Shown here piece after piece: positions 1 to 64,000 of a stretch of 64,000 nucleotides of DNA. The notes beneath the pieces are model-generated. The model searched no databases, was not told the origin of the DNA, and worked only from the letters and a program-made list of their open reading frames with translations. The translations under genes were made by a program, and so were the position numbers. Source of the DNA: Candidatus Thiovulum stygium (lineage in GTDB: Bacteria > Campylobacterota > Campylobacteria > Campylobacterales > Thiovulaceae); assembly GCA_021582295.1 (NCBI GenBank), contig CP091137.1, positions 148,970-212,969 of the forward strand, written 5' to 3'. Every line of letters begins with the position of its first letter. Positions within the stretch are counted from its first letter, which is position 1.

Positions 1-1120
1 TTCGTCCATCACTATTTGCAACTATTGAATTTAACTCTCCAACTGTATCAAATAATGGAGCACCAGAAACAGCACTTTCACCAACTAACATTTCTACTGA
101 AAGATCTATTTTTGCAGTTTGAGCAGAAGGAACTGTAACAGGTATTTGTTCAGAATAACCTTTAAGTTTGCCCTCTTTATCTAAGAACATAGCCACTAAT
201 TTATAGTTTTCTTTAGCTTTTAGATTCTCAAGAACATATTCAGCTTCAGCTTTACCATCTTTATTAATAGAAGCAGTAACTGTATTAATATATAAATCGT
301 CAAATGTATATATATCTATAAGAACTGTTGAATCAGGATAAGCAGAAAGATTGAAATCTCTAATAGTTCCAGCAATGTTACCAATATTTGGATTATATTT
401 GATAATTGCAGAAGAAGATCTACTAATTCCAAGTTGATTTGCAACTTCAAAATAGACTTCATTTAAACCAATCTCAAGAGGTAAGAAAATGTCAAGTTTT
501 GTATCAGTTAAAGCTGTTTTTGCAAATTTAACTTGTTTGCCATTAACATAAGCAACTATTTCAGCACTACTTGTTAGCGATTTAAGATCAGCAGTTTGAC
601 CATTATCAGTTAATTTATCAAATGTTTCGATAGAAACTTTAGCTTTACCTGTTTCCATATCAACAGCATAATCAAGAACAGATGTTGTTGCAAGTCTAGT
701 TGGTTGCTCATTGCTATCTTTTAAAGAAATCGTAATTGTTCTATCGCTAGAAAAATTGTTGATTGTTTTAATAACAGGAATATAATTACTACCAGGAACT
801 TCAACTCTAATTATTCTATTTGAACCAGCTCCACCGATAACATTTTGGAATGTTGCAGATGAACCTTGAATTTTAGAAACAGATTCAGATTCAGCTAAGT
901 TTTGAGCAGTTTTGATTCCATCAACAGAGATAATTGCATTAGCAATTACAGCAGATTTGTTACCAGCATCTTCAACTTTTACAGTTAAGTTATAAACAGG
1001 TTTAGTTTTAATTTTAAGATCAAATCGTTTAATATCTTCTCTTTCAGAAGTATTAACCTCATCGATTTTATAGCTTGGAACATTAACAGATGGAGAATTG
1101 AAATAACCTAATTTACTAGC
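1..1120 (-). CDS. Partial CDS (3' part runs off the window): secreted repeat-type surface protein, last gene of the 1-9.8 kb surface-protein operon
   Basis: Absent from the ORF track because it has no ATG. My minus-strand translation is uninterrupted from about 1180 to position 1 (...SKLGYFNSPSVNVPSYKIDEVNTSE...VKVEDAGNKSAVIANAIISVDG...). The start is unresolved (TTG candidates at 1180 and 1168). The frame is +1 relative to the upstream 260-aa ORF. Confidence 0.5.
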
Positions 1121-1121
1121 T

Positions 1122-1904
1122 TCAATTCTTAATAGCGAAATATGTATTGTCGTTTTTATAAATACCAAAATCCATTTCAACTGGAGAGAATTCGCATAAA
1201 CCGACTCTGTCTGTAACATCATATTGAATAGCAGGAGTATAAACTGGTTTAGATGTAACAACACGATCAATTATTACATAATCTTTGAAAGTTTTGCCTG
1301 TTGCTTCTGAACGACCTTTAAGATCGATATAAGCTCTATCTCGCAATTGGAATTTTTGACCACTATCTGTAACTTTTAAATCAAGTGTAGGGATAATATC
1401 AAGTGAAAAACCATCATCAAACAATATCTCATTTTCGTATTTAGCTTTACCAGTTGCATTAACTTCAGTTAAAATTTTAGAAAGAGGCATTGCAAGTTTT
1501 TCTAAGAATTTATTTGAGCTAACAACTTGAGCAATTTTGTCAATATTAAGTTTTGTATTTGTAGATTTTTGAACAGAAATTAAACTTTCGATATTGTCAT
1601 TAGCAATATCAGTTTCAGAAGAATTTCCATCACCATTTGCTAAAACCCATTTATAACCATCGTTGCCATCTTTTGCAATAGCAACATTAACAGAATTACC
1701 ATCTTGTAACTCTATAGCTGAAACAACAACAAAACCCCAATCAACATAATTTAAAGTATAGTCTAATGGATTAAAAACTGTATCATATTTTGCTCGTAAA
1801 TAGCCTACATCTTTATTACCAATAACTCTCATTGATTCTAATATTTTGTCAATATCATTACTAAGAACATCTTCATTCCAATTTAATACATTCTCTTGCT
1901 CCAA
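1122..1904 (-). CDS. Hypothetical protein (260 aa) in the surface-protein operon
   Basis: ORF track. TTG start; overlaps the 3' end of the upstream 975-aa ORF by 32 nt. I recognise no motif. Confidence 0.55.
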   Translation of the reverse strand: MEQENVLNWNEDVLSNDIDKILESMRVIGNKDVGYLRAKYDTVFNPLDYTLNYVDWGFVVVSAIELQDGNSVNVAIAKDGNDGYKWVLANGDGNSSETDIANDNIESLISVQKSTNTKLNIDKIAQVVSSNKFLEKLAMPLSKILTEVNATGKAKYENEILFDDGFSLDIIPTLDLKVTDSGQKFQLRDRAYIDLKGRSEATGKTFKDYVIIDRVVTSKPVYTPAIQYDVTDRVGLCEFSPVEMDFGIYKNDNTYFAIKN

Positions 1905-4800
1905 TTGAAGTTATATTTAGCTCATCAAGTGATTTAAATAAGTCTTTTAAAGTGTTAAATTTGCCAAAGGTATGATAGTTGTTGTCATTAATTTTAGCCC
2001 AACTGTCATCGTTAAAATCATTTGTTTTAATTGCAAAACTATGTTCTTGACCATTTAATTCACCAACAACCTCTTTATACATTCCAGCAATATCTATCTT
2101 TGTAGCAATATAACCAATTGAAGGATATTTTCTATCTTCATTGATTGCATAATTTTTACCAAGATTATCTTTACTAGCTAAATCAGTTGCAACTTCGATA
2201 AAATCAGCTTGTTGATCGCCATTGATATCGTGTTCAACTTGAACTGCAATATCAAATTGACCACTCGCAGCAATTTTGACATCATCAAAATCAGAAGCTA
2301 ATGGCGATTTCATTGCTAGAGCAATAATTTGTTCATAAGCTAAAAAGTTTCCATTAGTAGCAAGTGAACCCTCTTTGATAAGAATCCATCTCTCTTCAGA
2401 AACTCTATTTAAAACTCTTGAAGGTTGTTTAGTTACAGTTGAAGGTTGTTTAGTTACAGTTGATGAATTTAGATCATCTTTATGTTTTTTGATAAACCAA
2501 CTATATTGTGCTCCAACAATTCCACCAACTTCGATACCAACTTTTTCAACATCATTAACAAGTCGTTTAACATCTTGATTAACAGTAGCAAGAGCAATTG
2601 GTGCAATTAGTTCTACATTTGCATTAGCAACAGCATAACTATTCTCATCTTTGACTTCACATTTGATTGTTGCATATTTTGGAGGAGCTAACATTTCTAA
2701 TGTAATATCAGTTGTTGATTTTCCATCTGAATCAGGAGTTTTAAGAGATGATAAATTCAAAGTTTTTGCAACAGGATAGTGATTTCCTTCAAGTGCAGAA
2801 ATTGTAAAATCTTCAATAGCACCTTGAGCTGATAAAAGTGTAAATGTAGCTATTCCGTTTGCATCAACATTTTTAATTAGTTCAACTCCACCATTTCCTC
2901 TAACGAGTTTAACAGCAGATTTAGTTAAATTTGTAGTTGATCCAGCTTCAAGAACTTTAATTTGAAGAGTATATTCGTTAGGTCTTAAATCTGGAGTTTC
3001 ATTTTTTGCTTGTTTATAATATGCAAACATTGGTTGAGGTCCAGTAAGAACACCATTGCTTGTTTTAATTAAAGCATTAAATTTCTTGCCACCATCTTTA
3101 AATACTGTTTTTTCTCCATTGCTAAGAGTAATACCAGTTGCATCTTTTGTAATTAATTCAAAATCTGCTCTTGGAACTCTACTCCAAACATTATTGTTAT
3201 AAACAAAAAGTTCAATACCATCGCTAATATTACCATCAGCTTTATCAACACCTTTTAATTTATCAAGAAGATCTTTAGTAGTTTTATTTGTGTCATCATC
3301 TGTTACTTCAGCTAACATATCAGCAGTTAAAGTAACTCCTAATAATCCAAGAATTTTATTAACATTTTCAGCATAATTTCCTGTATATGAAATAACATCA
3401 CTCCAAGATTGACCAAAGTTATATTCACTTTTAGCAGTTTTTGCAGAAACACTGATTTTACCAAGAGGAGAAATAGTATATCCAACCTCATCAAATTTAG
3501 TTTTGATACTAGAGTAATCAGGTAAAACCGACCAATCAGCACTTTTAACTTTAACAAAAGAACCATCAACAGCTACACCACCAAGAGGAAGATAAATTCC
3601 ACCTGCTGAACTTGTATAAGTTTTTTCAACTGTTGCTTCTGATAATCGAGATAGAACTCTTCCGCTTGTTTTGTCATCTGTTGAAAAATCACCATCAAGA
3701 GCAATTTCACCTGTTCCATCATCTTCACTTAAGAAAATATAATTAGCATTTCCATTACTAGAAATTGTTTGAACAGTAGAATCATATTTATTTTTAGAAA
3801 TATAAACTTTTTCAGATGTTGGCAAACTTGCTAAATATATAAATCCTGTTGAACTTGTTGAACCGATGAGGTCGCCAATTGAACCATTTGTTTCAACTTT
3901 ATAAACTTCAGCATCAGCAATAATCGATGGACTTCCACCTTCAGAAACTGAATAAACATAAAGAGAAGCTCCAGAAGTAGCTCTATTTTCTTTTATTTTT
4001 TTATCATCAAGTGTATTTGTTAAAATATTCTTTAAAGTATCAGCAAAATTAGATTTTGGATCAACTTGAGAAGATGAATATTTTTGACCATCAACAGTTT
4101 TTGAAATAATTACACTTGAAACTTTTGAGTAATCTAAAGATGTTGCCAATTCAGTAGCATTGTTCTCAGTAATTGATTTTTTTAATGCTGAAATATCTTG
4201 ACCTTCGCGATCAACATATAATTCAACATCTAATCCGTCAGCTGTTTGAACAGTCCCTGCTAATTTTTGGACTTTAACCCAGTAGCCTGAGTTAGAATTC
4301 ACACTTGTTAAAGAGTTTCTAGCTGAATTAATATTAAAAGTATTTGTAACATTTGTAATGACATCTATTTTTATGCCATCTATTTTTTGTTTTGAAGATA
4401 TATAAGATTTGATAGAATCAATAGAACCTATATTAGAGTTAAAAGATGTTAAATTCCAACCAGCTGATAATGAAACTTCATCATTGCTTAAAGGTGTTCC
4501 ATTTAAAGTAACATTCACATCGGCAGTTGCTTTAACCCAGTAACCTTTACCTACTGAAAGCTTTGTAAGAGAGTTTCTTGTAGCTCCCGCTGTATATGTA
4601 TTTGTTACATTTGTGATTTTTTGAATCTGTGGATAAGTTTTTACTAGAGTTGCAATATCCCATTCACCAGTTGATGACATGGATTTTTCTTGAACCCCAA
4701 CTAAATTCCAACCTGTTCGTATATTGACAGTTTGTGCTGTTGCAAGGTTTTGTAATAAAAGACCTGAAGCTACAGCTGATAATAAAAGTTTATTATTCAT
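1873..4800 (-). CDS. Large secreted protein (975 aa) with repeated GWNL...GYWVK modules
   Basis: N-terminal signal peptide MNNKLLLSAVASGLLLQNLATAQT. Repeated motifs GWNLVGV...GKGYWVKA and AGWNLTSF...NSGYWVKV. Long ORF with no antisense competitor. Confidence 0.75.
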   Translation of the reverse strand: MNNKLLLSAVASGLLLQNLATAQTVNIRTGWNLVGVQEKSMSSTGEWDIATLVKTYPQIQKITNVTNTYTAGATRNSLTKLSVGKGYWVKATADVNVTLNGTPLSNDEVSLSAGWNLTSFNSNIGSIDSIKSYISSKQKIDGIKIDVITNVTNTFNINSARNSLTSVNSNSGYWVKVQKLAGTVQTADGLDVELYVDREGQDISALKKSITENNATELATSLDYSKVSSVIISKTVDGQKYSSSQVDPKSNFADTLKNILTNTLDDKKIKENRATSGASLYVYSVSEGGSPSIIADAEVYKVETNGSIGDLIGSTSSTGFIYLASLPTSEKVYISKNKYDSTVQTISSNGNANYIFLSEDDGTGEIALDGDFSTDDKTSGRVLSRLSEATVEKTYTSSAGGIYLPLGGVAVDGSFVKVKSADWSVLPDYSSIKTKFDEVGYTISPLGKISVSAKTAKSEYNFGQSWSDVISYTGNYAENVNKILGLLGVTLTADMLAEVTDDDTNKTTKDLLDKLKGVDKADGNISDGIELFVYNNNVWSRVPRADFELITKDATGITLSNGEKTVFKDGGKKFNALIKTSNGVLTGPQPMFAYYKQAKNETPDLRPNEYTLQIKVLEAGSTTNLTKSAVKLVRGNGGVELIKNVDANGIATFTLLSAQGAIEDFTISALEGNHYPVAKTLNLSSLKTPDSDGKSTTDITLEMLAPPKYATIKCEVKDENSYAVANANVELIAPIALATVNQDVKRLVNDVEKVGIEVGGIVGAQYSWFIKKHKDDLNSSTVTKQPSTVTKQPSRVLNRVSEERWILIKEGSLATNGNFLAYEQIIALAMKSPLASDFDDVKIAASGQFDIAVQVEHDINGDQQADFIEVATDLASKDNLGKNYAINEDRKYPSIGYIATKIDIAGMYKEVVGELNGQEHSFAIKTNDFNDDSWAKINDNNYHTFGKFNTLKDLFKSLDELNITSIGARECIKLE
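2420..2461 (-). repeat. Perfect 21-bp tandem duplication inside the 975-aa ORF (STVTKQP x2)
   Basis: gaaggttgtttagttacagtt occurs twice in direct succession on the + strand. Confidence 0.9.
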
Positions 4801-4881
4801 AAATATCCTTGAAATAATAAAAAGAACGAATTTATAATCTAGTGCAAAATAAATGCACCAGATTAACTAAAAATTAAAAAG

Positions 4882-5121
4882 TTATTGGAGAACTAATTCA
4901 CTGTTATTTGTAACAGAAGATGTATCGATTTCAACTGTTTTGTTACCTAATTTAAAGAAAATCTTTTTATTAGCATAAGCAGATGAAAATTTCAATTCAA
5001 TAAAATTACTAGTATCACCAGCTGTTTCAACAATAAAAACTGTTGTTCCGTCTGTACCTTGAATAGGATCTGTTGGCAATGTTGCGATATCGCTACCCAA
5101 ACTCATAATTGATGAAGACAT
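4882..5121 (-). CDS. 79-aa ORF; possibly the displaced C-terminus of the upstream 1553-aa lipoprotein
   Basis: ORF track. Its frame stays open upstream to 5165 (AWNENKIAVSLTGTMSSS...). It is -1 relative to the 5130-9791 ORF, so one added base near T4 5145-5148 would fuse the two. Confidence 0.4.
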   Translation of the reverse strand: MSSSIMSLGSDIATLPTDPIQGTDGTTVFIVETAGDTSNFIELKFSSAYANKKIFFKLGNKTVEIDTSSVTNNSELVLQ

Positions 5122-5129
5122 TGTTCCAG

Positions 5130-8100
5130 TTAATGAAACTGCAATTTTATTCTCATTCCAAGCCTACTACTACTCAAATTATAATCAGTTGTAATGTTAT
5201 AGTTAACAGTTTGATTTTCATCTTTCGGTGCTTCAACAACACTAACAGTTTGGCTTTCTACAGCAGGATCGTTTGTAATTCCATCATTAACCTTAACAGA
5301 AACATTATATTCTCCAGTTGTGTTAAATGTATGCGGGAAATTTTTTGAATTAACATTTTGGTTTGTTCCATTAATTTCCCACATATAACTTAACACATCA
5401 TCATTATCGGCATCAATAACAGAAATATTAAATTCACAACTCTTATTTACTTCACAACTTGAAGGAAATTTAATAACTGTTATAACAGGATCAGAATTCA
5501 AAACTGTAATGTTTTGCTCTTTTGTTGTATTTTTGTCGTTAGCAGAAGCTATAACCTTAATTGGATAAACTCCAGATTTAGTAGGATCGAAGTTATAAGT
5601 ATTACCTGTTCCAACATTTGTTGAACCGTTAAACCAAGTGTAAATTATTGAAGAATCCGGAGTAACATTGCCATCAACTGAAAGATTGAAAGGTTTTGTG
5701 CTATAACCTGTAAAGTTATTATCAGCTATTTTAATTGCTGAAAGTTGTGGAGCTCCAAGTGGTAAAACTGTAATGTTAAATTCATTACTTGTTGCTGTTT
5801 GACCAATAGAATCGGTAGCTGTAACTTTACAAGCTGAATTTACAGGATCATTATTATTGTTTATAACAGTTCCGCTAATTAGACCAGTTGAAGAATGTAT
5901 AGTTACATTTGTAGGAGAACAATTTAAACCATAACTTAAAGTATCATTTACATCACTGAAATATAAAGAAGTTGAAATATTAAGATCTTTTCCGCTATAT
6001 AGTTGAATGGATGCTATTGTTCCAGTAAATTGTGGAGTTGTATTATTATCAAACGGATCAGTCGGTGCTTCAACAACACTAACAATTTGGCTTTTTACAG
6101 CAGGATCGTTTGTAATTCCATCATTAACCTTAACAAAAACATTATATTCTCCAGTTGTGCTAAATGTATGCGAGAAATTTTTTGAATTAACATTTTGGTT
6201 TGTGCCATTAATTTCCCACATATAACTTAACACATCATCATTATCGACATCACTAACAGAAACATTGAATTCACAACTCTTATTTACTTCACAACTTGAA
6301 GGAAATTTAATAACTGTTATAACAGGATTAGAGTTCAAAACTGTAATGTTTTGCTCTTTTGTTGTATTTTTGTCGTTAGCAGAAGCTATAACCTTAATTG
6401 GATAATTACCTGATTTACTAACCTTAAAGTTATAAGTTGAACCACTACCAACATTTGTTGAACCGTTAAACCAAGTGTAACTTATTTCAGAACTCGAAGT
6501 AATATTACCATCAACTGAAAGATTGAAATATTTGTTGCTATAACCTGTAAAGTTATTATCAGCTATTTTAATTGCTGAAAGTTGTGGAGCTCCAAGTGGT
6601 AAAACTGTAATGTTAAATTCATTACTTGTTGCACTTTGACCAATAGAATCGGTAGCTATAACTTTACAAGCTGAATTTACAGGATCGTTATTATTGTTTA
6701 TAACAGTTCCGCTAATTAGACCAGTTGAACGATTTATAGTTACATTTGTAGGAGAACAATTTAAACCATAACTTAAAGTATCATTTACATCACTGAAATA
6801 TGAAGAAGTTGAAATATTAAGATCTGTTCCGCTATATTTTTGAATGGATGCTATTGTTCCAGTAAATCGTGGAGTTGTAGTTTTTGTTACACAATAGCCA
6901 GTTCCATTAACTTCGTTTGTCATTAAATCGCAAACTAAACAAGTTCCATTTAAATCAAGACCATAACCACTAATATTTAATTCGCAATTATTTATTGGAG
7001 TTGTTTGATTACTATTATCAACACATTTACCATTTTCTGAATATTGTGTTGCTGAACAGGTTGGAGTTGTATTATTATCAACTTTAGAAATTATAATATT
7101 TCCAGATAGAGAATAGAGTTTTGCAAGATCAAATTTATTGCTAATATTGTTAGATAAATCTCCGCTGAAAGGTGAAACAAGAGAATTATTTGTATCAGCT
7201 TTAAATCCATCAAAACTATCTAAACCAGAAACATAAAGAGACATAGTGTAGTTGCCATCTTGAGAGAAGAATCTTTGAGCCAAAGTATCATTAGTAGAAG
7301 ATATTTTTTCATATATTAAATCTAACAGTTTTGTATGATTTAAAGATAATATTTGATTGCTATTTATAGTAATAACACGACTAAAATCTAAATTAGAAAC
7401 TTCAGTAGAAATAGGTGTTCCATTTGATTTTTTGCCATAACCATATAAAGTTGATGAACTATTTGTATCAACTGAAAGCTGATTATCGTTATAATTTAAT
7501 GTAACATTTGGAATAACTGCAAATATAACTCTATTTGAATTATCAACTATTTTCATACCAATTGTAACAATTTTTTTATCACTAGCTTCAAAAGAATTAG
7601 TAAGTCTTAAACTCATAATAAAGTCTTCTGATTCCACATTTGGAACTTCAAAGGTAGAATAATTAACAATACCAAAACTTCCGTTATTTAATATAACTGT
7701 TCTGTTAAGATCTTTATTTGTAATACCAAAAGTAACTTTATTTTCAGCAAGTGCTAAACCGTCTGTATCAGGTGTTGCAACAGGTTCTGCAATAACTGTT
7801 ATTGTGATAGTTTTAGTTGAACTTACACCATTTGCTGTTCCAATAACAGTTATTGTATGAGTTCCGACTGTGGTAAACACATAATTAAAAGTATAGCTAT
7901 CTGTATTTTGAACAATCCCGTCAATATTCCAAGAGTAAGTTGTATTAGGAATAGTTGAAGTTACAGTAAATGTAACTGTTCGGTTAGGATAAGTTTGAAG
8001 ATAATTAGCAAAAATAGATATATCTGGAGTAAGTGAAACATCTTTTGGAGCAATAACAACATTTAAGCTTTTTGTTTCAGTTAAACCATTTGCAGAAATA

Positions 8101-9791
8101 GTTAAAGATACAGCAAAAGTTCCACCACTATCAAATTTATGAGATAGAGTTGAACTTGAACCAACATTTGATCCATTAATAGTCCAGTTATATGTAACAT
8201 AACTTAATTTATCAATATTTGTAACATTTGCTGAAAACGAAAGAGTTTCACCAGCTTTTGCACTTGTTGAACCATTAATTGAGAATTCAGGAGCTATTTT
8301 AAGTTGAAGAGCTGATGAAAGGTCAATATCTTTTGCTTTGTCTGGATCATTTATTACCTCATTAGAAAGAAGAAGATTTGTTACAGTATTAAGATTGATA
8401 AATTGGTCATCTTCCGTTTCATTAATAAGCTTTGTAATTTGTGTTTGAATAGCTTGAATACCAATTGAGTCAATAGCATCAGCTATTTTTTCAGCAATTG
8501 CTACTAAGCTATTAATTTCAGCATCAGTTATAGCATTAGCTATTTTTGATAAATCATCTTCTAATTTCTTTGTAACAACTTCTGTAGCTTTTGAAGCAGA
8601 TTCTAAATTTTCAAAACTTTCAATTTTTAATGTAGCAAGAACTGTAACAAGTTTAGATACTGTTTTTGAAGCAGATTTCATTTTTACAAGCATTCTTGCA
8701 AATTTATCTAATTTTTCATTACTACTTTTTACACCTGAAGCTTTTTCATCAGCTTTTTGAATATTATTTATAATTTTGTTTGTGAAATCGTCGCTTTCTA
8801 AAAGGTTTGCAATATTTACTTCAGCATTAGTTCCGCTATTTGCTATTTCAGCAACTGTAGATATAACAGCATAAAATACTGTTGAAAAGTCAGTATCTGA
8901 CGAGTTTGCAATGACAGATTTCGAAAGAGATTCAGCCATTTTTTGAACAATTAAAGCTTGTTTAATCGCTTGAGAAGCTTTAATTTTTTCAGCATCAGTT
9001 CCATTTTTAAGAGTTGCAATTGGATCTTTATTTAACATTCCTTCATCAACACCTAAAGCTTTAGCAATTATTTTAGAAGCTTCTTCTTTAGCGATTGAAC
9101 TATTAGCTTCAACTAGTTTTGCAACAAAAGTTGTTAAAGGTGTTACAGGTGTTAAAGATATTACAGGCTCAGTTGGTTCTATATTTGTTAAAGTTGTAAC
9201 TTCAGCAAAAGAATTTTGATCTACAACAGCAGATAATTTACCTTCAAATGGTTCTCCAGTTGCTGTATCGATTCCACCAGAAACTTGAACGATTTGAGAT
9301 ATTGGTTTGTTATCTTTAAATCTTAAAGTCCAAGAACCTTTATCATTTGTTGAAACTTCTTGATCATCAAGTTTAACTTTTGAATCTTTTAAATAACCGT
9401 CAATTGCAACACCAGATAAATAATAGTAAATTCGTTTTGTTTCAACTGGATTTGTAGTTTTTGTTACACAATAGCCAGAACTATTTAACTCGTGAGTTGA
9501 AAAATTGCAATCTGAACAAGTTCCATTTGAATCAAGACCATAATCACTAATATTTAATTCGCAGTTATTTTTTTGAGTAGGAAGTTTAATTACACAATAG
9601 CCAGAACTATTTAACTCGTGAGTTGAAAAATCGCAAAATGAACAAGTTCCATTTGAATCAAGACCGTAACCACTTTTATTGAGATCACAATTTGTTTCTG
9701 TATTATAAACAGGATCGCTATCACTCGATGAACATCCAGCTAAAAGCAGACTCACAGTAGCACTAAGAAAGAAAAATTTATGTTTATTCAT
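5130..9791 (-). CDS. Giant surface lipoprotein (1553 aa) with Cys-rich modules and PKD/Ig-like repeats
   Basis: Lipobox signal MNKHKFFFLSATVSLLLAGC. Three copies of the Cys-rich module NCxLNxSGYGLDxNGTCxxCxxxTxExNxxGYCV. PKD-like segments (YxWxINGxxV...HxFxxxGxYxVxV). A 279-aa unit is duplicated in tandem. Confidence 0.85.
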   Translation of the reverse strand: MNKHKFFFLSATVSLLLAGCSSSDSDPVYNTETNCDLNKSGYGLDSNGTCSFCDFSTHELNSSGYCVIKLPTQKNNCELNISDYGLDSNGTCSDCNFSTHELNSSGYCVTKTTNPVETKRIYYYLSGVAIDGYLKDSKVKLDDQEVSTNDKGSWTLRFKDNKPISQIVQVSGGIDTATGEPFEGKLSAVVDQNSFAEVTTLTNIEPTEPVISLTPVTPLTTFVAKLVEANSSIAKEEASKIIAKALGVDEGMLNKDPIATLKNGTDAEKIKASQAIKQALIVQKMAESLSKSVIANSSDTDFSTVFYAVISTVAEIANSGTNAEVNIANLLESDDFTNKIINNIQKADEKASGVKSSNEKLDKFARMLVKMKSASKTVSKLVTVLATLKIESFENLESASKATEVVTKKLEDDLSKIANAITDAEINSLVAIAEKIADAIDSIGIQAIQTQITKLINETEDDQFINLNTVTNLLLSNEVINDPDKAKDIDLSSALQLKIAPEFSINGSTSAKAGETLSFSANVTNIDKLSYVTYNWTINGSNVGSSSTLSHKFDSGGTFAVSLTISANGLTETKSLNVVIAPKDVSLTPDISIFANYLQTYPNRTVTFTVTSTIPNTTYSWNIDGIVQNTDSYTFNYVFTTVGTHTITVIGTANGVSSTKTITITVIAEPVATPDTDGLALAENKVTFGITNKDLNRTVILNNGSFGIVNYSTFEVPNVESEDFIMSLRLTNSFEASDKKIVTIGMKIVDNSNRVIFAVIPNVTLNYNDNQLSVDTNSSSTLYGYGKKSNGTPISTEVSNLDFSRVITINSNQILSLNHTKLLDLIYEKISSTNDTLAQRFFSQDGNYTMSLYVSGLDSFDGFKADTNNSLVSPFSGDLSNNISNKFDLAKLYSLSGNIIISKVDNNTTPTCSATQYSENGKCVDNSNQTTPINNCELNISGYGLDLNGTCLVCDLMTNEVNGTGYCVTKTTTPRFTGTIASIQKYSGTDLNISTSSYFSDVNDTLSYGLNCSPTNVTINRSTGLISGTVINNNNDPVNSACKVIATDSIGQSATSNEFNITVLPLGAPQLSAIKIADNNFTGYSNKYFNLSVDGNITSSSEISYTWFNGSTNVGSGSTYNFKVSKSGNYPIKVIASANDKNTTKEQNITVLNSNPVITVIKFPSSCEVNKSCEFNVSVSDVDNDDVLSYMWEINGTNQNVNSKNFSHTFSTTGEYNVFVKVNDGITNDPAVKSQIVSVVEAPTDPFDNNTTPQFTGTIASIQLYSGKDLNISTSLYFSDVNDTLSYGLNCSPTNVTIHSSTGLISGTVINNNNDPVNSACKVTATDSIGQTATSNEFNITVLPLGAPQLSAIKIADNNFTGYSTKPFNLSVDGNVTPDSSIIYTWFNGSTNVGTGNTYNFDPTKSGVYPIKVIASANDKNTTKEQNITVLNSDPVITVIKFPSSCEVNKSCEFNISVIDADNDDVLSYMWEINGTNQNVNSKNFPHTFNTTGEYNVSVKVNDGITNDPAVESQTVSVVEAPKDENQTVNYNITTDYNLSSSRLGMRIKLQFH
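5222..6879 (-). repeat. Two tandem copies of an 837-bp (279-codon) unit inside the lipoprotein gene
   Basis: Three anchor strings recur at an offset of exactly 837 bp: cggtgcttcaacaacactaaca at 5226/6063, gaccagttgaa at 5882/6719 and tgaatggatgctattgttccagtaaat at 6004/6841. The copies differ by only scattered substitutions. Confidence 0.9.
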
Positions 9792-9819
9792 AAAACACCT
9801 TATATAAAATTTATAAAAA

Positions 9820-10266
9820 TTAAAATGGTTTAACTATTACTAGATAAACAACAAAAATAGAGATAAGAGTTGGGAATTCATTTAAGATTCTAAAAAATTT
9901 TCCAGACTTTTCACAAATATCGCTAGATAATTTTTTTCTTAAAATTTCAAGATAAATTTGAAAAATAAATAGTGAAAATATAAGCAATAGTTTAAGAAAT
10001 AGCCATTTATTATTATAAATATTTTTTTCAGAAAAAAAATCAGTTATATATATTAATATAGTTCCACTTATTATAGTTGCCCACATAGCAGGATTGCCAA
10101 TATATTTTATTAATTTATATTCCATTATTTTCACAACTTTTACAAAATCACTCTTTTCTCGATTTTCAGCATGATATACAAATAATCTTGGAAGATAAAA
10201 GAGCATTGCAAACCAAGATAAAAACGAAAGAATATGAAAGACTAAAATTGCATTGTAATAATTCAC
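9820..10266 (-). CDS. hemJ: HemJ-type protoporphyrinogen IX oxidase-like membrane protein
   Basis: FHILSFLSWFAMLFYLPRLFVYHAEN matches the conserved HemJ (UPF0093) N-terminal signature as I recall it. Four predicted TM segments; 148 aa. Confidence 0.7.
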   Translation of the reverse strand: MNYYNAILVFHILSFLSWFAMLFYLPRLFVYHAENREKSDFVKVVKIMEYKLIKYIGNPAMWATIISGTILIYITDFFSEKNIYNNKWLFLKLLLIFSLFIFQIYLEILRKKLSSDICEKSGKFFRILNEFPTLISIFVVYLVIVKPF

Positions 10267-10272
10267 TATATT

Positions 10273-11685
10273 TTATAACCTTGATTTTAATAAGTCATTA
10301 ACTTTTTGAGGATTTGCACTACCGCCACTTTGTTTAAGAACTTGACCAACAAAAAAGCCAAAAAGTTTATCTTTTCCACTTTTATATTCAGCCACTTTAT
10401 TACTGTTTTGAGCAATGACATTATCTATTATTAGTAAAATAGAACTATCATCACTAACTTGTTCGAGTCCTAGCTTTTTGATAGCATCACTGACAGAAAT
10501 ATTATTTTCAAAAAGAAAATCTAAAATATCTTTTCCAGCTTTTCCACTAATTGTATTGTTATCAATAGCTAAAATTAGATCGCTCAATTTTCGAGAATTT
10601 ATAGGCGATTGACTAATATCAAGATTCAGTTTATTAAGCCTTCCAAGAAGTTCAACAGTTAGCCAAGTAGTAGCCATTTTAGAAGAAACTCCAAATTGAA
10701 TAAGATCTTCAAAATATCTAGCAAGTTCGAATGAACTAGATATCACATTAGAATTATATTCAGTTAAACCTAAATCTTTCTGAAATCTTTCAGCTTTTTG
10801 AACTGGTAATTCAGGAATTTGTGAATATTTTTCGATAATTTCATCAGATAAATTTATATCTAAAAGATCAGGTTCAGGAAAATATCGATAGTCTGAAGCC
10901 TCTTCTTTGCTTCGCATACTTCGAGTCTCATTTTTTGCAGAATCATAAAGTCTTGTTTCTTGCCAAACATCTTTCGAATAAGTTCCATCAATCCAAGCTT
11001 CTCGTTGTCGAGCAACTTCAAATTCGATAGCTTTTTGAATAAATCTAAAGCTATTTATATTTTTAATTTCAACTCGAGTATATAATTTTTCGTCGCCTTT
11101 TGGTCGAATTGAAACATTTGCATCACATCTAAAAGAGCCTTCTTGCATATTAGCATCGCTAATATTTATATATCTGATTATAGTATGCAATTTTTTTAAA
11201 TATTCAATTGCTTCATCAGAACTTCGCATATCAGGAGCTGACACAATTTCTAAAAGTGGAGTTCCAGCTCGATTCAAATCAACTTTTGAACCATCAGATT
11301 CATGAATACTTTTTCCTGCATCAGCTTCTAAATGAGCTCGACTAATTACAACTCTTTTGTCAGTTATATCTAAATAGCCTGATTCTATAATTGGTTGATA
11401 AAATTGAGAAATTTGATAAGCACTTGGAGAATCAGGATAAAAATAATTTTTTCGATCAAATTTAGAAATGGAATTGATTTTTGCATCAACTGCTTTTCCA
11501 AACTGAATTGCCTTATGAACAGCTTCACGATTTATAGTTGGTAAAGCTCCCGGAAGAGCTAAACAAGTTGGACAAGTATTACTATTTTCCTGTTCATTAA
11601 AACTTGTGGGACAAGAACAGAATAATTTTGTCTCTGTATTGAGTTGAACATGAACTTCAAGTCCAATAACTGTTTCAAACTCCAT
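10273..11685 (-). CDS. gatB: Asp-tRNA(Asn)/Glu-tRNA(Gln) amidotransferase subunit B
   Basis: [25 protein letters not shown]... is the canonical GatB N-terminus. 470 aa. Confidence 0.95.
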
Positions 11686-11801
11686 ATAAATATTTTCCTT
11701 TTTTGATGATTTCTGGAAATTCTACCAAAAGAAAGAGATATAACTTGACATTAACTTTTAGTTTTTGTAAGATCGATCGCAAATTTAAAAAAGGATTGTT
11801 T

Positions 11802-12146
11802 ATGTTTCATAAAACCGTATCAATTGCTTTTGCTTCGATTACTATTTTCTCAGCAACAACAAGTATAGCTTTTGCAGATGTCAATAAAGGTCAAAAATAT
11901 TACTTAAAAGAGTGTAAAGAGTGCCATGGCAATGGAACAAAAGGAGCTGCAATGCTTGAACAAGCTGAATGGAAAGATATGTTCGCAAACGGTAATAAAG
12001 AAATGATTACAGCTCACGAAGAATCTAATAATGAAAAAGCTAAAAAATATATCAACAGTGATAAATTTAAAGAACATGCTCAAGATTTATTTGATTTTCT
12101 TCACGAATATGCTAAGGATTCAGGTAAAGTTCCTTCTTGTGGTTAA
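11802..12146 (+). CDS. Periplasmic monohaem class I cytochrome c
   Basis: CKECH haem-binding motif. Signal peptide MFHKTVSIAFASITIFSATTSIAFA. I prefer the ATG at 11802, which has an AAGGA RBS upstream, over the ORF-track start at 11703. Confidence 0.8.
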   Translation: MFHKTVSIAFASITIFSATTSIAFADVNKGQKYYLKECKECHGNGTKGAAMLEQAEWKDMFANGNKEMITAHEESNNEKAKKYINSDKFKEHAQDLFDFLHEYAKDSGKVPSCG

Positions 12147-12186
12147 TTTTTAATTAATTATTCAACTTTCTAAATTACTACTATTT

Positions 12187-12207
12187 TTCGCCAGAATCTC
12201 TGGCGAA
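12187..12207 (+). terminator. GC-rich hairpin downstream of the cytochrome c gene (possible terminator)
   Basis: ttcgccaga-atc-tctggcgaa forms a 9-bp perfect stem. No clear U-tract follows, hence the low confidence. Confidence 0.35.
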
Positions 12208-12289
12208 ATAACAAAAAACTTATAATCTATAAATTTTATTATACTATAATTTAAAATTTAAACACCTCATCATTATTATTAGGATATCT

Positions 12290-12766
12290 ATGTTATTTAA
12301 ATTAAAAATTTTATTTATATCAATGATTATATTTGGAATTACATATTTATCATATAATATATATGACTACTGGAATTTTAATCATAATCCAATTGATATT
12401 AATTTAGAAATGGCTATTTCTAAAAAAAGAGATGAATTAATTAATAGAACTCTTGAATTTTATGGTATCTATTTGCCAGTGCCTATAAAAATTGAAAATA
12501 TTCCAAATCGTTTATATGGCATTACAACTTTATCAAAAAATGGTTCAATTACAATTATATTAAATAAAAAAATCTTTAAAGAAAGTTTTAATTATATAAT
12601 TGAATCTGTTTTACCTCACGAATTTGCTCATGCAATTATGTTTCATCGAGGAAAAATTAATGGTGATGGACATTCAAATGAATGGCGAGAAATCTGTATT
12701 CAACTTCGTGGTAAAAAATGTGATCAATATGTAAATATCGAGGATATTATCATTGAGAAACTTTAA
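12290..12766 (+). CDS. SprT-like zinc metalloprotease-domain protein with N-terminal TM anchor
   Basis: HEFAH (HExxH) followed by GHSNEW. N-terminal hydrophobic segment. Confidence 0.55.
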   Translation: MLFKLKILFISMIIFGITYLSYNIYDYWNFNHNPIDINLEMAISKKRDELINRTLEFYGIYLPVPIKIENIPNRLYGITTLSKNGSITIILNKKIFKESFNYIIESVLPHEFAHAIMFHRGKINGDGHSNEWREICIQLRGKKCDQYVNIEDIIIEKL

Positions 12767-12852
12767 GTAAGTTGATAGACTCAGATAAAAATCAAAAAGA
12801 TCAAATTGCTAGAATGTAAATTCACTTCAGCATCTAATAAGGACTTTTCAAA

Positions 12853-13644
12853 TTGCAAAAAGACAAACAAATAGAGATAAGTAAAAAAATTTTACGACAA
12901 GTTGGAAAAACAAATTTTAATTTCAATTTAATAAATAATGGTGATAAAATAGTTCTTGGTTTGAGTGGAGGCAAAGATTCGTTAATGTTAGCACATATTT
13001 TAAAACGAACTCAAAGACATGCTCCGTTCAAATTTGAATTTTTGGCTGTTACAGTTGATTATGGAATGGGCGAAAATTTTGATGATTTAATTGCTCATAC
13101 AAAATATTATGATATACCTCATCAAATTTATAAAACAGAAATATTCGATATTGCTACTGAAAAAATTCGAGAAAATAGTTCATATTGTAGTTTTTTTTCG
13201 CGAATGCGACGAGGTGCTTTATACAGTGCAACTACAAAATTTGGTTTTAACAAATTGGCTCTTGGTCATCATCTCGATGATGCCGTTGAAAGCTTTTTTA
13301 TGAATATGTTTTATAACAGCACAATGAGAGGTTTTCCACCAAAATATAAATCTGGAAATGGCATTGAAGTTATTCGTCCGCTTATACAAATTCGCGAAAG
13401 ACAACTAAGCGATGGAGCTTTAAAAAATAATTTTCCATTAATTGGTGATAATGCTTGTCCATCAATGAAATTTAAAATTAAAATGCCTCATGTTCGAGCT
13501 GATATGAAAACAATGTTAGCTGATTTAGAATATAAATTTCCTAATATGTTTCAATCAATTAATCGTGCTTTTTCAAATTTTCATTTTGATTCATTTTTCT
13601 TAAATAATTCAAATGAGATTATAGAAGATAACTTCGAAGAATAG
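12853..13644 (+). CDS. ttcA: PP-loop ATPase, TtcA-like tRNA thiolation enzyme
   Basis: SGGKDS PP-loop motif in LGLSGGKDSLMLAHIL. 263 aa, TTG start. Confidence 0.75.
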   Translation: MQKDKQIEISKKILRQVGKTNFNFNLINNGDKIVLGLSGGKDSLMLAHILKRTQRHAPFKFEFLAVTVDYGMGENFDDLIAHTKYYDIPHQIYKTEIFDIATEKIRENSSYCSFFSRMRRGALYSATTKFGFNKLALGHHLDDAVESFFMNMFYNSTMRGFPPKYKSGNGIEVIRPLIQIRERQLSDGALKNNFPLIGDNACPSMKFKIKMPHVRADMKTMLADLEYKFPNMFQSINRAFSNFHFDSFFLNNSNEIIEDNFEE

Positions 13645-14945
13645 TTTTTATTAAACAAAGCTATAAATATAGATATCATCAAATATATTATTAAAAATGT
13701 ATTTGATGTATTAAATTTATAATGTTCCCAAAAATTCATAGATAAAAAATATAATAAAATCTGATCAAATATCTCTCCAATATTTAAAATATGAATTAAA
13801 ATCATAATTGGATATATAAATGAAAATAAAATATTCCAAATTGGTGATAGTAGTTGTATTAAATAAAAATCTTCAAAATATAGATGAACTATTGGTAACA
13901 TTGCAAAAAATACAAAAAAATTTAATAAAATTACATCTAAAATTAGTCCAAATTTAAATAATTTCATATAAAGCAATATATAAAAAATTCCAGAAACTGA
14001 AAACCAAAAGCTCATTGAAAAAAAGAGTGTTGGATCAAAAGCCAACATAATTAAAACTCCAATTAAAAGAGTCTCAAAATTATTTTTATTTATATTTCTA
14101 TCAAAAAGTATAAAAGTAATTATAAACATAAAGACTGATCTTAAAAAAGGTGGTGGCGAATCTAAAAACAGGTTATAAATTATAATGATAATTATTCCAA
14201 AAAATATACTATCTCTTATTTTATTTCGATATGGAAAAAATCTTTTATGGAATGGAGAATAAAATATTAAAAAAATAATTATTGAAAATAATATAATTAA
14301 AGATACATGAAAACCGCTAAGAGTAGCAACTGGATTTAACCCTAAACGATTTAAATCTTCTCGTAATTCTCCTCTAATTGGAGTTGCAAAAAATAGAGCC
14401 GAATATAAATCAGCTATTTTTTCATTTTTATGAATATCTTTCAAGTCTAAATATAGTTTAAATCTTGAATCTCGATTACATTCGTTGAGTTCAATTTTTG
14501 AAATTATTAAAAATGGTTCATTTAAAAAATCTAAGAATTTTAAATTTTCGTTAATATTTATTGATAAATTTGTTTTCATGCCAAGTAAATTTTTATATTT
14601 ATATCTCGAAGATGAATAAAATAATAAGCTGTTTTTTGTAGATTTAAATTTGAAAATTGTAAAAGGTTCTTTTGTATATTGGTCAATTACTATAAATTCT
14701 CCATCATAAGTTGAAAAATGAGAGAATTCTAAATATTCAATATATTTTTTTGACATTGAAAATATAAATATAAAGAGTAAAATTATTAAGAAATATAGCT
14801 GTTCTTTAAAAGATCTAAATAGTGATAATGAAAATTTATAATTTAAAGTGCGATGATTTTGAGATTGTGATAAAGATAATAAAAAATCTTTAGTTTGCTT
14901 CCACTCGATTTCTGCCACCTCTTTTTGCACGATAAAGAGCTTCAT
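13581..14945 (-). CDS. comEC: ComEC/Rec2-family DNA uptake channel protein
   Basis: Polytopic membrane protein. The core LSGFHVSLIILF...FLRSVFMFIITFILF resembles the ComEC competence domain. The start is uncertain (an internal Met is possible). Its 3' end overlaps the convergent ttcA-like gene by 64 nt. Confidence 0.65.
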   Translation of the reverse strand: MKLFIVQKEVAEIEWKQTKDFLLSLSQSQNHRTLNYKFSLSLFRSFKEQLYFLIILLFIFIFSMSKKYIEYLEFSHFSTYDGEFIVIDQYTKEPFTIFKFKSTKNSLLFYSSSRYKYKNLLGMKTNLSININENLKFLDFLNEPFLIISKIELNECNRDSRFKLYLDLKDIHKNEKIADLYSALFFATPIRGELREDLNRLGLNPVATLSGFHVSLIILFSIIIFLIFYSPFHKRFFPYRNKIRDSIFFGIIIIIIYNLFLDSPPPFLRSVFMFIITFILFDRNINKNNFETLLIGVLIMLAFDPTLFFSMSFWFSVSGIFYILLYMKLFKFGLILDVILLNFFVFFAMLPIVHLYFEDFYLIQLLSPIWNILFSFIYPIMILIHILNIGEIFDQILLYFLSMNFWEHYKFNTSNTFLIIYLMISIFIALFNKNYSSKLSSIISFELFKKNESK

Positions 14946-15240
14946 CAGCTCTTGCCATTAAAATATCAATAGAATCATCTCGAATTAAATTTTGAGTAGC
15001 TAAATCTTGATTATTAGCCTGTTCCATTAAATCAATGATTTTATCATTAGCAATCAAATTTTGAAAAATAATATCATATTTTTTATAAAATTCATTAAAA
15101 ACTATTGTTACAGATTCAGTTCTACTTGAATGAATATTATGTTTTGAGAGTTCAACTATTGAGAAATAATCGTCTAGAACATCTCTAAGAATTAAAAATA
15201 TAAACAATATTATAAAAAATATAAAATAAGTTTTTTTCAT
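14890..15240 (-). CDS. Small membrane-anchored protein carrying only the last ~25 aa of a GGDEF domain
   Basis: The C-terminus ILMARADEALYRAKRGGRNRV is the terminal helix of a GGDEF domain, but no GGDEF/GGEEF active-site segment lies upstream. N-terminal TM segment. Confidence 0.4.
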   Translation of the reverse strand: MKKTYFIFFIILFIFLILRDVLDDYFSIVELSKHNIHSSRTESVTIVFNEFYKKYDIIFQNLIANDKIIDLMEQANNQDLATQNLIRDDSIDILMARADEALYRAKRGGRNRVEAN

Positions 15241-15287
15241 TTTTGACTATGGAACCTTAAGCGAAGTGCCATATTTTAGCACAAATT

Positions 15288-16727
15288 TTAAACATCAGCC
15301 CGAAAATGTGAACCTTGGGACTTGTGATTTTGTAAAGAGGATAAAACAATTTCTCTTGCGACAAAAAGCTGTAATTTTAAGAGTCGACCTTTTTCTATGA
15401 TTAACATTTGATCAATACGATTCAAAACCATTTGAAGTTCAGCACCTCTTCGTTCAATTGAAACATATTTCCATAAAAGATCGCTTAATTCATCTTTTAA
15501 AATTTGATCATTATTTAGAAATAATTTTTCTGTAGATTTTGGAAACTCTTTAAATATAAATTCACTTTTATTTTTAAGAGAATCTTCGACGGCACGATTA
15601 CTAAAAACAATAGCCTCAAGAAGAGAATTGGAAGCAAGTCGATTGGCACCATGAACTCCAGTTGAGGCAACTTCACCAACGGCATATAAATTTTGGTATC
15701 CAAAAACTTTACCATTAATATCAGTTGCAATTCCGCCAATCGTATAATGAAAAGCTGGAGAAATTGGAATTCTATCATTAGGAATATTAAAACCGTAATT
15801 TATTAAAAATTTAGAAATAGTTGGAAATCTATTTATGAACCAATCTCGTTTAAAATGAGCAATAGATAAAAAAGCCTTTTTTGGATGTTTCATAATTGCA
15901 CGAGAAACAATATCACGAGAAGCAAGTTCGCCTCGTTTATCATATTTAAATAAAAATCTATCACCATCTTCATCAATTACATAAGCACCTTCACCTCGAA
16001 GAGCTTCACTAATTAAAAAAGTTTCGCCACTTTGTGAAAGCAGAGTTGTAGGATGAAATTGAAGCATTTCCATATCTTTTAATTTTATCCCTTTTTCAAC
16101 TGCAATTCCTTGAATGTCGCCAAAAATAGTAAAAGCATTAGTGCTATATTTATATAATCTTCCAATTCCGCCAGTTGCCAGAATCAAATTTTTCGAATAA
16201 ATATTTTCTAAAATTCCATTTCGATAAACAGTTACACCATAAGCTTGAGAGCCATCAACTAATATATCAATAACTCTACTATCTTCATAAATAGTATCTT
16301 TTAAATTATTAATTAAAAATGAGTGTAAATATCTACCAGTTGCATCACCACCAATATGTAAAATTCTATTTGTTGAATGAGCCCCCTCTTTTGTATATAA
16401 AAGCTTACCTGAATTATCTTTATCAAAATTCAAACCAAGTTTTATTAACTTATCTATTTCTCGTTTTCCATCTTTTACAAGAGTTTGAACAGCTGAAAAA
16501 TCAGATAAACCAGCTCCTGCTTGTAATGTGTCTTCTATATGCAAATTTATATCTTCGTTATCTTTTGGAACTGAAATTCCACCTTGAGCATAAAACGAAT
16601 TACATTCCCAAGGCATTGCACGAGTGATAATTAATACTCGATACTCTTTTGGAATATTAAAAGCTGAATATAATCCAGCTAAACCTGAACCAACAATTAT
16701 ATAATCATAAATATTTTTATTACTCAT
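15288..16727 (-). CDS. nadB: L-aspartate oxidase
   Basis: Dinucleotide-binding motif DYIIVGSGLAGL directly after the Met at 16727, followed by NadB-type FAD/succinate dehydrogenase-like core motifs. The ORF track extends in frame to 16880 (see finding). Confidence 0.9.
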   Translation of the reverse strand: MSNKNIYDYIIVGSGLAGLYSAFNIPKEYRVLIITRAMPWECNSFYAQGGISVPKDNEDINLHIEDTLQAGAGLSDFSAVQTLVKDGKREIDKLIKLGLNFDKDNSGKLLYTKEGAHSTNRILHIGGDATGRYLHSFLINNLKDTIYEDSRVIDILVDGSQAYGVTVYRNGILENIYSKNLILATGGIGRLYKYSTNAFTIFGDIQGIAVEKGIKLKDMEMLQFHPTTLLSQSGETFLISEALRGEGAYVIDEDGDRFLFKYDKRGELASRDIVSRAIMKHPKKAFLSIAHFKRDWFINRFPTISKFLINYGFNIPNDRIPISPAFHYTIGGIATDINGKVFGYQNLYAVGEVASTGVHGANRLASNSLLEAIVFSNRAVEDSLKNKSEFIFKEFPKSTEKLFLNNDQILKDELSDLLWKYVSIERRGAELQMVLNRIDQMLIIEKGRLLKLQLFVAREIVLSSLQNHKSQGSHFRADV

Positions 16728-16850
16728 TTTAATTGCTCTCTTATAATTAATAGTTTTGATTTTTTTATTTGGATAATAAGCGGGGTCTGCTTTGTAGCCA
16801 CAGCCAGAAATCAGAAAAGCAACAGATAAAATAGTTGCTAAAATTCCAAA

Positions 16851-17153
16851 ATGATACATGATTCTAAACAACTTATACATTTAATATACAAAATTCCTGC
16901 TTTAAAAAAATTGTCTAATTATAGGTGCTTTGAACTTATTTTAGAAAATATCGAATCTCATGTTCCGCTAAAAGTGGAAAATTTACAATTTAGAAAAGGA
17001 AAACTTATTTTTTATATAAGACATCCTACAGTTAAGTTGTTACTTTTATCTAAAAAAGAAGATATATACAAAATTTTAAATTTTGAAGAGTGTCAATATA
17101 TTAAAGAAAATATCAAATGTATTGAATGTATATTATCTGATAATTTTAATTAA
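16851..17153 (+). CDS. Hypothetical 100-aa protein
   Basis: ORF track only; divergent from nadB. I recognise no motif with confidence. Confidence 0.35.
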   Translation: MIHDSKQLIHLIYKIPALKKLSNYRCFELILENIESHVPLKVENLQFRKGKLIFYIRHPTVKLLLLSKKEDIYKILNFEECQYIKENIKCIECILSDNFN

Positions 17154-17216
17154 AAAAAATAACTCTGAATATATTTTATAATAGTATTCAGAGTTAAATT
17201 AAATATTTATTTTTGA

Positions 17217-17986
17217 TTAAAAGGCGATATTTAATCCACCAAAAAATCCTGAAACTTCTGATTTTATATTAGCATTAAAACCAGAAAAGCTATTTTTCCC
17301 AGCAAAAATTTGAAGTCTATGAACTCTATAACCTATTTCTAAATTTACATCTAAAAGAGCTAATGAAATTATAGTAGCATTTGCTTTTATGCGAAAATCA
17401 AACATTTCAGCATCAACAAGTGGATCAAATCTAAAATATTTTAAATCCATTTCAGCACCAAAATTTGTAAATGGAATTTCAGTAGCTAATCTACCATATA
17501 TTAAAGGAATTGGGAAATCTATATCTAAATTTTTATTATTTATATCTAAAGTTCCACTATAATATTTGACTCCGACTCCAACATCAAAAGTAATTAAAGT
17601 ATCTAATAAATTATAATAAACAATAGCATCTATCTGATTTAAACTTAATTTAGATTCAACATCTTTGCCAGTTAAATTATAATCATTAAATATTTTTTTA
17701 TACCAGTTGGTAATTTATTTGTTGCATCAGTTCCGATTTGAGTTACTTCAACTCTAGCATTTGGAATTACGGGAATAAAATGTTTGAAATTTGCCCAAAC
17801 ATAAGTTCCAACTGTTGAATCCAACCCTAATTCGTCATCGAGAGAAATAGCAGTTCCTTTATATGAAACATCGCCAGTGCTTTTTATATACCAAGCTCCA
17901 ACACCTGCTTCGGCTTTTAATAAATCAGCTTTTATTTCACCATTAACTAAAAAAAGTAAAGGTATAGTTATCGGAATAAATCTCAT
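17217..17986 (-). pseudogene. Outer-membrane beta-barrel protein (TIGR04219-like) split by a -1 frameshift in a T7 run
   Basis: The ORFs 17672-17986 and 17217-17450 are collinear. Adding one base to T7 17693-17699 gives one uninterrupted 256-aa ORF ending ...GGLNIAF (C-terminal Phe). Signal peptide MRFIPITIPLLFLVNGEIKA. Confidence 0.7.
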
Positions 17987-18010
17987 TTTATTTTTCTCAC
18001 TATTTTGTCG

Positions 18011-18592
18011 TTAAACAATTTTACCATGACTATTAAAATTCTTTATAGAGATGTCAATTTTGATAATCTCTTTATAAATTTTAAATTTATTAAATTCTAC
18101 TCGCCAATCATATAATAATATTTCTATTGGTTTCCAAAGAGCAACCCAACCCATAATTAATAAACCTTCTTCTATTACTCCTTTAAATAAATCATTTGTC
18201 TTTACAATATCAGAATGTTCGCCAACAATGACATATAAAAATAAAAATATAGTTCCTAAAATAATAGATGAGATTCCTTGATATAATTTACTTTTAAGAT
18301 GACCATAATAAAAATTATATCGATAATGAAAATATAATTTAACTCCAATCTCTGCTTTTTCTATTTGTTCTTGTTCTTCGCAACCATTTTGACAAAAAAT
18401 AACTATTTTTTTCTTTGAATCTTTTAATTCTTCTACTGATTCAAAAATATATTGTTCAACATTTGGATCTAAATCTTTTTTGTGTAAAACTGAATGATCG
18501 AGATAATGAAATAATTCATTGAGATTTTCTACATTGATATCTATAACAGAAAAACCATCATTATCTTGTGAATAAAATTTATCTAAATTCAC
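18011..18592 (-). CDS. Hypothetical membrane protein (193 aa)
   Basis: ORF track, GTG start. Two predicted TM segments in the C-terminal half. Confidence 0.5.
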   Translation of the reverse strand: MNLDKFYSQDNDGFSVIDINVENLNELFHYLDHSVLHKKDLDPNVEQYIFESVEELKDSKKKIVIFCQNGCEEQEQIEKAEIGVKLYFHYRYNFYYGHLKSKLYQGISSIILGTIFLFLYVIVGEHSDIVKTNDLFKGVIEEGLLIMGWVALWKPIEILLYDWRVEFNKFKIYKEIIKIDISIKNFNSHGKIV

Positions 18593-18694
18593 GATATTCT
18601 TTCCTATTTTTATTTTTTAAATCGATTAAATTTATAGATATTTAAAATATCTTTGATGTTTGGTAAAATTTGACATTAATCAAAGAGGATTTAA

Positions 18695-19537
18695 ATGACA
18701 ATTTTAGATGGCAAAAAATTAGCGGAAAAAGTTCGCAATGAATTGCGAAACGATGTGAAAAAATTAGATCATGTCGGTTTAGCAGTTGTTTTGGTTGGCG
18801 ATGATGAAGCAAGTCGCCTATATGTTTCTATGAAGAAAAAAGCTTGTGAAGATGTCGGTATAGAATCTATTGAAGTTAAATTACCAAATAATATAAATGA
18901 AGAGATGTTAATTTCAGAAATTGAAAAATTAAATCTCGATTCAAAAGTTGATGGAATTCTTGTTCAGTTACCTCTGCCAAAACATATAAATAGTGCAAAA
19001 ATTTTGTCTCTAATTGATCCAAATAAAGATGTTGATGGTTTTCATCCGCAAAATGTTGGACTTCTAGTTACTGGAACTGAAACAGGTTTTATTCCTTGCA
19101 CTCCACTTGGTGTTATTAAATTATTAGAAGAATATAATATTAGCCCAAAAGGTAAAAATAGTGTTATAGTTGGTGCAAGTAATATTGTTGGAAAACCTGT
19201 TGCAAGTCTATTATTAAATAGAAATTCAACAATAGATATTTGTCATATTTATACTCAAGATTTAAAAGCTCATACACTTCAAGCTGATATTCTTGTTGTT
19301 GGTGTTGGCAAAACTGATCTAATTCGAGGTGATATGGTTAAAGATGGAGTTGTTGTAATTGATATCGGAATTAATAAATTATCAAATGGTAAAATAGTTG
19401 GAGATATTAATTTTGATGAAGTTTCTAAAAAAGCTAGTTATATTACTCCAGTTCCAGGTGGTGTAGGTCCAATGACAATTGCAATGCTTCTCCAAAATAC
19501 TGTTCAATCTGCACAAAATAAAAATAAAAGGTATTAA
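18695..19537 (+). CDS. folD: Bifunctional methylenetetrahydrofolate dehydrogenase/cyclohydrolase
   Basis: MTILDGKKLA...GILVQLPLP...PGGVGPMTIAMLL are canonical FolD motifs. Confidence 0.95.
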   Translation: MTILDGKKLAEKVRNELRNDVKKLDHVGLAVVLVGDDEASRLYVSMKKKACEDVGIESIEVKLPNNINEEMLISEIEKLNLDSKVDGILVQLPLPKHINSAKILSLIDPNKDVDGFHPQNVGLLVTGTETGFIPCTPLGVIKLLEEYNISPKGKNSVIVGASNIVGKPVASLLLNRNSTIDICHIYTQDLKAHTLQADILVVGVGKTDLIRGDMVKDGVVVIDIGINKLSNGKIVGDINFDEVSKKASYITPVPGGVGPMTIAMLLQNTVQSAQNKNKRY

Positions 19538-19540
19538 AAC

Positions 19541-20341
19541 TTGAATATGAATATAAAAATCTATTTAGATAAAATAAGCAGTTCAACTTATTGGAAATAT
19601 ATAGAAAAATTACACTATTTTTCCACAACTTGGACTGGAGCTATAATTATAGTTCTATTTCTTATCTCTTTCGTTGCTCAATCTTTTATTATTCCAAGTG
19701 GTTCTATGATTGGAACATTATTAATAGGAGATATGTTATTAGTGAAAAAATATGTCTATGGCACTCCAACTCCACATATTCCATGGATTGAAGCTCCAAT
19801 GATTCCAGGAGTTGGTTTGAAACTTTTTGATGGCAATAGACCAAAAAGAGGTGATATCGTTGTTTTTAGAAAACCGGGAGAAGAAACAATCCATTTTGTT
19901 AAAAGATGTGTCGCAATTCCTGGAGATTTAATTATGCAACGAGATAAAGATCTATATTTACGACCAGTTGAAGGTAATGAATATATTCAAGCTAATTTTA
20001 ATAATTTAGATATAGTTGATATGAATGGTACTCTTTGGGTTAAAAATCCATATGAACGAGAACATAAAGGTATTCATCATGACGAAACAGTTCAAATGAA
20101 TGCTGTTCAACCTCATCAAATTTTTAATTTTGCTCCAAAACGAATTGCTGATAACGAATATTTTATGATGGGCGATAATCGAGACCATTCTAATGATAGT
20201 CGTTTTTGGGGTAGTGTTCCATATGAAAATATCGAAGGAACTCCTTGGTTAATATATTTTAGTTTTGATGACAATCAATCTGTTAGATGGAATCGAATGT
20301 TTAAAAATATCAGTGAAATTGAAGAAGATCTAAGAAAATAA
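19541..20341 (+). CDS. lepB: Signal peptidase I
   Basis: IPSGSM (catalytic Ser), VKRCVAIPGD (catalytic Lys) and GDNRDHSNDSRFWG. Confidence 0.9.
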   Translation: MNMNIKIYLDKISSSTYWKYIEKLHYFSTTWTGAIIIVLFLISFVAQSFIIPSGSMIGTLLIGDMLLVKKYVYGTPTPHIPWIEAPMIPGVGLKLFDGNRPKRGDIVVFRKPGEETIHFVKRCVAIPGDLIMQRDKDLYLRPVEGNEYIQANFNNLDIVDMNGTLWVKNPYEREHKGIHHDETVQMNAVQPHQIFNFAPKRIADNEYFMMGDNRDHSNDSRFWGSVPYENIEGTPWLIYFSFDDNQSVRWNRMFKNISEIEEDLRK

Positions 20342-20355
20342 TAAATTTATAAATA

Positions 20356-21141
20356 ATGGTTCAAAATAGTCAAAATAAAGTTAAAGAAAAATTAACTCGA
20401 ACTCAAAAAAGAATTATCAAATTATCAATTTTATTTATGATTATTTATGTAATGTTTGGAATCGATAAAATACCTTCAGCTTCTATGTCTAATACTCTTC
20501 TAATAAATGAAATAATATTTATTAAATATTATAGCTATGGTATAACTAATCCCACTTTTCCTTTTTCTGACTTAAAAATTTTACCTTTTTTAAAAGCTAA
20601 ATTAACTAAAGATAAAAGACCAAAACGAGGTGATGTGTTAATAATTAGACGAGGTCAAAATAGATATATTCGTAGATGTATAGCAATAGAAGGAGATTTT
20701 ATTATGCAAAAAGATAAACATGTTTATTTACGACCTATTGATGGTGATACTTATATCTTTGAAAACTTTCATAGAAAAAAATTAATAGAAATTGGTGGTG
20801 CTATTTGGGTTAAAGATCCATTTGAAGATACTTATACAGGTATTTGGCATGATAATGAAGTTAGAAATGATGGCACTGTTGATAAAGCTCTTTTTGATAT
20901 TACTCCAAGACAAATTGAAGGTAATGAATATTTTGTCTTAAGTGATAATCGAGACCATTTTAGTGATAGTCGTTTTTGGGGCAATGTAAAATATAATGAC
21001 ATAGAAGGTTCTATTTCGAGAATTATTTTTAGCATTGATGATAATTATTCGATTAGATGGAATCGAATGTTTAAGACTTTATCTGAAATTGATGAATTAA
21101 TGCTTCAAGAACATAATAATAGCAATAAAAGAAAATTATAA
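20356..21141 (+). CDS. Signal peptidase I paralog with Arg replacing the general-base Lys
   Basis: IPSASM keeps the catalytic Ser. IRRCIAIEGD has Arg (cgt, 20671-20673) where LepB has the catalytic Lys. SDNRDHFSDSRFWG is retained. Confidence 0.8.
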   Translation: MVQNSQNKVKEKLTRTQKRIIKLSILFMIIYVMFGIDKIPSASMSNTLLINEIIFIKYYSYGITNPTFPFSDLKILPFLKAKLTKDKRPKRGDVLIIRRGQNRYIRRCIAIEGDFIMQKDKHVYLRPIDGDTYIFENFHRKKLIEIGGAIWVKDPFEDTYTGIWHDNEVRNDGTVDKALFDITPRQIEGNEYFVLSDNRDHFSDSRFWGNVKYNDIEGSISRIIFSIDDNYSIRWNRMFKTLSEIDELMLQEHNNSNKRKL

Positions 21142-21155
21142 ATAAGTATAAATAT

Positions 21156-22163
21156 ATGGTTAGATTTCCTGATATTGATTTTGTTATTTTTGATCTTGAA
21201 TGGAGTTTTTGGGAAGATAAACAATATATTCTTGAAATTGGAGCAATTAAAAAAAGAAATGGTGAAATTTTAGATAAATTTTATAAGTTGTTAAAGTATA
21301 ATTTGCCAATTCCTGAAAAAATATCTGAATTAACTGGAATAACGAATCAAAATGTAGAAAATGGTGAGCATCGCGAAAATTCTATTTTAGAATTTTTACT
21401 ATTTATTGAAGGTTCTATTTTAGTTTCACACGATATTCAAGGTGATCTTAAAGTGCTAAAAAGTGAAGCTTATCGTCTTGGACTTGAAGTAACAAATACT
21501 ATTTTATGCACTTTAAAACTTTCTCAAAAGATATTTTTAGCTAAAAAATATAATTTATATGCTATTGCACAACTAATCGAAATACCATTTACTGAAAATT
21601 TTCGATCTCATAGAGCTGATAGCGATGCAGAAATGACTTGTAAGCTTTTTAATCAAATTATTAAAGAACTGCCTGAAGAAATTCAAACTATAAAAGATAT
21701 AAAAACTTGGAATGGAGAATATAAAAAATTGTATGACTATAAAATAGTTGGTGAGCCTCATTTTGATGGCAATAAAAATTATCGTGGTTTTTTTGATGGA
21801 GCTTCGTCTGGTAATCCAGGAAAAATGGGCATCGGTTTTGCAATTATCGATGAGGTCGGTAATGCCGTTTATGAAGGTTCGCAATTTATCGGAAAAGGAA
21901 CAAATAATGAAGCCGAATATATGGCTCTTCTTTCACTTTTAAATGTTGCAAAAGTCGGTGGTATCAAAAATATTAAAGTTTTTGGTGATTCTCAACTTGT
22001 TGTAAAACATATTAAAAAAGAATGGAACTTAAATGCAGAAAATTTAAAACCTCTTTATAAAAATGTTGTAAATTTAATACCTAGTTTTAATAATTTTGCT
22101 ATTGAGTGGATCAGGCGAGAAGAGAATACTCTTGCTGATGCACTCTCAAAAAAATCACTTTAA
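21156..22163 (+). CDS. Fusion protein: DEDDh 3'-5' exonuclease (DnaQ-like) plus RNase H
   Basis: N-terminal half: FDLEW (Exo I) and HRADSDAEMT (Exo III, DEDDh). C-terminal half: FFDGASSGNPG, NNEAEYMAL, GDSQLVV and ENTLADALSK, which are RNase HI-type acidic motifs. Confidence 0.8.
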   Translation: MVRFPDIDFVIFDLEWSFWEDKQYILEIGAIKKRNGEILDKFYKLLKYNLPIPEKISELTGITNQNVENGEHRENSILEFLLFIEGSILVSHDIQGDLKVLKSEAYRLGLEVTNTILCTLKLSQKIFLAKKYNLYAIAQLIEIPFTENFRSHRADSDAEMTCKLFNQIIKELPEEIQTIKDIKTWNGEYKKLYDYKIVGEPHFDGNKNYRGFFDGASSGNPGKMGIGFAIIDEVGNAVYEGSQFIGKGTNNEAEYMALLSLLNVAKVGGIKNIKVFGDSQLVVKHIKKEWNLNAENLKPLYKNVVNLIPSFNNFAIEWIRREENTLADALSKKSL

Positions 22164-22200
22164 TTTATAAAATTTTAAAATTTAGAAAGAGAGAAAAAAT

Positions 22201-24156
22201 TTGAGACAAAATCAAAATAATTTTAATGGCAATGGTGGAGATAATAATTTTTTTAATAAAAATCCTCTAATTACTTTTGCTATATTTTCATTGGTTGTTG
22301 TATTTGCTTTTAAAATGATTATTGGCGAAATAGATGGTGGTATTAAACAAGATGAAACTAATGGAGTAAAAACTCATCGAGAAATTAGCTATTCTGAAAT
22401 GAAAGAACTAATAAAAGCTCGTCAAGTTTCTGAAGTTGCAATTGGTCAAACTCGTGTTAAAGCTTTAAGTGTTGAAAATGGAAATAAAGTTATTTATTAT
22501 GCAAAACTTATATCTTATGATGGCACACTTATAAAATTACTCGATGAAAATAATATTAATTATACTGGGTTTGACGAAAGTAACTGGTTTTTAGATATGT
22601 TTGGTTGGCTATTTCCTTTTATGATTATTATGGCTATCTGGATGCTTTTTGCTCAAAAAATGCAAAAAAGTTTCGGTGGTGGAATGCTTGGAATGGGTGG
22701 CGGTAAAAAACTTTTTAGTTCTGAAAAACCAAAAACAAAATTTAGTGATGTTGCAGGAGCAGAAGAGGCTAAAGAAGAGGTTAAAGAAATTGTTGATTTC
22801 TTAAAATTTCCAGCTAGATATATATCTTTAGGTGCAAAAATTCCAAAAGGTGTCTTATTAGTTGGTTCTCCCGGAACAGGTAAAACTCTTCTCGCAAAAG
22901 CTGTTGCAGGTGAAGCTGAAGTTCCATTTTTTTCTGTAACAGGTAGTTCATTTATTGAAATGTTTGTTGGTGTCGGTGCTTCACGAGTTCGAGAAATATT
23001 TGATCATGCCAAAAAAGAAGCTCCAGCTATTATATTTATTGATGAAATTGATGCAATCGGTAAAAGTAGATCAGCTGGTGGAATTCATGGCGGAAATGAT
23101 GAACGAGAACAAACTTTAAATCAACTTCTTGCCGAAATGGACGGATTTAATACAACTTTACCTATTATTGTTCTCGCTGCTACAAATAGACCTGAAATTC
23201 TTGATCCCGCACTTTTAAGACCAGGACGATTCGATCGTCAAGTTCTTGTTGATAAACCAGATTTTAAAGGTCGAGTAGATATATTAAATGTTCATATTAA
23301 AGGCTATAAACTTGATAAAGATATCGATATTAATGAAATAGCTCGTCTAACAGCTGGTTTAGCTGGAGCAGATTTAGCAAATATCGTCAATGAAGCCGCA
23401 CTGTTAGCTGGTCGAAAAAATAAAGATAGTGTTTCTCAAGCTGATTTCAGAGAAAGTGTTGAAAGAGCTATTGCTGGTCTTGAGAAAAAAAGCCGTCGAA
23501 TAAATCCAAAAGAGAAAAAAATTGTTGCTTATCATGAAAGTGGTCATGCTTTATTATCTGAAATAACAGTTGGTGCAAAACGAGTTAATAAAGTATCTAT
23601 AGTTCCAAGAGGTTTAGCCGCTTTGGGTTATACTTTAAATACTCCAGAAGAAAATAAATTTTTAGCTCAAAAACACGAATTAATCGCTGAAATTGATGTT
23701 TTATTAGCAGGTCGAGGTGCTGAAGAGGTATTTTTTGGTGAAGTTTCAACTGGTGCTTCAAATGACCTTGAACGAGCTACTGATATTATAAAAGCTATGG
23801 TTCAGTTTTATGGAATGTCTGATGCAAATATTAATGGTTTAATGGTTCTTGAAAAACAACGAACAACTTTTCTAGGTGGCGGACTTAGTTCAAGTCGAGA
23901 ATTTTCTGAAGAAACAGCTCAAAAAGTTGATCGATTTATTAGAGATACACTTGATGAAAGATATAAAATTATTAAAACACATTTAGAAACTTATAGAAAT
24001 GCTATTGAAAAAATAGTTGAAGCTCTTTATGAAACTGAAACAATTAGTGGTGAAAGAGTTAGAGAAATTATTGCTAATTTTGAACGAGAAAATAATTTAA
24101 AAACACTTTTACAACCTAGAGAGCCATTATCAGAACATCATAGAACTATTGAATAA
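22201..24156 (+). CDS. ftsH: ATP-dependent zinc metalloprotease FtsH
   Basis: Walker A GSPGTGKT, an AAA domain, the zinc site HESGHAL and two N-terminal TM segments. Confidence 0.95.
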
Positions 24157-24299
24157 TTTCTATTTACATGTTGTAAAATTACAAACAGTTTTTTATTACA
24201 GAAATATTACAAAAATATAAATTTCAAAGTAACAAGAAATCTAATTTTAAGAATATGTGTTATACAATATTCTTAATCAATTCTTTTTCAGGAGAGATA

Positions 24300-25709
24300 A
24301 TGAAAAGTTTAAGAGTTAGCCTAGCAGTGGCTATAGCATTAAGTGGTTCTGCATATGCAGTTGATCTAGCTAACATAAAAGTTAGCGGTCAAGCTACACT
24401 TTACTATCAAACAATGGAAAACAATCCACAAGCACCTTGGTATAAAATACCTAATGTTGTCTTAGACGAAAAAACTCCAACACCTAATCGTATTAATGAT
24501 GATAAAGGTCTTTTCCATAAAGATGCTTCTCTTGCAAATGTTGGCTTAAGTGTTAATTTTAGTGCAGATTTAGGTTATGACTTCTCTTTTGGAGCTAGAT
24601 TAAATGTTCTTGAAACTCTTGGTTTAGAACATAATCTTGTTTCTGGCACAATGCAAGATATTAATGGTTCTACTGATAATGATAATGTTAATGTTAGAAC
24701 TTCAATTCCTGAAGCAAAGGGTCAAGCAAGTTTGCAAAATACCGCAGAAACTGGCAAGGATTTAATGGCTGATGACGAATGGTATTGGGGAGAAGCTTAT
24801 TTAGTTAAAAAAATGGGAAGTTCTCTAATTAAAGCTGGTCGTCAATCACTTGATACACCTTTAGTTTATAGTGAAGATTGGAATGTTTTACCAAATACAT
24901 TTGATGCAGTTGTTGCTATTAATCAATCTGTTCCAAATTTAACTTTAATTGGTGCATATGTTAGCAAAGGCAATTCACATAAAACATTAGGTCAATTTAA
25001 TACTTTAGCAGGTGGATTAGCTGTTGATGGCGCTTATGCTGTTGCTGGAGTTTATGGTGTAGGTCAATTAAAAGCTCAAGCTTGGTATTACACAGTTCCA
25101 ACTGTTGCAGATGCTTTCTGGGCTGATGTTGATACTGATCTTAATGGTGTTAAATTAACTGTACAATTGGCAAGTTTTATGTGGGACTCTGAATTACAAA
25201 AAATTAAAAAAACAGCTTCTCAAAAAGCTGATGATACAATGGCTTATGCTTTAAGAGCTAGTTATAAAGTTGCTCCAACAACAAATCTATGTTTTGCTGT
25301 TTCTCAAACAACTGGTGATCAAAAAAGTCATAATATTGCCAATGTTGGCACAGATGTAAAAACTAAACTTGTTACTGCTACAATTTCTGGTGATGGCGAT
25401 GTTGCTGGTGCAACTGATACAACATCTATGAAATTTACTTTAACTCAAGGTTTTGGTAATGCTAATGAATTTGGATCTGCTTCTCTTTCATATGCTCAAT
25501 ATCAACATGGTATAGATAGCACAAGCTCTTTTAAAGATGAAACAGCATCTGTAATTGAAGCAGTTTATAAACATAAATATCAAGGTGTTGATATGTTAGC
25601 AGCTTATATTTATGATAAAAATGTTAATGGCTGGACAGTTAAAAAAGCTAGTGAAACTGAATCTGAAGCAGCTTCAACAGTTCGAGTTGTCGCAAGATAT
25701 AATTTTTAA
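24300..25709 (+). CDS. Major outer membrane porin (Campylobacter MOMP-like)
   Basis: AGGAGA RBS followed by ATG at 24300. Signal peptide MKSLRVSLAVAIALSGSAYA. Alternating beta-strand pattern; C-terminal ...RVVARYNF. Confidence 0.8.
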   Translation: MKSLRVSLAVAIALSGSAYAVDLANIKVSGQATLYYQTMENNPQAPWYKIPNVVLDEKTPTPNRINDDKGLFHKDASLANVGLSVNFSADLGYDFSFGARLNVLETLGLEHNLVSGTMQDINGSTDNDNVNVRTSIPEAKGQASLQNTAETGKDLMADDEWYWGEAYLVKKMGSSLIKAGRQSLDTPLVYSEDWNVLPNTFDAVVAINQSVPNLTLIGAYVSKGNSHKTLGQFNTLAGGLAVDGAYAVAGVYGVGQLKAQAWYYTVPTVADAFWADVDTDLNGVKLTVQLASFMWDSELQKIKKTASQKADDTMAYALRASYKVAPTTNLCFAVSQTTGDQKSHNIANVGTDVKTKLVTATISGDGDVAGATDTTSMKFTLTQGFGNANEFGSASLSYAQYQHGIDSTSSFKDETASVIEAVYKHKYQGVDMLAAYIYDKNVNGWTVKKASETESEAASTVRVVARYNF

Positions 25710-25727
25710 TATAATTTAGTTTAAATA

Positions 25728-26687
25728 CTAAATCTTTTTTAATACGAAAATGAGATTTTCTAACTCATTTTCGTATCTTTCTTTTGGAACTCCGCTTTTT
25801 TCGATATCTTTTAATAAAATTTTTGCCTCATCAAATTCGCCAAGTTTTACATTTAATTTAAATAAAATTACTTTTCTTGCTATATTTAATTCACGATTAA
25901 CACTAATAAAATTAATTAAATCTTTTGCTCGGTTAAATTGATATAAATTTATAAATATATCTATTGCCTCATCTATTAAAAATTCGTAATCTCCTTTTAA
26001 ATTTTTAATAATTGCATTTTCAATTAATTCAGCAGATGCAAATCGCATATTATAAGTTTTAAAAAGTTCATAGAATTTATTTACCTCATCGAAATTGTTT
26101 AATTTGCGATTCAAACTTCTTATATTTATATTTTTTAAATTTCTTCCTAATCTTAAAGATAAAAGTAAATATTCATTCCAGACTTTTATATTAGTGCTAT
26201 CTTCTTTTAATATAATTATATTATCGTAAGCTTTTGAATATTCTCGAAGAGCCATATAAGAATCATATTTCATAACTAAAACATCACGATTATTTGTTTC
26301 CATATTTTCAAGATATCGAATTACCATTCGCCAACTTTCAGATTTATAAAAGCTTTTTGCTAATTGTAATCTAATATCATCAAGTCTAGTTTTATCCAAT
26401 AAATTATTTATTAAAATCGTATCAAAAATAGAAATAGCCATAGCATCTCGATTTTCTAAAAGATAAATTTTAGCTATAAAATATTTGATGAGGTCGATTT
26501 CAAGTGGATTTAAATTTTTTAAGTCTCTTAAAATAGATTCTAATGAATCTCTACTTTTATGAAACTCTTTTTTAGAAGTTAAATTTTTAGCTTTTTCAAG
26601 TTGTAAATGAATATTTTGTGAAACTGTATAGCTATTTAGATTTTCAATTACAAAAATATAAAAAATTATATATATCCATTTTTGCAT
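25728..26687 (-). CDS. Secreted TPR-like repeat protein
   Basis: N-terminal hydrophobic signal, then helical-repeat-like composition. No specific motif. Confidence 0.5.
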   Translation of the reverse strand: MQKWIYIIFYIFVIENLNSYTVSQNIHLQLEKAKNLTSKKEFHKSRDSLESILRDLKNLNPLEIDLIKYFIAKIYLLENRDAMAISIFDTILINNLLDKTRLDDIRLQLAKSFYKSESWRMVIRYLENMETNNRDVLVMKYDSYMALREYSKAYDNIIILKEDSTNIKVWNEYLLLSLRLGRNLKNINIRSLNRKLNNFDEVNKFYELFKTYNMRFASAELIENAIIKNLKGDYEFLIDEAIDIFINLYQFNRAKDLINFISVNRELNIARKVILFKLNVKLGEFDEAKILLKDIEKSGVPKERYENELENLIFVLKKI

Positions 26688-26705
26688 TTAAATAAATTAT
26701 TTAAT

Positions 26706-27448
26706 TTAAAAAGAGGCTACTATATTTAAGAGTTTTTCAATTTCGATATCAAGAATCTCTTCGTTATATCCTTCAATTCGGAGTTCAACAGTTGGTTTTA
26801 GCGAACCATCTTCAGTAATTATATATTTTGGCAAACTTGAAAGTTCAATATCTTTTGGTAAATTTTTCATCCAATCTATAAAACGATTTTCAGAAAAATT
26901 TACTGTTAAGCTTTTAGAATATCTCTTAATATTATTAATTGGGTAATATTTATCAAGAGCTTCAATAATCATTGGATGAGACATTTCTGGAAAACCTGGA
27001 ACAAAAAAGAATCTTGAATCAATAGAAAATCCACACATCCCATTAATTGGATTATTAAATAATAGTTCTGAATCTTTTGGTAAATATGACATATTTACTC
27101 TATGATTTGAACCATCAATTCCAAAACGAGCATATATTTTTTGACGAAAAATATCATTAAATTCCATTTCTCCATTACGAAAAACATCACCAGCAATATT
27201 TCTTGTTAAATCATCTGGAGTTGAACCAATTCCCCCAAATGAAAAAAATACTGAATCTACTCTATTTTTCAAAAAATGAAAGTGATCTTTAATATCTTGT
27301 TCATTATCTCTAATTATATAAATACCTGATAATTTCCAACCTCTTTTTTGAAGTTCATCTCTTAAAAATTTAAAATGTGCATCTTCACGACGACCAGTTA
27401 AAATTTCTGTGCCAATAATTACTCCAAAAAAGATGGTTTGATTATCAT
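26706..27448 (-). pseudogene. CinA-like / molybdopterin-binding (MoCF_BD) domain protein, 5' end displaced by a -1 frameshift in an A6 run
   Basis: The frame is open upstream of the track ORF (IFFGVIIGTEILTGRREDAHF...GGIGSTPDD) but has no start codon. The ATG at 27448 overlaps the upstream stop as ATGA. It comes into frame if A6 27426-27431 gains one base, giving MIIKPSFFGVIIGTEILTG. Confidence 0.65.
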
Positions 27449-28194
27449 TTTGTGCCTCGTTCTATTTTAAAATTCTCATTATCAATAACTTTTAAATTAT
27501 CATTTGCAAAATATATACCTGCAAATAATACTAAAGAAGCTCCAAATAAAATAGTTTGAACAACTGACAATATTGTTAAAGTTGAAACTTTAGATTTTAA
27601 ATCTTTTGTAACATGTTCTTGTTGATCTTGTAACTCTTTTATTCTTTCCATTGCTTTATTATTTATCGAAACTCCACCTCTAATTTCAATTAGCGATTTT
27701 TTTACAACAGATTCAACTTCTCGTTCTATATTTTTAGCAAATTTATCGTAATTAACTGCTTCTATAATATCTTTCATTCGATGTTCAAGAGCAATTAAAT
27801 TTGAATCAAAAAGCAAAGCTAATTTATCTAATTTATCATCAAATATTTGAGTAATATCTTTAGTAATATCATTTTTAAAACGGTTATGAAAAAGAATCAG
27901 TTCATTATTAATTCTTTCAAGATTGCTAATATCTCGACTAAATTCAGTAACACGAAAATCAAATTGTTCAATTGATTCACGAACACTCTCTTTAGCCACT
28001 TTTTTAAACTCTTCGAGTTCAATTCGCATCAGTTTATGATACTCTTTATTCTCTGATTTAGATAAATCTAGAATATCTTCAAGATTACGAATAACTTCTC
28101 TGTTCGCATATAAAAATGCCCAAATAGGGTCATCTTTATCTACTTTTATATCAAATAATCTAAAAATATCTGCCCTAATTTGTTCAATGTTCAT
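27445..28194 (-). CDS. Coiled-coil protein with C-terminal TM anchor (249 aa)
   Basis: ORF track. Heptad-rich central part and C-terminal hydrophobic segment LTILSVVQTILFGASLVLFAGIYF. Confidence 0.55.
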   Translation of the reverse strand: MNIEQIRADIFRLFDIKVDKDDPIWAFLYANREVIRNLEDILDLSKSENKEYHKLMRIELEEFKKVAKESVRESIEQFDFRVTEFSRDISNLERINNELILFHNRFKNDITKDITQIFDDKLDKLALLFDSNLIALEHRMKDIIEAVNYDKFAKNIEREVESVVKKSLIEIRGGVSINNKAMERIKELQDQQEHVTKDLKSKVSTLTILSVVQTILFGASLVLFAGIYFANDNLKVIDNENFKIERGTK

Positions 28195-28252
28195 ATTATT
28201 TTCTCTCTTATGATCTGTTTGATTAATTGGTGAATTATAAGAATTTATTATG

Positions 28253-28288
28253 CCCCCCCCGATAAATGCCGATATTTCAGGGGGGGGG
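28253..28288. repeat. Inverted homopolymer pair C8 ... G9 (potential 8-bp all-GC hairpin / contingency tract)
   Basis: C8 at 28253-28260 and G9 at 28280-28288, separated by 19 nt. These are the only long G/C runs in the window. Confidence 0.9.
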
Positions 28289-28435
28289 TAGAAGAGGATT
28301 TATTTCTCCTAAACTACTATGATTTTTAAAAGGACTTGCATATTCACTTCTCATTTCGGCAATTGATTTTTTAATGTTTCAGGAGAGATGCCATCATCAA
28401 GACTAAAACTTTTATTAACCATAATATTTTATATA

Positions 28436-29143
28436 TTAAAAGAATCTTGAAAGTTGATCAAAAATATCTTTTTTAAAAATACCAAGTCGTTGAACGGACA
28501 TAGCTCTAAATCTTGTATCACTTTTAATTTCTTCGAAAGAAAGTTTATATTTCAACATGTTTTCAACATCTTTACCAAAGGTATCTTTACTTCGATCACC
28601 TAAAATAACCATACCAAGAATTTTCTCTTTGTTGTTGTTATAGACTTTTGTCTCTTCGAAAGTTTTACCTTCATAAGAAATTGCTCCATAATATAGATTC
28701 TGCCAAACGAAAATATTATTGAAATATTTTGCAAGAACATTTAAACCTTGAAGAGTATCGTTCATACCTTGACCACCTTCAAGAATTGTATGAACAACAA
28801 GAGATTTTCCAGCATCTTGTAACATCCCAATAACCTCATTTTCAACTAAATAGTTAGAAAAAGGAACAAAACTAGAAGCACCATTATCAACAATAATTTG
28901 ATCTGCATCTTCAGTTAAAAAAGCTTCGATTAGAACATCAAGATTTCGTTCGTTAATTTTGCTACCATCCATTAAATCGATTCTTCGAACATTTAAAGCT
29001 TTATATTGCGAAAATGTAGGATTGACACTATCAGTATCAAAAGCAGAAACTTTTTCATATTTAGACATCATATATTGAGTTAATAACGAACTTACGAAAG
29101 TTTTACCAACTCCACCTTTACCTTGTAAAATCAAATGTATCAT
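28436..29143 (-). CDS. ParA/MinD-superfamily P-loop ATPase, IncP TraL-like
   Basis: ILQGKGGVGKT deviant Walker A, YKALNVRR, DNGASSFVP and H..LEGGQ. These resemble RP4 TraL as I recall it. Confidence 0.7.
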   Translation of the reverse strand: MIHLILQGKGGVGKTFVSSLLTQYMMSKYEKVSAFDTDSVNPTFSQYKALNVRRIDLMDGSKINERNLDVLIEAFLTEDADQIIVDNGASSFVPFSNYLVENEVIGMLQDAGKSLVVHTILEGGQGMNDTLQGLNVLAKYFNNIFVWQNLYYGAISYEGKTFEETKVYNNNKEKILGMVILGDRSKDTFGKDVENMLKYKLSFEEIKSDTRFRAMSVQRLGIFKKDIFDQLSRFF

Positions 29144-29375
29144 TTGAAAACCTTTAAATTTTTATTTTCTTGTTGTCAAGTTTATTTTTAATTATAGTCA
29201 AAACATTAACATCAACAATGTTCACTTATTTACTTTAATATTTTACACTATTTAAACTATGCTAAGCTTCAAAAGATAGCTTAAATTAGTTTTTCATCTT
29301 GATAAATATATATCACTATTTAAGATAATGCTATTATACAATCTAAAGTGAATATTTTAAAAAAGGGGTTATAGA

Positions 29376-31692
29376 GTGAATTCAAAAATTTATAGGAAAA
29401 GTCTAATTTTGACTTTAACTATTTTTGTTTTAATTGGAACACTTGGTTCAGCTATGATTTTTTCTATTTTGAATAAAGTCGCTATTCAAATTGGAGAAAG
29501 TTATTTAACAGTTCATACAAATCATCATCAAGAACAGATGGCAAAAATATTAGAAAATGGAGCAAAGATTTCTAATTTATTTTCTGTCAATAAAAATATT
29601 TTGCAATTTATTCAAAATGAATCAAATTTAGAGGCTAAAAATTTAGCTTTTAAAACTCTTAATGAATATGTAAAATTAAGTGATAGCGATGGTTGGTTTA
29701 TAGCTATTCGAGATAGCGAAAATTTTTATTTTAATAATCTAAAAAACGAATTTAGTGGTTCTGAACTTCGTAAAAAATTATTTATTGGAAATGTAGATGA
29801 CATCTGGTTTTATTCTACTTTAGATTCTAATAAATCTTATAATATAAATATAGATTTTGAAAAATCAATTAATGATATAAAAGTTTGGATTAATTATAAA
29901 ATAGTAGATAGCAATGGTAGAGTAATCGCTATTTTTGGTTCAGCTTTTGATTATGAAAGATTTTGGAAAGATTTTTTAGATGAAGAAGATAAAGATTTAA
30001 GAATTATTACTATATTAAAAAATGGAGATATTATTGCACATAAAAATATATCTATGATAAATGAAGATGCTGAATTTTTATCTCAAGATGAAGATAAAAA
30101 AAATATATTTCAGTTTTTTACAAATAGAGATTTTAAATATCAACTTGAAACAGAAATATCAAAATTAAATAGTCAAAGAACTATAAGTTTTATATCTAAA
30201 TTAAATAAAAATGATAAATATGAGAATATTATTTCGGTTTCACTATTATCTTTAAGTAATGTCGAATGGTATATGTTTTCAGCTATGAATTTAGGGTCAA
30301 TTATTGATGAATATAATAAACTTCTAATCGTTTTGATATTTATTTCTATATTTATAACTCTATTTATAATAAATTTAATCTTTATTAAAAGTCAGTTTTT
30401 GAAACCTATTCATGAATTATATGATGTTATTCATGCTATGCGAAGCGGTGAATTAACAAAACGAGTAACAAATTTTAAAGATAGAGAAGATGAAGTTGGT
30501 TCATTAATTCTTGAATTTAATAATATGGTTGATATTGTAGAAAAATATAAAGAACATAGTTCTAAATTATATACACTATTAACAGAAAATATGGCTGATG
30601 TTATTTGGATGATGGATAAACATGGAAATATTTTATATATTTCACCATCTATTGAATATTTAACTGGATATACACAAATGGAAGCAACTCTTCAGAAAAT
30701 TGAAGATAGATATAGTTCAGAATCAGTATCAATTATTTTAGAACATATGCTGAATGCTATTCAGTATAGCGATAGGTAATCTTTTGAAGTGATCTCCAGA
30801 TTTTCCCCCGCTTCATACCGTACGAGCGACTTTCACCGCATACGGCACTCCATCAAGTTTATTAAAATCATTATATTATAAATATTCTAAAAGCAAAATT
30901 CAATATTAAGTTAAAATTAATTCTTAATGTATTACAATATTAAAGATTTAAGTTTATTTAAGTATAAATCAGTTAGATTTGTTTATTTCGTCTAACTAAC
31001 GAATCGCACATCATGAAATTCCAGTTTTAAAACTTAAACAAATACGAAAAAATGGTTCGATAATTTGGGTTGAATTAAATTTAAAAATTAAAATCGATGA
31101 GGTCGAAGGCATTAGATTTATAGGTTCAACTAGAGATATTTCTAATAAACTCGAAATGGAAAAACAGGTTGAAAGATTACTTTTTATCGATTCTTTAACT
31201 GGGCTTGTAAATCTAAAATATTTAATGAATATAATTCAACATCATTTATATAACTTGCAATTAAACGGAGGTTTTGGAGCATTAATCGATATCAATATTG
31301 ATGAATTTAGACATATCAATGAAGCTTATAGTTTTAATGTTGGTGATAACTTATTAATCGACATTAGCAAAAGATTAAAAGATTCTGTTCGCGAATCGGA
31401 TTCAATAGCTCGAATTGGTGGTGATGAATTTTTAGTTTTAGTTGAATATCTTGGTAAAGATTCCAAAATTGCTCCAGAAATTGGTTATTTAATTGCCGAG
31501 AAAATCAAATTTTTTATACAAGAACCTTATAAATTAGAAAATGGTGATACAGTTTATTTAACTTGTAGTATAGGTATAAGAATTTTTAATGCAAATTCTA
31601 ACATCGAAACAATTTTAAAAGATGCAAATTTAGCGATGTTTCAATCAAAACACAATGGAAAAAATTTAATAACTTCGTCGGAGACAATTTAA
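29376..31692 (+). pseudogene. Sensor diguanylate cyclase (TM - periplasmic domain - TM - HAMP - PAS - GGDEF), interrupted inside the PAS domain
   Basis: 29376-30779 encodes TM/HAMP and the N-terminal half of PAS (VIWMMDKHGNILYISPSIEYLTGY). The frame reopens at 31000 (RIAHHEIPVLKLKQIRKNGSIIWVE...DISNK...DSLTGL...GGDEFLVLV). The gap of about 226 bp is foreign sequence. Confidence 0.8.
30774..30999 (-). mobile_element. About 226-bp insertion carrying a group II intron domain-V-like hairpin (5'-truncated intron remnant), antisense to the host gene
   Basis: The minus strand 30848->30815 reads GTGCCGTATGCGGTGAAAGTCGCTCGTACGGTAT. This is 29/34 identical to yeast ai5gamma domain V, with the GAAA tetraloop and the 2-nt bulge. 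The insertion boundaries are inferred from where the host frame breaks and reopens. Confidence 0.6.
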
Positions 31693-31693
31693 T

Positions 31694-33055
31694 ATGAAAT
31701 ATAAACAAATCTATTTAGATAACAGTGAAAATATAATTAAATTTTTAAAAATATTTTTATCATTTATTTTAGCTATTTTAATAGCATATCTTCCAAATTA
31801 TAATTTACCAGTTAATGCAATAAACACACTGTTTATTTTATTAGTGGCAACTTTTTTATGGATTAGTGAAGCCGTTCAACCTTTTGCGGTCTCGTTTTTA
31901 ATTATTGCTCTCGAAATAGTTTTACTTGGAAGTAGCAATAATTGGCACAATTGGAAAATTTATCTTCAACCTTGGGCAGAATCAATTATATTTTTATTTA
32001 TTGGTGGATTTATTATCGCTTCTGCGAGTTCAAAAGTTGGTTTAGATAAATTTATTGCAAATCGAACTTTAAAATTTGTTGGCAATAAATTAGATAATAT
32101 TATTTCAGCAATATTATTTTTAACTTTTATAATGTCAATGTTTGTTTCGAATACAGCAACAGCTGTAATTATGCTAACATTAATTTCGCCTATTATAACT
32201 TTTATATCAAAAAATGGTGCTAAAGCTATACTTTTAGCAATTGTTGTTGGTGCAAATATTGGTGGAATCGGAACAATTATTGGATCTCCACCAAATGCAA
32301 TTGCTGTTGGAATTTTAGGAAATCAAGCTCCATCTTTTTTAGATTGGATTTTAATAGCTCTACCTCCAGCAATATTATTAGCAATAATTTTAAGAGTGTA
32401 TTTATATTTTGCATATCCATCAAATGGTGAAAAAGTTTCAAATTTAAATCTTGAAGATAATGAAATGTTAAATTCAAAATATAAAAAAATATATGTTACA
32501 ACTATATTTATTATAACTGTATTATTATGGCTAACAACTTCTATTCACCAAATTCCAACTTCAGTAATTGCATTTTTTCCAATTGTAGCTTTTACTTTAG
32601 CTGGAATCTTAACTTCAGAAGATATAAATAGTCTTAGATGGGATATCATAATTTTATTAGTTGGTGGATTAAGTTTAGGTTTTGCAATAACTAATTCAGG
32701 TTTAGATAAATGGATTGCTCAAATTTTAACTATTGGAAATGTTTCGCCATTAGTTACAACTTTAATCGCAGTTTATACAATTGTAATTGTCTCAAATTTT
32801 ATGAGCAATACAGCAGCAACTAATATTTTATTGCCTTTAGTTATTGCAACAACCTCATCAGCGGATATTCAAATTTCAGTGATTGCCGTTGCAATTGGCG
32901 CCTCGTTTGCTATGAGTTTGCCAATTTCAACTCCACCAAATGCAATTATTTTTGGAACAGGCAAAATCGAAATAAAAGATTTCTTAAAATTAGGAACTAT
33001 AACTTTAATTATCGGTCCAGTAATATTTTTAAGTTGGATTTATTTTATTAAATAA
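31694..33055 (+). CDS. DASS/SLC13-family anion:sodium symporter
   Basis: Two SNTA(T/A) hairpin motifs (FVSNTATAV, FMSNTAATN) and PPNA motifs (GSPPNAI, STPPNAI). Polytopic, 453 aa. Confidence 0.85.
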   Translation: MKYKQIYLDNSENIIKFLKIFLSFILAILIAYLPNYNLPVNAINTLFILLVATFLWISEAVQPFAVSFLIIALEIVLLGSSNNWHNWKIYLQPWAESIIFLFIGGFIIASASSKVGLDKFIANRTLKFVGNKLDNIISAILFLTFIMSMFVSNTATAVIMLTLISPIITFISKNGAKAILLAIVVGANIGGIGTIIGSPPNAIAVGILGNQAPSFLDWILIALPPAILLAIILRVYLYFAYPSNGEKVSNLNLEDNEMLNSKYKKIYVTTIFIITVLLWLTTSIHQIPTSVIAFFPIVAFTLAGILTSEDINSLRWDIIILLVGGLSLGFAITNSGLDKWIAQILTIGNVSPLVTTLIAVYTIVIVSNFMSNTAATNILLPLVIATTSSADIQISVIAVAIGASFAMSLPISTPPNAIIFGTGKIEIKDFLKLGTITLIIGPVIFLSWIYFIK

Positions 33056-33161
33056 ATATTCTTGTCTAAATTTGACATTAAAAAATAAAAAAGTTGATTG
33101 AGTTCATAGCAACTCTTTTGCTAAAATTACACTCAAAAGTGAAATTATTAAGGCTAATATA

Positions 33162-34253
33162 ATGGAAGATTATTATAAGTTACTGGAAATTGAAAAAACA
33201 GCTTCTGCTGATGATATAAAAAAAGCTTATCGTAAAATGGCAAAAAAATATCACCCTGATACTAATCAAGGAGATAAAAATGCTGAAGAAAAATTTAAAG
33301 AGATTAACGAAGCTTACGAAGTTTTAAAAGATGAGAAAAAACGAGCCATTTATGATAAATATGGTAAAGCTGGTTTAGATGGTTCTGCTAGTGCAAATAG
33401 TGGTAATTCTTATAGATCAAATGGTTTTAGTTCATTTGAAGATATTTTTGAAATGTTTGGTAATTTTGGCGAAAATGCAAAAAAACGAGAAAATAGTGAT
33501 TTATCTCTTGAAGTTGATTTAAAATTTAAAGAAGCCGTTTTTGGAACTACTAAAAAAATCAAGTTTAAATATAGAAAACCTTGTTCTAGTTGTAATGCAA
33601 CTGGATCAGCTGACGGCAAAACTGATAAATGTCCAATTTGTGGTGGTCGAGGTGAAATTCATAGACGACATGGCTTTATGACTTTTTCTGAAACTTGTTC
33701 TCGTTGCGGTGGTTCAGGTGAAGTTATAAAAAATAAATGTTCTGTTTGCAATGGCAATAAATTTATCGAAGAAGAAGATGAAGTTGAAATTAAAATTCCT
33801 GCTGGTATCTCAAGTGATAATCGTTTGCGAGTTCAAGAAAAAGGACACAAAAGTTTAAAAGGTATCAGAGGCGATCTATATTTAGTCTTTAAAGTAGAAA
33901 GTGATGAACATTTTATTCGACACGGTGATGATATTTATCTTGAAATGCCAATCTTTTTCACTCAAGCTATTTTAGGAGAAGTTATAAGAACTCCTTCTCT
34001 TCGAGGCGAAATTGAATTAAAACTTGAACGAGGCACTCGAGATAAACAACAATATATATTTAAAGGTGAAGGTGTTCAAAATGTTCAAGGTTACGGTAAA
34101 GGTAATTTCGTCGTTCAAATTAAATTGCTCTATCCAGAAAGATTAAATGTTAATCAAGAGGAACTTGTAAGAAAACTTCAAGATAGTTTTGGTATCGAAA
34201 GCAAACCTAATGTTAGTCTTTATGATAAAATTAAAAAGTGGTTTGAAGATTAA
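33162..34253 (+). CDS. dnaJ: Chaperone DnaJ
   Basis: J domain with HPD (KKYHPDTN) and four CxxCxGxG zinc-finger repeats. Confidence 0.95.
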
Positions 34254-34256
34254 CAT

Positions 34257-34910
34257 TTGAAAAAAATAGGTAAAAATAGCAAATTAGTCGCTCTTTTATG
34301 TGATAACCAAATTGAAAATGAGAGAGTTGAAATTTTTAACTCTCTTATTGGAGATAATGATATTATTTATATGCCACTTTATATAAAACCTGATGTTTTT
34401 AATTTTACAGTTTTAAATTTACGAAAATCACAAATTTCACTTGTAAATATATGTAAAAAATATTTTAAAGAAATTTTTAATTTAGTTGATGAAAAATCAG
34501 AAATTAGTTATAAATCTGGTTTAATAGATTCTATAAAAATTTCAAATAATAAGCTATTTGGTTTTTCAACTTTTGGAAAAGCTATATTAAATATTATTTT
34601 AAATAATAATTTAAATAAAATAGCTATATTTGGAGCTACAAATGAACAACTTAAAGATATTTTATATAATTTAAATGATTTAACTAAAATAGCTATATTT
34701 GAAAACGATATTGAAAAATTACGAGAAATCGTTCAAGATTTTCCAGAAATTGAAATTTATAGAATAAAATCAGATTTAAATTTATTATCTTTTGATAAAT
34801 TAATAAATTTGGGTATAAATTTAACTTTAAAAGATTCTGAAAAAATAAAATTATTATCTCAAAATGAAATTTTTATTGAACAAAGCAAAATAAATATTGC
34901 TAATATTTAA
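34257..34910 (+). CDS. Hypothetical protein (217 aa)
   Basis: ORF track, TTG start 4 nt after the dnaJ stop. Only a faint shikimate-dehydrogenase-like layout, which is not enough to call. Confidence 0.45.
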   Translation: MKKIGKNSKLVALLCDNQIENERVEIFNSLIGDNDIIYMPLYIKPDVFNFTVLNLRKSQISLVNICKKYFKEIFNLVDEKSEISYKSGLIDSIKISNNKLFGFSTFGKAILNIILNNNLNKIAIFGATNEQLKDILYNLNDLTKIAIFENDIEKLREIVQDFPEIEIYRIKSDLNLLSFDKLINLGINLTLKDSEKIKLLSQNEIFIEQSKINIANI

Positions 34911-34952
34911 AAATATATAAGTTTCCCGAAAATTAATCGGGAAAATTTATAT

Positions 34953-35978
34953 TTAAAGCTCTAACATTCTTTCGAGGGCAATTTTTGCCCATTTTGAACT
35001 CTCTTTATCAACTTGAACTTCATAAAAAGGTTCATTTAATTCGATACTTTTTAAAGTTCTGTATAAATCTAATAAAGTTGTTTCATTCATTGTTGGACAT
35101 TGAGGTTTTGTAGCAGAAAGTACATAAATATTTTTTTCTCTCATTCTATTAACTAAATTATATTCAGTACCAACAGCAACAGGAATTTCAAGAGGCAATG
35201 AATTTACATATTTAATAAGTTGCGAAGTCGAACCGACAAAATCAGCACTATTTACAATTTCAGGATCACATTCTGGATGAACAGCTATTTTTATATTTTT
35301 ATACTTTTTTCTATAAAAATTTATATCATCTATTGAAAATAGTTGATGAACAGAACAAAAACCATCATAACAGATAATATCTGAATTTTTATAAATATCT
35401 GTTTTTTCTTCTAAATTAAATATAGAAACTACACTACTTTTTAAATTCATTTTATTGGCAATATTTTGTCCGAGACATCTATCAGGGAGAAAAAGAATCT
35501 TTTTACCACTTTTCAAACCGTGAGAAATAATACGATCGGCATTTGAACTTGTGCAAACAGTTCCGCCCATTTCACCGACTCGCCCTTTTATTTCTGCACT
35601 TGAATTTATATAAGTAATTGGAAAAATATCACTTTTTTGAATGCCATTGTTTTCAAGAATTTTTAGAGATCGATCAAAATATTCGCCATTTATCATTTGA
35701 GCCATTGAACAACAGGCCATTTTTGGCATCAAAACTCTTTTTTCTGGATTTAAAACTTTGACACTTTCACCCATAAAAGCCACACCACAAAATATAATAA
35801 ATTTACTAGTTGTTTCTGCTGTTCTTTTTGCAAGTTCAAGACTATCGCCAGTTATATCAGCAATATTATATATTTCATCTTTTTGATAATAGTGTGCTAC
35901 TATCGTAACATCAAGTTCTTTTTTTAACCTATCGATTTCTGTGATGAGGTTTAAATTTTTATCTATATTTTCTATCAT
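34953..35978 (-). CDS. nadA: Quinolinate synthase
   Basis: Typical NadA layout (VAHYYQ...; CSMA; HPEC; conserved Cys ligands). 341 aa. Confidence 0.95.
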   Translation of the reverse strand: MIENIDKNLNLITEIDRLKKELDVTIVAHYYQKDEIYNIADITGDSLELAKRTAETTSKFIIFCGVAFMGESVKVLNPEKRVLMPKMACCSMAQMINGEYFDRSLKILENNGIQKSDIFPITYINSSAEIKGRVGEMGGTVCTSSNADRIISHGLKSGKKILFLPDRCLGQNIANKMNLKSSVVSIFNLEEKTDIYKNSDIICYDGFCSVHQLFSIDDINFYRKKYKNIKIAVHPECDPEIVNSADFVGSTSQLIKYVNSLPLEIPVAVGTEYNLVNRMREKNIYVLSATKPQCPTMNETTLLDLYRTLKSIELNEPFYEVQVDKESSKWAKIALERMLEL

Positions 35979-36005
35979 TAAAATTTTATAAAACTCTAAT
36001 AAATA

Positions 36006-36340
36006 TTAAGACATCATAATATCGTAAGGTCGTCGAACCTCATCAACAAGTTGAGCTGGACTCATTGCACGAGATTTTCGAGTAAATTCTCGACCTTCAA
36101 GAAAAACAACAATTGTTGGCACAGCAAAAATTGAATATTGGGCAGGAACATCTGGTGTTTCGAGAACATCAACAAAATATCTACCCATTTCAGGAAATTC
36201 TTCTCGCATTAATTCCATAACTTTTGGACGAAGTGTTTTGCAAACATTACATTTAGGAGATGTAAAATAGATTATTGTGGCTTTCTCTTTTTTAAAGCTA
36301 TTATTATCTCATCAATAGTTTTAATTTGTGAATCTAACAT
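36006..36340 (-). pseudogene. Thioredoxin-family protein (CNVC active site) split by a -1 frameshift in a T6 run
   Basis: The track ORF (70 aa) lacks the CxxC motif. Its frame is open upstream through KKEKATIIYFTSPKCNVCKTL. The ATG at 36340 has a GAGAGGA RBS and joins that frame if T6 36288-36293 gains one base. Confidence 0.65.
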
Positions 36341-36462
36341 ATATTTCCTCTCTAATATTTAAAATCAATTTGGAAATTTTAACCAACTTTTAAAGTAGAA
36401 ATCTAATTATTGATTCTATTTTGACTTTTTGATTCGTTTGCTTTGAGTCTGTTCTTCGTATC

Positions 36463-36500
36463 TAAAATAAATAAGAACTTTTGGGACAAGCCCAAAAGTT
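36463..36500 (-). terminator. Rho-independent terminator of the kinase gene
   Basis: 10-bp stem aacttttggg/cccaaaagtt with a 5-nt loop at 36476-36500, followed on the minus strand by the T-rich tract cttatttatttt. Confidence 0.65.
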
Positions 36501-36525
36501 AATAGATAAATAGATAAGAAAAACA

Positions 36526-37986
36526 TTATCTCACACAACGAAACAAAATAATATAGTACTGATCGAGGTTGTAGTCATTTCCACTGCTGAAACTCAATCC
36601 CCATGAATAGGAAGTATAAGTTTTATCTATAGTTGATGACCAATACCAATCATTTTGCATATTTCTAAATTCGCTTTTGTGTTGGTAAGCAATTCGCAAC
36701 TCTTCAATTGTTGGGAGTCTCCAATCAGAAAAACCTAAAAGACGAAGATTTTCGCAATATTTACAGGCATCCTTCCAATTCATCCGTTTTGGTAAGTTTG
36801 CATCTTGAAACATTAGGTTACCAATTGTTATAGTTTTAGAAGCTATTTCAACTTGTGTTAATTGATTTTGAACATTTGAATTAGTTGGCTGTTTTAGTTG
36901 ATTCTGAAGATTTTGAACATTTGAATTAGTTGGCTGTTTTAGTTGATTCTGAAGATTTTGAACTTGAATTTTAAGTTGTGAATTCTCATTTTGTAAATTT
37001 ATCACTTTGCTTTTTTCAGCTTGTAATTCAAGTTCTAATTTTGCAATTTTATTTGAAAGTTGTTGTGTATTACTACTTTGATTTGAATTATATATGTTAG
37101 GTGTATAATTTATATCTTTTAAAGATTTTTCTAATTCTTGAAGCAACTCATCAATAATCGAATCTTTCAAACTCTTTAAATCTTTAAAAATTTTTGAATT
37201 CTGTAAATTGACAAAATCATTTGACATAAAAAGCAAGTTTTCACCATTTGCATATAAAGAATATAAACTAGGTTTTATAGAGAGTGCTTTTAATGAAATA
37301 GAGATTATTAAATGCGGAAAATAGTCAATTCGTAAATCAAAAACTTTGTTGTATCGTTTTGGATGTTGATAATTTTGCGAACCCTCTTCGAGAGCATCAC
37401 GACCCTTTAAAGCTGGAACAAACATACCATCATAATCTATTAATTTTATTTCGCCATTTGGCAAAACAATCATATTGTCATGTTTTAAATCTCCGTGAGC
37501 AAATCCTAAATGATATGTTATATTTATTAATTCTCGCCAATTTTTATAAAGAGTCTCTAACTTTGACTTATTAGAAATATTAGAACAATTATTTTGTAAA
37601 TAGACTCCAAGAGTTTCGCCTTCAACCCATTCCATTTTTACAACGGGATAAAGCTCTTCTTGTTTTGTTCCTTGAGGGGTAATTGCCAATTCTTTATCAA
37701 TATATTCATAATCGCAGAAATATATGCTTGGATTATTTTTAATAAATTGAGATATAGCTTCATATCTCTCTTTTCGTTCAATATTTTCGCGAATAAAACA
37801 TTTCAAGGCATATTTTTTATTTGTAGCTAAATCTTCCATTTTAAAAACAGTTGCAAATTTTCCAGCTGAACCAATTGGTCGACCGAAATTATCATTTCTA
37901 ATTGATTTAAAATTTTGTAGTTTATCGCCTCTAGTTTTAATATGATTGACTGCTTGAACATATTCTGTAATTGATGGAAAATTCAT
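36526..37986 (-). CDS. Fusion protein: Ser/Thr protein kinase-like domain - coiled coil - DUF1566 (Lcl C-terminal lectin-like) domain
   Basis: Kinase motifs: KYALKCF (VAIK-like), HGDLKHDN (catalytic loop) and IDYDG (DFG-like). C-terminal WRLPTIEELRIAY...WYWSST...FRCVR is DUF1566-like. I prefer the ATG at 37986, which has an AGGAGA RBS. Confidence 0.75.
   Translation of the reverse strand: MNFPSITEYVQAVNHIKTRGDKLQNFKSIRNDNFGRPIGSAGKFATVFKMEDLATNKKYALKCFIRENIERKERYEAISQFIKNNPSIYFCDYEYIDKELAITPQGTKQEELYPVVKMEWVEGETLGVYLQNNCSNISNKSKLETLYKNWRELINITYHLGFAHGDLKHDNMIVLPNGEIKLIDYDGMFVPALKGRDALEEGSQNYQHPKRYNKVFDLRIDYFPHLIISISLKALSIKPSLYSLYANGENLLFMSNDFVNLQNSKIFKDLKSLKDSIIDELLQELEKSLKDINYTPNIYNSNQSSNTQQLSNKIAKLELELQAEKSKVINLQNENSQLKIQVQNLQNQLKQPTNSNVQNLQNQLKQPTNSNVQNQLTQVEIASKTITIGNLMFQDANLPKRMNWKDACKYCENLRLLGFSDWRLPTIEELRIAYQHKSEFRNMQNDWYWSSTIDKTYTSYSWGLSFSSGNDYNLDQYYIILFRCVR
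36866..36955 (-). repeat. 45-bp tandem repeat x2 in the coiled-coil linker (VQNLQNQLKQPTNSN x2)
   Basis: ttttgaacatttgaattagttggctgttttagttgattctgaaga is repeated exactly. Confidence 0.9.
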
Positions 37987-38011
37987 TTTATCTCTCCTGT
38001 TGTAAATATGG

Positions 38012-38047
38012 TTATTAATATGCAAAATTGTATCAAAATTTAAATTT
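38012..38047 (-). promoter_or_regulatory. Promoter/operator element, copy A (upstream of the kinase gene)
   Basis: 36-nt exact copy of the element at 38662-38697. The minus sense reads AAATTTAAATTTTGATACAATTTTGCATATTAATAA and contains an extended -10 (TGaTACAAT). Confidence 0.55.
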
Positions 38048-38064
38048 CTAAAAATATGATTCTC

Positions 38065-38403
38065 CTAAATCTCAAAAACCTTTTTTAGAGCCTCTTTTAC
38101 TGCTTCGATTTCACTCTCTGAAATTTCACCAACTTTCTCAATTAACCTACTCTCATCAACTGAACGAACTTGAAAAGTGTCAATTACTGAACTCTTTTTT
38201 AATCCATTTTTACTATTTGGCTCTATCTTAACAAACCAAGGAACAGAGATATAATGAGGTTTAAAATCTGTAATTGGAGCAATGATTTTTAATGGAAGTT
38301 TTCCAATATCATCTCCATTTATAATTACAGCAGGTCTCTTTTTCTTAAATTCACTTCCAACTGTTGGATCAAGATTTACGATCCAAATTTCTCTCTGTCT
38401 CAT
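38065..38403 (-). CDS. mazF: MazF/PemK-family endoribonuclease toxin
   Basis: MRQREIWIVNLDPTVGSEFKKKRPAVII is the canonical PemK/MazF N-terminus. 112 aa; 4-nt overlap with the upstream antitoxin. Confidence 0.85.
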   Translation of the reverse strand: MRQREIWIVNLDPTVGSEFKKKRPAVIINGDDIGKLPLKIIAPITDFKPHYISVPWFVKIEPNSKNGLKKSSVIDTFQVRSVDESRLIEKVGEISESEIEAVKEALKKVFEI

Positions 38404-38648
38404 CTAAAGTCTTCACTATCAAGAGCTGTAAATTCTGTAAGTGATTTATCATCTCTGTAATCTTCCATCATTAACTGAACACTCTTTTTCATTCTAACTT
38501 TTTCCTGTTTTTGAATATACTCTTCAACAGCATTTTTTAAAATTTCAGACTTAGATACTCTGAACTCATTTTTAAGATTTTCTAATTGCTGATTTAAAAA
38601 GTGTGGAATTGTAAAAGTTACTTTATCATAAGATTGGAATGTTTGCAT
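38400..38648 (-). CDS. Antitoxin (ribbon-helix-helix type) of the MazF-like toxin
   Basis: Small acidic-tailed protein immediately upstream of mazF and overlapping it. I prefer the ATG at 38648 (MQTFQSYDKVTFTIP...), which has an AAGGA RBS, over the track start at 38708. Confidence 0.7.
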   Translation of the reverse strand: MQTFQSYDKVTFTIPHFLNQQLENLKNEFRVSKSEILKNAVEEYIQKQEKVRMKKSVQLMMEDYRDDKSLTEFTALDSEDFR

Positions 38649-38661
38649 ATAAATATCCTTA

Positions 38662-38697
38662 TTATTAATATGCAAAATTGTATCAAAATTTAAATTT
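38662..38697 (-). promoter_or_regulatory. Promoter/operator element, copy B (upstream of the antitoxin)
   Basis: Identical 36-mer to 38012-38047. The TGaTACAAT box ends 28 nt upstream of the antitoxin ATG. Confidence 0.55.
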
Positions 38698-38820
38698 ATA
38701 ATAATCATTGATTTCAGAACTATTTAAGAAAACTAACTTTTAGCTATTATAAATATTTATCTAATTTTTTTAAAAATTAGTTTGCACCGCAAAACTACTA
38801 AAAAATAGTAATTTAAAAGC

Positions 38821-39168
38821 TTAAATATAAATAAATTTATAGTGATTTTTTTGTTAGAGTGCCTCTCATGGGAGTTGAGCTTTTCAAAAAAAAATCTTCA
38901 AATTATTTGAATTTGACATCATCGAAAAAATCGCTATTTTAAAAAGTTTGCTTAAATAAAAAAATTAGTTGATCGAAAATTGGTCAAAATTGGCTAAAAA
39001 CAGCACTTTTTTAGTAACCTTAAATATAAATGAATTTATAGTTATTTTTTTGTTAGAGTGCCTCTCATGGGAGTTGAGCTTTTTTAAAAAAAATCTTCAA
39101 ATTATTTGCATTTTGACCTTATCGAAAAAACGATATTTTAGAGATTTTGCTTAAGCTTAAGAATTAGT
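38821..39168 (+). repeat. Two direct copies of a ~150-bp element (period ~199 bp) upstream of the type IIG RM gene
   Basis: Copy 1 is 38821-38970 and copy 2 is 39020-39168. They share the core ttgttagagtgcctctcatgggagttgagctttt...aaatcttcaaattatttg...atcgaaaaaa. Confidence 0.85.
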
Positions 39169-39429
39169 TTTATTTTTAAGTGGCATTTGATGAGGTGTCT
39201 ATCAAGTATATTTATATAATATGGTTTTAATGTTGAAATGCTAAATTTATATTTTATAGATCAAAAAATTAAAAAATCCCGACCATGAGCATCTTTGAGT
39301 ATTTTTAAATTTATAGAGTATATATTTTTATTGAATATAAAATTTTTTCAGAGCTAATTTATTGTATGTTTTAAGCTAAAAATTAATTTTGACTGCTACA
39401 ATTCTCAAAATTTAACAAAAAGGAAAGAG

Positions 39430-42261
39430 ATGGAAATATTTAAAAAGACAGTTTTAAAAAGACATAAGCAAGATGAAAATCTTCTTAAAGGTCGTTGGGA
39501 AAATCTTCAAAAATATAAATCTAAAATAGATTTTATTAGAAATATAAAAGAGGAAAAATATCAAGATGGTTTTTTAAGAGATGTTTTTGAAAATTGTCTA
39601 GGTTATGTTCTTGATACCACAAATCCAGAACATTTTAACATTCGCCGTGAAGAGAAAAATGAGACTGATAATAAAAAAGCTGATGCTGTAATTCTTGTTG
39701 ATGATAAGGTGATTGGAATAATTGAGCTAAAAGATCAAAAGACAAAAAATCTCGATTCTGTTGAAATTCAAGCATTTAATTATCATAATTCGCACTCAAA
39801 CTCTAAATACATTATTATTTCTAATTTCGATGAGGTGCGATTTTATATCGATAAAAAAACAAAATTTGAATCGTTTTCGCTTTTTAATCTTGATTTTGAG
39901 AGTTTTAAACTTTTACATCTTGTTTTAAGTTTTGAGTCTATTTCTATAAATTTACCAATAAAGCTTCTCGACGAAACGAACGAATTTGAAAAGGAGATTT
40001 CAAATCTATTTTATAAGGATTTTGCGGAACTTCGGCTTCAACTTTTTAGCGATATTTCGAATTTGAATCAAATTGAAAAACTTGAAGCTCTTGCAATTTC
40101 GCAAAAAATTCTCGATAGATTTATATTTATATTTTTTGCTGAAGATCGCTATCTTTTGAATCCTAAAATTTCAGATGAGATTTTTAAAAAATGGAAAAAT
40201 GATATTGAATTTAGATCTCTTTTTTATTTTATTAAGGTTTTATTCAATGCTGTTAATAGTGGAAATGTTCGAATGGATATTCCAGCTTATAATGGTGGAC
40301 TGTTTGCCAATGACCATAAAATCGATAATTTGGAGATTTCAGATTCGGTTCTTGAGAAAATTATTCAACTTTCAAAATATGATTTTAGCAGTGATATTGA
40401 TGTTAATATTTTAGGTCATATTTTTGAAAATAGCCTTGATGATTTAGAAAAAATTCGTGAAAATATTTTTGGTGGCGAATTTGATATTTCTCGGGCAAAA
40501 CGGAAAAAAGATGGAATTTTTTACACACCAAATTATATAACTGAATATATAGTTCGTGAAACGGTTGGAAAATTTTGCGATGAGAAAAAAGTTGAACTCG
40601 GTTTTATGAATTTTGATGAAATTAAAAGTTTGGAAACTGCTAAAAGTTATTTAAATTTTCTTGAAAGTTTGAAAATTATCGATCCTGCAGTTGGTTCTGG
40701 AGCTTTTCTTAATCAGGCTTTTAACTATTTGTTTGATGAGTATAAATCTGTTTATGAAACTATTCATAAATTTGCTATTAGTGGTCAAAATCTATTTTTA
40801 ACTCAAGATTTCGATATTACAATTATTGAAAATAATCTTTTTGGAATTGATATAAATCAGGAAGCGGTTGAAATTGCAAAACTATCATTGTGGTTGAAAA
40901 CTGCTAAACGAGGTCGCAAATTGACAAATCTAAATAGAAATATAATTTGTGCTGATTCTCTATTAAATATGCCCTTTAAATTTGGTAGTTTTGATATCGT
41001 AATTGGTAATCCGCCGTATGGCATTAACACTGAAAAAGTAAAACATAATTTTGAACTACAATCAGGTGAAAGCACAATTCTATTTATGCAATTAGCAATA
41101 AAACTATTAAAAAAAGGAGGGTTTAATGGTTTTATTATTCCAAAACCTTTTATTTTTGCCTCGACTTGGAATGAAATTCGAAATAAGCTAAAAGATGAAA
41201 TTAAAATCATTGTTGATTGTGGTGAAGTTTGGTCAGAAGTTCAACTTGAACAAATTATTTATGTAATTCAATCAAATAAAAAATTTGAAAAATATAATAA
41301 TTTTATTTTAAAAGATGGTAAATTTATATATTTAGCTGAAATTAACAAAGACCTCATCGATCAATTCGAGTTTTTTATAAATCGAGTTTCTGAAAAAGAG
41401 ATTTTTATTGCTTTAAAGATGGTTAAAAATAGCATAAATTTACTTGAAATATCTTTTGCAAACTGGGGAGATACTTTTTTCAAGTTGATTCAAGAAATTG
41501 GAGCTATCAAAGTGTTATCTGGTGCAAACATTCAAAAGTATTATTTTGACGGTATAAAGGGTTTTATTTTAGAAGATGTTAAAGTTTCTAAAAATGCTTT
41601 CATTCGAGACAATTCAGTTTTACTTCAAAGAATTATTGCTCACATTCAAAATCCAATTGATCATATCAAAATTACTGGAACTATTATAAAAGATATAACA
41701 GAATATTTCATAGTTAATACTATTCAGCAGATAACTTTAAATAAAAATTATTCAAATAGGTATATTTTGGCATTATTGCATTCTAATTTAATCAATTGGT
41801 TTGTTTATCGTTTTATTTTTGCTAAAGCTATTAGAACTTTTCAATTTTCAAATGATGTAATTAAAAGAATTCCAATTGTTGCAATTTCAGAAACTGAACA
41901 ACAACCATTTATCGAACGAGTTGATAAACTATTAGAGTTAAATAAGAATTTGCAAAAAAACAGAACTCAGTTTTTAGATGAACTGAAGCTTGAAAAAATA
42001 TCGCAAAAACTTGAAAACTTTGAAAAATTGAGTCTTGATGAGTTTATCGTCGAATTTGCAAAAGCTCATAAAATAAAATTAAGCGATAAATTAGCTGAAC
42101 GAAATTTAAAAATTGAGTGGAAATCAATCTTCGAAAATGATAAAAGTCTAATTATTAAAATTAGTTCTGAAATCAAAAAACTAGAAACTGAAATCGATAA
42201 TTTGGTTTATAAGCTTTATGATTTAAATAGTGCTGAGATTATGATTATCGAAGGACGATAA
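39430..42261 (+). CDS. Type IIG restriction-modification enzyme (fused PD-ExK endonuclease, gamma-class N6-adenine methyltransferase and specificity domain)
   Basis: N-terminal ADAVILVDD...IIELKDQK (D...ExK). Methyltransferase motif I IIDPAVGSGAFLN and motif IV VIGNPPYG. IIENNLFGIDINQEAVEIAKLSLWLK. C-terminal ...VYKLYDLNSAEIMIIEGR. Confidence 0.85.
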   Translation: MEIFKKTVLKRHKQDENLLKGRWENLQKYKSKIDFIRNIKEEKYQDGFLRDVFENCLGYVLDTTNPEHFNIRREEKNETDNKKADAVILVDDKVIGIIELKDQKTKNLDSVEIQAFNYHNSHSNSKYIIISNFDEVRFYIDKKTKFESFSLFNLDFESFKLLHLVLSFESISINLPIKLLDETNEFEKEISNLFYKDFAELRLQLFSDISNLNQIEKLEALAISQKILDRFIFIFFAEDRYLLNPKISDEIFKKWKNDIEFRSLFYFIKVLFNAVNSGNVRMDIPAYNGGLFANDHKIDNLEISDSVLEKIIQLSKYDFSSDIDVNILGHIFENSLDDLEKIRENIFGGEFDISRAKRKKDGIFYTPNYITEYIVRETVGKFCDEKKVELGFMNFDEIKSLETAKSYLNFLESLKIIDPAVGSGAFLNQAFNYLFDEYKSVYETIHKFAISGQNLFLTQDFDITIIENNLFGIDINQEAVEIAKLSLWLKTAKRGRKLTNLNRNIICADSLLNMPFKFGSFDIVIGNPPYGINTEKVKHNFELQSGESTILFMQLAIKLLKKGGFNGFIIPKPFIFASTWNEIRNKLKDEIKIIVDCGEVWSEVQLEQIIYVIQSNKKFEKYNNFILKDGKFIYLAEINKDLIDQFEFFINRVSEKEIFIALKMVKNSINLLEISFANWGDTFFKLIQEIGAIKVLSGANIQKYYFDGIKGFILEDVKVSKNAFIRDNSVLLQRIIAHIQNPIDHIKITGTIIKDITEYFIVNTIQQITLNKNYSNRYILALLHSNLINWFVYRFIFAKAIRTFQFSNDVIKRIPIVAISETEQQPFIERVDKLLELNKNLQKNRTQFLDELKLEKISQKLENFEKLSLDEFIVEFAKAHKIKLSDKLAERNLKIEWKSIFENDKSLIIKISSEIKKLETEIDNLVYKLYDLNSAEIMIIEGR

Positions 42262-42277
42262 AATAACTTCCCCATCT

Positions 42278-42342
42278 TTCCCGTGCCACGACACGGGAAT
42301 CCATTTGATATTTTTGTGGATATTCGGATCAATTACGAATAT
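42278..42342 (+). other. Two GC-rich hairpins downstream of the RM gene (possible terminator/insulator or small RNA remnant)
   Basis: ttcccgtg-ccacga-cacgggaa at 42278-42299 and atattcg-gatcaatta-cgaatat at 42320-42342. This is a locally GC-rich patch in AT-rich DNA. Confidence 0.4.
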
Positions 42343-42415
42343 GACGGAGATTCCAAAAAATAAAAGTTATATTGACTCCGCTATAATTGTAGGCTAAATT
42401 AAAATAGGAAAATAA

Positions 42416-43684
42416 ATGCAATCTTTAGAAATAAAAGGCGGACTACATTTAAAAGGTGAAGTTGAAATTTCAGGTTCAAAAAATTCAGCTCTTCCACTTA
42501 TTGCTTTAACAATATTATCTCGACAAACTGTTCAAATAGATAATATTCCAAATGTTGTCGATATCAAGACTCTTACAAAACTTCTTCAGATGTTAGGCAG
42601 TGAAGCCCATTTTAATAGTAACACTTTAACTATTAATACTAAAAATATAAATAAAACAGTAGCAACCTATGATATCGTTAAAACGATGAGAGCTTCTATT
42701 TTGGTTCTCGGACCTCTTTTGACTCGTTTCGGACATTGTGATGTTTCGTTACCAGGTGGTTGTGCCATTGGTTCAAGACCTGTTGATTTACATTTGAAAG
42801 CTCTTGAAGAGATGGGTGCAACAATAGAAATTGAAGATGGCTATATAAAAGCTCGAGCCGAAAATGGCTTAAAAGGTGCTGATATATTTTTTGAGAAAAA
42901 AACTGTTACGGGAACTGAAAATATTGTTATGGCTGCAGCTCTTGCTCAAGGCAAAACTCGACTTTTTAATTGTGCTATGGAACCCGAAGTTATTCAAACT
43001 TGCGAAGCTCTTCGAGATGCTGGAATTAAAATTTCTGGAATTGGAACTGAGACTATCGAAATCGAAGGAACAAATGGCGAACTATTAAATATCGAAAAAA
43101 TTAGAGTTATTCCTGATAGAATAGAAGCTGGAACATATTTAGTTGCTGGAGCAATTACAAATAGCGAAATTACTATTACAAATAGTGAAGCCAAACATAT
43201 AGCTTCAATTATAGAAAAATTAGAAGAAATGGGCTTTAGCTTTAAAATAGATAATGATAAAATAACAATATTTCCAGCTAGTATTATTAAGCCTGTTAAT
43301 ATTATTACTGCTGAATATCCACTTTTCCCAACAGATATGCAAGCTCAATTTGTTGCACTTGCAACTCAATCGAATGGTACAAGTATAATTGAAGAACGAC
43401 TGTTTGAAAATCGATTTATGCATGTAAATGAACTTCAAAGACTCGGTGCTGATATAAAAATTGAACATAATCGAGTTATTATTCATGGTCGCAAAGAGTT
43501 ACACGGAGCCGACATGATGGCAACCGATTTACGAGCAAGTAGTGCTTTAGTTTTAGCTGGACTTGTTGCTAAAGGTTCAAGTCGAGTTCATCGAATTTAT
43601 CATCTTGATCGAGGTTATCAAAATCTTGAATCAAAACTTGCTGGAATTGGTGCAAATATTAAAAGAATAAAAGGAATTTTATAA
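42416..43684 (+). CDS. murA: UDP-N-acetylglucosamine 1-carboxyvinyltransferase
   Basis: [17 protein letters not shown] and the active-site loop [15 protein letters not shown]. Confidence 0.95.
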
Positions 43685-43687
43685 CAT

Positions 43688-44440
43688 ATGTTTTTTATAG
43701 ATGTTCAAGGAACTTTAATTACAGATCTTGATAAAACTCCTATTGCTGGAGCTATCGGATTTATTGAAAGATTAAATCGAAAAAATATTAAATATGCCAT
43801 TGTTACAAATAATACAAAAGAACCTAGTCATAAATTTATTAAATATCTCAAAAATCTAGGTTTTAGTTTTGATGAGAAAAATTATATTGATCCATTAATG
43901 GTTTTATCAACTATTTTAAAAACTCGCGAAATTAAAGCCTATGGTTTGCCAAGTTTTATTGAAACTTTGCAAGAAATGGGTTACGAAACTGATTCGAAAA
44001 ATCCTGAAGCAATTTTAATTAGTGTAAAAAAAGATTACACTTCATCGGAATTTGCTGAAATGATTGATTTTGTTCTTAATGGAACAGAAATTTTTGGAAT
44101 GCATAAAACTTCTATTTATGCCAAAGATGGAAAAAGATATCCTGGAGTTGGTGCAATTCTTGAAATGATAAGTTTTGCAACTGGCAAAAATTATAAAATA
44201 ATTGGAAAACCTAGCCCTATTTTTTACGAAAAAGCTAAAAATATCGTCGGAGCTAATAAATTCGAAGATATAACTATGGTCAGTGATGATTGGATTGGTG
44301 ATTTAATTGGTGCAGGTGATTTAGGCATGAAAAAAATTCTTGTTTTAAGTGGCAAAATTAAAAAACGAGATGAGGTCTTAAATTCAGGTTCAAATCAGCC
44401 AGATCGAATCATTAATTCTGTTCAAGAGCTTTTATTATGA
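43688..44440 (+). CDS. HAD-superfamily (IIA/NagD-like) phosphatase
   Basis: Motif I FIDVQGT and C-terminal SDDWIGDL. 250 aa. Confidence 0.7.
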   Translation: MFFIDVQGTLITDLDKTPIAGAIGFIERLNRKNIKYAIVTNNTKEPSHKFIKYLKNLGFSFDEKNYIDPLMVLSTILKTREIKAYGLPSFIETLQEMGYETDSKNPEAILISVKKDYTSSEFAEMIDFVLNGTEIFGMHKTSIYAKDGKRYPGVGAILEMISFATGKNYKIIGKPSPIFYEKAKNIVGANKFEDITMVSDDWIGDLIGAGDLGMKKILVLSGKIKKRDEVLNSGSNQPDRIINSVQELLL

Positions 44441-44637
44441 AAATTTTTATTAATGGTCAAGAGCAAGAAGTCGAAGAAAATATAACTGTTGATGAACTTA
44501 TTGAATTTCTTAAAATTCGTGAGCGAACAATGGCAACTGCTGTAAATATGAAAATTGTAAAAGAGTGGGATTGGATCGGTTATACTTTAAATGATGGCGA
44601 TAAAATCGAGTTTTTACAATTTGTTGGTGGTGGTTGA
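44437..44637 (+). CDS. thiS: ThiS/MoaD-family sulfur carrier protein
   Basis: 66 aa, beta-grasp size, C-terminal ...FVGGG. Confidence 0.8.
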   Translation: MKIFINGQEQEVEENITVDELIEFLKIRERTMATAVNMKIVKEWDWIGYTLNDGDKIEFLQFVGGG

Positions 44638-44646
44638 AAAATATAA

Positions 44647-45321
44647 ATGCAATTTATTTTTTTTAAAGATGGTGGTAAAAATTTAATCGAAATTAATGGC
44701 GAGATTTATAATCATATTTTTAAATCTCGTCGTCATAAATCTAATGAACCTATATATATTCGTTCGCAAAATAATTTTAAAAATTTATATAAATATAATA
44801 TAAAAGATATAAATAGACGAACTGCAATTTTAGAACTTGATAGTTTTGTTGAAAATTTTGCCGAACGAAAAAGAGAAATTATTCTTGGCTGGTGTAAAAC
44901 TGATTCGCAAACAGTTGAAAAAATATTACCTGTGCTTAATGAATTAGGCATAGATATATTATATTTAATAGATTGCAAATTTTCTCAAGGTGATTTTAAA
45001 ACTGATTTTGATAGATATTCGAGAATTTTAGAAAATTCTTCAATGCAATCTGGTAGATATGACTATATAATAATAAAAGAGGCAAAATCAATAAATGAGT
45101 TTTTAGAACTTTTTCCTGAAACAGTTGCAATCGATTTTTCAGATGAAAAACTATCAGAAAATATATATAAAAATAATAAAAATATTTATATGGCTATTGG
45201 TCCTGAAGGTGGTTTTCATGTTGATGAACAAAAAAATTTTAAAAAAATTTGTGGTTTGAATTCGCCTTATATTTTAAAAAGTAGCACTGCAATTATCACA
45301 GCAATTGCAAAAATTTTATAA
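44647..45321 (+). CDS. rsmE: 16S rRNA (uracil1498-N3)-methyltransferase RsmE
   Basis: GPEGGF motif near the C-terminus; size and layout match RsmE. Confidence 0.75.
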   Translation: MQFIFFKDGGKNLIEINGEIYNHIFKSRRHKSNEPIYIRSQNNFKNLYKYNIKDINRRTAILELDSFVENFAERKREIILGWCKTDSQTVEKILPVLNELGIDILYLIDCKFSQGDFKTDFDRYSRILENSSMQSGRYDYIIIKEAKSINEFLELFPETVAIDFSDEKLSENIYKNNKNIYMAIGPEGGFHVDEQKNFKKICGLNSPYILKSSTAIITAIAKIL

Positions 45322-45350
45322 AAATATTTAAAAGATCGGAAAATATATAA

Positions 45351-46616
45351 ATGGTAAAAATAGCTATTTTTGGAGTTGGAACAGTTGGTGAAGCTGTTGT
45401 GAAGATTCTCCAAGAAAATCGAGAAATTATAAAGGCACGAGCTGGAAAAGAGATTATTCCAGTTATTGGAGTTGTAAAAAATCTAAATAAAAAACGAAAT
45501 ATCGAACTTGAATTAACTGATTCATCTCGTGAAGCACTTGATCGAAATGATATTGATATCGTTGTTGAATTAATGGGTGGAATTGAAGAACCGCTAAAAA
45601 TCGTTCGTAAAGCTTTGCAATTAGGAAAACCTGTTGTTACGGCAAATAAAGCTCTTTTAGCTTATCACAGATATGAGTTACAAGATATTGCTGGTGATGT
45701 CGCTTTTGAATATGAGGCAAGTGTTGCTGGAGGAATTCCAATTATTAATGCTCTTCGAGATGGTTTAAGTGCAAATCATATTAAATCAATAAAAGGCATT
45801 TTAAATGGAACTTCAAATTATATTTTAACTAAGATGATCAAAAACGGAACTGATTTTAAAATTGCACTTGCTGAAGCTCAAGCTCTCGGTTATGCTGAAG
45901 CTGATCCAACTTTTGATATTGGTGGTTTTGATGCTGGACATAAATTATTAATTTTAAGTTCTATTGCTTATGGTATTGATGCTAAACCAGAAGATATTTT
46001 AATCGAAGGTATTGAAGGCATTAGTTCGTATGATATCGCTTTTGCTAAAGAATTTGGTTATTCGATTAAATTATTGGGAATTGCAAAAATTGTTATCGAT
46101 GAAGTTGAATTACGAGTTCATCCAGTAATGATTCGAGATAACGAAATGATTGCAAAAGTTGATGGTGTTATGAATGGAATTTCAGTAGTTGGTGATAGAG
46201 TTGGCGAAACTTTATATTATGGTGCTGGTGCTGGTGGAGATGCAACAGCTTCCGCAGTTGTCGCAAACCTCATCGACATTGTCAGACATAATAAAAAATC
46301 TCCTATGCTTGGCTTTAAACATCCTCTTGAAGTTGGCAAACTAAAATTAAAAGAGCGAGGCAAAATTGAATCAAAATATTATTTACGAATTCCAGTTATT
46401 GATAAAGCTGGTGTTCTTGCTGAAATTTCTAGAGTCTTTGGTGATCTTGATATTTCGATTGAAGCACTTTTACAAAAAAATATTAATAGCAGTTCTGCAA
46501 ATATTTTAATTGCAACTCATCAAACTCGCGAACGAAATATTTTAAGAGCAATTTCTAAAATTGAAGCTCTTCAACCCGTTTTATCTCGTCCATATATGAT
46601 GAGAATCGAAAAATAG
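45351..46616 (+). CDS. hom: Homoserine dehydrogenase
   Basis: IAIFGVGTVG NAD-binding motif, the catalytic region GILNGTSNYILT and a C-terminal ACT domain. Confidence 0.95.
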   Translation: MVKIAIFGVGTVGEAVVKILQENREIIKARAGKEIIPVIGVVKNLNKKRNIELELTDSSREALDRNDIDIVVELMGGIEEPLKIVRKALQLGKPVVTANKALLAYHRYELQDIAGDVAFEYEASVAGGIPIINALRDGLSANHIKSIKGILNGTSNYILTKMIKNGTDFKIALAEAQALGYAEADPTFDIGGFDAGHKLLILSSIAYGIDAKPEDILIEGIEGISSYDIAFAKEFGYSIKLLGIAKIVIDEVELRVHPVMIRDNEMIAKVDGVMNGISVVGDRVGETLYYGAGAGGDATASAVVANLIDIVRHNKKSPMLGFKHPLEVGKLKLKERGKIESKYYLRIPVIDKAGVLAEISRVFGDLDISIEALLQKNINSSSANILIATHQTRERNILRAISKIEALQPVLSRPYMMRIEK

Positions 46617-46627
46617 TTTTTAAATTT

Positions 46628-47731
46628 ATGAAAAAAATATTTTTATTACCAGTTATTTTTTCTGGGCAAATATTAGCAGGTAATTTTAATTATGGTGTTT
46701 TAGATAATCATGCATATTTGCCTCGTGAAGGCTTTAGAATCGATAGCAGTTATATTCGTGTTAATGAAGCTGTTGATATTTTTAATGTTCGTGATGCTGA
46801 AATTGGTTCTCTTTCACAATATGGTGAATCTCTTGGAAATTTAAGCGGTTTTCATATTGGTAGTCAATTTGGCATTTCACGAAATAATGCTCTTTTTATA
46901 AAATATGATAATTGGAAACTCGATTACGGTGGCGAAGATTTAACAAATCATCGTTTTGAAGGTTTTTATCGCAGAAGTATTTTTATGGATAAATATAGAA
47001 AAATTAGTGCTAGTTCTTTTGATTTAGGTTTTATTTATAATCAAGGTTCTGATATTGAAATAAAAAATAGAACTTTTTTGAATAGTATGATGAATAAAAT
47101 TGCTGGAAATAGCGGTTATTCAATTAGTTCCGATGGTTCGACAATTACGAATAATGAGAAAAAAGCTTCAATTACTTTATATGATAACACTGGAAATAAA
47201 ACATCTGTTTATAATCAAGTTAATAGTGTAAATATTTCAGATTTCAGTAGCAAATCTTTTTATATGCGAATTTTATTAGGTTCAAGTTTAAATAATCATT
47301 CTATAGCTAATATTTATGGTTTTTCTGGTTATACAGATATAACTACAAATATATCAATTTCGCCTGAAAGTTTATTAACTTATGTAAATGCTTATGGATT
47401 AAATATAAATATAGCTGATTTAAATCGAGATGAATTTTTTGTTGGTGGCGGAGCTTCATATATAACTGAATGGAGTAAAATTATTATGGAATTACAATAT
47501 GATTATACTCGTATTTTTAGAGATAGCGATTTAGAATATCAAAAAAGTAGTAATGAACTAAAAATGTCTTTATCAATTCCAATTAAAAATAAAGTTTTAG
47601 TTTTTATCGAAGGTGATATTATGTTTCAGCAATTTAATTCAAGTTTGCCATATTTATATAATAAATATACTCAAACTCAATTTGACAAAAAATATGGCTT
47701 TGCTAAATTTGGTTTGGCTTATAAATTTTAA
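46628..47731 (+). CDS. Outer-membrane beta-barrel protein (hypothetical)
   Basis: Signal peptide MKKIFLLPVIFSGQILA. Alternating strand pattern; C-terminal ...FGLAYKF. Confidence 0.6.
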   Translation: MKKIFLLPVIFSGQILAGNFNYGVLDNHAYLPREGFRIDSSYIRVNEAVDIFNVRDAEIGSLSQYGESLGNLSGFHIGSQFGISRNNALFIKYDNWKLDYGGEDLTNHRFEGFYRRSIFMDKYRKISASSFDLGFIYNQGSDIEIKNRTFLNSMMNKIAGNSGYSISSDGSTITNNEKKASITLYDNTGNKTSVYNQVNSVNISDFSSKSFYMRILLGSSLNNHSIANIYGFSGYTDITTNISISPESLLTYVNAYGLNINIADLNRDEFFVGGGASYITEWSKIIMELQYDYTRIFRDSDLEYQKSSNELKMSLSIPIKNKVLVFIEGDIMFQQFNSSLPYLYNKYTQTQFDKKYGFAKFGLAYKF

Positions 47732-47745
47732 AGGTTAAATATAAT

Positions 47746-48306
47746 ATGAAACATAAACTTACGATTTTTGATCGTTTTTTTCATGCTTTTCGAGAAATAG
47801 CTTTATATCATCACGATTCGCTTGAATTTCGGGCTAAAATTTATGCCGTAATGGTTGTTGCAAATAGCGATTATGGTGAAGAACGAAATAATAAAAAGCG
47901 AAACGATAATCACGATATTTGCGAATTTGACAAACTCGAAATAATTAGCGAAGAGATTTATCCAAAAGATATTCGTCGTCAAAATGCACTTTTATTAACG
48001 ATTCGTGAATATGTTAATAAAATTAGAGAACCAAATGGTTTAGGTCTTGATGAGCTAATTTTTAATATCGAGAAAAAGTTAAAACGAAAACCTAGATTTG
48101 TTGAAAAAATAAATATAGAACATCTTAAAAATTTGGCTAAATGTCCAACTGATGAAGAATCAGATATTTATCAAAAAAGAATAATCTCATTTTTAGAAAG
48201 ATTAAAAAGTAGTTATTCAAATGATAAAAATAAACAAGTGGTTGATCAGAAAAGCGAAATTCACAATGAAGATATTGATCTCGATGAGGTTGTAAAAAAT
48301 ATATAG
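47746..48306 (+). CDS. Hypothetical protein (186 aa)
   Basis: ORF track only. Confidence 0.5.
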   Translation: MKHKLTIFDRFFHAFREIALYHHDSLEFRAKIYAVMVVANSDYGEERNNKKRNDNHDICEFDKLEIISEEIYPKDIRRQNALLLTIREYVNKIREPNGLGLDELIFNIEKKLKRKPRFVEKINIEHLKNLAKCPTDEESDIYQKRIISFLERLKSSYSNDKNKQVVDQKSEIHNEDIDLDEVVKNI

Positions 48307-48360
48307 ATGTTTTTTCGCAAATATATTTTATAATTAATAATTTGCGGAAAAACTATTTAT

Positions 48361-48597
48361 CTAACACAACGAACATAATAAGTATTTATGTTATTTTTTG
48401 ATTCATAGTTTCCATTATTTAAATAAAATACAAAAGATTGAGAAATTATCTCTTTATTTATAGTTAAGCTCCATAATTTAACTTCGTTGTATTTTCCACC
48501 CTGATTATATTCAGATTTTCTTTTTTCAAAATCATTAGTTTTTTCAAATTCATCTTTTGGAAATAAAACTTCAAAATTATTATAAATATTAATTTAG
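48361..48597 (-). pseudogene. Start-less remnant of a DUF1566-like gene (related to the C-terminus of the 36526-37986 kinase fusion)
   Basis: My minus-strand translation gives ...GGKYNEVKLWSLTINKE...YYVRCVR*. The kinase fusion ends ...ILFRCVR*. There is no in-frame start codon, and a TAA lies at the upstream end of the frame. Confidence 0.45.
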
Positions 48598-49142
48598 ACA
48601 TGTTCATTTTATATCCTTTATAAATTCAATGCCAAAAACTCATTTTTTGAAATTATAGGCTAATTATAACTTTTTTAGTTTTGATGTTTTTAATTAAAAA
48701 TAACAGATAATGAGCTAACTCAAAACTCAAAATTGAAACTTTTCCATTACATAAATTCTCTATGACAAATTATTAGAACAACTAAAACAGTGATTTGTCA
48801 ACAAATTCAAAGTTAAATAAAAACACTTCCCGATCACAACTTTAGTTATTTTTAACTTTATAAAAGTATACATTATACTTTTTTTATTCATAAATCAAAC
48901 TTTTTATAGTAAAAAAAATAGTGAAGTAAAAAAATTTTACATTTTATAAATAAATTAGTTCCAAAACTCTATTGATGAAAAATAATAGACAAAACTTCAG
49001 CGATCTCGGTAACTTCAAAATTTCGGTAACCCATAAAACATTATAGAACTTCATGAAAAGAAAAGAAAAATATTTCGAGACAATCTTTTTCAAATTTGAT
49101 TTTGTCAAAAATATAAAAAATATTGAAACTTTTCACCCCCTC

Positions 49143-49172
49143 TTGACAATCTAAATTTAAATCAATTATAAT
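49143..49172 (+). promoter_or_regulatory. Near-consensus sigma-70 promoter for the Rep-like gene
   Basis: TTGACA at 49143-49148, an 18-nt spacer, and TATAAT at 49167-49172, about 43 nt upstream of the ATG at 49215. Confidence 0.6.
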
Positions 49173-49214
49173 GTTCTAAATAAAAAAATAAAAAATAAAT
49201 TTGGAGGCAACATC

Positions 49215-50970
49215 ATGCAAAATATCAAAAAATACAAGATATCAAAAAATACAAGATATCAAAAAAATACAAGATATCAAAAAAATACAAGATGAATTTC
49301 TCGAACAATTTGAATACCAACAGAAAGATGAATTTCAAGAAGATGAATTTCAAGAAGATGTATTTCAAGAAGATGTATTTCAAGAAGATGTATTTCAAAA
49401 TGAATTTCAAAAAATAGATGTATTTCAAAATGAATTTCAAGAAATAGATGAATTTGAATTCATGGAAATGCAAAATAAGAAAAATAAGAAAAATAAGAAA
49501 AATAAATCTACAAAAAATAAAAATCAAGTAGAAAATACAGTTAGTGAAGTTGTTAGTGAAGCAATTGTAGAAGATGCTCATAATAATAAATCTGATAAAA
49601 TGTCTAAATCAACAGATTTACAAGTTAGAAGACCAAATAAACTTTATGAATTACCATTAAAGAAGAATTTAGCTCTTCTTTTTGATATATTGATGTATAA
49701 CTTTTATGTTCTAAATCCGAAAGATAAAGAATTTAAAATGTCTTGGATTGAACTTCAAAAGAACTTTCAAATAAATACTGCAAATAAAAATCATATAAAA
49801 GAGAAGTTACAAGAACTTCAAGAACTTAATTTAATTTCAGATTTAAAAACTTGGAATTATGGCTTTTATTATAAATTCGAAAAGACTTTTTTAAGTTATG
49901 AAGAGATTTTAGCACCTAAAACTTGGACTTTTTTAAATTATTCGTTAATGGTAAAGTTAGATTTCATCTCTTATGTTCTTTATACTCTTGCTTATAAGTT
50001 TTTTAATTTTACAAAAGAGAGTCATCATAAATTTGAAAATCAAACAAAATTCCTTGATACAATTGATTTTTTAAAGACTTTTAGTCAATCTCAATCATTA
50101 ACAAATGGAGTAGCACAAAACAGACTTTTAAAACGAGTTCGAGAGAGTCTTGTAATTCTAAGAGAATTTGGAATTCTTATTGAAATTCAGACAAAAACTT
50201 TTGGAAAACCAATTATAGGTATAAAATTCTTGTTTAGAAAAGTTCCAAAGTTAAAACCAATTATTACTAAAAATGTAGATTTCACTATTCAACGAAAAAA
50301 AAGAGCTTTAAAAGGTGTTAGTATTAATGCTGAAAATTGGAAAGCATATAGTCAAAAAAAGCACTTAAATGACTTAAATGATGCATATAAAAATACTGAA
50401 GATTTAACTATTAGAAACTTTATTCTTGAAGATTTATTTCCAGCAGTTGTTCGTTCAAAGATGGACTTTATCCAAGAAACTAGAATGTGGGTTATAAAGA
50501 AGTTTAAAGATGAAAAAACAGGAAAATATAACATTACTACTGAAGAAGCTCGTAAGGTATTAGAACAGTATAAAAGTCGAGGATCTTTTGAAAAAATGAT
50601 TGGTCGAGGTATTTTTGATAAAAAGACTAAGTATTTAAAAATGGATATAAAAGCTGATGGTACAGAGTTTTATATTTTTGGACAACATCCACTTATGTCA
50701 AAAATTAGAACAACATATCAAATTCTAAAAGTTGATAAAAACTTTAAAATTGATCCAAATTTTAAAGATGTTAGTAAAGATGTTAGTAAAGATGTTAGTA
50801 AAGATGTTAGTAAAGATGTTAGTAAAGATGTTAGTAAAGATGTTAGTAAAGATATTATTAGCCAAGATGTTAGTAAAGAGGTTATTAAAGATATTATTAG
50901 CAGGGATATTAGCAAGGATATTAGAGAAATTAGTAGAAATATTAAAACTAACAGTTATACTTTGAAATAG
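49215..50970 (+). CDS. Repeat-laden protein with a plasmid Rep (winged-helix initiator)-like core; 5' end ambiguous
   Basis: A GGAGG RBS lies 7 nt before the ATG at 49215, but that ATG is in frame only if two A6 runs are read as A7. The track uses the TTG at 49201. The central part (WTFLNYSLMVKLDFISYVLYTLAYKF...) resembles Rep_3-type initiators. Several in-frame tandem repeats. Confidence 0.5.
49222..49291 (+). repeat. Four direct 17/17/18/18-bp repeats atatcaaaaaa(a)tacaag (iteron-like, or coding KKIQDI repeats)
   Basis: Units at 49222, 49239, 49256 and 49274. The first two carry A6 and the last two carry A7. Confidence 0.85.
50767..50850 (+). repeat. 12-bp tandem repeat gatgttagtaaa x7 (DVSK x7) at the 3' end of the Rep-like ORF
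   Basis: Seven perfect copies, followed by degenerate DIIS/DVSK/DISK units. Confidence 0.9.
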
Positions 50971-50988
50971 AAATTAGTTTTAATATAT

Positions 50989-53900
50989 ATGGAACATCTT
51001 AAAACTAGATCTTTATTAACTCACTCTTATTCTGCTTCAATAATTTCTGAAGAAAGATTTTTAAAATTTCTTGGAGAGTTAAAAAAGTATTTAAATAATA
51101 TTTATAAAATTGAAAATGAAGAAACTGGAAAAACATCTTTACGAGAACTTTTTAAATCAGTTGGTTATAAAGATAATTATAAAATTGAACCTTATGATAA
51201 AATAGATTTAGCAATTTATGAAAATATTGAGCATAAAAAAATTGAAGTAATTATTGAAGCAAAATTACCTAACAGTCGCGAAATGGTAATAAATAACGAT
51301 TTTAATAAAAAAGCTTTTGCTCAAATTTGTTATTATGCTTATAAATATAATAGTTCGTCTATAAAAAATTTAATAATTACAGATTATAAAACTCTTTATA
51401 TCTTTAAAGCTAATGAAATTAAAAAAATTATTGATTCCCCTTTTTTTCCAAAAATTAGTAAAAAAGCTTTAACTGAAGAAATTTATGCTGATATTTTAAA
51501 AAATTTTGATTTTTTACCTGAAATTAAATATGGTTATATAAATTTTGAAAAGTTTATAATAAAAGATATAGAATTTCTTGAAAAAAATATTTATTTAAAT
51601 AATGATGAAATTTTTGAATTAAAAAGAGAATTAACCGCAATTTATAAAGTTTTATCTCCTCAAAATCTTTTAGAGTTAAATATTGACAAAGATATGAATG
51701 AACTTGATGATAGTTTTTATCGAGAACTTTTATATATTTTTGGAGTTGAAGAGCGACAAGATTCAGATGGAATCACTAAAATTTTAAGAATTGAATCTGA
51801 GGAAAAAAGAGAACATGGTTCGATTTTAGAATTAACTTTTGCTGAAAATAGTAATTTAACTTTTGAAGAATCTTTTGAATTGAATATTATCTGGTTAAAT
51901 AGAATTTTGTTTTTAAAGTTATTAGAAGCTAGATTATTATTTATGCACCAAGATATAAAAGCATTTATGAATATCGAAATAATTCCAGATTTTAGGCAAC
52001 TTGAAAATCTATTTTTTGAAGTAATGGCAAAAGAGATTGAATTTAGAAAAAATGGTTTGGAAATATTTTCAAGAATTCCTTATATGAACTCATCGCTTTT
52101 GAAAAAAAAGATGCTGAACTTCAGTTTTTCGGTATTAAAGCTCTTGATTCTAATATTTCTTTAAAATTATATGCAAATAGTATTTTAAAAAATAGCGAAT
52201 TTAAGACTTTAAATTATATTTTTCGTTTTCTTGATAGTTATGATTTTGGTAGTAATAAATATCAAGAAGTTTCTAAAATTGATAAAACTCTTATTAAATC
52301 TTCTGTTTTAGGTCTTATTTTTGAAAAAGTTAATGGTTATAAAGATGGTTCTCATTTTACTCCATCTTTTATAACTCAAAAACTAGCTAAAGATTCTCTC
52401 GATAAATTTAATGGTAATTTAAAAAATATTAAAGTTCTTGATCCCGCAGTTGGTTCAGGACATATTTTAGTTTCTGTTATGAATGAGCTAATTGTTCGTC
52501 AAATTGAGTTAAAAGGTCGTTTTGGCAAAACTCGTGAAGTTAATATTAATATCGAAAATGATGAGATTTTTATCTCTGATGAAGTTCAATATATTGCAAA
52601 TCAAGATAATAAATTTGATCCAATTGCTGAAGAGATTCAGTTTCAAATGTTTGATTTAAAAAAAGAATTATCGAAAATAATCTTTTTGGTGTTGATATAA
52701 ATAGCAATTCTGTTGAAATCGCTCGTTTGCGATTATGGATTGAGCTTTTAAAATGGAGTTATTACGACGAAAATAATAAATTTACTGTTTTACCAAATTT
52801 AGATATAAATATTAAAGTTGGTAATTCTTTAATTTCACGATTTAAAGTTACTGAAAATATAAATAAAATTGGTAAAGATAAAGTCTCGCGACTTCAAGAA
52901 CTTGGTCATCTTTATTTTAAAAAATCTGGCATTGAAAAACGAAAAATTATTGATGAAATCAAAAATATTAAAAATAGCTTTATTGAAGTTTTGCAAAATG
53001 ATGATCCTCAACTCAAAAAAATTAAACGAAAAATTCTCGATTTTCAAGATAAACATGGTGACGAATTTATTAATGACTATCTTAAAACTTATAATTTAAC
53101 TGCTAATCTATTCTCAATTTATCAAAAACCTAATAAGAGCTTAAAAAAAGATTTACTAGAAATTGATGAACTTCATCAAAATATTCAATTTTTGGAAAAT
53201 TTACAAAACTCTTTCGAATGGCGATTCGAATTTCCAGATATTTTAAATAGTAATAGTGATTTTATAGGTTTCGATTTAATTATAGCAAATCCTCCATATA
53301 TTCGACAAGAACGAATTAAAGATCTTAAGCCTTATCTCGAAAAAAGATATAAAATTTACAATGGCACTGCTGATATTTATACATATTTTTTTGAACTCGC
53401 TTTTGAACTTTTATCTAAAAATGGAGTTATAAGTTTTATCACTTCTAATAAATGGACTCGAGCTAAATATGGTCAGAATTTAAGAGAATTTATCTTACAA
53501 AATAGCGATATTTTGCAATATGTCGATTTGAACGGTATTAAAGTTTTTGCACATGCAACTGTTGATACAAGTCTTATTTTTCTAAAACATCGTTCTGATT
53601 ATGTTAATATCGATAAAAATATTAATGAAATTAGAGATACTCCTTTTAAATTTTGCATTGCAAATGAAAAAATTGAGATTTCAAAAGAGAATCCAAAAAT
53701 TAAAGAAAAAACTTATAGTTATAATTGTTTTGAATATTCTATGAAAAATCTATCTCCTGATACTTTTTCGTTTGCAAATTCTCAAGAGCTTGAGATAAAA
53801 AAGAAAATTGAACAAATTGGCACACCGCTAAAAGATTGGGATGTTAAAATAAACTATGGCATTAAAACAGGTTTTAATGAAGCTTTTATAATTTCGACTG

Positions 53901-54623
53901 AAAAACGAAATGAGATTTTGAATAATTGCACCTCATCAGATGAACGAGAACGAACTGAAAAGATTATTAAAGCCAATTTTAAGAGGTAGGGATATTAAAA
54001 GATATGGGTATGAGTGGGCAGGGCTTTGGATAATAGTTGTTAAATTTGGTTTTAATGCTGAGCTTGATAAATATCCAGCAATTTTAGAACATTTAACACA
54101 ATACAAAGAGCAATTAAAAAATCGTGGTCAATGCAGATATTCTCGTGGAGGAATTGGGCAAGGACAACATCATTGGCTTGAACTTGACAATAATCCAAAG
54201 GATTTTTACTTGGATGAGTTTGAAAAAGAGAAGATTGTTTTTAAAGCAATAGGTAAAAATTTAGCTTTTTCAATTGTTAAATCAGGAATTTTTGTTTCAG
54301 CTCCGTCATCGTTTCTAACTTCGCAAAAAAACAAATATATTCTAGGCATACTATCTAGTAAAGTTGTTCAAAGTTATATTTACGATAATTCTGATAGAAC
54401 TGGAGCTGGAGATGTTATGTTAAATATTCAATCTTTTGAAAAAATTCCACTCCCAAAAATATCACAAGAAGAGCAAGAACCATTTGTAAAACTTGTTGAT
54501 GAGATAATGGAGCTAAAAGCGAAAAATGAAGATACAAAAGAATTTGAGAATCAAATCGATGAAATGGTTTATAAACTTTATGGTTTGAGTGAGGATGAGG
54601 TAAAGATTATAAACGGCAAATAA
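50989..54623 (+). pseudogene. Type IIG restriction-modification enzyme (~1200 aa if intact) broken into four collinear frames
   Basis: N-terminal DLAIY...VIIEAKLP nuclease motif, IPYMNSSL(F), VLDPAVGSGHIL (motif I), IIENNLFGVDIN after repair, IIANPPYIRQE (motif IV), a TaqI-like C-terminal part and ...LYGLSEDEVKIINGK. Frame breaks at A8 52102-52109 (-1), A7 52658-52664 (-1) and around 53940-53989 (+1). Confidence 0.8.
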
Positions 54624-55139
54624 GAGAGTTTAAAGCTTTAACCATAAAATTTATCAGGTTTTTGATTAAAGTGTCTAAATTTGGCTAGAAATGTATGTAA
54701 TCGAGCTGTTTGAATCAAATGTTTAAAGCTTTAAGAACAGATTTTAAATTTTGAAAATTTAATTAACGAAGCTATTGATGAGGTAAAGATTATAAACGGC
54801 AAATAAGAGAGTTTAAAGCTTTAACCATAAAAATTATCAGGTTTTTGATTAAAGTGTCTAAATTTGGCTAGAAATGTATGTAATCGAGCTGTTTGAATCA
54901 AATGTTTAAAGCTTTAAGAACAAATTTTAAATTTTGAAAATTTAATTAACGAAGCTATTGATGAGGTAAAGATAATAAACGGCAAATAAGAGAGTTTAAA
55001 GCTTTAACCATAAAATTTATCAGGTTTTTGATTAAAGTGTCTAAATTTGGCTAGAAATGTATGTAATCGAGCTGTTTGAATCAAATGTTTAAAGCTTTAA
55101 GAACAAATTTTAAATTTTCAAAATTTAATTAACGAAGCT
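54594..55139 (+). repeat. Three tandem copies of a 183-bp unit that begins with the last 30 nt of the RM gene
   Basis: gatgaggtaaagat(t/a)ataaacggcaaataagagagtttaaagctttaacc... recurs at 54594, 54777 and 54960. Confidence 0.9.
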
Positions 55140-55154
55140 TATGAAAACGAAAAT
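55114..55154 (+). repeat. Left copy of a 41-bp direct repeat flanking the 245-aa ORF cassette
   Basis: attttcaaaatttaattaacgaagcttatgaaaacgaaaat. The right copy at 55958-55998 differs at one base. Confidence 0.85.
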
Positions 55155-55195
55155 CATCTATAATTTTAAAAATCTAATTTTTCGAGGAATTTATA

Positions 55196-55933
55196 TTGAG
55201 TTTATATGAACTATTAGAAAACTTAACTCTTGAAGATATTGAAAAACTTCGCGAACTGAAATTAAAAGAGATTCAGCAATTACCAACTTTCTCATTTTCT
55301 AAAATTAGGTTTTCAGATTTAAAGCGATTTTTTAAAATAGAGCAGAATATCAATATTTCGAATTGTTTTGAGAATTGGTTTAATTCTGATATTGAAATCC
55401 AAGAAAATATATCTAAGTTTTTAGAAAACTTGATTTTAAAGAACAGAGGTTTAATTCAGAATTATAATGAAGAGGATTTGAAAATACATTTTTTATCGCC
55501 TCTTTTCTATCAAATAGATTTTAAATCTTTCGAGAAAAAGTATCGCGATTTTTATAATGAGAAGATTCGTTATGAAAACGATAAGCTGGTTTTAAGCGGA
55601 GAGGTTGATTTTGTTTTGGCAAAAGGTCTTTACGAGAGCGAAACACCATATTTTTTTATTCAGGAGTTTAAAAAAGGTGTTGAGTTTTCAGATCCTCGTC
55701 CGCAACTTGTTGCCGAATTGATTGCAGGTTTGGAAATTTCTAATTTTAAAAATATCAAAGGTGCTTATATTATTGGTTCTATTTGGAATTTCGTATTTTT
55801 AGAAAAAATTGAAAAAGATAGTTATCGATATTATGTTTCTGAAAATTTCGATAGTTCAAAAATAGGAGATTTGAATCTTATTTATAAAAATTTGCTATTT
55901 GTAAAAAAAGAGATCGAAGAATTATTAAAATAA
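55196..55933 (+). CDS. PD-(D/E)xK nuclease-like protein (type I R-subunit N-terminal domain-like)
   Basis: GEVDFVLAKG ... FFIQEFKKG fits the D...ExK motif and spacing. TTG start; 245 aa. Confidence 0.5.
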   Translation: MSLYELLENLTLEDIEKLRELKLKEIQQLPTFSFSKIRFSDLKRFFKIEQNINISNCFENWFNSDIEIQENISKFLENLILKNRGLIQNYNEEDLKIHFLSPLFYQIDFKSFEKKYRDFYNEKIRYENDKLVLSGEVDFVLAKGLYESETPYFFIQEFKKGVEFSDPRPQLVAELIAGLEISNFKNIKGAYIIGSIWNFVFLEKIEKDSYRYYVSENFDSSKIGDLNLIYKNLLFVKKEIEELLK

Positions 55934-55957
55934 CCTCATCGCTATAATTGATTTATA

Positions 55958-55998
55958 ATTTTGAAAATTTAATTAACGAAGCTTATGAAAACGAAAAA
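55958..55998 (+). repeat. Right copy of the 41-bp direct repeat flanking the 245-aa ORF cassette
   Basis: attttgaaaatttaattaacgaagcttatgaaaacgaaaaat. Confidence 0.85.
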
Positions 55999-56009
55999 TA
56001 GGATAAAAA

Positions 56010-58574
56010 TTGGAACGAACAATTAAAAGTTTAGAGATAAAAATCGAAACACTTTTAGAAAAACGAGACTCTTTTAAAATAGCAAAAGAGATTGAACTTT
56101 TCATCAAAGAATATAAAAGTTCTTTAAAACAGAGTTTTTTAGATCGACCAGATAAAGGTAGAAATTTTTTAATAAAACATTCAAAGTTTTATGACTCTGT
56201 TATTACACTTTTATATAAAAGTGTTTTAAGATTAATGTTCGGAAATTATATGCCACTTAGAGATTCAATTCCGATTGTTATTGTTGCTCTTGGAAGTTAT
56301 GGTCGCGAAGAATTAACAGTTCATAGTGATATCGATTTAATGATCACTTATCGTAAAATAGATGGATATAATATCGAAAAAATTATAGAGCGGTTTTTAT
56401 TAATGGTTTGGGATTCTGGTTTAAAATTGGGTCATAGAACTCACGATATCAGTGAAATAGAAGCTGTTGCAAAAACTGATTCAACTATTAAAACTGCAAT
56501 TTTAGAATCTCGGAAAATTATGGGTTCTACTTTTGTTTGGAATGCTTTATTAGATCAATTAAAAGCTGTTCGCCAATTTGATCAATATGGCTTTATTCGT
56601 CAAAAAGAGGTTGAACGAGATAAACGATATCGAACTCATTCAATGGGCGAAATGGAACCTGATCTTAAAGATGGTTTTGGCGGTTTGCGAGATTGGAATA
56701 TTTTATATTGGGTTGCAAATGTTATATACGGTGTTGATAATATTCGCGAACTTTCTGGTAAATTATTTTCAGAATCTGAATTGAGAAAATTTTCATCAGC
56801 TCTCGATTTTGTTTTTGCAACTCGAACAGCGTTGCATTTATCGACTAAAAAGAAGCGGGATCGAGTTACTCTTGACGATGTTCCATATTTGAGTGAAACT
56901 CTCGGAATAGAACAACATTCACAATTTTCTCAAAAGTTATCTTCGGCAATGTGGAATATTCATGCTTTTGCATCAAAAGTTACTCGAAAAATTGCAAAAT
57001 CAATTATATTTAAAAATGATATTAATCAATTTATAAATATAAAAGAGTCTCGAATTGCTCGAGGACTTTATGTCGTGAATAACGAATTATTAATAGCTAG
57101 TGAAATTAAGTTTAAAAATTATGAAGAATTTATAGCTTTTTTACATCAGATTCCTGATCAAAATTTAAAAATTAGTGAATCTATTTATGCTCTGCTTGAT
57201 TCTATTGAAACAGAAAATGAAAATATTATAAGTTCAGATAGAAAAAATATCTTAAAACTTTTTGAACGACAATATTTATATCCAGTTTTAGAAATTTTAT
57301 TAAAAGTGGCATTAATTGATAAATTATTACCTCTTTTTGAAAAAGTTTTACATTTGCCACAATTTGATGGTTATCATAAACATCCTGTTGATGTTCATTC
57401 GATCTATAATATTCGTGAAATAGAAAATATTCAAGATAAAAAAATAGCAGATTTATATAATAGTTTGGCTGATTCTGAAAGACGAATTTTAAAAATTGCT
57501 TCACTTTTTCATGATATTGGTAAAGGTCGAACCGAAGATCATAGCAAGGTTGGTGCAAGAATTACAAAGCAATTTTTAAAAGATTTTGGAGAAGAAAACG
57601 ATGAGGTAATTGAGAGAGTTGGAAACCTAATAAGACATCACACAGTTATGACAGAAACAGCATATAATGATGACATATTTGATGAACGAGTAATTTTTAG
57701 TTTTACTTCAAGATTAAAAGAGCGACGAGATTTAAATTTATTATATATTTTGACTTATGGAGATGTTCGAAGTGTAAATGAGAAAACTTTTAATTCTCAT
57801 AGTGGAAGACTTTTAAGCACACTTTATCAAAATGCCTTATATTCTTTTGAACATAGAGAAATGTTAAAAGAGTCTGAACGAAAAGAAAAACGAGTTCGTC
57901 AGCTAATTAATAGCGAAATTTATAAAATTCAACCTAAAAATATTCAAAAAGCTGTTCTTGATATCAAATCTAATTTTGCTTTTTTACAACTTTCTAATGA
58001 AGAACTTATAGAAATCGTTCAGATTACAAAATCGCTTTCTGGTTATTGGTTCAAATTTGAGAACAACGAATATTTAACTTTACGAGTTATTCGAGATAAA
58101 AGTTTGAATTTCGATATTGCATATTTATTAAATCGTTTGAATCTTTTATCTGTTGCTTCACTTGAGCTTTTTGAACTTTTCGATGGAGCTAAATATTTTA
58201 AAATAGAATTTACTAGTTCAATTGCAAAAGATGATGAAATAATGCTTGATGAGGTAATTAAATTATCGTTTGTAAATAATAATGACACTCGAAAAAAATT
58301 CAAAAAATTATTAGCTAAAATATATCGTGAAGAACTTACAATTGATTGCGATTATTCTAATAGTCATGTTCGAATGCGGTTGCAAACTGCAAATCAAAAT
58401 GGTCTTTTAGCCTATTTATTTAAATTTTTTGAAGATGAAAAAATAGATGTCGTTTCGACTAAAACTCAAACTTTCAAAAAAAGTGTTAAAGATACATTTT
58501 TATTTAATCGAGATAATAGCGGTTGCGATAAATATGAAAGATTAATAGGTTTAATAACTGGAGATATAAAATAA
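56010..58574 (+). CDS. glnD: [Protein-PII] uridylyltransferase/uridylyl-removing enzyme-like protein
   Basis: Nucleotidyltransferase motif GSYGREELTVHSDIDLMI, HD domain HKHPVD...FHDIGKG and a C-terminal ACT-like region. 854 aa, TTG start. Confidence 0.8.
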   Translation: MERTIKSLEIKIETLLEKRDSFKIAKEIELFIKEYKSSLKQSFLDRPDKGRNFLIKHSKFYDSVITLLYKSVLRLMFGNYMPLRDSIPIVIVALGSYGREELTVHSDIDLMITYRKIDGYNIEKIIERFLLMVWDSGLKLGHRTHDISEIEAVAKTDSTIKTAILESRKIMGSTFVWNALLDQLKAVRQFDQYGFIRQKEVERDKRYRTHSMGEMEPDLKDGFGGLRDWNILYWVANVIYGVDNIRELSGKLFSESELRKFSSALDFVFATRTALHLSTKKKRDRVTLDDVPYLSETLGIEQHSQFSQKLSSAMWNIHAFASKVTRKIAKSIIFKNDINQFINIKESRIARGLYVVNNELLIASEIKFKNYEEFIAFLHQIPDQNLKISESIYALLDSIETENENIISSDRKNILKLFERQYLYPVLEILLKVALIDKLLPLFEKVLHLPQFDGYHKHPVDVHSIYNIREIENIQDKKIADLYNSLADSERRILKIASLFHDIGKGRTEDHSKVGARITKQFLKDFGEENDEVIERVGNLIRHHTVMTETAYNDDIFDERVIFSFTSRLKERRDLNLLYILTYGDVRSVNEKTFNSHSGRLLSTLYQNALYSFEHREMLKESERKEKRVRQLINSEIYKIQPKNIQKAVLDIKSNFAFLQLSNEELIEIVQITKSLSGYWFKFENNEYLTLRVIRDKSLNFDIAYLLNRLNLLSVASLELFELFDGAKYFKIEFTSSIAKDDEIMLDEVIKLSFVNNNDTRKKFKKLLAKIYREELTIDCDYSNSHVRMRLQTANQNGLLAYLFKFFEDEKIDVVSTKTQTFKKSVKDTFLFNRDNSGCDKYERLIGLITGDIK

Positions 58575-59342
58575 ATGAGAATCGTAATAACTGGAGCTAG
58601 TAGTGGCATTGGTCATGAATTGGCAAAAATATATAAAGCTCGAGGAGATAAACTTTTTTTAGTTGCTCGACGAATTGAATTACTTGGCAAATTTTTAAGC
58701 GAAAATATCTTTGGAGCTGATTTATCGGAACTTGATGAAGCAATTCGCACGGGGGAAGCAATTGCAAAATGGAATCCAGATTTAATTATTATAAATGCTG
58801 GTATATCATTAGGGCATTCGCGAGATAAATTAACAAATTTAAATGATTTCGAAAAATTATTTATAACTAATTTTTCGTCAATTCATCCAACTTTATATCC
58901 AACACTATTAAAATGGATTAATCATTCTAATAATAATTTGCATTCTGGTTCTGATACAGAAAAAATTGATAAAAAAATAGTTTTTATATCGTCATTAGCT
59001 TCATTAATCACATTGCCATCATCAATTGCTTATAGCACTTCAAAACGAGCAATGAATAGTTACGCTGAAGGTTTGCGATTTTTCTTAAAACCTTATGGAG
59101 TAAAAATTACAACGATTCTTCCAGGATTTATAGAAACTCCACTAACTCATAAAAATAAATTTAATATGCCTTTTATTTTACCTCTTGAAAAAGGTGTTGA
59201 ACAAATTTATGATGCAATTGAAGATAATAAAGTTTTTTATCCATTTCCTTATATTTTTTATATATTAATAAAAATATTAAATTTATTGCCAAATTTTTTA
59301 AGAGATTGGTTTATATCAAAAAGTGGTGTTGGAGTTAAATAA
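58575..59342 (+). CDS. Short-chain dehydrogenase/reductase family oxidoreductase
   Basis: ITGASSGIG cofactor motif and YSTSK catalytic motif. Confidence 0.85.
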   Translation: MRIVITGASSGIGHELAKIYKARGDKLFLVARRIELLGKFLSENIFGADLSELDEAIRTGEAIAKWNPDLIIINAGISLGHSRDKLTNLNDFEKLFITNFSSIHPTLYPTLLKWINHSNNNLHSGSDTEKIDKKIVFISSLASLITLPSSIAYSTSKRAMNSYAEGLRFFLKPYGVKITTILPGFIETPLTHKNKFNMPFILPLEKGVEQIYDAIEDNKVFYPFPYIFYILIKILNLLPNFLRDWFISKSGVGVK

Positions 59343-59866
59343 TGTATATTATAAATAAGAGCAATAAGTATAAAAAGGCTTTTACTCTTATTGAAACATT
59401 GATGGCGGTTGTAATTATTTCTATTGTTGGTTATGCACTTTTGCAAACTCACTCAAATGTTATTCATTCATTAACACTTTTTGCAGATAGAATGAAAGTT
59501 AATGAATATAGTTCTATTCTTTTTTCGAAAATATCTAAAGATTTTCATAATAAAAAAAGAGATTTATATGAATATGCTAAAGAAATATATTCTATTAATG
59601 ATGATGATCTAATAAAATTTTTAAAAAAAGAGGAGTTTTTATATAAGCAAGAAGAATTATATTTTATGCGACTTGGCGAAAGTGAAGATGGAAACGGTTT
59701 AAATGAAGATTTAATGGCAGAATTTGAACGACGAGATGAAAATGGTGAAATTATAAAAAGTGTTGAAGGAGCAGGAATTTCGATAGAACAGATAACTCTA
59801 TCAAATGATAATAATCTTTCAACTTTTATTTATCATTTTACTTATGAAATAAATGAATCAAAATAG
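59342..59866 (+). CDS. Prepilin-type N-terminal cleavage/methylation domain protein (pseudopilin, T2SS/competence type)
   Basis: KKAFTLIETLMAVVIISIVGYALL is the canonical class III signal (FTLIE). Confidence 0.7.
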   Translation: MYIINKSNKYKKAFTLIETLMAVVIISIVGYALLQTHSNVIHSLTLFADRMKVNEYSSILFSKISKDFHNKKRDLYEYAKEIYSINDDDLIKFLKKEEFLYKQEELYFMRLGESEDGNGLNEDLMAEFERRDENGEIIKSVEGAGISIEQITLSNDNNLSTFIYHFTYEINESK

Positions 59867-59970
59867 TAATAATTATTTAAGACTATTTATATAATTATTA
59901 AAATTTAGCAAAAGTTACATTGATCCGATTCTATAAACGAATAAATTTTTAATAAATATAGGAGTTCCAA

Positions 59971-61659
59971 ATGATGAAATCTCTTTGGTCTGGAGTTTCA
60001 GGACTTCAGGCTCATCAAGTTGCAATGGATGTCGAAGGCAATAACATTGCCAATGTTAATACAGTAGGTTTTAAATATTCTCGAGCAAATTTTGCTGATA
60101 TGTTAGCTCAAACTTCAAAAATAGCTTCAGCACCAGAAGGTGGACTTGGCGGAACAAATGCCGTTCAAGTTGGTCTCGGTTCAACAGCTTCAACTGTTTC
60201 AAAAATATTTTCTCAAGGTTCGCTAGAAAAAACTGATAAAAGTACAGATGTGGCACTTTCTGGAGATGGTTTTTTTACTGTTAGTTCAGATGGTGGTAGA
60301 AGTTATAAATTTACTAGATCAGGCGACTTTAAATTTGATGCAAATGGCATGTTTGTTGATGGTAATGGTTATATGGTTCAAGGTTGGAATTATGATTCAG
60401 CACTTGGTCGAGTTAATACAGCTTCAATTGTTGGAGATATAAAAATAGATTCTTCTTTAACAATGCCTGCAAAATCAACCTCATCAATAAAAGTAAAAGC
60501 AAATTTAAATTCTGGTGATACTAATGAAATTACAACTCCAACTTATGCTTTAACTGCAACTGGAGCTTTTGCAACAACAAATGGCGATGAAAAAGCTGAA
60601 GATTTAGCTCAATTATTTAATGAAAATGGGGAAAAATTAGGCTTAAAAACTGGCGATAGTTTTTCGATTTCTGTTAATGGTGCAACTGCTACTGAATTAG
60701 TTTATGGCAAAGATTTTACAACAACAGCACAATTACGAACAGTTCTTGCAAATAGAACAGGAGCTCAAGTAACTTTAAATGAATTCGGCAAATTCGAAGT
60801 TAAAAATTTAGGCACAAATCCATTGTCGATTACTATAAAAGATGGAAAACAAAATAACGAACTTTTTACAAATATGCTTATGCCTTTAAATACAAAATCG
60901 CTTCAACAAAATAGTTCAAGTTATTCTCAAGGTGTTTCAGCAGCAACTCATGGAACAAGTATCGATATTCTTGATTCTTTAGGTTCAAAACATACTGTAA
61001 AATTTGATTTTAGAAAAGCTGAAGGCAATAAATGGAATATGGTCGTATCTGTTCCAAGTCCTGCTTCTATCGAAGGAACAGCTCCAAAAACAAATGTAAT
61101 TCTTGGTGGAAATGTAACTTTTAATAGTGATGGTTCTCTTGCTAGTGTAAATCCTTCGACTATTAAATTTACTGGAAATAATGGCTCTTCAGCTAATCAA
61201 ATTGTTCAACTTGATATGGGAACAATTGGTGGCTTCGGAGGTATAACATCTTTTGATCAAGAGACAAAAACAGCGGGAATTTCTCAAGATGGTTTTGGTT
61301 CAGGTGATCTCGTTAATGTTCTTGTTGATCAATCTGGAACTGTTTCTGGAACTTTCTCAAATGGAAAATCTATCGGTTTGGCAAAATTGGCAATCGCAAG
61401 ATTTACAAATAATGAAGGTTTAATGAACGAAGGAGGAAATATTTATACTCAATCAGCAAACTCTGGTTCTGCAATGATTGGTGAAGCTGGTGCTGGTGGT
61501 CGAGGAGCAGTTCAAGCTTCATATCTTGAAATGAGTAATGTCGATTTAAGTCGAAGTCTTACAAAATTAATAGTTATTCAAAGAGGGTATCAATCTAATT
61601 CAAAAACTATTACTACAGCTGATCAAATGTTAAATACACTTTTACAACTTAAAAATTAA
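59971..61659 (+). CDS. flgE: Flagellar hook protein FlgE
   Basis: N-terminal MMKSLWSGVSGLQAHQVAMDVEGNNIANVNTVGFK and C-terminal LEMSNVDLSRSLTKLIVIQRGYQSNSKTITTADQML. Confidence 0.95.
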   Translation: MMKSLWSGVSGLQAHQVAMDVEGNNIANVNTVGFKYSRANFADMLAQTSKIASAPEGGLGGTNAVQVGLGSTASTVSKIFSQGSLEKTDKSTDVALSGDGFFTVSSDGGRSYKFTRSGDFKFDANGMFVDGNGYMVQGWNYDSALGRVNTASIVGDIKIDSSLTMPAKSTSSIKVKANLNSGDTNEITTPTYALTATGAFATTNGDEKAEDLAQLFNENGEKLGLKTGDSFSISVNGATATELVYGKDFTTTAQLRTVLANRTGAQVTLNEFGKFEVKNLGTNPLSITIKDGKQNNELFTNMLMPLNTKSLQQNSSSYSQGVSAATHGTSIDILDSLGSKHTVKFDFRKAEGNKWNMVVSVPSPASIEGTAPKTNVILGGNVTFNSDGSLASVNPSTIKFTGNNGSSANQIVQLDMGTIGGFGGITSFDQETKTAGISQDGFGSGDLVNVLVDQSGTVSGTFSNGKSIGLAKLAIARFTNNEGLMNEGGNIYTQSANSGSAMIGEAGAGGRGAVQASYLEMSNVDLSRSLTKLIVIQRGYQSNSKTITTADQMLNTLLQLKN

Positions 61660-61684
61660 TTTATTATAAATTTAGGTATATATT

Positions 61685-62188
61685 TTGAATAACGAAATAG
61701 ATGCACTTAGAGCTGAATTTGATAAATTCGTAGTTGAAAAATGTTCAATTAATGAAAAAGATCGTCGAGAAAAAGATGAAGAAAATGAGATTCCAAAAGA
61801 TGAATTGCCACTTTTTTCTGATGAATTGGCTCGTCGTCTTTTAACTCCGCAAATCGCTGGAGCAAATATTTCTCGAATTGATTTAAAAATGATTAGTGAT
61901 GAAACTGGCGATAATGTCGCAGTCTCAAATCGTAATAGAATGCTAAAAGCGATTTTGCGACACAAACGAAATCGAGAAGAGATTGAACCTATATTTAAAA
62001 GTATAGATTCTCGTTTAAATGGTCGAATTTTATTATATCGTGAAATTATTGAAGCTTATCCTAAAAGTACAAATATATTTTTAAATTATATTAATAAAAT
62101 TGAAAATCTACAAAGTTTTATGCAAACAACTTTAATTAATTTCGCGGAAATAGATTCAGATTCTCCACCTATCTCTTTTGATTCTTAA
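61685..62188 (+). CDS. Hypothetical protein (167 aa)
   Basis: ORF track, TTG start. Chosen over the antisense 61672-61965 shadow ORF because it is longer and is co-oriented with its neighbours. Confidence 0.5.
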   Translation: MNNEIDALRAEFDKFVVEKCSINEKDRREKDEENEIPKDELPLFSDELARRLLTPQIAGANISRIDLKMISDETGDNVAVSNRNRMLKAILRHKRNREEIEPIFKSIDSRLNGRILLYREIIEAYPKSTNIFLNYINKIENLQSFMQTTLINFAEIDSDSPPISFDS

Positions 62189-62223
62189 CTAGTAACTAGT
62201 AATTAAAAAGGAAATTTAAAATA

Positions 62224-62850
62224 TTGAATAATATATTATTAACAAGAGCTAATTTTTATAGCTTTTTATCAAGACTATTGTTATTTGAACTCGATTTAAA
62301 AACTTTAAAAGAGCTCCGAGAAAATAAAAATATATTTGAACTTTTTCCAAATTTGCAAACTTGGGATTCTTGGCAAAATTTGTCAGATAATGAACTTTTA
62401 AATTCTCATATAAATCCTGATTTTACAAATATATCTATACTTCATCTTGTTCCATATGAGAGTTTTTATACTCGTGAAGATGCAATGATTGAAAGTGGTG
62501 GAGCAAATCTCGTAACAAATTTTTATCACGAATTTGGTTTTAAAGTTGAATTCAATGAAGCTAGAGTTGTTGCACCAGATCATATTGGAATTGAATTAGC
62601 TTTTATGAGTTTATTAATTAATGGCGAAAACAATGCATTAATTAATAATGATATTAAAACAGCTGAAAAAATCTTAAATACTCAAAAGCAATTTATGGAA
62701 ACTCATCTCATAAATTGGATTTCGCTTTATCTAATTAATTTTAAATTTGAGGCTCGAACACCACTCTATTATGATTTAGGCGAAACAGCTCTCGCATTTA
62801 TTTTTGAAGATTATAATTATATAAATATAATTATAGATGGCAAAAATTGA
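62224..62850 (+). CDS. TorD/DmsD-family redox-enzyme maturation chaperone
   Basis: APDHIGIELAFMSLL is a typical TorD-family motif (E/PDH...EL.FM). 208 aa. Confidence 0.65.
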   Translation: MNNILLTRANFYSFLSRLLLFELDLKTLKELRENKNIFELFPNLQTWDSWQNLSDNELLNSHINPDFTNISILHLVPYESFYTREDAMIESGGANLVTNFYHEFGFKVEFNEARVVAPDHIGIELAFMSLLINGENNALINNDIKTAEKILNTQKQFMETHLINWISLYLINFKFEARTPLYYDLGETALAFIFEDYNYINIIIDGKN

Positions 62851-63879
62851 AATTGAATCGCATTTATGCACAGTTTCGTTGTCGAAATTATCAAGTTGTA
62901 ATAATTGTATAACTAGTTGCCCAACAGAAGCTATATTTAAACTTGAAAATGGTTTAATAAATATTTCTGAACGAAATTGTGTTGAATGCGGAGTATGTTC
63001 AGCATTTTGTCCAACAGAAGCTATAAAATTAATAAAATTCTCACCAATTGATAAAATATTTGAATTAATTAAAAGTCAAAATATAGTTCTTGATTGCAAA
63101 AATGGAGGAATTCCATGTTTAGCATCTTTTTCAATTGAATATTTAGTTTCTTTGATAATTTTAAAAAAAGTGATATTTTTGCAAATTACAGCTATTGTTC
63201 TAGTTGTTATATTTTTCCGAAAGTTGGAAAATATATATCTTTAATTATTGATGAGGTCAATTTTTTATTACAAGCTTTGAATTTACCTCATCAAATTAAA
63301 TTAATTAACCAAAATATAAATCATATTGAAGAAAAAAATAGTTTTGATAAATCGAGACGATTTTTTGATGGCAATATTTTTGATATTAAAAGTGGTGAAG
63401 TTCGTGAATTAAATTATAAATCAATGCGAAATAAAAATATTCCAGCTCATCGAAAGCTTTTTTTAATGGCTATTAAAAAATTAGAAGTTTCTAAGCATAT
63501 TTTATTATCCAATGATATTTCTACTTTTTCTCAAAAAGCTATCGATTCAAGTTGTATTGGTTGTCAATTATGTTGGAGAATATGCCCCAGTGGAGCTTTA
63601 TTTAGTAATAATATTGGTAGTTTTATAGATTTTGATAGCGGTTTATGTTTAAAATGTGGTTTATGTCATGATGTTTGTGAAAATAAATCTATTTATATAA
63701 AAGATGAATTTAGTATTCTAAAACTCTTTGAGAATCGCACTGATAGATTAATTAGTTTAAATATGTCTCGATGTGATGAATGTAGTTCTCTATTTGTAAA
63801 AAAAGCTGACAATCTAAATAATTTATGTAATAGATGTGAAATTGAAGAAAATGAGGCTTTAAGTTTGTGGAACTTATAA
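62837..63879 (+). pseudogene. 4Fe-4S dicluster ferredoxin-domain protein split by a -1 frameshift in an A7 run
   Basis: CNNCITSCP/CVECGVCSAFCP in the first ORF and CIGCQLCWRICP/CLKCGLCHDVCE in the second. The frame of the second ORF is open back to about 63170. Adding one A to A7 63163-63169 joins them (...IILKKSDIFANYSYCSSCY...LNLPHQIK...). Confidence 0.65.
63250..63292. repeat. Inverted pair of the over-represented octamer (TTGATGAGGT ... ACCTCATCAA)
   Basis: 10-bp perfect inverted repeat arms at 63248-63257 and 63285-63294, with a 27-nt spacer. Confidence 0.85.
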
Positions 63880-64000
63880 TAATATATTATTATAAGTTAA
63901 ATGAAAAATATATTATTATAAGTTAAATGAAAAATATATATAATTTATGGCAAAATATCAAAAATTTTAATCAAAAAGAGGAGACAAATTTGTTTTTTAA

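Follow-up and report, generated by a model that had tools for sequence, protein, structure and literature searches.

An over-represented, strand-balanced octamer at Thiovulum loci resembles the uptake sequences of other bacteria

Results

The window, by which we mean the whole 64-kb stretch of DNA analysed here, comes from a cave Thiovulum. An earlier note on the sequence had assigned it to the Campylobacterota, correctly, and Candidatus Thiovulum species are its closest named relatives. Thiovulum is a giant sulfur bacterium, an uncultured, free-living, veil-forming sulfur oxidiser. Among the genes of the window are a ComEC-type DNA channel gene at 13581-14945 on the - strand (Pfam PF03772, E=5.7e-19, above the cut-off) and a prepilin-type (pseudo)pilin gene at 59342-59866 on the + strand, whose product has the N-terminus KKAFTLIETL with an N-methylation motif (PF07963, TIGR02532). 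Both identifications had been made in the earlier note and both hold, as candidate competence machinery. No solved pilin matches the pilin-like ORF in sequence. About 10 Thiovulum-like lineages have full-length ComEC homologues. The main comparative-genomics paper on Thiovulum reports type IV pilus genes for every Thiovulum genome and mentions neither competence nor such a word as is described here (PMC9938260). The window also contains an MmeI-like Type IIG enzyme gene (39430-42261) and a fragmented Eco57I-type restriction-modification system (50989-54623), which sits in an island absent from the syntenic locus L051.

The octamer GATGAGGT has 29 exact matches in the window, 15 on the + strand and 14 on the - strand. 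This is the count given in the earlier note, and the coordinates listed there agree with ours except that the copy placed at 31095 sits at 31096. GATGAGGT ranks first by over-representation among all 8-mers of the window: 100 dinucleotide-preserving shuffles of the window averaged 0.75 copies and never exceeded 3, and the enrichment persists after order-3 Markov correction (29 observed vs 1.33 expected). The pyrimidine noticed before the motif is present at -1 in 27/29 window copies, and T is found at -2 in 20/29; no conservation beyond -2 was seen across the 29 copies. Extrapolated to the 1.72-Mb genome, the word would be present in roughly 800 copies.

The copies were placed on a map of window ORFs of at least 80 aa, where nine are sense, 11 are antisense and nine lie outside ORFs. 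All nine sense copies share the frame GAT GAG GTn, encoding D-E-V; frame +1 of the sense word creates a TGA stop. They are located in ORF 1873-4800 (3485-3492, -), the RNase T/RNase H gene (21849-21856, +), ORF 25728-26687 (26083-26090, -), the MmeI-like Type IIG gene (39829-39836, +), a HAD hydrolase gene (44369-44376, +), near the end of ORF 47746-48306 (48283-48290, +), twice in glnD (57600-57607 and 58248-58255, both +), and at the end of the TaqI_C ORF (54594-54601, +). The antisense copies encode LI (five), PH (three) and TSS (three). D-L-I is encoded in ORF 1873-4800 (3865-3872, +), ORF 25728-26687 (26487-26494, +) and the MmeI-like gene (41351-41358, -), N-L-I in nadA (35943-35950, +) and the homoserine dehydrogenase gene (46267-46274, -), P-H-Q in the PP-loop ATPase (13116-13123, -) and signal peptidase (20110-20117, -) genes, and T-S-S in a CitMHS transporter gene (32852-32859, -), an Eco57I-type methylase ORF (53930-53937, -) and flgE (60478-60485, -). 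The reading frames proposed earlier (DEV, LI, TSS and PH) are those of the ORF map. Elsewhere, a copy lies outside ORFs just downstream of ORF 1122-1904 (1056-1063, -), another outside ORFs at 31096-31103 (+), and a third abuts the stop codon of ORF 55196-55933 (55933-55940, -). Intergenic copies are found upstream of an SprT-like gene (12264-12271, -), at 39189-39196 (+), and at 36037-36044 (-), 94 bp from its inverted partner in nadA. The intergenic copy at 63250-63257 (+) forms the left arm, and the copy at 63285-63292 (-) the right arm, of a hairpin-forming inverted pair.

The copy at 54594 starts at the first base of unit 1 of a tandem repeat (54594-55139; 183-bp unit, 3.0 copies, 98% matches), confirming the repeat described before. 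Units 2 and 3 carry the copies at 54777-54784 and 54960-54967 (both +), which are not independent; since three of the 29 copies lie inside this one repeat, the window holds 27 independent copies. Mean flank identity between copies is 0.29, the random level, and when sites were clustered by flank similarity only 6/126 clusters span more than one locus. Apart from Y at -1 the flanks show no conservation, so GATGAGGT is not a dispersed repeat, and membership of a single repeat family, which the earlier note had named as a refutation, does not apply. An element of the REP/MITE type (an extended unit of at least 20 bp, mostly intergenic) was rejected, the flanks being at random identity and the copies mostly in ORFs.

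Copies inside ORFs make up 69% of those in the window and 89% of those at the pooled loci described below. Synonymous-codon shuffling of the window ORFs left 3.05 copies on average and at most 10, vs 20 observed, which bears out the proposal that selection targets the word as DNA, not an encoded peptide. In the window, 9/14 DEV tripeptides are written with GATGAGGT, although just 15% of Glu codons are GAG. In Thiovulum, DEV exceeds expectation by a factor of 4.15x, with 77% of occurrences encoded by GATGAGGT; the corresponding values in the outgroups are 1.40x and 24%. TSS, LI and PH are encoded via the reverse complement of GATGAGGT in Thiovulum only, not in the outgroups. The proteome has been reshaped by GATGAGGT, peptide and codon usage being distorted in the tolerated frames, and the DEV effect matches the proteome co-evolution reported for the uptake sequences of Pasteurellaceae (USS) and Neisseriaceae (DUS) (PMC2817400). 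No position bias within Thiovulum genes was seen.

When related genomes were searched, GATGAGGT came first or second among the 8-mers of most Thiovulum-like loci, and its count in other Campylobacterota was that expected by chance. The comparison sample consisted of the window and ten other Thiovulum-like loci, 236 kb (~250 kb were sampled overall, as separate loci), and these 11 loci contain 142 sites (69+/73-). The word is the first- or second-ranked 8-mer at 7/10 of the other loci, at a density of 0.3-0.9 copies/kb with balanced strands, and above chance at the rest; enrichment in Thiovulum is 19-40x. The Thiovulum sp. ES locus has 12 copies in 14.4 kb vs 0.39 expected, the Ca. T. imperiosus locus has 17 in 21 kb, and GCA_030152305 has 12 in 21 kb, the word being fifth at L051 and first at L052, another contig that codes for the same homoserine dehydrogenase protein. 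In four more metagenomic lineages, too, the word ranks first or second. At 47 other Campylobacterota loci (790 kb) there are 29 copies vs 30 expected, and locus L065 has 0 copies. The bases at -1 to -3 and +1 vary between lineages as "dialects", the extended word being YGATGAGGT in the cave lineage and CGATGAGGTC in marine lineages. GATGAGGT itself is constant across Thiovulum lineages sharing 62-68% AAI and 74-78% ANI (PMC9938260). One-mismatch variants are not enriched (153 observed vs 165 expected), which counts against an uptake word, because a balance of mutation and drive is expected to leave an excess of them.

No strand bias was detected at any of the 11 loci, the majority strand accounting for 76/142 sites. 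The replichore-dependent polarity that the earlier note weighed is absent locally, on the scale of single loci. Neighbouring copies in Thiovulum are in opposite orientation 88 times vs 35 in the same orientation (p=2e-6), and isolated copies 58 times opposite and 24 same. All unique neighbour pairs at most 200 bp apart are inverted (13/13). Several of the inverted pairs that were folded give stems of 9-13 bp, for example at L057 between convergent genes, and the hairpin of the 63250/63285 pair has a dG of -16.3 and z of -5.05. Close inverted pairs of uptake sequences can serve as terminators; in Thiovulum no T-runs follow the hairpins among those folded, and several close pairs sit inside genes. 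Mean spacing is ~1.56 kb. Copies in the same orientation keep apart within ~1 kb (gap CV 0.76 vs 1.0 expected), and the gaps among all sites together are Poisson-like (CV 0.98). The alternating orientation, atypical of an uptake sequence as is the lack of variant enrichment, points to a strand-specific or polar action of GATGAGGT.

Three of nine site positions are common to the window and L051 over the syntenic stretch, indicating site turnover; the copies at 44369 and 57600 have the same position in L051, and the copy at 46267 has the same position in 6 other Thiovulum lineages. Phage-like gene blocks have 0 sites in 7.5 kb, an inserted island has none in its first 5.6 kb, and phage-like blocks together with the TA/R-M segments of the window have 0.41 copies/kb vs 0.54/kb elsewhere. 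The word is also present in the restriction-modification genes of the window and on a phage-like contig with a GC content of 31%.

Discussion

The DUS of Neisseriaceae (GCCGTCTGAA and its dialects), whose receptor is the minor pilin ComP, is like GATGAGGT a short non-palindromic word found about once per kb on both strands without strand bias, and its reported spacing of 1.15-1.5 kb is similar to that in Thiovulum. Both words are clade-specific with flanking-base dialects, form close inverted hairpin-capable pairs, and are intragenic with peptide recoding, and the hosts of both have type IV pilus genes and ComEC. They differ in that DUS has an unrelated sequence, belongs to another phylum and has a core of 10-12 nt vs 8-10 nt in Thiovulum. 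Copies no more than 200 bp from another make up ~27% in Thiovulum vs ~66% at the Neisseria loci, which were chosen for a close inverted pair. Beyond 200 bp, Neisseria copies show 273 opposite vs 257 same orientations and no Thiovulum-like alternation; isolated Neisseria copies are 82 opposite and 88 same, against the 58 and 24 of Thiovulum.

The USS of Pasteurellaceae (AAGTGCGGT / ACAAGCGGT) resembles GATGAGGT in its 9-mer core, the AT-richness of the genome, its mostly intragenic copies, its equally common orientations and a proteome shaped by the word (PMC2817400), and in being conserved family-wide with two dialects (PMC1626085). USS has AT-rich flanking segments that aid uptake, whereas the flanks of GATGAGGT are conserved only at -1 to -3 and +1. 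Mismatched USS copies are common, whereas variants of GATGAGGT in Thiovulum are at background. The two USS orientations favour opposite gene ends in Pasteurellaceae (PMC2346458), unlike GATGAGGT, which has no position bias, and in published work on H. influenzae orientation had no influence on uptake (PMC1939737). Campylobacter jejuni is of the same phylum as Thiovulum and both have a short ComEC; its CtsM/RAATTY discrimination would share with GATGAGGT the purpose of self-DNA preference in transformation. We take the N-terminus KKAFTLIE of the window pilin to resemble that of a Cts-like pseudopilin of C. jejuni. In C. jejuni the tag is epigenetic, a mark placed on a very frequent 6-mer that is not enriched in the genome, whereas GATGAGGT is a rare 8-mer that is itself enriched 20-40x. 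The HIP1 word of cyanobacteria (GCGATCGC) is likewise an exact, highly iterated octamer, both intragenic and intergenic and clade-wide, and its function is unproven. HIP1 is palindromic and associated with cognate methyltransferases, in contrast to the asymmetric, orientation-patterned GATGAGGT; a HIP1-type palindrome was rejected because GATGAGGT differs from its own reverse complement ACCTCATC.

We lean towards the view that GATGAGGT is a DUS/USS-like, clade-wide self-recognition word for natural transformation in Thiovulum, spread by molecular drive. The earlier description of a DUS-like genomic word stands; that it also works like a Neisseria or Haemophilus uptake sequence is something we infer. 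Against this reading stand the background level of one-mismatch variants, the alternation not shared by the sampled Neisseria copies, the copies in restriction-modification genes of the window and the hairpins devoid of T-runs. In a presumably competent Thiovulum, natural transformation would be biased by GATGAGGT toward conspecific DNA. Word-bearing fragments would be preferentially bound and imported by the type IV pilus or a pseudopilus together with ComEC, with which the ComEC and (pseudo)pilin genes of the window may be functionally linked, or else would preferentially survive a later processing step. Imported fragments would replace the homologous region of the recipient, and GATGAGGT would accumulate by molecular drive wherever coding constraints allow, inverted, hairpin-capable pairs also being retained. 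From the alternation and the avoidance of same-orientation copies within ~1 kb we infer strand-specific or one-sided recognition, in which case each fragment would need one copy per orientation. It is possible, if rather doubtful, that GATGAGGT is a third, independently evolved self-DNA word that acts strand-specifically or in a polar manner, unlike DUS and USS. In that case it would have no forerunner in Campylobacterota, nor in any giant bacterium that is environmental and uncultured. The word might then be read on the entering single strand, or in a Chi-like processing of incoming DNA, and drive would favour one copy per orientation per fragment, giving the alternating arrangement.

Chi sites (e.g. 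GCTGGTGG) are also over-represented intragenic 8-mers, the typical Chi size, and the orientation-dependent layout of GATGAGGT suggests polar action. At Chi sites RecBCD/AddAB changes over from degrading DNA to loading RecA. The word could be a signal for an AddAB/RecBCD-type helicase-nuclease, or another polar repair or processing signal, read on one strand by an enzyme moving one way, and alternation would give two-ended breaks or incoming linear fragments a correctly oriented site on each side. Alternation and same-orientation repulsion are what a polar element would select, and the word is carried by the phage-like contig too, but we consider a Chi-like role unlikely. To our knowledge, every characterised Chi (E. 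coli, B. subtilis, L. lactis) is strongly co-oriented with replication, whereas GATGAGGT is strand-balanced at all 11 loci with no replication-linked skew at any; its enrichment far exceeds the few-fold enrichment of E. coli Chi, and its frequent close inverted pairs and clade-specific dialects are traits of uptake sequences. An abundant chromosomal protein that binds GATGAGGT to organise the nucleoid, form loops or aid segregation in a very large, possibly polyploid cell, a dimer bridging inverted sites, is less likely still. The regular interleaving of the two orientations, the over-dispersed same-orientation spacing and the exact, sharply bounded word without enriched variants would fit such a protein, yet the Poisson-like spacing of all sites is not regular and counts against it. 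Nucleoid-protein sites are usually degenerate, we know of no architectural site that is an asymmetric 8-mer, occurs at 0.6/kb and sits mainly in genes, and a binding protein supplies no drive mechanism for the extensive protein recoding.

It is improbable that a Type IIG or Type III restriction-modification system or methyltransferase has GATGAGGT, or a sequence within it, as its target, the word being enriched as a by-product or, when methylated, serving as a transformation tag like RAATTY. The window does encode an MmeI-like Type IIG enzyme and the fragmented Eco57I-type system, such enzymes read asymmetric 6-8 bp words exactly with one strand modified, Type III and Type ISP enzymes are typically orientation-sensitive, and C. 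jejuni sorts transforming DNA by methylation. A host genome normally avoids restriction targets, however, whereas GATGAGGT is enriched 20-40x, and these systems are strain-variable, the second lying in an island missing from L051, whereas the word is constant across the divergent lineages (62-68% AAI, 74-78% ANI; PMC9938260). It is hardly credible that codon usage, a frequent peptide, a repeat of the tandem or dispersed kind, or chance has produced the enrichment as an artefact, even though 3/29 copies come from one tandem repeat and every sense copy encodes D-E-V. Chance is excluded by the shuffle and Markov controls and a codon effect by the synonymous shuffle (maximum 10 vs 20 observed); antisense copies, in three frames, account for half of those in genes; the flanks are unrelated; and outgroups richer in GAG codons do not have the word.

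Sequence-specific DNA uptake is documented in two families only, Neisseriaceae and Pasteurellaceae, and the one studied member of the Campylobacterota uses methylation instead (2025 review); an uptake word is not known from this phylum. If our preferred reading of GATGAGGT as a self-recognition word is true, it would be a third, unrelated self-DNA word, found in a free-living sulfur oxidiser. The alternation is a concrete lead to the step of transformation at which the tag is read, a long-standing question for uptake sequences, and GATGAGGT could serve as a simple sequence marker with which to bin Thiovulum DNA and to recognise foreign DNA in Thiovulum genomes. A third word would further mean that "safe-sex" tags evolve repeatedly, also outside host-associated pathogens, and that natural transformation is active in Thiovulum populations.

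Abundance and boundaries of the word in the window

An exact search of both strands found exactly 29 copies of the octamer GATGAGGT (hereafter, the word) in the window, 15 on the plus strand and 14 on the minus strand. This agrees with the count and coordinates of the earlier note except at one plus-strand copy, placed there at 31095 and actually at 31096. Dinucleotide-preserving shuffles of the window averaged 0.75 copies and never exceeded 3, the order-3 Markov expectation was 1.33, and the word ranks first of all 8-mers in the window; the proposed over-representation therefore stands against both backgrounds. Because three copies lie in a three-unit, 183-bp tandem repeat (54594-55139), there are 27 independent copies, the number previously counted by eye.

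The edges of the word are sharp: T follows GATGAGG in 29 of 31 cases in the window, and G precedes ATGAGGT in 29 of 32. The pyrimidine said to precede the motif occupies position -1 in 27 of the 29 copies, and position -2 is T in 20; the remainder of the 20 nt flanking each end shows no conservation. The copies thus do not belong to a longer repeat, and a dispersed repeat family, an explanation that the earlier note had raised, was rejected. Among the other top k-mers in the window, AGATGTTAGTAAAG represents a 12-bp tandem repeat, and TAAAGCTTTA occurs mostly inside the 183-bp repeat. The longest inter-copy gap (3865 to 12264) includes the gene for a 1553-aa PKD-repeat protein (5130-9791), with near-identical internal repeats and no copy of the word. 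An Rfam scan of the window detected only a group II intron fragment (RF00029, 53.6 bits, 30766-30850, minus strand), unrelated to the word. It lies between a HAMP-PAS ORF (29376-30779) and a GGDEF ORF (31156-31692) that resemble halves of one diguanylate cyclase gene, and this arrangement may be a remnant of intron insertion.

Enrichment across Thiovulum

NCBIfam and Pfam annotation of the window identified a Campylobacterota-type flgE, and the genomes with the nearest FtsH are those of Candidatus Thiovulum karukerense, at 79% identity, and of Ca. T. imperiosus, at 77%. Thiovulum genomes are 1.72-2.20 Mb with a GC content of 28-37%, and one, from Movile Cave, is closed; all strains possess type IV pilus genes, and competence or an uptake sequence is nowhere mentioned in their comparative genomics (PMC9938260). 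Comparison loci were taken around homologues of FtsH, homoserine dehydrogenase, and ComEC, giving a sample of about 250 kb in 12 loci, of approximate lineage independence. Expectations for each locus are from order-3 Markov models, and ranks are among the 8-mers of that locus.

The word ranks first in a marine relative of Thiovulum sp. ES from a JGI metagenome (L054; 17 copies in 21 kb, 0.77 expected), in Ca. T. imperiosus (L057; 17 in 21 kb, 0.87 expected), and in three metagenomic lineages: L060 (11 in 17.9 kb, 0.42 expected), L061 (20 in 21 kb, 0.90 expected), and L062 (14 in 15 kb, 0.79 expected). It ranks second in Thiovulum sp. ES itself (L053; 12 in 14.4 kb, 0.39 expected) and in metagenomic lineage L063 (13 in 21 kb, 0.54 expected), and fifth in GCA_030152305 (L051; 12 in 21 kb, 0.37 expected). 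Four loci (L002, L047, L064, and L306) have lower densities of 0.26-0.43 copies/kb. Outside the clade, a locus with a 66% identical homologue (L065) has zero copies, and 47 Campylobacterota loci, including Sulfurimonas and Nautiliaceae (790 kb), have 29 copies versus 30 expected. The same word is thus enriched at Thiovulum loci and at chance level in other Campylobacterota. Pooling 11 non-redundant loci (236 kb) gave 142 sites, 69 plus and 73 minus, or 0.60/kb. The flanks form dialects: YGATGAGGT in the cave lineage (the probable source of the window), CGATGAGGTC in ES-like lineages, and G[G/T]YGATGAGGT in imperiosus. At L306 (JGI 3300079446, 1-15411), whose ComEC shares 46% identity with the one encoded in the window, GATGAGGT occurs just 4 times in 15.4 kb, and the top 8-mer is TTGAGGCG, with 5 copies on both strands and the TGAGG core in common with the word. 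This 8-mer may reflect a divergent dialect, or else noise; as an alternative word of this lineage, five copies are too weak to interpret.

Individual sites are both kept and replaced. In the homoserine dehydrogenase gene, two sites are at identical positions in six or seven lineages; at one, the window has GATGAAGT, which differs from the word by a single mismatch. In the stretch syntenic between the window and L051, only three of nine site positions are common, indicating that sites are gained and lost. One-mismatch variants as a class are not enriched (153 found versus 165 expected). No synteny with the marine species was found around ftsH.

Signal at the level of the DNA

ORFs were called mechanically, the window map taking those of at least 80 aa. 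All nine sense copies in the window are in the D-E-V frame, the following frame of which would hold TGA; the 11 antisense copies encode L-I (five), P-H (three), and T-S-S (three), and nine copies are outside ORFs. When synonymous codons were shuffled inside each ORF, with proteins and per-gene codon usage kept, a mean of 3.05 and a maximum of 10 copies arose, versus the 20 in window ORFs. The word is a DNA-level signal, and selection on the DNA rather than on a peptide, as had been suggested, is borne out. The DEV tripeptide is 3.6-fold over expectation in the window, and nine of 14 are written GATGAGGT, although GAG represents only 15% of Glu codons.

The pooled 11 loci contain 60 sense sites (59 in the DEV frame), 66 antisense, and 16 intergenic; with sense and antisense so balanced, a transcription- or translation-level signal was rejected. 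DEV is 4.15-fold over expectation in the pooled loci, with 77% written with the word, and 1.40-fold in outgroups, with 24%; the reverse complement writes TSS, LI, and PH in Thiovulum only. This co-evolution of proteome and word is of the same kind as described for the uptake words of Pasteurellaceae (USS) and Neisseriaceae (DUS) (PMC2817400). Intergenic enrichment of about 3-fold in the window disappeared in the pooled loci (0.60/kb coding versus 0.59/kb intergenic).

Spacing, inverted pairs, and orientation

Mean spacing between copies in the pooled Thiovulum loci is 1.56 kb (median 1.14 kb), close to the 1.15-1.5 kb of Neisseria DUS (PMC2397512). With the tandem repeat left out, all 13 unique neighbor pairs less than 200 bp apart are inverted. 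Six close pairs were folded and all form hairpins, four with stems longer than the octamer (9-13 bp), and fold z-scores are between -3.3 and -6.2 for four of the six. One of these pairs (L057, 2920/2935) is between convergent genes, and none of the six is followed by a T-run.

Successive copies are opposite in 94 of 131 neighbor pairs (p=7e-7), and in 88 versus 35 same once orthologous duplicates and the tandem repeat are removed (p=2e-6). With the same filtering, neighbors more than 200 bp apart are opposite in 75 cases and same in 35 (p=1.7e-4). Neighbors inside one ORF are opposite in 33 cases and same in three. For 751 control 6-7-mers of similar abundance the value was 0.46 +/- 0.064, and the only controls near 0.70 were sub-words of the motif or near-palindromes. 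Same-orientation gaps, with a CV of 0.76 (1.00 expected), are over-dispersed, and only 13% are below 1 kb versus 29% expected; all-site gaps are Poisson-like (CV 0.98). Position bias within genes was rejected as the source of alternation (mean relative positions 0.57 and 0.50, p=0.26); the orientation-linked position bias of USS within genes (PMC2346458) was not seen here. Neisseria DUS, the only comparator, was sampled in 120 metagenome loci of Neisseria type, with 1006 copies in 732 kb of non-redundant sequence. Whereas the Thiovulum word alternates, DUS neighbors more than 200 bp apart do not (273 opposite versus 257 same), and isolated copies are 82 versus 88 for DUS and 58 versus 24 for the Thiovulum word. 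Alternation is therefore not generic to uptake sequences.

Uptake genes and mobile DNA

The ComEC reported for the window matches PF03772, and full-length homologues of about 390-430 aa (41-60% identity, all with PF03772) are known from about ten lineages, probably Thiovulum-like ones. In a near-identical strain (L001, ENA ERZ2268041), about 2.2 kb of extra DNA (4500-6718) between the nadB-proximal ORF and comEC maps to window position 14960-14981 or thereabouts; this DNA has a gene of the PAS-GGDEF type and includes the word twice. Its comEC is called as a 188-aa fragment only, possibly due to assembly frameshift errors.

Phage-like gene blocks (KilA-N, Bro-N, T5orf172, AntA) at three loci, 7.5 kb in all, have 0 sites. 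In the window, the 11.8 kb of toxin-antitoxin, restriction-modification, and island segments have eight sites, of which the tandem repeat contributes three. The island, between the ORF at 47746-48306 and glnD (48307-55933, about 7.7 kb), is missing from L051, where glnD directly follows a 191-aa ORF. Its GC of 0.23-0.24 is the window minimum, and its first 5.6 kb, where GC is lowest, have zero copies. One island ORF, of 589 aa, includes a AGATGTTAGTAA-type tandem repeat of 12-bp units (50766-50878). The island also has a DUF7149/DUF7814 gene, and its ORFs for an Eco57I-type methylase and for TaqI_C specificity resemble a Type IIG system in fragments; the 183-bp repeat belongs to the island too, every unit opening with the word.

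An Lcl_C-domain protein gene is near homoserine dehydrogenase in four lineages (window 36526-42261; L051 2673-6933; L060 5794-9738; L063 7532-9889), fused in the window to a protein kinase domain. The neighboring cargo is variable: the window has MazF/RHH toxin-antitoxin genes and one for an MmeI-like Type IIG enzyme, and the other lineages have phage-like genes (KilA-N, Bro-N, T5orf172, AntA). The region is possibly a mobile-DNA hotspot. In an IMG/VR scan for inverted pairs of the word nearly all matches were chance. The exception is a phage-like contig (L071, IMGVR_UViG_3300044993_000120, 1-11639, GC 31%) whose siphovirus-like structural module encodes a major head protein, protease, tape measure, and Dit. 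It has five copies of the word, among them an inverted pair at 3032/3057 directly 3' of the major head gene. It has zero similarity to the fetched Thiovulum loci, and may represent a phage or prophage of Thiovulum with the host word.

Discussion

The Thiovulum word is exact and asymmetric, enriched 20-40-fold, and symmetric between strands; it occupies every tolerated frame, has recoded the proteome, is conserved across the clade in dialects, forms inverted hairpin pairs, and is accompanied by conserved DNA-uptake genes. To our knowledge, this combination has so far been documented only for Neisseriaceae DUS and Pasteurellaceae USS, and for that reason we rank first, and modestly favor, a self-recognition word that is linked to transformation and has spread by molecular drive, with a putative function in uptake.

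The alternation and the repulsion between copies of the same orientation point to a word that acts on a single strand or to one side only, which leaves room for a step after uptake, Chi-like, that reads the word; we consider this unlikely, though it is the foremost of the alternatives. Classical Chi or KOPS polarity, a possibility in the earlier note, was rejected since the strands are balanced at every locus, with an even split in local checks of all 11. An architectural binding site is somewhat less probable still, and a link to methylation or restriction-modification a little less again. In a 2025 review, Neisseriaceae and Pasteurellaceae are the sole families given for sequence-specific uptake, and C. 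jejuni is described as discriminating by methylation. That the word is an artefact is very improbable. Our literature search found no earlier account of the word, and none of an uptake sequence from Thiovulum or from Campylobacterota at large, consistent with what the earlier note had stated. If functional, the word would represent a third independent family of uptake sequences, with an unusual orientation grammar.

Follow-up and report, generated by a model that had tools for sequence, protein, structure and literature searches.

Complementary C and G homopolymer tracts in an inserted intra-operon spacer of Thiovulum: a putative hypervariable leader locus

A pair of complementary homopolymer tracts is located in the spacer behind the first gene of a three-gene operon in a 64,000-nucleotide stretch of Thiovulum DNA (hereafter "the window"). 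The explanation preferred here, tentatively and with somewhat less than even confidence, is that the pair is a hypervariable homopolymer locus of the Campylobacter/Helicobacter kind, positioned in an intra-operon leader and having a putative function. As part of the same reading, the leader would have been acquired by a Thiovulum sub-lineage between two genes whose translation was originally coupled. What is unusual about the pair, compared to the switches of Campylobacter and Helicobacter, is the complementary C run that adjoins the G run. Counted in favor of this explanation were the uniqueness of the tracts, the 89% identity of a spacer core, the variable length of the G run, the existence of a fusion phase, contigs that read through the locus, and precedent in the same phylum. 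Counted against it were the lack of observed length variation in the window's own lineage, the deletion in the relative L001, the broken small ORF, partners of only C4 in other relatives, and the weak homology of the L018 spacer.

The tract pair

On the + strand, the tracts are C8 (28253–28260) and G9 (28280–28288), with 19 nt (GATAAATGCCGATATTTCA) between them. A run count verified these coordinates and the gap, along with the earlier note's statement that the two are the sole long G/C runs in the 64 kb: no other G or C run in the window exceeds 5 nt. The G+C content of the window is 27.7%, and the numbers of runs expected under an independent, identically distributed model are 0.002 for a G run of at least 9 nt and 0.005 for a C run of at least 8 nt. 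Both tracts are of slippage-prone length (about 7–8 nt or more for a rare G/C homopolymer).

The operon is on the minus strand, and in the coding order C9 thus comes first and G8 second; this nomenclature is used below. C9 furnishes the 5′ arm of a predicted hairpin and the Pro-Pro-Pro codons of a short reading frame (ORF2), and G8 furnishes the 3′ arm and is the tract that is conserved, with variable length, among relatives. The 19-nt loop (UGAAAUAUCGGCAUUUAUC; 28261–28279, minus strand) features an inner AAAU/AUUU stem and contains the stop codon of ORF2. The conserved spacer core (28234–28303, minus strand) is composed of ATAAATCCTCTTCTA, the C run, the loop, the G run, and CATAATAAATTCTTATAAT.

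The operon

A promoter-like element, TTTAAA-17-TATAAT (29333–29361, minus strand), matches the consensus at 10/12 positions and precedes an inferred transcription start at 29326. The first gene (28436–29143, minus strand) encodes a 235-aa, traL-like P-loop ATPase of the ParA/MinD family with matches to Pfam CbiA and ParA. Its score against the NCBIfam model PRK13886 (TraL), 261 bits, does not reach the curated cut-off of 360. The gene is chromosomal, is conserved in all relatives examined, and has as neighbors a GGDEF sensor, the cinA-like gene, a TPR protein, and a porin, a set that recurs in the relatives. An identity as the IncP-type transfer gene traL in a conjugative context was consequently not upheld; the gene gives no sign of a conjugation region and is a conserved chromosomal one of Thiovulum. 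An origin by plasmid or conjugation was also rejected after a tblastn search with the protein encoded by the second gene returned zero matches from 72,556 plasmids.

The second gene (27445–28194, minus strand) encodes a 249-aa protein that is all-helical; a hydrophobic helix lies at its C-terminal end, and its N-terminus (MNIEEIRADIFRLFD..DKDDPIWAFLYANRE) is highly conserved. All of its 21 homologs are ca. 250 aa long and begin with MNIE. No family in Pfam or NCBIfam accommodates it; its AF2 model features two long helices (pTM 0.30), and a profile search of the PDB retrieved apolipoprotein-like helices only. The third gene (26706–27448, minus strand), which is cinA-like with a MoCF_biosynth domain, begins with an ATG that overlaps the stop of the 249-aa gene. 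This third gene is frameshifted in the present assembly at a T run located at ca. 27425–27431 (T6, versus T7 in relatives).

The spacer in relatives

The gap between the traL-like and 249-aa genes is 2–10 nt in nine relatives (L007–L013, L019, and L021), compared to 241 bp in the window. The long spacer is thus derived, i.e. it is, on the comparison of these junctions, a lineage-specific insertion into a coupled gene pair. A blastn search of the window and 25 related loci yielded no further copies of the spacer of the MITE or REP type; it was present at the orthologous position only.

In the core region of the spacer, blastn aligned 28234–28303 of the window to L002 and nothing else. Outside of the tracts, 49 of 55 core positions (89%) are identical to L002, compared to ca. 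45% in the remainder of the spacer; the 249-aa proteins of the two are 70% identical. The loop is identical at 16 of 18 positions, and the consensus of the core may be written as C(4–9), 17–19 nt, G(8–13), plus flanks. In L002, the small ORF ends before the conservation does, which goes on for a further 19 nt. An argument from codon positions for nucleotide-level constraint (11 of 12 third positions identical, against a background third-position identity of 0.68) was set aside because its P of ca. 0.07 is too weak by itself. Homology between the cores of the window and L018 was assigned by position and a short motif, and their alignment was not significant.

Homopolymer lengths read from metagenome consensus sequences carry some risk of error. 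The homologous G run was G8 in the window, G13 in L002, and G9 in L018. The L018 lineage is represented by four near-identical metagenome contigs whose flanks are 97–100% identical, and their tracts are G9, G9, G10, and G5AG6 (12 nt, interrupted). The small ORF of this lineage occurs as KN and KQ alleles, and the G9 tail and a frameshifted tail were both found on each, which points to recurrent change. Both L002 and the L018 lineage have no more than C4 at the homologous C run; C9 is specific to the lineage of the window.

The closest relative having a different spacer, L001 (97% nucleotide identity), has lost ca. 170 bp that include both tracts, while its operon is intact; the element is thus dispensable. 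The small ORF that is split in the window is destroyed in L001. Conservation in relatives, which the earlier note had named as a check, was accordingly found in part: the core with its tracts is present in L002 and has a positional counterpart in L018, but it is deleted in L001, and the nine relatives cited above have only the 2–10 nt gap.

These comparisons bear on the rather unlikely possibility that the pair is a decaying remnant having no present function. According to this explanation, the spacer would be what survives of a small inserted gene; this may have been a cytosine-5 DNA methyltransferase, represented by its 5′ end, with the Gly-rich motif I giving rise to the G run. Slippage would be neutral, and the C run may have grown by quasi-palindrome correction against the G run. 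The broken small ORF of the window and the deletion in L001 fit such a history. So does the same junction in L006, where a 43-aa ORF (MKFIDFCAGIGGGH) matches residues 1–33 of Pfam DNA_methylase (E = 2.3e-6; 27.7 bits, with a cut-off of 22), and the corresponding frame in L018 reads MKPIFSGGGV. On the other hand, the difference between the 89% core and its ca. 45% surroundings is not that of neutral decay, and a G run of at least 8 nt has been kept in three lineages whose genomes otherwise avoid such runs. The similarity of the window and L002 spacers to that of L006 was not significant (z = 0.4–0.6), and motif I of PF00145 was matched by the L006 peptide only, with no match in the peptides of the window, L002, or L018. 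Although attractive, a methyltransferase origin for the spacer of the window was rejected on these grounds, i.e. the insignificant DNA similarity and the lack of a Pfam match.

Reading frames and tract phase

Two short ORFs occupy the spacer. ORF1 (23 aa, MVNKSFSLDDGISPETLKNQLPK*; 28351–28422, minus strand) starts 13 nt past the stop codon of the traL-like gene, resembles the N-terminus of the 62-aa ORF of L002, and is the 5′ remnant of a small ORF. Its TGA overlaps the ATG of ORF2 at 28354 (ATGA). ORF2 (25 aa, MRSEYASPFKNHSSLGEINPLLPPP*; 28277–28354, minus strand) covers the central and 3′ portions of the ancestral small ORF and is terminated by a UGA immediately 3′ of C9; its segment INPLL.P is homologous to INPLLSP of L002. 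The small ORF is intact in L002 (62 aa) and L018 (48 aa) and is split in the window into the pieces of 23 and 25 aa. The "leader ORF" of the earlier note is, then, not a leader peptide in its own right but the out-of-frame 3′ half of an ORF that is intact in relatives.

The remaining frame claims of that note were reproduced in silico. The frame of the 249-aa gene (ATG 28194) is open backward to 28299, giving 35 stop-free codons that cross both tracts and include no start codon (28195–28299, minus strand). Loss of one C (C8/G8) fuses the leader to the 249-aa protein, yielding 302 aa through ...PPPEISAFIGGGIINSYNSPINQTDHKRENN-MNIEQ..., and gain of one C (C10/G8) gives a different short tail, ...PPPLKYRHLSGGA*. 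In the C9 state, translation stops after the tract in every case. Matrices of tract-length edits for the window, L002, and L018 indicated that the tracts are so placed that changes in their length alter the reading frame, giving either short tails or fusion to the 249-aa gene, and that the upstream ORF is fused in one tract phase out of three. The predicted peptides at the fusion junction are EISAFIGGGIINSYNSPINQTDHK in this lineage and PIFSGGGVETPHLSQTSK in that of L018. Between the G run and the ATG, the only open frame in each of the three is the gene's own; the probabilities of this single open frame in shuffled sequences were 0.14, 0.32, and 0.21 (product ca. 0.01).

None of the assemblies compared had a small ORF running from its own ATG into the 249-aa gene as a fusion. 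An N-terminal extension was also rejected as a feature of the family: when a conceptual 325-aa fusion was used as the query, all 21 homologs were of the ca. 250-aa size and covered the 249-aa part only.

Hairpin and transcription

The hairpin lies upstream of the 249-aa gene, with 58 nt between its G run and ATG 28194. Its predicted energy is −20.1 kcal/mol for the mRNA strand, compared to −23.6 kcal/mol (z = −2.5) for the + strand. The all-GC, 8-bp stem that the earlier note described is predicted here, but it is specific to this lineage, as relatives have only C4 opposite G9–G13. Pairing of the cis C run (C9 here, C4 in relatives) with the G run is predicted, with no covariation supporting the stem among five sequences; the window contains no other C-rich run that could serve as a partner. 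Rfam was searched permissively at 27000–31500 and at gathering thresholds across the whole window, and only a 20-bit chance match was obtained at the tracts; this search also uncovered no trans-acting small RNA.

The contigs L003 and L004 begin at 29326, 7 nt downstream of the −10 hexamer, after a non-templated G or GGGAGG. These 5′ ends fit cDNA ends, and both contigs are probably cDNA-derived. They continue through both tracts into the cinA-like gene, to 26716 and 26817, respectively, an observation that is qualitative only. The variable G run would thus reside in a transcribed leader. A term search of the supplementary files of the Thiovulum paper located no RPKM expression values. A terminator role, which had been among the functions proposed, was not borne out: the scan of 27300–29500 called no terminator-like sites, the tail of the hairpin (CAUAAUAAAUUC) has no U tract, and the cDNA-like contigs cross it.

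The same observations weigh on a second alternative, considered unlikely, in which the stem and conserved loop form a structured RNA element, i.e. a site of mRNA processing, stability, or partial attenuation that sets the ratio of traL-like to downstream output, with length changes being tolerated noise. Core conservation that goes past any ORF would be explained, as would a predicted hairpin this strong (−20 to −24 kcal/mol), and unrelated G/C-rich hairpins occur at the same junction in L014 and L015 (GGGACA...TGTCCC plus a T run), L017, L018, and L006. There is also a parallel in Haemophilus influenzae, in which an intergenic simple-sequence repeat is combined with an RNase III-processed 5′-UTR structure that is required for repeat-driven phase variation (PMC12721329). 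The two systems share a leader or intergenic repeat combined with leader RNA structure; they differ in the type of repeat and in the substrate, which is a long double-stranded RNA there and a predicted 8-bp stem here. Such a stem is short for RNase III. Weighing further against a structural element are the missing U tail with the empty terminator scan, the unbroken passage of the cDNA-like contigs across the hairpin, and the stem of only 4 bp in relatives; a fixed stem, moreover, needs no strain-variable homopolymers of 8–13 nt.

Improbable, and more so than the structural alternative, is that the tract is linked to a promoter or an antisense small RNA. A perfect TATAAT (28234–28239, minus strand) lies 13 nt downstream of the G run in the 3′ block that is conserved between the window and L002. 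As a candidate internal −10 box, it could drive the 249-aa gene with the tract setting the spacing to an upstream element; alternatively, the + strand of the core could encode a short antisense hairpin RNA, in keeping with the more stable fold of that strand. Homopolymer tracts located in promoters are classical in Neisseria porA and opc, and they provide a parallel. The hexamer, however, lacks a −35 match and was hence not called by the promoter scan, it is not kept in L018, and the upstream promoter already accounts for transcription as judged from the cDNA-like contigs. Regarding an antisense RNA, no Rfam family reached its gathering score, and neither strand has a terminator-like tail.

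Reliability of the tract lengths

C9/G8 and the remainder of the spacer are reproduced exactly in the short-read contigs L003 and L004, which are Logan assemblies of SRR17084643 and SRR17084642. Because they are two independent short-read contigs, the lengths are not a long-read artefact. That the tract lengths, or the tracts themselves, are errors of nanopore assembly is very improbable and largely refuted. In its favor, the likely source genome is an R9 nanopore assembly polished with only 12x Illumina coverage (PMC9938260), the cinA-like gene has its T6/T7 frameshift, and the contig L025 displays nanopore compression of the tracts to C6/G6, but L003 and L004 both read exactly C9/G8, carry T7 in the cinA-like gene and thus are not copies of the assembly, and homologous tracts are found in unrelated metagenomes. 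The C6/G6 of L025 was not accepted as tract variation, as it comes from a 1.4x nanopore contig with 12 homopolymer deletions elsewhere.

No length variation was seen in the lineage of the window itself (the window, L003, and L004). The earlier suggestion of a contingency tract is accordingly strengthened by comparison with respect to the G run, which varies between lineages (8, 13, and 9 nt) and among the near-identical L018 strains, but not with respect to the window's lineage, in which these three sequences all read C9/G8.

Proposed mechanism and comparison with known systems

The hypervariable-leader explanation would operate as follows; its frame consequences rest on the in silico edits, and its length polymorphism rests on relatives. 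A single mRNA would carry all three genes together with the spacer, as the cDNA-like contigs suggest. Ribosomes finishing the traL-like gene could re-enter at ORF1, 13 nt past the stop, and then at ORF2 through the ATGA overlap. Slippage in the G run, and here also in the C run, would shift the frame and the point at which the ribosome stops. In the sequenced state (C9/G8), this point would be the UGA within the hairpin loop; in other phases, it would fall 40 or 53 nt short of the 249-aa start codon; and in one phase out of three, read-through would produce an N-terminally extended protein of ca. 302 aa. The lengths of the tracts may also tune the stem-loop formed by the C and G runs (ca. −20 kcal/mol), a possible cis counterpart of the pairing between the C/U-rich loop of RepG and the G-repeat of tlpB. 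The net effect would be a putative heritable, reversible tuning of how strongly the 249-aa and cinA-like genes are translated compared to the traL-like gene.

The nearest comparison is the leader of tlpB-hp0102 in Helicobacter pylori, in which a G-repeat is targeted by the small RNA RepG and output is graded by length (PMC8295292). Both are loci of Campylobacterota with a G homopolymer of ca. 6–16 nt in a transcribed leader upstream of one or more regulated cistrons, a strain-variable length, and an available C-rich RNA partner. In contrast to tlpB, the partner here is in cis, 17–19 nt upstream, and is, in this lineage, a C9 that is itself prone to slippage; the leader is within an operon, and regulation is putative. 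It also overlaps short ORFs, so that frame effects and fusion are possible in addition.

In Campylobacter jejuni, hypervariable poly-G:C tracts reportedly split or merge neighboring ORFs, e.g. cj0031/cj0032. The tracts of that organism are within true coding regions, mostly of surface-structure or restriction-modification genes, where they act as ON/OFF switches. The present tracts resemble them in being G/C homopolymers of 8–13 nt that are otherwise absent from an AT-rich genome, with their length deciding between one ORF and two. They differ in that the ORF upstream is tiny and partly decayed, and the gene downstream retains a conserved start; because the 249-aa gene keeps its own start, fusion would add an N-terminal extension rather than switch the gene on. 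Rho-independent terminators and attenuators likewise place a G/C-rich stem-loop between two cistrons, but here no U tract follows the stem, the loop measures 19 nt, and transcript-like contigs cross it. Upstream-ORF and termination-reinitiation coupling occur in bacterial operons, and the ancestral stop-start gap of 2–10 nt and the ATGA motifs at the ORF1/ORF2 and 249-aa/cinA-like junctions are of this type. Where this locus would depart from such coupling is in a relay through short ORFs that ends at a point dictated by the tract; we know of no previous description of a relay ending at a mutable tract.

An elaboration of this mechanism, viewed as improbable, is that the pair is a self-contained, two-part switch. 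Complementary homopolymers in cis, each independently mutable, would set the strength of the stem, as a built-in equivalent of the pairing of RepG with its G-repeat, and the frame of the short-ORF relay, the relay having replaced the ancestral termination-reinitiation junction. Sub-populations would vary in the amount of the partner of the ParA-like ATPase or in its N-terminal extension, and the C run would be the younger of the two, having arisen by templated correction against the G run. If so, a contingency locus would be described for the first time from a giant sulfur oxidiser that is free-living and uncultured.

Implications

To our knowledge, homopolymer contingency loci have been described almost entirely from host-associated Campylobacterota and other pathogens. 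In such organisms, they diversify surface structures and restriction-modification systems. Unlike those carriers, Thiovulum is a free-living sulfur oxidiser of caves and marine waters, and the tract is situated within a conserved operon of housekeeping type, whose products are a ParA-like ATPase, a membrane protein of helical fold, and a CinA-like protein. Should the tract be functional, stochastic switching would be in use beyond the conflict of host and pathogen, and C and G runs paired in cis would be a natural, one-molecule analogue of the interaction of RepG with its G-repeat.

The locus is also a ready marker of strain-level population structure in Thiovulum metagenomes. It is, finally, an annotation warning, as the predicted length of the 249-aa gene shifts with tract length and the choice of start; gene callers gave versions of 248, 267, and 276 aa, depending on these two features.

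The tract pair and its genes

The spacer (28195-28435, minus strand; 241 bp) follows the gene of a traL-like ParA/MinD-family ATPase (28436-29143, minus), the first of a trio. The second gene (27445-28194, minus), whose stop codon is overlapped by the ATG of the third, a cinA-like gene (26706-27448, minus), encodes an all-helical protein of 249 aa with a hydrophobic helix at its C-terminus. The trio (27445-29143 in the window) is tightly packed and conserved across Thiovulum-like genomes. A conjugation region around the traL-like gene was considered and rejected: the protein scored 261 bits against the TraL model (curated cut-off, 360), and the trio is chromosomal, adjoining housekeeping genes in all relatives examined. 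The combination of a 249-aa helical membrane protein and a traL-like ATPase is reminiscent of ParA-type ATPases with partner proteins.

Relatives of the 249-aa protein were found in Thiovulum-like Campylobacterota. All 21 family members are about 250 aa long and start with the strongly conserved MNIEEIRADIF...DKDDPIWAFLYANRE; the first 32 residues are the best-conserved part of the protein. When the conceptual 325-aa fusion was used as the query, no homolog covering the N-terminal extension was retrieved.

On the plus strand, the tracts are C8 (28253-28260) and G9 (28280-28288), separated by 19 nt. They had been described as the sole long G/C runs in the 64 kb, and a scan of the whole window (G+C, 27.7%) bore this out: all other G or C runs were of 5 nt or fewer, and the numbers of such long runs expected under an iid model were 0.005 for the C run and 0.002 for the G run. 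As the local genes all lie on the minus strand, the mRNA order is C9, a 19-nt loop, and G8, and the tracts are named accordingly below. The predicted energy of the stem-loop was -20.1 kcal/mol for the mRNA strand and -23.6 kcal/mol for the plus strand.

The minus-strand ORF at 28354-28277 encodes MRSEYASPFKNHSSLGEINPLLPPP*, and upstream of ATG 28194 the 249-aa gene's frame stays open for 35 codons, to 28299. Editing the tracts in silico to C8/G8 yielded a 302-aa fusion, and C10/G8 yielded a product ending in ...LKYRHLSGGA*. The frame claims of the earlier note, i.e. this ORF, the open frame, and the effects of losing or gaining one C, were thus all correct.

Transcription

A promoter-like site was located at 29361-29333 (minus). 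Two short-read Logan contigs, L003 (SRR17084643) and L004 (SRR17084642), both have 5' ends at window position 29326, exactly 7 nt past the -10 hexamer (TGTATAAT box), with an extra non-templated G or GGGAGG; their 3' ends (26716 and 26817, respectively) are close to the end of the cinA-like gene. Since the kit used for the Movile Cave cDNA libraries tails single-stranded cDNA ends (PMC9938260, section 11), these contigs appear to be cDNA assembled from a transcript of all three genes, whose start would then lie at 29326. If so, transcription passes through both tracts. This, together with a terminator scan that returned no terminator-like site in the region, argues against the suggestion that the hairpin is a terminator.

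Origin of the spacer

In the related loci L007-L013, L019, and L021, 2-10 nt separate the traL-like stop from the 249-aa ATG, which is the layout expected for termination-reinitiation coupling; longer spacers are confined to some lineages. By sequence comparison, the window spacer is a derived state. The related locus L002, whose 249-aa protein is 70% identical to that of the window, has a called 62-aa ORF in its spacer (MENYDFFTNGLSEKTLEKIKKNKTLEISSPKKTQNPPMESNLSHINPLLSPEISTFLGGGGA), and L018 (61% identical) has a 48-aa ORF ending in ...PHETDILGGGSGNSPSFTNK. In the window, this small ORF is in pieces: ORF1 (28351-28422, minus; 23 aa, frame 0), ORF2 (28277-28354, minus; 25 aa, frame 2), and a tail, EISAFIGGG, in frame 0. 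ORF2 had been taken for a leader; its sequence and stop were given correctly, but judged against the intact ORFs of L002 and L018 it is a fragment of a broken small ORF rather than a leader peptide in its own right. L001 (89% protein and 97% nucleotide identity) has lost ~170 bp (window about 28212-28382), and in this close relative the tract element is dispensable. A Frasassi Cave contig from the supplement of the Thiovulum paper has the same 76-nt spacing as L001.

Conservation of the core and variation of the tracts

The pair was sought in relatives, as the earlier note had proposed. It was present as C4/G13 in L002 and C4/G9 in L018 (C9/G8 in the window), and both tracts were deleted in L001. 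Compared with L002, the window spacer was about 45% identical and rich in gaps in its 5' half; the core (28234-28303), comprising ATAAATCCTCTTCTA, the C run, GAAATATCGRCATTTMTC, the G run, and CATAAnnAATTCTTATAAT, was identical at 49 of 55 positions (89%) without the tracts. In L002, the conserved stretch reaches 19 nt beyond the end of the small ORF and takes in a perfect TATAAT; therefore, the small peptide alone does not explain the constraint. Homology of the L018 core was assigned from its identical genomic position, its C4-N17-G9 layout, and a short common motif; pairwise alignment was significant for L002-L018 (z = 3.7) and not for window-L018 (z = 1.4).

Four contigs of the L018 lineage from four JGI metagenomes, with flanks 97-100% identical, carried G9, G9, G10, and GGGGGAGGGGGG. 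In the protein database, predicted peptides of this lineage come in lengths of 48, 53 (frameshifted), and 49 aa. Among cluster members, the G9-type tail and the frameshifted tail each occurred on both the “KN” and “KQ” ORF alleles, a distribution that argues for recurrent slippage over one single event. The differing length of the G run among relatives lends comparative support to the idea of a contingency-type tract.

In silico, the 62-aa ORF of L002 would be joined to the 249-aa gene at G11 or G14; at G12 and G13, translation would stop 28 and 32 nt, respectively, ahead of the ATG. In L018, fusion results from G8 or G11, and the stops lie 25 nt (G9) and 11 nt (G10) upstream; at G9, the gene can also be read in frame from a second ATG (MKPIFSGGG...), giving a 276-aa form that one gene caller reported. 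From the G run to the ATG, the gene's own frame is the sole stop-free frame in the window, L002, and L018 (shuffle probabilities 0.14, 0.32, and 0.21; product about 0.01, with the window and L002 not independent). No assembly contained the small ORF fused to the 249-aa gene from its own start codon.

Junction hairpins in other lineages

In L006 (2838-3000; Ca. Thiovulum imperiosus, JAMJTW010000031.1), the traL-like/249-aa junction holds a GGGGA-CTCT-TCCCC hairpin. The 43-aa ORF that follows (MKFIDFCAGIGGGHLGLEQ...) aligns with positions 1-33 of Pfam DNA_methylase (E = 2.3e-6), a match that marks it as what is left of the 5' end of a cytosine-5 methyltransferase gene. The junction hairpins are GGGACA-TTTAAAG-TGTCCC plus a T run in L014/L015, GGGAGA-GTTA-TCTCCC in L017, and GGGGAGT-GGAA-ACTCCCC in L018, where the 5' arm is the G tract. 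These G/C-rich hairpins differ independently between lineages, and a stem-loop appears to be attracted to, or needed at, this junction.

Interpretation of the tract pair

The tentative reading is that the pair forms a hypervariable homopolymer locus within a leader internal to the operon, with a putative function. Ribosomes from the traL-like gene would enter ORF1, 13 nt downstream, and then ORF2 via an ATGA overlap. Their fate would then depend on slippage in the G run and, in the window lineage, in the C run as well. With C9, as at present, translation would terminate within the hairpin loop; the alternatives are termination 40 or 53 nt before the ATG and continuation into the 249-aa gene. 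The strength of a C:G stem in the RNA would likewise vary with tract length, and expression may be affected. The closest precedent is the tlpB-hp0102 leader of Helicobacter pylori, in which the small RNA RepG pairs, through its C/U-rich loop, with a strain-variable G-repeat; 7-12 G lead to repression, and 14 G or more to activation (PMC8295292). The C-rich partner in the window is in cis, whereas that of H. pylori is RepG. The tract pair is real and is best filed with the homopolymer hypervariable loci of Campylobacterota, its function and switching being putative; it is distinguished by the complementarity of the tracts, their position in an operon leader, and their presence in a free-living, sulfur-oxidizing organism.

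It is doubtful that the spacer is a functionless remnant. The decay of the small ORF, the deletion in L001, and the methyltransferase fragment in L006 (PF00145, E = 2.3e-6) are consistent with that notion, but the core is 89% conserved, and the similarity to L006 was not significant. A purely structural RNA element would fit the unrelated G/C hairpins found at this junction in other lineages; variation of the homopolymers and the 4-bp stems of the relatives make it unlikely. An internal promoter or antisense RNA was considered quite improbable.

Reliability of the tract lengths

R9 nanopore reads, with Illumina polishing at just 12x, were the basis of the closed, 1.72-Mb assembly (28% G+C) of the Movile Cave bacterium Candidatus Thiovulum stygium (PMC9938260), and the cinA-like gene of the window has a T6 versus T7 frameshift. 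It is nonetheless very hard to credit that the tract lengths are an assembly artefact, as the independent contigs L003 and L004 (99.4% identity to the window) have exactly C9/G8 despite T7 in the cinA-like gene. The C6/G6 of L025, a nanopore contig of the same strain (1.4x coverage), was discounted because homopolymer deletions occur all along that contig.

The T6 (about 27425-27431) is T7 in L001 as well as in L003 and L004; the frameshift shortens the cinA-like ORF to 188 aa, from the 245-247 aa of relatives. A leftover homopolymer error of the long reads is the probable cause; otherwise, the gene is a true pseudogene.

Other features of the window

Of the window's 15 differences from L003, 13 fall within a 200-bp patch of the 249-aa gene (27783-27978), as do 13 of the 14 from L004. 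Most change amino acids (window RESIEQ..TEFSRDISNLER..TKDIT versus L003 RQSIEQ..TQFSQDIENLKR..TNNVT), and the pattern suggests recombination or diversification of this segment, the population having two alleles.

A match to group II intron domain V/VI (Rfam RF00029; 53.6 bits, gathering score 40) was found at 30766-30850 (minus). It is antisense within a ~375-bp gap (30780-31155) that splits a HAMP-PAS-GGDEF gene (29376-30779 and 31156-31692) that is unbroken in L001 and L002; the piece could not hold a complete intron and is probably a remnant. Finally, the intergenic region flanked by ORFs 53940-54623 and 55196-55933 contains a tandem repeat (54594-55139) made up of three 183-bp units that match at 98%.

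Follow-up and report, generated by a model that had tools for sequence, protein, structure and literature searches.

The insert that splits a sensor diguanylate cyclase gene is very probably what is left of a bacterial group II intron: a dead copy with an internal deletion, which would make it an inert relic. By descent it is a group II intron: the Rfam model RF00029 is matched above threshold, the GUGYG and AY signatures stand at its edges, and a branch-point adenosine lies 7 nt from its end. The first ~50 nt and the last ~118–140 nt of the intron have been retained. What is missing comes to roughly 2.4 kb and comprises the rest of domain I, domains II–IV, and the reverse transcriptase gene. 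The locus is a pseudogenised sensor diguanylate cyclase and not two genes; it was broken by a retroelement remnant of a sort that protein-based intron finders miss. The features of the locus are listed below with their positions in the window, which is the whole 64-kb stretch of DNA that was analysed.

29376–30767, plus strand: upstream part of the host gene with the transmembrane region, HAMP, and the first half of PAS; the last host codon, TAT, corresponds to Y474 of the ortholog P0001
30766–31009, minus strand: whole insert, an internally deleted group II intron that keeps its two termini (from the empty sites L009–L013 and megablast breaks)
30769–30811, minus strand: domain VI; its bulged branch-point adenosine is 30773 (RF00029 alignment)
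30815–30848, minus strand: domain V, 34 nt, GUGCCGUAUGCGGUGAAAGUCGCUCGUACGGUAU, with a GAAA loop and the 2-nt bulge UC (RF00029 alignment)
30849–30883, minus strand: last bases and stop codon of the reverse transcriptase ORF, 3' side of domain IV, and junction before domain V (Enterococcus faecium alignment)
30884–30962, minus strand: central AT-rich segment, element positions 48–126, 12–15% GC, of which ~57–79 nt are without demonstrated origin
30968–31000, minus strand: first domain I hairpin, element positions 10–42, with the 10-bp stem GUUAGUUAGA/UCUAACUGAU (folding)
30998–31009, minus strand: intron 5' terminus GTGCGATTCGTT, the GUGYG consensus within a family-specific 12-mer (12 family 5' ends)
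31010–31692, plus strand: downstream part of the host gene with the second half of PAS and GGDEF; in frame from 31012, where CAT corresponds to H475 of P0001

The edges of the insert were set by comparison with five relatives in which the site is empty. The inserted element comprises 244 nt (30766–31009, minus strand), and a 2-nt AT ambiguity means that its edges may shift up to 30768–31011. The empty site reads CAGTAT/CACGAAATTCC in L009, which is the DNA of the ortholog P0001, and in the four further relatives L010–L013; all of them lack the insert and are 96–98% identical to the window at the DNA level. Megablast alignments of these relatives to the window stop at 30767 and 31010 and overlap by 2 nt (AT). 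On the element strand, the insertion lies between CATGAT and ACTG, and the 5' exon side of the insertion point reads ...GGAATTTCATGAT/A. The minus strand of the insert starts with GTGCG (31009–31005) and finishes with CGCTAT, the last four bases of which, CTAT, finish at 30766, so that GUGYG and AY fall exactly at the insertion edges. A register after CATG, which would resemble the TAATG and CTATG 5' exons of relatives, was rejected, as it gives non-canonical ends (AUGUGCG...CGCU). The initial annotation had placed an insertion of ~226 nt at 30774–30999, with ~150 nt before domain V and ~41 nt after it. The comparison with an uninterrupted ortholog that it had proposed has now been carried out on P0001 and the other relatives. 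It moves the boundaries outward by 8–10 nt per side and brings the two distances to 161 and 49 nt.

The ortholog P0001 was found in a search with the reconstructed protein. It is uninterrupted, 700 aa long, and 92% identical over its full coverage. In P0001, the insertion point follows residue 474 and precedes residue 475, within the stretch that Pfam assigns to PAS (residues 411–517); the PAS domain of the sensor diguanylate cyclase is therefore split, as had been claimed. Where P0001 reads ...LNAIQY/HEIPILKL..., the window reads ...NAIQY-SDR before a stop and, on the other side, ...RIAH-HEIPVLKL. The two frame positions first reported are accurate: the upstream ORF (29376–30779) runs into the element and ends at TAA (30777–30779), 4 codons inside the insert, and the downstream frame, open from 31000, continues to the end of GGDEF at 31692. 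The insertion length is indeed 1 mod 3, as the 244 nt confirm, but the residues ‘YSD’ and ‘RIAH’, which had been read as host protein, are partly derived from the intron. The public annotation of the downstream part holds only a 178-aa GGDEF ORF (31156–31692). In the predicted products, a sensor with the membrane region, HAMP, and half of PAS is separated from the GGDEF catalytic domain by the frame stop. The element was correctly described as antisense to the cyclase gene. Because of this orientation, it cannot be removed from the cyclase mRNA, and the statement that the host mRNA is beyond repair by splicing stands.

A group II intron domain V hairpin had been recognised by eye on the minus strand, and the covariance model search that was suggested at that time bears it out. 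RF00029, which covers domains V and VI, matches 30850–30766 (minus strand) over the full model (positions 1–77); it scores 53.6 bits, where the gathering score is 40. The E-value, 1e-7 over the whole window, becomes 4.8e-9 when 3 kb are considered. It is the single match in the 64-kb window (Rfam 15, gathering thresholds), and it adds domain VI directly downstream of domain V. The 34-nt domain V sequence originally quoted was located at 30848–30815 (minus strand), where it reads GTGCCGTATGCGGTGAAAGTCGCTCGTACGGTAT, and its 30-nt core had no match in 100 shuffles of the window. Its identity of 29/34 to domain V of ai5gamma is arithmetically right for the reference sequence quoted, which we take to be the ai5gamma one. 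The GC content is ~45–50% over domains V and VI versus 12–15% in the remaining insert, in keeping with the earlier remark that the insert is locally GC-rich.

For comparison within the intron family, metagenomes were scanned with a degenerate domain V/VI pattern, which yielded 76 loci, mostly from the gut. The stretch GCGGGGGAAAATCTGGAGAT...GATTACCTATCGCTAT is common to the element, an E. faecium plasmid intron, and the metagenomic relatives at the 76 loci; in three of these relatives, the final hexamer of GATTACCTATCGCTAT carries one substitution. The sequences of the family part ways directly after CGCTAT, which fixes the 3' end. In the element, this end reads ...CCTATCGCTAT on the minus strand, with the canonical AY, an intact domain VI, and the branch adenosine. 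In the RF00029 alignment, the latter (30773) has no pairing partner, and its distance from the end is the canonical one already given. Domain VI equals the family consensus at every conserved position. Domain V differs from the family in two places. At its base, the element has UGC...A versus CGC...G, with the base pair kept: position 1 of the catalytic triad is U in the element and C in the family, and its partner has changed from G to A. In most group II introns, this position is A, and the U is unusual. The bulge is UC in the element versus AC or AU in the family. An identical 30-nt core, with the UC bulge, is present in introns of 8 unrelated genomes. All 76 metagenome loci have the GG or GA variant, and none has the AA variant of the window. 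No decay is visible in domains V and VI. This agrees with a young relic and would also agree with selection on these domains.

The opposite end of the insert carries an authentic intron 5' terminus. The 12-mer GTGCGATTCGTT agrees with the family-invariant GTGCGAnnCGTT, and G1–A6 and C9–T12 are invariant in all 12 family 5' ends (element included). In each of the 12, GTGCGAnnCGTT is followed by a hairpin, the stems of which vary while the pairing is kept. In the element, this first domain I hairpin appears in both the minimum-free-energy and the centroid fold. A counterpart comes from a sister lineage (L009/L011), which has an intron in the ortholog of the window gene at 27445–28194. BLAST against the loci of the relatives gave 21/22 identities between element positions 1–22 and the L009 intron. 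Over positions 1–47, the local alignment score against the 5' end of the L009 intron is 26 versus 7.9 ± 1.5 in shuffles, a score that was reached by none of 1000 shuffles. The homologous hairpin of L009 shows compensating changes (GATAG/CTATC versus GTTAG/CTAAC). With an authentic 5' terminus at this end, the insert is an internally deleted element and not a 5'-truncated one.

The sister-lineage intron thus shares the 5' end, including the homologous first hairpin, and the host clade with the element. It differs in its site and orientation: it lies in the sense orientation, and its first 127 nt are assembled, whereas the element is antisense. The L009 intron continues into a genuine domain I, which is matched by the Rfam model group-II-D1D4-5 (RF02004) with 51.9 bits and is cut off by the contig end. 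The shared termini suggest that the element belongs to the same RF02004 lineage. Full copies of the family measure 2634–2792 nt, and deletion derivatives of 1552–1563 nt and 702–767 nt occur; the latter are ORF-less introns with complete ribozymes. The family is found on 555 plasmid records and is prominent on plasmids of Enterococcus, Bacillus, and Clostridium. The last 110–118 nt of the element are 85–89% identical to plasmid introns of E. faecium, Clostridium perfringens, and Bacillus, and the closest 3' end retrieved is that of an E. faecium plasmid ltrA intron (L015; NZ_CP041272.1, 78918–81604). The E. faecium plasmid ltrA introns have GTGCGAnnCGTT with the hairpin, a near-identical domain VI, and the 3' end GATTACCTATCGCTAT, as does the element. 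In contrast, L015 has 2687 nt, a complete ribozyme, and a reverse transcriptase/maturase of 620 aa, whereas the element has 244 nt and neither of these. The plasmid introns also have CGC...G at the base of domain V, and the element, with UGC...A, resides in a campylobacterotal host.

Other relatives were also considered. A scan of genome contigs with the 30-nt domain V core retrieved only unrelated introns, of Cupriavidus, Desulfosporosinus, Xenorhabdus, and Peptococcaceae. They were rejected as parents, as they are alike in domain V but not in domain VI and at the 5' end. Among the 120 best matches listed for the E. faecium intron protein, every named one is from Firmicutes, and none comes from the window's own contig. 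The element's 5' 22-mer had no match in the metagenome scan, and two scans of viral contigs gave no match. Literature on Thiovulum together with group II introns yielded nothing relevant.

The two preserved ends enclose a middle part of a different nature. Towards the 3' end, element positions 127–244 align with the last 123 nt of the E. faecium plasmid intron (L015 positions 3490–3612) at 85% identity. The ltrA stop codon of L015 is at 3495–3497, so that the alignment starts 8 nt inside the ORF and includes the stop. Towards the 5' end, only the first ~47 nt of the element align to domain I of the relative. The central segment between them shows no significant similarity to positions 41–127 of the L009 intron (414 of 1000 shuffles were as good). 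A MAFFT alignment that made it collinear with domain I was rejected, as the identity is ~35% beyond the first 23 columns and many changes from G/C to A/T would be demanded in a young insertion. Among 25 family introns, the best match of the segment is 24/30 nt in the coding region of the reverse transcriptase motif ‘FFNNVNH’. This match comes from two family members and is borderline, with 8 of 100 shuffles equal to it. The Rfam models for D1–D4 gave no match on the element at E up to 10. All three frames of the element are closed. The initial statement that the window holds no intron-encoded reverse transcriptase is upheld: tblastn over the 64 kb with the intron-encoded protein of the family gave a best E of 0.28.

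The preferred explanation, an inert relic, can be set out as follows. A full-length intron of ~2.7 kb would have entered the site CATGAT/ACTG by its usual RNA-mediated route, on the strand antisense to the cyclase. Its interior of ~2.4 kb would have been lost through template switching in cDNA synthesis or through a later deletion; the data do not separate these routes. A splicing-competent intron has a complete domain I and domains II–III, whereas 161 nt in all precede domain V here, and even the ORF-less ribozymes of the family take up 702–767 nt. An autonomous mobile intron encodes a reverse transcriptase/maturase in domain IV, and the frames of the element are closed. An ORF-less intron that is served in trans has an intact ribozyme, which the element lacks; such introns usually come in several near-identical copies together with a full-length helper. 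Lacking a protein as well as the scaffold that domain I provides for exon binding and catalysis, the element can neither splice nor move on its own.

The element is an extreme example of a documented kind, that is, of fragmented, ORF-less, and internally deleted introns. Such bacterial group II introns have been described in surveys (PMC2504315, PMC4181065). The same sources describe copies of B.c.I7 in which the ORF is reduced to its first 13 and last 28 bp and an RmInt1 copy without nt 1520–1844. Like the element, these copies keep both intron ends and have lost the interior. Their deletions stay within domain IV and the ORF, and the ribozyme is intact. In the element, by contrast, domains II and III are entirely gone, domain I is gone for the most part, and with them the ribozyme has been lost. 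Like the element, FRE652 of Sinorhizobium is an intron remnant without function that has become fixed in its bacterial genome, but remnants of this type are one-ended fragments, whereas the element keeps both termini.

The insertion appears to be fairly recent, since it is absent from relatives at 96–98% identity, present at 99.6%, and flanked by host halves without any other lesion. The insertion is present in L014, which is 99.6% identical to the window over 2981 nt. The break points of the assemblies give indirect evidence of further copies. In Logan assemblies (k = 31), contig breaks are expected where a terminal sequence recurs in the genome. L014 ends at window position 30794 and L093 starts at 30982; both breaks lie exactly 30 nt (k − 1) in, which corresponds to the element terminus plus 1–2 flank bases. 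Contigs of the sister lineage also break within their intron copy, after 27 nt in Logan and after 127 nt in JGI. Other copies with both termini probably exist in the same genomes, and full-length and miniature copies would be compatible with these breaks alike. A full-length parent in the same genome is inferred from these break points only. The insertions are polymorphic, with an antisense one here and a sense one in the sister lineage, in a family that is otherwise known above all from plasmids of Firmicutes. They document that group II introns have recently been active in an uncultured Thiovulum-related lineage of Campylobacterota.

A rival explanation makes the element one of a family of miniature, non-autonomous group II derivatives, reduced to the termini and domains V and VI, that would be spliced and/or mobilised in trans by the ribonucleoprotein of full-length copies. 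The nearest analogues would be ORF-less introns served in trans and, at a greater distance, the group III and mini-group II introns of euglenid plastids. By the contig breaks, both terminal ~30 nt recur elsewhere in the genomes that carry the insertion; moreover, the element has lost its interior but keeps intact termini, domains V and VI, and branch adenosine. Deletion derivatives of 702–767 nt and 1552–1563 nt do occur in the family, and multi-copy ORF-less introns have been argued to be mobile with a protein supplied in trans (PMC2504315). Nevertheless, this explanation is improbable. A second 244-nt copy turned up neither in the window nor among the 76 family loci nor in the metagenome and viral scans. 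The ORF-less introns known to be served in trans retain the whole ribozyme; without domain I there are no exon-binding sites, and reverse splicing into a chosen DNA site would have no known basis. Additionally, the sole copy seen is antisense and disrupts a gene.

It is more doubtful still that the element represents an undescribed bacterial family of ‘mini group II introns’, composed of the 5' terminus with its hairpin and domains V/VI and propagated in trans by full-length introns of the same genome. Such a family would be a bacterial counterpart of the euglenid group III and mini-group II introns. The introns of euglenid plastids are very short; they begin like a group II intron, have a 3' end similar to domain VI, and are without most of the internal domains; they are numerous, lie in the sense orientation, and are spliced in vivo. 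The element differs from them as a single antisense bacterial copy that is not expected to splice. The case would gain interest only if more identical mini copies exist.

The initial annotation had favoured another origin, namely a 5'-truncated intron 3' end from abortive retrohoming, in which reverse transcription stops before the 5' end. Covariance models do recognise domains V and VI only, and 5'-truncated, fragmented copies are common in bacteria (PMC2504315). However, a 5'-truncated copy would lack both GTGCGATTCGTT and the first domain I hairpin, and it is with these two that the insert opens at the edge set by the empty sites; the family 12-mer and the hairpin, that is, the very 5' end that truncation removes, are present. 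This origin is therefore very improbable compared with an internally deleted relic. A match to domains V/VI is not by itself grounds for assuming a 5'-truncated intron; a comparison with the empty site has to come first, because in the present case it was this comparison that revealed both termini.

It is just as improbable that the element has been domesticated and acts on its host gene as a regulatory or antisense RNA, or as a promoter for a stand-alone GGDEF protein: the downstream 178-aa GGDEF ORF is intact and annotated as a gene, and a TTGAAT-17-TATAAT match lies at 30903–30875 (minus strand), but promoter-like matches are at background (5 observed versus 4.8 ± 2.1 expected), the scan gave no terminator-like sites, and the insertion is young and polymorphic, with nothing that points to selection.

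As for the host, its genome is AT-rich, and the closest named relatives of the FtsH encoded in the window are those of Campylobacterales and Thiovulum sp. ES, at 77–78% identity.

The group II intron family to which the 244-nt element belongs has also inserted elsewhere in the clade. In a sister lineage, an intron of the same family interrupts, in sense orientation, the ortholog of the window gene at 27445-28194, and both contigs that carry it (L009 and L011) stop within the intron copy. The window gene is unbroken, as is its counterpart in the relative L013. Because the gene is interrupted in the sister lineage and uninterrupted in the window and L013, intron insertions are polymorphic in the clade. 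The features that concern this locus, the neighboring genes, and the wider family are as follows.

L009 1-127 and L011 1-30, minus strand (corresponding to window ~27861): sister-lineage group II intron; RF02004 (domain I) match in L009
Window 28212-28382: ~171-nt stretch separating the 249-aa gene from the ParA-like gene
Window 29376-30779 and 31156-31692: cyclase halves, called as separate proteins in public annotation
L006 6552-6626 and 7355-7429, same strand, ~800 nt apart: two RF00029 (domain V/VI) matches

The stretch at 28212-28382 may be a further small insertion, besides the 244-nt element. When the loci were compared, it was found in the near-identical relative L014 and was missing from the more distant L009-L013. 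A C9...G8 inverted repeat (CCCCCCCCCTGAAATATCGGCATTTATCGGGGGGGG, minus strand) lies within the stretch. As for the disrupted cyclase, public gene calls give a 456- or 467-aa product for the N-terminal half and a 178-aa GGDEF-only product for the downstream half; both are pieces of a single pseudogene.

In gut and other metagenomes, full copies of the family (2.63-2.79 kb) are found alongside shorter versions, namely half-length introns of 1552-1563 nt (L056, L063) and ORF-less introns of 702-767 nt that retain a complete ribozyme (L024, L057, L037). The paired matches in L006, a Peptococcaceae metagenome-assembled genome, could represent introns in tandem or nested, or else a further short derivative.

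The center of the 244-nt element (window 30917-30957, element positions 53-93) weakly resembles the region coding for the reverse transcriptase motif FFNNVNH in two family members, L034 and the Enterococcus faecium plasmid intron of L015 (24/30 nt, equaled by 8 of 100 shuffles). If this resemblance is real, the element would be a patchwork of three intron pieces and not the product of a single deletion.

Follow-up and report, generated by a model that had tools for sequence, protein, structure and literature searches.

A TerY-P-family kinase gene with a DGR-target-like variable end follows a mazEF cassette and a duplicate of its promoter in Candidatus Thiovulum stygium

Introduction

The Ser/Thr kinase of the TerY-P triad is accompanied by a TerY vWA protein and a PP2C phosphatase (Anantharaman et al. 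2012, via PMC11090510 and PMC4978471), and the kinase-OB version of TerY-P provides antiphage defence by itself (Gao et al. 2020, via PMC11090510 and PMC4978471). DGR variable proteins with a CLec fold include the DUF1566/CLec2 class (e.g., Legionella LdtA); DUF1566 is listed as a DGR target class, and kinase-CLec targets have been described in cyanobacteria and Thiohalocapsa (PMC5758913, PMC7517822, PMC10907252). In tripartite TA systems (toxin-antitoxin-chaperone, omega-epsilon-zeta and paaR-paaA-parE) a third gene directly follows the TA pair. In Staphylococcus aureus, mazEF is located upstream of rsbUVW-sigB and is co-transcribed with it.

Here we describe a locus of Candidatus Thiovulum stygium that shares features with each of these systems. 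It lies in a 64-kb stretch of contig CP091137.1 (GCA_021582295.1), hereafter the window, and consists of three minus-strand genes encoding an antitoxin, a MazF toxin and a 486-aa kinase-DUF1566 protein. The kinase domain matches the STK_OB model along its full length and has close homologues in the TerY-PP2C-STK operons of loci L001, L004 and L005. However, the window lacks TerY and PP2C genes, the kinase is fused to a coiled coil and a DUF1566 lectin fold instead of an OB fold or zinc ribbon, and its gene follows a mazEF cassette. With the CLec-type DGR targets the protein shares the C-terminal fold, the variation limited to the first two bases of scattered NNY codons within the last ~100 nt, the existence of multiple paralogous targets and homologues with proven TR/RT pairs, whereas neither its own TR nor its RT turned up in the window, in the loci fetched or in scans of viral and metagenome contigs, and the protein appears to be cytoplasmic. 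It also differs from the described kinase targets in having a TerY-P-type kinase and a lectin domain of the DUF1566 rather than the FGE type. As in S. aureus, an RHH antitoxin and MazF are encoded just ahead of a phosphorylation-signalling gene with no terminator in between, but here the downstream gene owns an extra duplicate of the mazE promoter and encodes a Hanks-type kinase, not an anti-sigma partner-switching set. Similarity to the tripartite TA systems lies in the third gene directly after the TA pair, which in Thiovulum sp. ES encodes a J-domain co-chaperone-like protein; in contrast to these systems, the third gene is not conserved across this mazEF clade. Single-gene kinases of the PD-T4-6/Stk2-like kind likewise combine a kinase with a variable C-terminal domain and reside in defence islands, but the match to PD-T4-6 is far weaker than that to STK_OB and covers the catalytic core only, and we do not claim membership. 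The preliminary description of this DNA, which knew of no described system with such a combination, had overlooked both the TerY-P family of the kinase and the known DGR-target class of DUF1566.

Results

The antitoxin gene (38400..38648, minus strand; RHH-type, mazE-like, 82 aa; Pfam RHH_3, E 1.9e-5) overlaps the start of mazF with its stop by 4 nt (38400-38403), and the toxin gene itself (38065..38403, minus strand; 112 aa) encodes a MazF/PemK protein that matches PemK_toxin (PF02452) at profile positions 1-109 of 109 with an E value of 5.6e-28. The kinase-DUF1566 gene (36526-37986, minus strand) shows Pfam matches to Pkinase (E 8.6e-11) and Lcl_C/DUF1566 (E 3.4e-17). The three-gene layout proposed earlier is therefore upheld by the Pfam matches and by homologue comparison, and so is the identity of the antitoxin. 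The 102-aa ORF that begins at 38708 is too long for the antitoxin, because the homologues of 81-83 aa begin at the same MQT residues as the 82-aa protein. Antitoxin orthologues of this length with a shared N-terminus are present in L085, L086, L088 and L092, and the antitoxin/toxin pair is conserved in these four loci and in L094. MazF has 308 homologues, including one in Thiovulum sp. ES at 86% identity, and no relatives of it were found in viral contigs. By these comparisons the pair is an ordinary type II TA cassette of the MazEF/PemIK type, with putative toxicity and neutralisation.

Downstream of the kinase gene, a hairpin followed by a T-run (36476..36500, minus strand) is terminator-like and could double as a DGR target hairpin. 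It is the sole terminator-like site within 36300-39450, and a scan of this interval detected none in the gap between mazF and the kinase gene. A search of 36000-39500 against Rfam at E≤1 gave no match, leaving the repeats described below without a known RNA explanation. The type IIG RM gene previously reported next to the trio, and taken as a sign of a defence island, was confirmed; in a sister strain its slot is occupied by TerY-PP2C-STK and ZorAB-like genes. The trio is set in a strain-variable slot of a defence island.

The N-terminal 300 codons of the kinase gene (37087..37986, minus strand) encode a Hanks-type Ser/Thr kinase domain according to PADLOC STK_OB, Pfam and AF2. The PADLOC model PDLC02223 STK_OB matched residues 1-274 with an E value of 2.3e-58, although only positions 1-267 of the 562 in the profile were covered; the matches to PD-T4-6 models were weak (best E 1.3e-12) and limited to the catalytic core. 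The kinase core had been called intact-looking from the motifs ALK, HGDLKHDN and DYDG, and its catalytic residues hold up when properly aligned: across 21 homologues, K62, H164-G-D166, N171 and D184 show little or no variation, with HGDLKHDN aligned to HRDVKPGN of PknA and IDYD to TDFG. The AF2 model of the domain has a pLDDT of ~90, and Foldseek matched it to WNK3, PKR and CK2. We assign the domain to the TerY-P triad family, with predicted catalysis, because of the neighbouring PADLOC models TerY and PP2C and on the basis of PMC11090510. In L001, L004 and L005 the homologous kinases are flanked by TerY and PP2C, and a vWA/TerY-like gene adjoins the kinase in 52 loci. In the window, phmmer with the TerY proteins of L001 and L005 against all ORFs gave no match, and no PP2C homologue was found; in the sister strain TerY is encoded in the neighbouring operon, beside a different kinase. 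Profile searches of the kinase C-terminus detected neither an OB fold nor a zinc ribbon, their place being taken by the coiled coil and Lcl_C.

The linker between the two domains (~aa 305-392; 36811..37074, minus strand) is helical and coiled-coil-like. The repeat-containing coiled coil noted before corresponds to an exact 45-nt tandem repeat at 36864-36953, the copy number of which differs in L001, and to long helices at 305-349 and 369-392 that AF2 predicted with low confidence. The DUF1566/Lcl_C domain (aa 381-486; 36529..36846, minus strand; Pfam E 3.4e-17) was correctly described as lectin-like, as its predicted structure is a C-type lectin-like fold (pLDDT 94.7). The top Foldseek match of this part is 8q4e, the C-terminal domain of Legionella Lcl (TM 0.79), and C-type lectin-like proteins were matched as well. 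No signal peptide or transmembrane segment was seen in the 486-aa protein, which appears to be cytoplasmic.

The last 33 codons of the DUF1566 domain (36532..36630, minus strand) differ sharply between near-identical strains and between paralogues, and the comparison of strains and paralogues marks them as a putative DGR-type variable region with ~17 variable NNY codons. Between the window and L001, the flanking genes and the kinase domain are 98-99% identical, whereas 22 of the 99 nt of the variable region differ. These differences are distributed over codon positions 1, 2 and 3 as 9/10/3, compared to 19/7/38 in the controls (p 2e-4), and in a four-way comparison the variable columns are distributed as 18/16/6 versus 19/7/38 in the flanking genes (p 6e-6). 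In ~17 codons of the region, up to four bases occur at positions 1 and 2 but the third base is kept as T or C, in contrast to the ordinary divergence between the same strains, which affects mainly third codon positions. The variable positions coincide with Asn (AAC) codons in the TR of a proven viral DGR homologue, L096. This viral contig carries a homologous DUF1566 gene in which the TR has A at 14 of the 15 mismatches; in a second one, L097, the TR of the homologous DUF1566 gene has A at all mismatches (16/16) and an RT gene is adjacent; here, too, the Asn codons of the TR fall on the positions that vary in the kinase gene. The presence of A in every variable column was dropped as a DGR test, since ~87% is expected by chance in AT-rich DNA. 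The template repeat (TR) predicted for the kinase variable region has ~100 nt and resembles ATAAATAAAAATAATAATTCCAATTCATGGGGATTGAATTTCAACAATGGAAATGACTACAACAACGATCAGAACTATAATAATTTG. Neither a cognate TR nor an RT was found in the fetched loci or in the viral and metagenome scans, and the 64-kb window likewise contains no TR and no RT-like ORF. Scans with TR/variable-region patterns, two in metagenome_contigs (evidently without this species) and two in viral_contigs, gave 0 matches.

A 6-nt indel immediately before the variable region and unlike 3' flanks further distinguish its alleles, and the window allele combines an L089-like length with an L090-like flank. Given this mixture of length and flank classes among the alleles, the paralogues have certainly exchanged sequence by gene conversion, which could account for some of the variable pattern. 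At least three DUF1566 paralogues share an almost identical 200-nt scaffold, and in the small paralogue the variable region is identical in the three copies sampled.

The exact 36-nt duplicate reported in the preliminary description was confirmed: AAATTTAAATTTTGATACAATTTTGCATATTAATAA has exactly two occurrences, both on the minus strand (38012-38047 and 38662-38697), whereas 100 shuffles gave 0 matches. If 95% identity is allowed, the repeat reaches 44 nt; its copies are spaced 650 nt apart and bracket the RHH-antitoxin/MazF cassette, and in ~1 Mb of fetched DNA its 25-nt core has only these two sites per strain. Copy A (38662..38705, minus strand) is the native mazE promoter region, homologous to the mazE promoters of six other loci, and contains an A/T tract, an extended -10 box at 38677-38685, a probable start site and the left arm of a palindrome. 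Copy B (38012..38055, minus strand; extended -10 at 38027-38035) duplicates the mazE promoter 10 nt past the mazF stop and 25 nt ahead of the ATG of the kinase gene. The extended -10 box, which had been recognised within the repeat at the outset, reads TGATACAAT in the window and has the perfect form TGATATAAT in the sister strain. The alignment of the upstream regions of mazE from seven related mazEF loci revealed a common promoter architecture; the repeat is therefore native to the TA cassette, and the kinase gene carries a copy of the TA promoter. The opposite scenario, in which the kinase gene owned the promoter and MazEF was inserted, was ruled out, since mazE genes with unrelated surroundings have homologous sequence from the -10 box to the RBS. 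In the sister strain the identical two substitutions are present in both copies, which therefore evolve in concert, and the same arrangement with strain-specific substitutions matched between the copies was observed in L001-L003. A sigma-70 promoter scan (19 sites versus 19.7 in shuffles) missed the extended -10 box and was uninformative in AT-rich DNA.

A candidate operator or 5'-UTR palindrome, CATATT-AAT-AATAAG (38658..38672, minus strand), is located between the -10 box and the ribosome-binding site of mazE and overlaps its Shine-Dalgarno sequence. It is kept as CTTATT(T)-N1-3-(A)AATAAG in L085, L086, L088 and L092, and CTTATT-N1-3-AATAAG is the only palindrome conserved among the mazE promoters. 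Copy B holds half of it, the right arm being swapped for AACCAT, and therefore the sequence does not imply shared repression. Relatives of the antitoxin were found near the kinase relatives in 0 of 80 loci, and a MazF-like ORF within 6 kb in one of them (L027), with a weak match (E 4e-5). The full trio is common only to strains of the same species, and the 80 kinase loci showed no linkage of the kinase gene to this TA pair across lineages. The expected co-occurrence of MazEF with kinase-DUF1566 fusions in other genomes thus came down to this one weak ORF. Earlier it had been proposed that the same promoter precedes the TA pair and the kinase gene, and that a shared repressor makes the three genes a three-component module. 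What stands of this is the copy of the TA promoter; joint repression and the module are weakened by the half-missing palindrome and the 80 kinase loci without a close mazEF relative. Judged from sequence, the duplicate promoter is real, and co-repression of the three genes is unproven.

Direct repeats also flank mazEF in L088 (27 nt, 89%, spacing 661) and L092 (19 nt, 89%, spacing 647), where they contain neither the -10 box nor the operator, and in L094 two PemK toxin-antitoxin pairs stand side by side, each followed by the same 160-nt repeat. Genes of the KilA-N/Bro-N type, associated with mobile elements, were observed near the mazEF loci of L085, L086 and L092. The genes downstream of related mazEF pairs differ, and three of them share modules. 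In Thiovulum sp. ES, a mazEF pair of the same clade is followed after a gap of 10 nt by a gene for a J-domain protein whose homologues include a J-DUF1566 protein and the DUF1566 protein encoded in a TerY-P operon. The gene downstream of mazEF in L086 has the same middle domain, and the divergent neighbour of mazEF in L092 is a PKD-DUF1566 gene; the third genes after mazEF in L088 and L092 are unrelated. The earlier idea keeps a weaker form: the gene next downstream in related mazEF loci is often assembled from the same pool of modules.

Discussion

We propose, with slightly better than even confidence, that the locus comprises two adjacent units in a variable defence slot: a TA cassette and a sensor kinase with DGR-like variability whose gene is expressed from a second copy of the mazE promoter. 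The second unit would be a cytoplasmic sensor kinase composed of a TerY-P kinase, a coiled coil and a lectin-fold DUF1566 domain whose last 33 codons resemble a DGR target. Its gene seems to have no independent promoter; what precedes it is a 36-51-nt copy of the mazEF 5' end, which would supply it with an A/T tract, TGnTAyAAT, a start site and the palindrome's left half. Since no terminator separates mazF from the kinase gene and the promoter duplicate is present, the kinase gene probably receives transcripts from two sources, read-through from PmazE and the duplicate itself. The duplicate most likely originated by cassette duplication or insertion that left direct repeats like those around related cassettes, as three loci suggest; it would then have been retained to express the kinase and kept in step with the original copy, presumably by gene conversion, in keeping with the concerted change of the two copies. 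The hypervariable lectin surface may bind an invader-derived or otherwise changing ligand, the coiled coil may mediate oligomerisation, and the kinase would phosphorylate cellular or phage targets. The role of MazEF would be that of a growth-arrest or addiction module expressed alongside the kinase; that it regulates the kinase is unproven.

The hypervariability of the C-terminus could instead have arisen without a DGR, by positive selection combined with gene conversion among the DUF1566 paralogues. The almost identical 200-nt scaffold in at least three paralogues, the reassortment of length classes with 3' flanks in the window relative to L001, the invariance of the small paralogue's variable region in its three samples and the searches of the window, the loci fetched and viral and metagenome contigs, which yielded no TR or RT, are all in line with this explanation. 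However, gene conversion moves diversity and does not generate the pattern at positions 1 and 2, where ~17 codons vary up to four bases and retain T or C in the third position, while third positions dominate ordinary divergence in the same strains. Moreover, the TRs of verified DGR homologues have AAC where these codons vary, and we consider an origin without a DGR possible but rather doubtful.

Two further alternatives concern the promoter duplicate. If MazE, with or without MazF, bound an operator in both copies, the whole trio would be co-derepressed upon loss of the antitoxin. The descent of the kinase-side promoter from the TA cassette and its continued identity with copy A through concerted change are compatible with such control, as are the DUF1566-linked J-domain protein 10 nt after mazEF in Thiovulum sp. 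ES, the L086 downstream gene with the same middle domain and the divergent PKD-DUF1566 neighbour in L092. Co-repression is nevertheless unlikely: half of the sole conserved mazE-promoter palindrome is missing from the kinase copy, the 80 kinase-relative loci contain no close mazEF relative apart from the weak MazF-like ORF of L027 (E 4e-5), the third genes of L088 and L092 are unrelated, and the repeats in these two loci exclude both the -10 box and the operator. The repeat could also be a mere scar or recombination site of a mobile mazEF with no regulatory role, in which case the kinase would be expressed by read-through only and the adjacency would be incidental. This explanation draws on the short direct repeats of different sequence that flank mazEF at 647-661 nt spacing in independent loci, the two adjoining PemK toxin-antitoxin pairs of L094, the KilA-N/Bro-N type genes close by in three loci and the exchange of the neighbouring slot between strains. 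We regard it as quite improbable, because the window repeat is longer, exact and equipped with a complete extended -10 box and start region, and because copy B is suitably spaced from a strong ribosome-binding site (AGGAGAG). In addition, the repeat has remained unchanged across the strain divergence, while the surrounding intergenic DNA has only 61-83% identity, which points to selection or frequent conversion and not to a decaying scar.

If our reading of the variable region is true, the locus encodes a TerY-P-family kinase with a hypermutated sensor domain, and it would link three subjects: an experimentally validated but mechanistically poorly understood defence kinase, the DGR "antigen-sensor" idea put forward for multicellular bacteria, and a small sulfur oxidiser that swims fast and has a compact genome. 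The promoter duplicate offers a simple test case for the co-option of toxin-antitoxin promoters by neighbouring defence genes, and the way in which such cassettes move or duplicate may be reflected in the direct repeats that recur around related mazEF pairs. If the reading is wrong, what is left is an ordinary TA pair beside an orphan kinase in a variable island. A bolder extension of the two-unit model, which we regard as very improbable, would make the locus a programmable immune module: the lectin-fold tip of the kinase would be rewritten by a DGR, so that new ligand specificities keep arising, the kinase would be slaved to the mazEF promoter and perhaps act on MazE or MazF, and ligand binding would lead to MazF-mediated arrest. 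The mazEF clade would then serve as a portable platform for the expression and stabilisation of an exchangeable third gene (kinase, J-domain protein or lipoprotein) taken from one module pool.

A DUF1566 remnant at 48360-48596 lacks a start codon, as stated in the preliminary description, and matches Lcl_C weakly (E 4e-4). The idea that the MazEF-kinase pairing recurs at this site found no backing, as neither MazEF nor a kinase gene adjoins the remnant. Its candidacy as a TR was rejected (63% identity to the predicted TR, 39% protein identity, no RT adjacent). A 589-aa gene stands between the remnant and the fragmented second RM.

A repeat of the mazE promoter region upstream of the kinase gene

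The mazEF pair and the kinase gene following it (36526-37986, minus strand) are each preceded by the same 36-nt sequence. This exact duplicate, reported in the preliminary description, was recovered on the minus strand at 38662-38697 (copy A, before mazE) and at 38012-38047 (copy B, before the kinase gene) as the only two occurrences, and in none of 100 shuffles; the observation is correct and not a product of chance. The copies, whose similarity reaches 44 nt at 95% identity, are spaced 650 nt from start to start and enclose the antitoxin and toxin genes. Copy A stops 13 nt short of the antitoxin ATG (38648); copy B begins 10 nt past the mazF stop codon and stops 25 nt short of the kinase ATG (37986). 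No further occurrence of the 25-nt repeat core was detected in about 1 Mb of fetched DNA. The antitoxin is 82 and not 102 aa long, and its orthologues of 81-83 aa share the start MQT..SYDKVTFTIP; it belongs to Pfam RHH_3 and the toxin to PemK_toxin (E 6e-28).

In the sister strain (L001) both copies carry an identical pair of substitutions relative to the window, one of which turns TGATACAAT into a perfect TGATATAAT, whereas the intergenic DNA around the repeats is only 61-83% identical between the strains. Because the strain-specific substitutions are shared by both copies while nearby intergenic DNA diverges, the copies have evidently been kept alike, whether through selection or gene conversion.

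We aligned the regions upstream of mazE from seven loci: the window, the sister strain, Thiovulum sp. ES (L085), L086, L088, L092 and the second toxin-antitoxin (TA) pair of L094. The MazF proteins of these loci are 69% to 99% identical to that of the window, and the loci have unrelated genomic contexts. All seven promoters have a common architecture: (T)G-n-TATAAT, TTT(A/G), the palindrome CTTATT(T)-N1-3-(A)AATAAG and GG come in this order, and the distance to the start codon is constant. The recurrence of this architecture in unrelated contexts implies that the promoter is native to the mazEF cassette and that the sequence before the kinase gene is its copy. The kinase gene is thus indeed preceded by a TA promoter copy, which is kept identical to the original.

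It had also been proposed that both units answer to the same repressor. A palindrome acting as the operator of an RHH antitoxin is the usual arrangement. Copy B breaks off within the palindrome (CATATT-AAT-AACCAT versus CATATT-AAT-AATAAG in copy A); were this palindrome the antitoxin's operator, copy B would lack half of it. With half a palindrome in copy B, shared repression of the TA pair and the kinase is not implied by the sequence. Read-through from mazF into the kinase gene is likely, since no terminator-like hairpin was found between them; such a hairpin lies downstream of the kinase gene (36476-36500).

Direct repeats also flank mazEF at other loci, and the window is not unique in this respect. 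The repeat at L088 is 27 nt long (89% identity, spacing 661 nt), and that at L092 is 19 nt long (89% identity, spacing 647 nt), its downstream copy overlapping the mazF stop codon. In L094, a Campylobacterota MAG, two adjacent PemK TA pairs, the first with an antitoxin unrelated in sequence, are each followed by a 160-nt repeat (4326-4486 and 5366-5526, 91% identical), which suggests duplication of the cassettes as whole units including the 3' flank. These repeats differ in sequence, and the two short ones, of L088 and L092, have no -10 box. The simplest reading is that when a cassette is duplicated or inserted, its 5' end stays behind as a repeat, and that the lineage of the window kept a longer one with a working promoter before the kinase gene.

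The kinase is related to TerY-P kinases

The 486-aa protein matched Pfam Pkinase at residues 37-186 (E 9e-11) and Lcl_C/DUF1566 at residues 397-486 (E 3e-17). The kinase core, previously described as intact-looking, held up under alignment: K62, H164-G-D166, N171 and D184 show little or no variation in 21 homologues, and the catalytic residues align with HRDVKPGN and DFG of PknA. The AF2 model of residues 1-300 (pLDDT about 90) gave structural matches to WNK3, PKR and CK2. The N-terminal 274 residues matched the PADLOC model STK_OB (E 2e-58), which is numbered beside the models PP2C and TerY, and these two match genes flanking homologous kinases at three places: L005 (Ca. Thiovulum imperiosus; TerY-PP2C-STK), L004 (TerY-PP2C-STK, then a DUF1566 protein) and L001. 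A vWA/TerY-like gene is the commonest neighbour of the kinase family (52 of about 81 analysed loci). This association of STK, TerY and PP2C is the TerY-P triad. According to PMC11090510, which cites Gao et al. (2020), TerY-P with an OB-fold kinase is a validated antiphage system.

The window kinase is therefore of the TerY-P type but departs from it in two respects. Partner genes of the TerY and PP2C kinds were not found in the window, and the OB fold or zinc ribbon C-terminus is replaced by a helical linker, which contains an exact 45-nt tandem repeat (36864-36953), and the DUF1566 domain. The preliminary description knew of no system with this combination; the TA proteins and the kinase both belong to known families.

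The DUF1566 domain carries a DGR-like variable tip

Of the new findings, the most informative concerns the lectin-fold tip of the kinase, which looks like the variable region of a diversity-generating retroelement (DGR). The last 106 residues were modelled as a C-type-lectin-like fold (pLDDT 94.7, from an alignment of 28 homologues), with the Legionella Lcl C-terminal domain as the best PDB match (TM 0.79); snake-venom C-type lectin-like proteins came next. In 4.3 kb of coding sequence the window and the sister strain are about 1.5% divergent, with 19/7/38 differences at codon positions 1/2/3. In the last 99 nt before the final codon of the kinase gene, 22 differences were distributed 9/10/3 (p 2e-4). 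A 200-nt scaffold almost identical to that of the kinase gene is present in two sister-strain genes, encoding a J-domain/DUF1566 protein (L089) and a 160-aa DUF1566 protein (L090), and these paralogues diverge across the same 33 codons. In the four-way comparison the variable columns fell 18/16/6 by codon position (p 6e-6), and in about 17 variable-region codons the third base is fixed (T or C) and the first two are free. This pattern matches the signature expected of mutagenised adenines in AAY codons of a DGR template. DGR variable positions are almost exclusively codon positions 1 and 2 (PMC10907252), and 14% of the DGR targets curated in the literature have DUF1566 as their domain (PMC5758913).

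When the domain alignment was searched against viral contigs, the family link of DUF1566 to DGR targets was confirmed directly. In L097 all 16 mismatches between variable region and template repeat are at template adenines and an RT-like (reverse transcriptase) ORF is adjacent; in L096, with three variable-region paralogues, this holds for 14 of 15 mismatches. The template Asn codons of L096 (AW-N-V-N-F-N-N-G-N-SDY-N-N-Q-N-N) coincide with variable positions of the window's domain. Neither a cognate template repeat for the kinase variable region nor a reverse transcriptase was found: the 64-kb window contains neither an RT-like ORF nor a second copy of the variable region, and pattern scans of viral and metagenome collections gave no matches for template repeat or variable region. 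Gene conversion among paralogues also contributes to the variability, because a 6-nt indel shortly before the variable codons distinguishes the alleles and their 3' flanks are shuffled among paralogues. We consider a DGR origin of the variability probable, and current DGR activity on the kinase gene less so. With such a tip, the kinase would represent a new variant of both DGR-diversified sensor kinases and TerY-P kinases.

Kinase-MazEF linkage and genes downstream of related cassettes

A search of species-representative genomes with the kinase-domain alignment gave 80 loci, mostly from Bacteroidales (LRR C-termini, often tandem paralogues) and Alphaproteobacteria, with two from Campylobacterota. 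When every ORF of these loci was compared with the window MazF and MazE by phmmer, the only relative was one weak MazF-like ORF (L027, E 4e-5). Strains L001-L003, outside the scan, also gave MazF/MazE matches; they are of the window's species, with flanking genes 97.9-100% identical and the trio at the same site by trx, nadA and dnaJ. The scan thus speaks largely against conserved linkage for the kinase family, and the linkage is confined to one species. The Bacteroidales loci (L007-L083) each have two or three family members in tandem, whose LRR (BspA-type) C-termini vary. Their neighbours often include vWA genes and a conserved protein of some 218 aa, and this large expansion in Bacteroidales of gut and rumen is uncharacterised.

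The gene after mazEF encodes a J-domain protein in Thiovulum sp. ES (10-nt gap), a 294-aa lipoprotein-like protein in L086, a 271-aa protein, HNH-like by eye, in L088 and a KilA-N/T5orf172 protein in L092, where a PKD-DUF1566 gene is the divergent neighbour on the other side. The Thiovulum sp. ES arrangement resembles toxin-antitoxin-chaperone systems. Its J-domain protein is homologous to the sister-strain J-domain/DUF1566 protein P0150 (E 3e-35) and to the DUF1566 protein encoded after the L004 TerY-P kinase (E 9e-31); homology to the L086 protein is weaker. Several of these downstream genes thus come from one module pool, which hints at a recurrent association in this sample of five loci. 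A 'middle domain' (GEFEK.VD..R ... MTY.AD), with no Pfam family, is common to the J-domain protein directly after mazEF (L085 5756-7203), the J-domain/DUF1566 protein (L089 349-1548) and the DUF1566 protein of the TerY-P operon (L004 7796-8890).

The proposed three-component module is thus supported in part: the TA promoter copy before the kinase gene stands, but the sequence does not imply shared repression, and the linkage does not extend beyond one species. We lean slightly towards a composite explanation, in which a TerY-P-type kinase with a DGR-like lectin tip lies beside MazEF under a duplicate of the mazE promoter.

Genomic neighbourhood

The neighbouring type IIG RM gene was confirmed at 39430-42261 (PADLOC, E 9e-120). 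In the sister strain, 98-99% identical outside this slot, it is replaced (L001 1-8560) by TerY, a 249-aa gene, PP2C, STK and ZorA2-like, ZorB2-like and WD40-like genes. Swaps of this kind typify defence islands. The kinase domain of this second STK (534 aa) shows 58% identity. The pairing of a TerY-P triad with ZorAB-like genes is unusual in itself. Between the type IIG RM gene and mazE (38817-39169; L001 8800-9170) a unit of about 199 nt occurs twice, and both copies are conserved in the sister strain. Its 98-nt core is 94% identical between copies and contains GTTAGAGTGCCTCTCATGGGAGTTGAGC; the unit had no Rfam match and may represent a small RNA, a repeat element or an island boundary. Downstream of the kinase gene, the 5' part of a thioredoxin-like gene (36006-36347, minus strand) is disrupted in comparison with its 111-aa counterpart in the sister strain, with stop codons before KKEKATIIYFTSPKCNVCK and a longest ORF of 70 aa lacking the CxxC motif, reflecting either a frameshift, a pseudogene or a sequencing error.

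The start-less DUF1566 remnant was placed at 48360-48596 (minus strand), but with no MazEF or kinase beside it the suggested recurrence of the pairing finds no support there. This 78-codon C-terminal fragment, a weak Lcl_C match, is Asn-rich (NNGN, KNNIN), ends in RCVR and carries the DEFEKTNDFEKR motif of the 'middle domain' of the J-domain and DUF1566 proteins. The fragment looks like a decayed target gene or template repeat and shares 63% identity with the template predicted for the kinase variable region; no RT was found near it. A 589-aa ORF (49201-50970) with highly repetitive ends (QDIKKI, EFQEDVFQ and KDVS repeats) and no PADLOC match separates the remnant from a second type IIG RM gene (50989-54623). 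The latter is broken up into no fewer than three ORFs, of 391, 420 and 227 aa, which all match a single PADLOC model (PDLC03612) in order, and is either a pseudogene or frameshift-switched.
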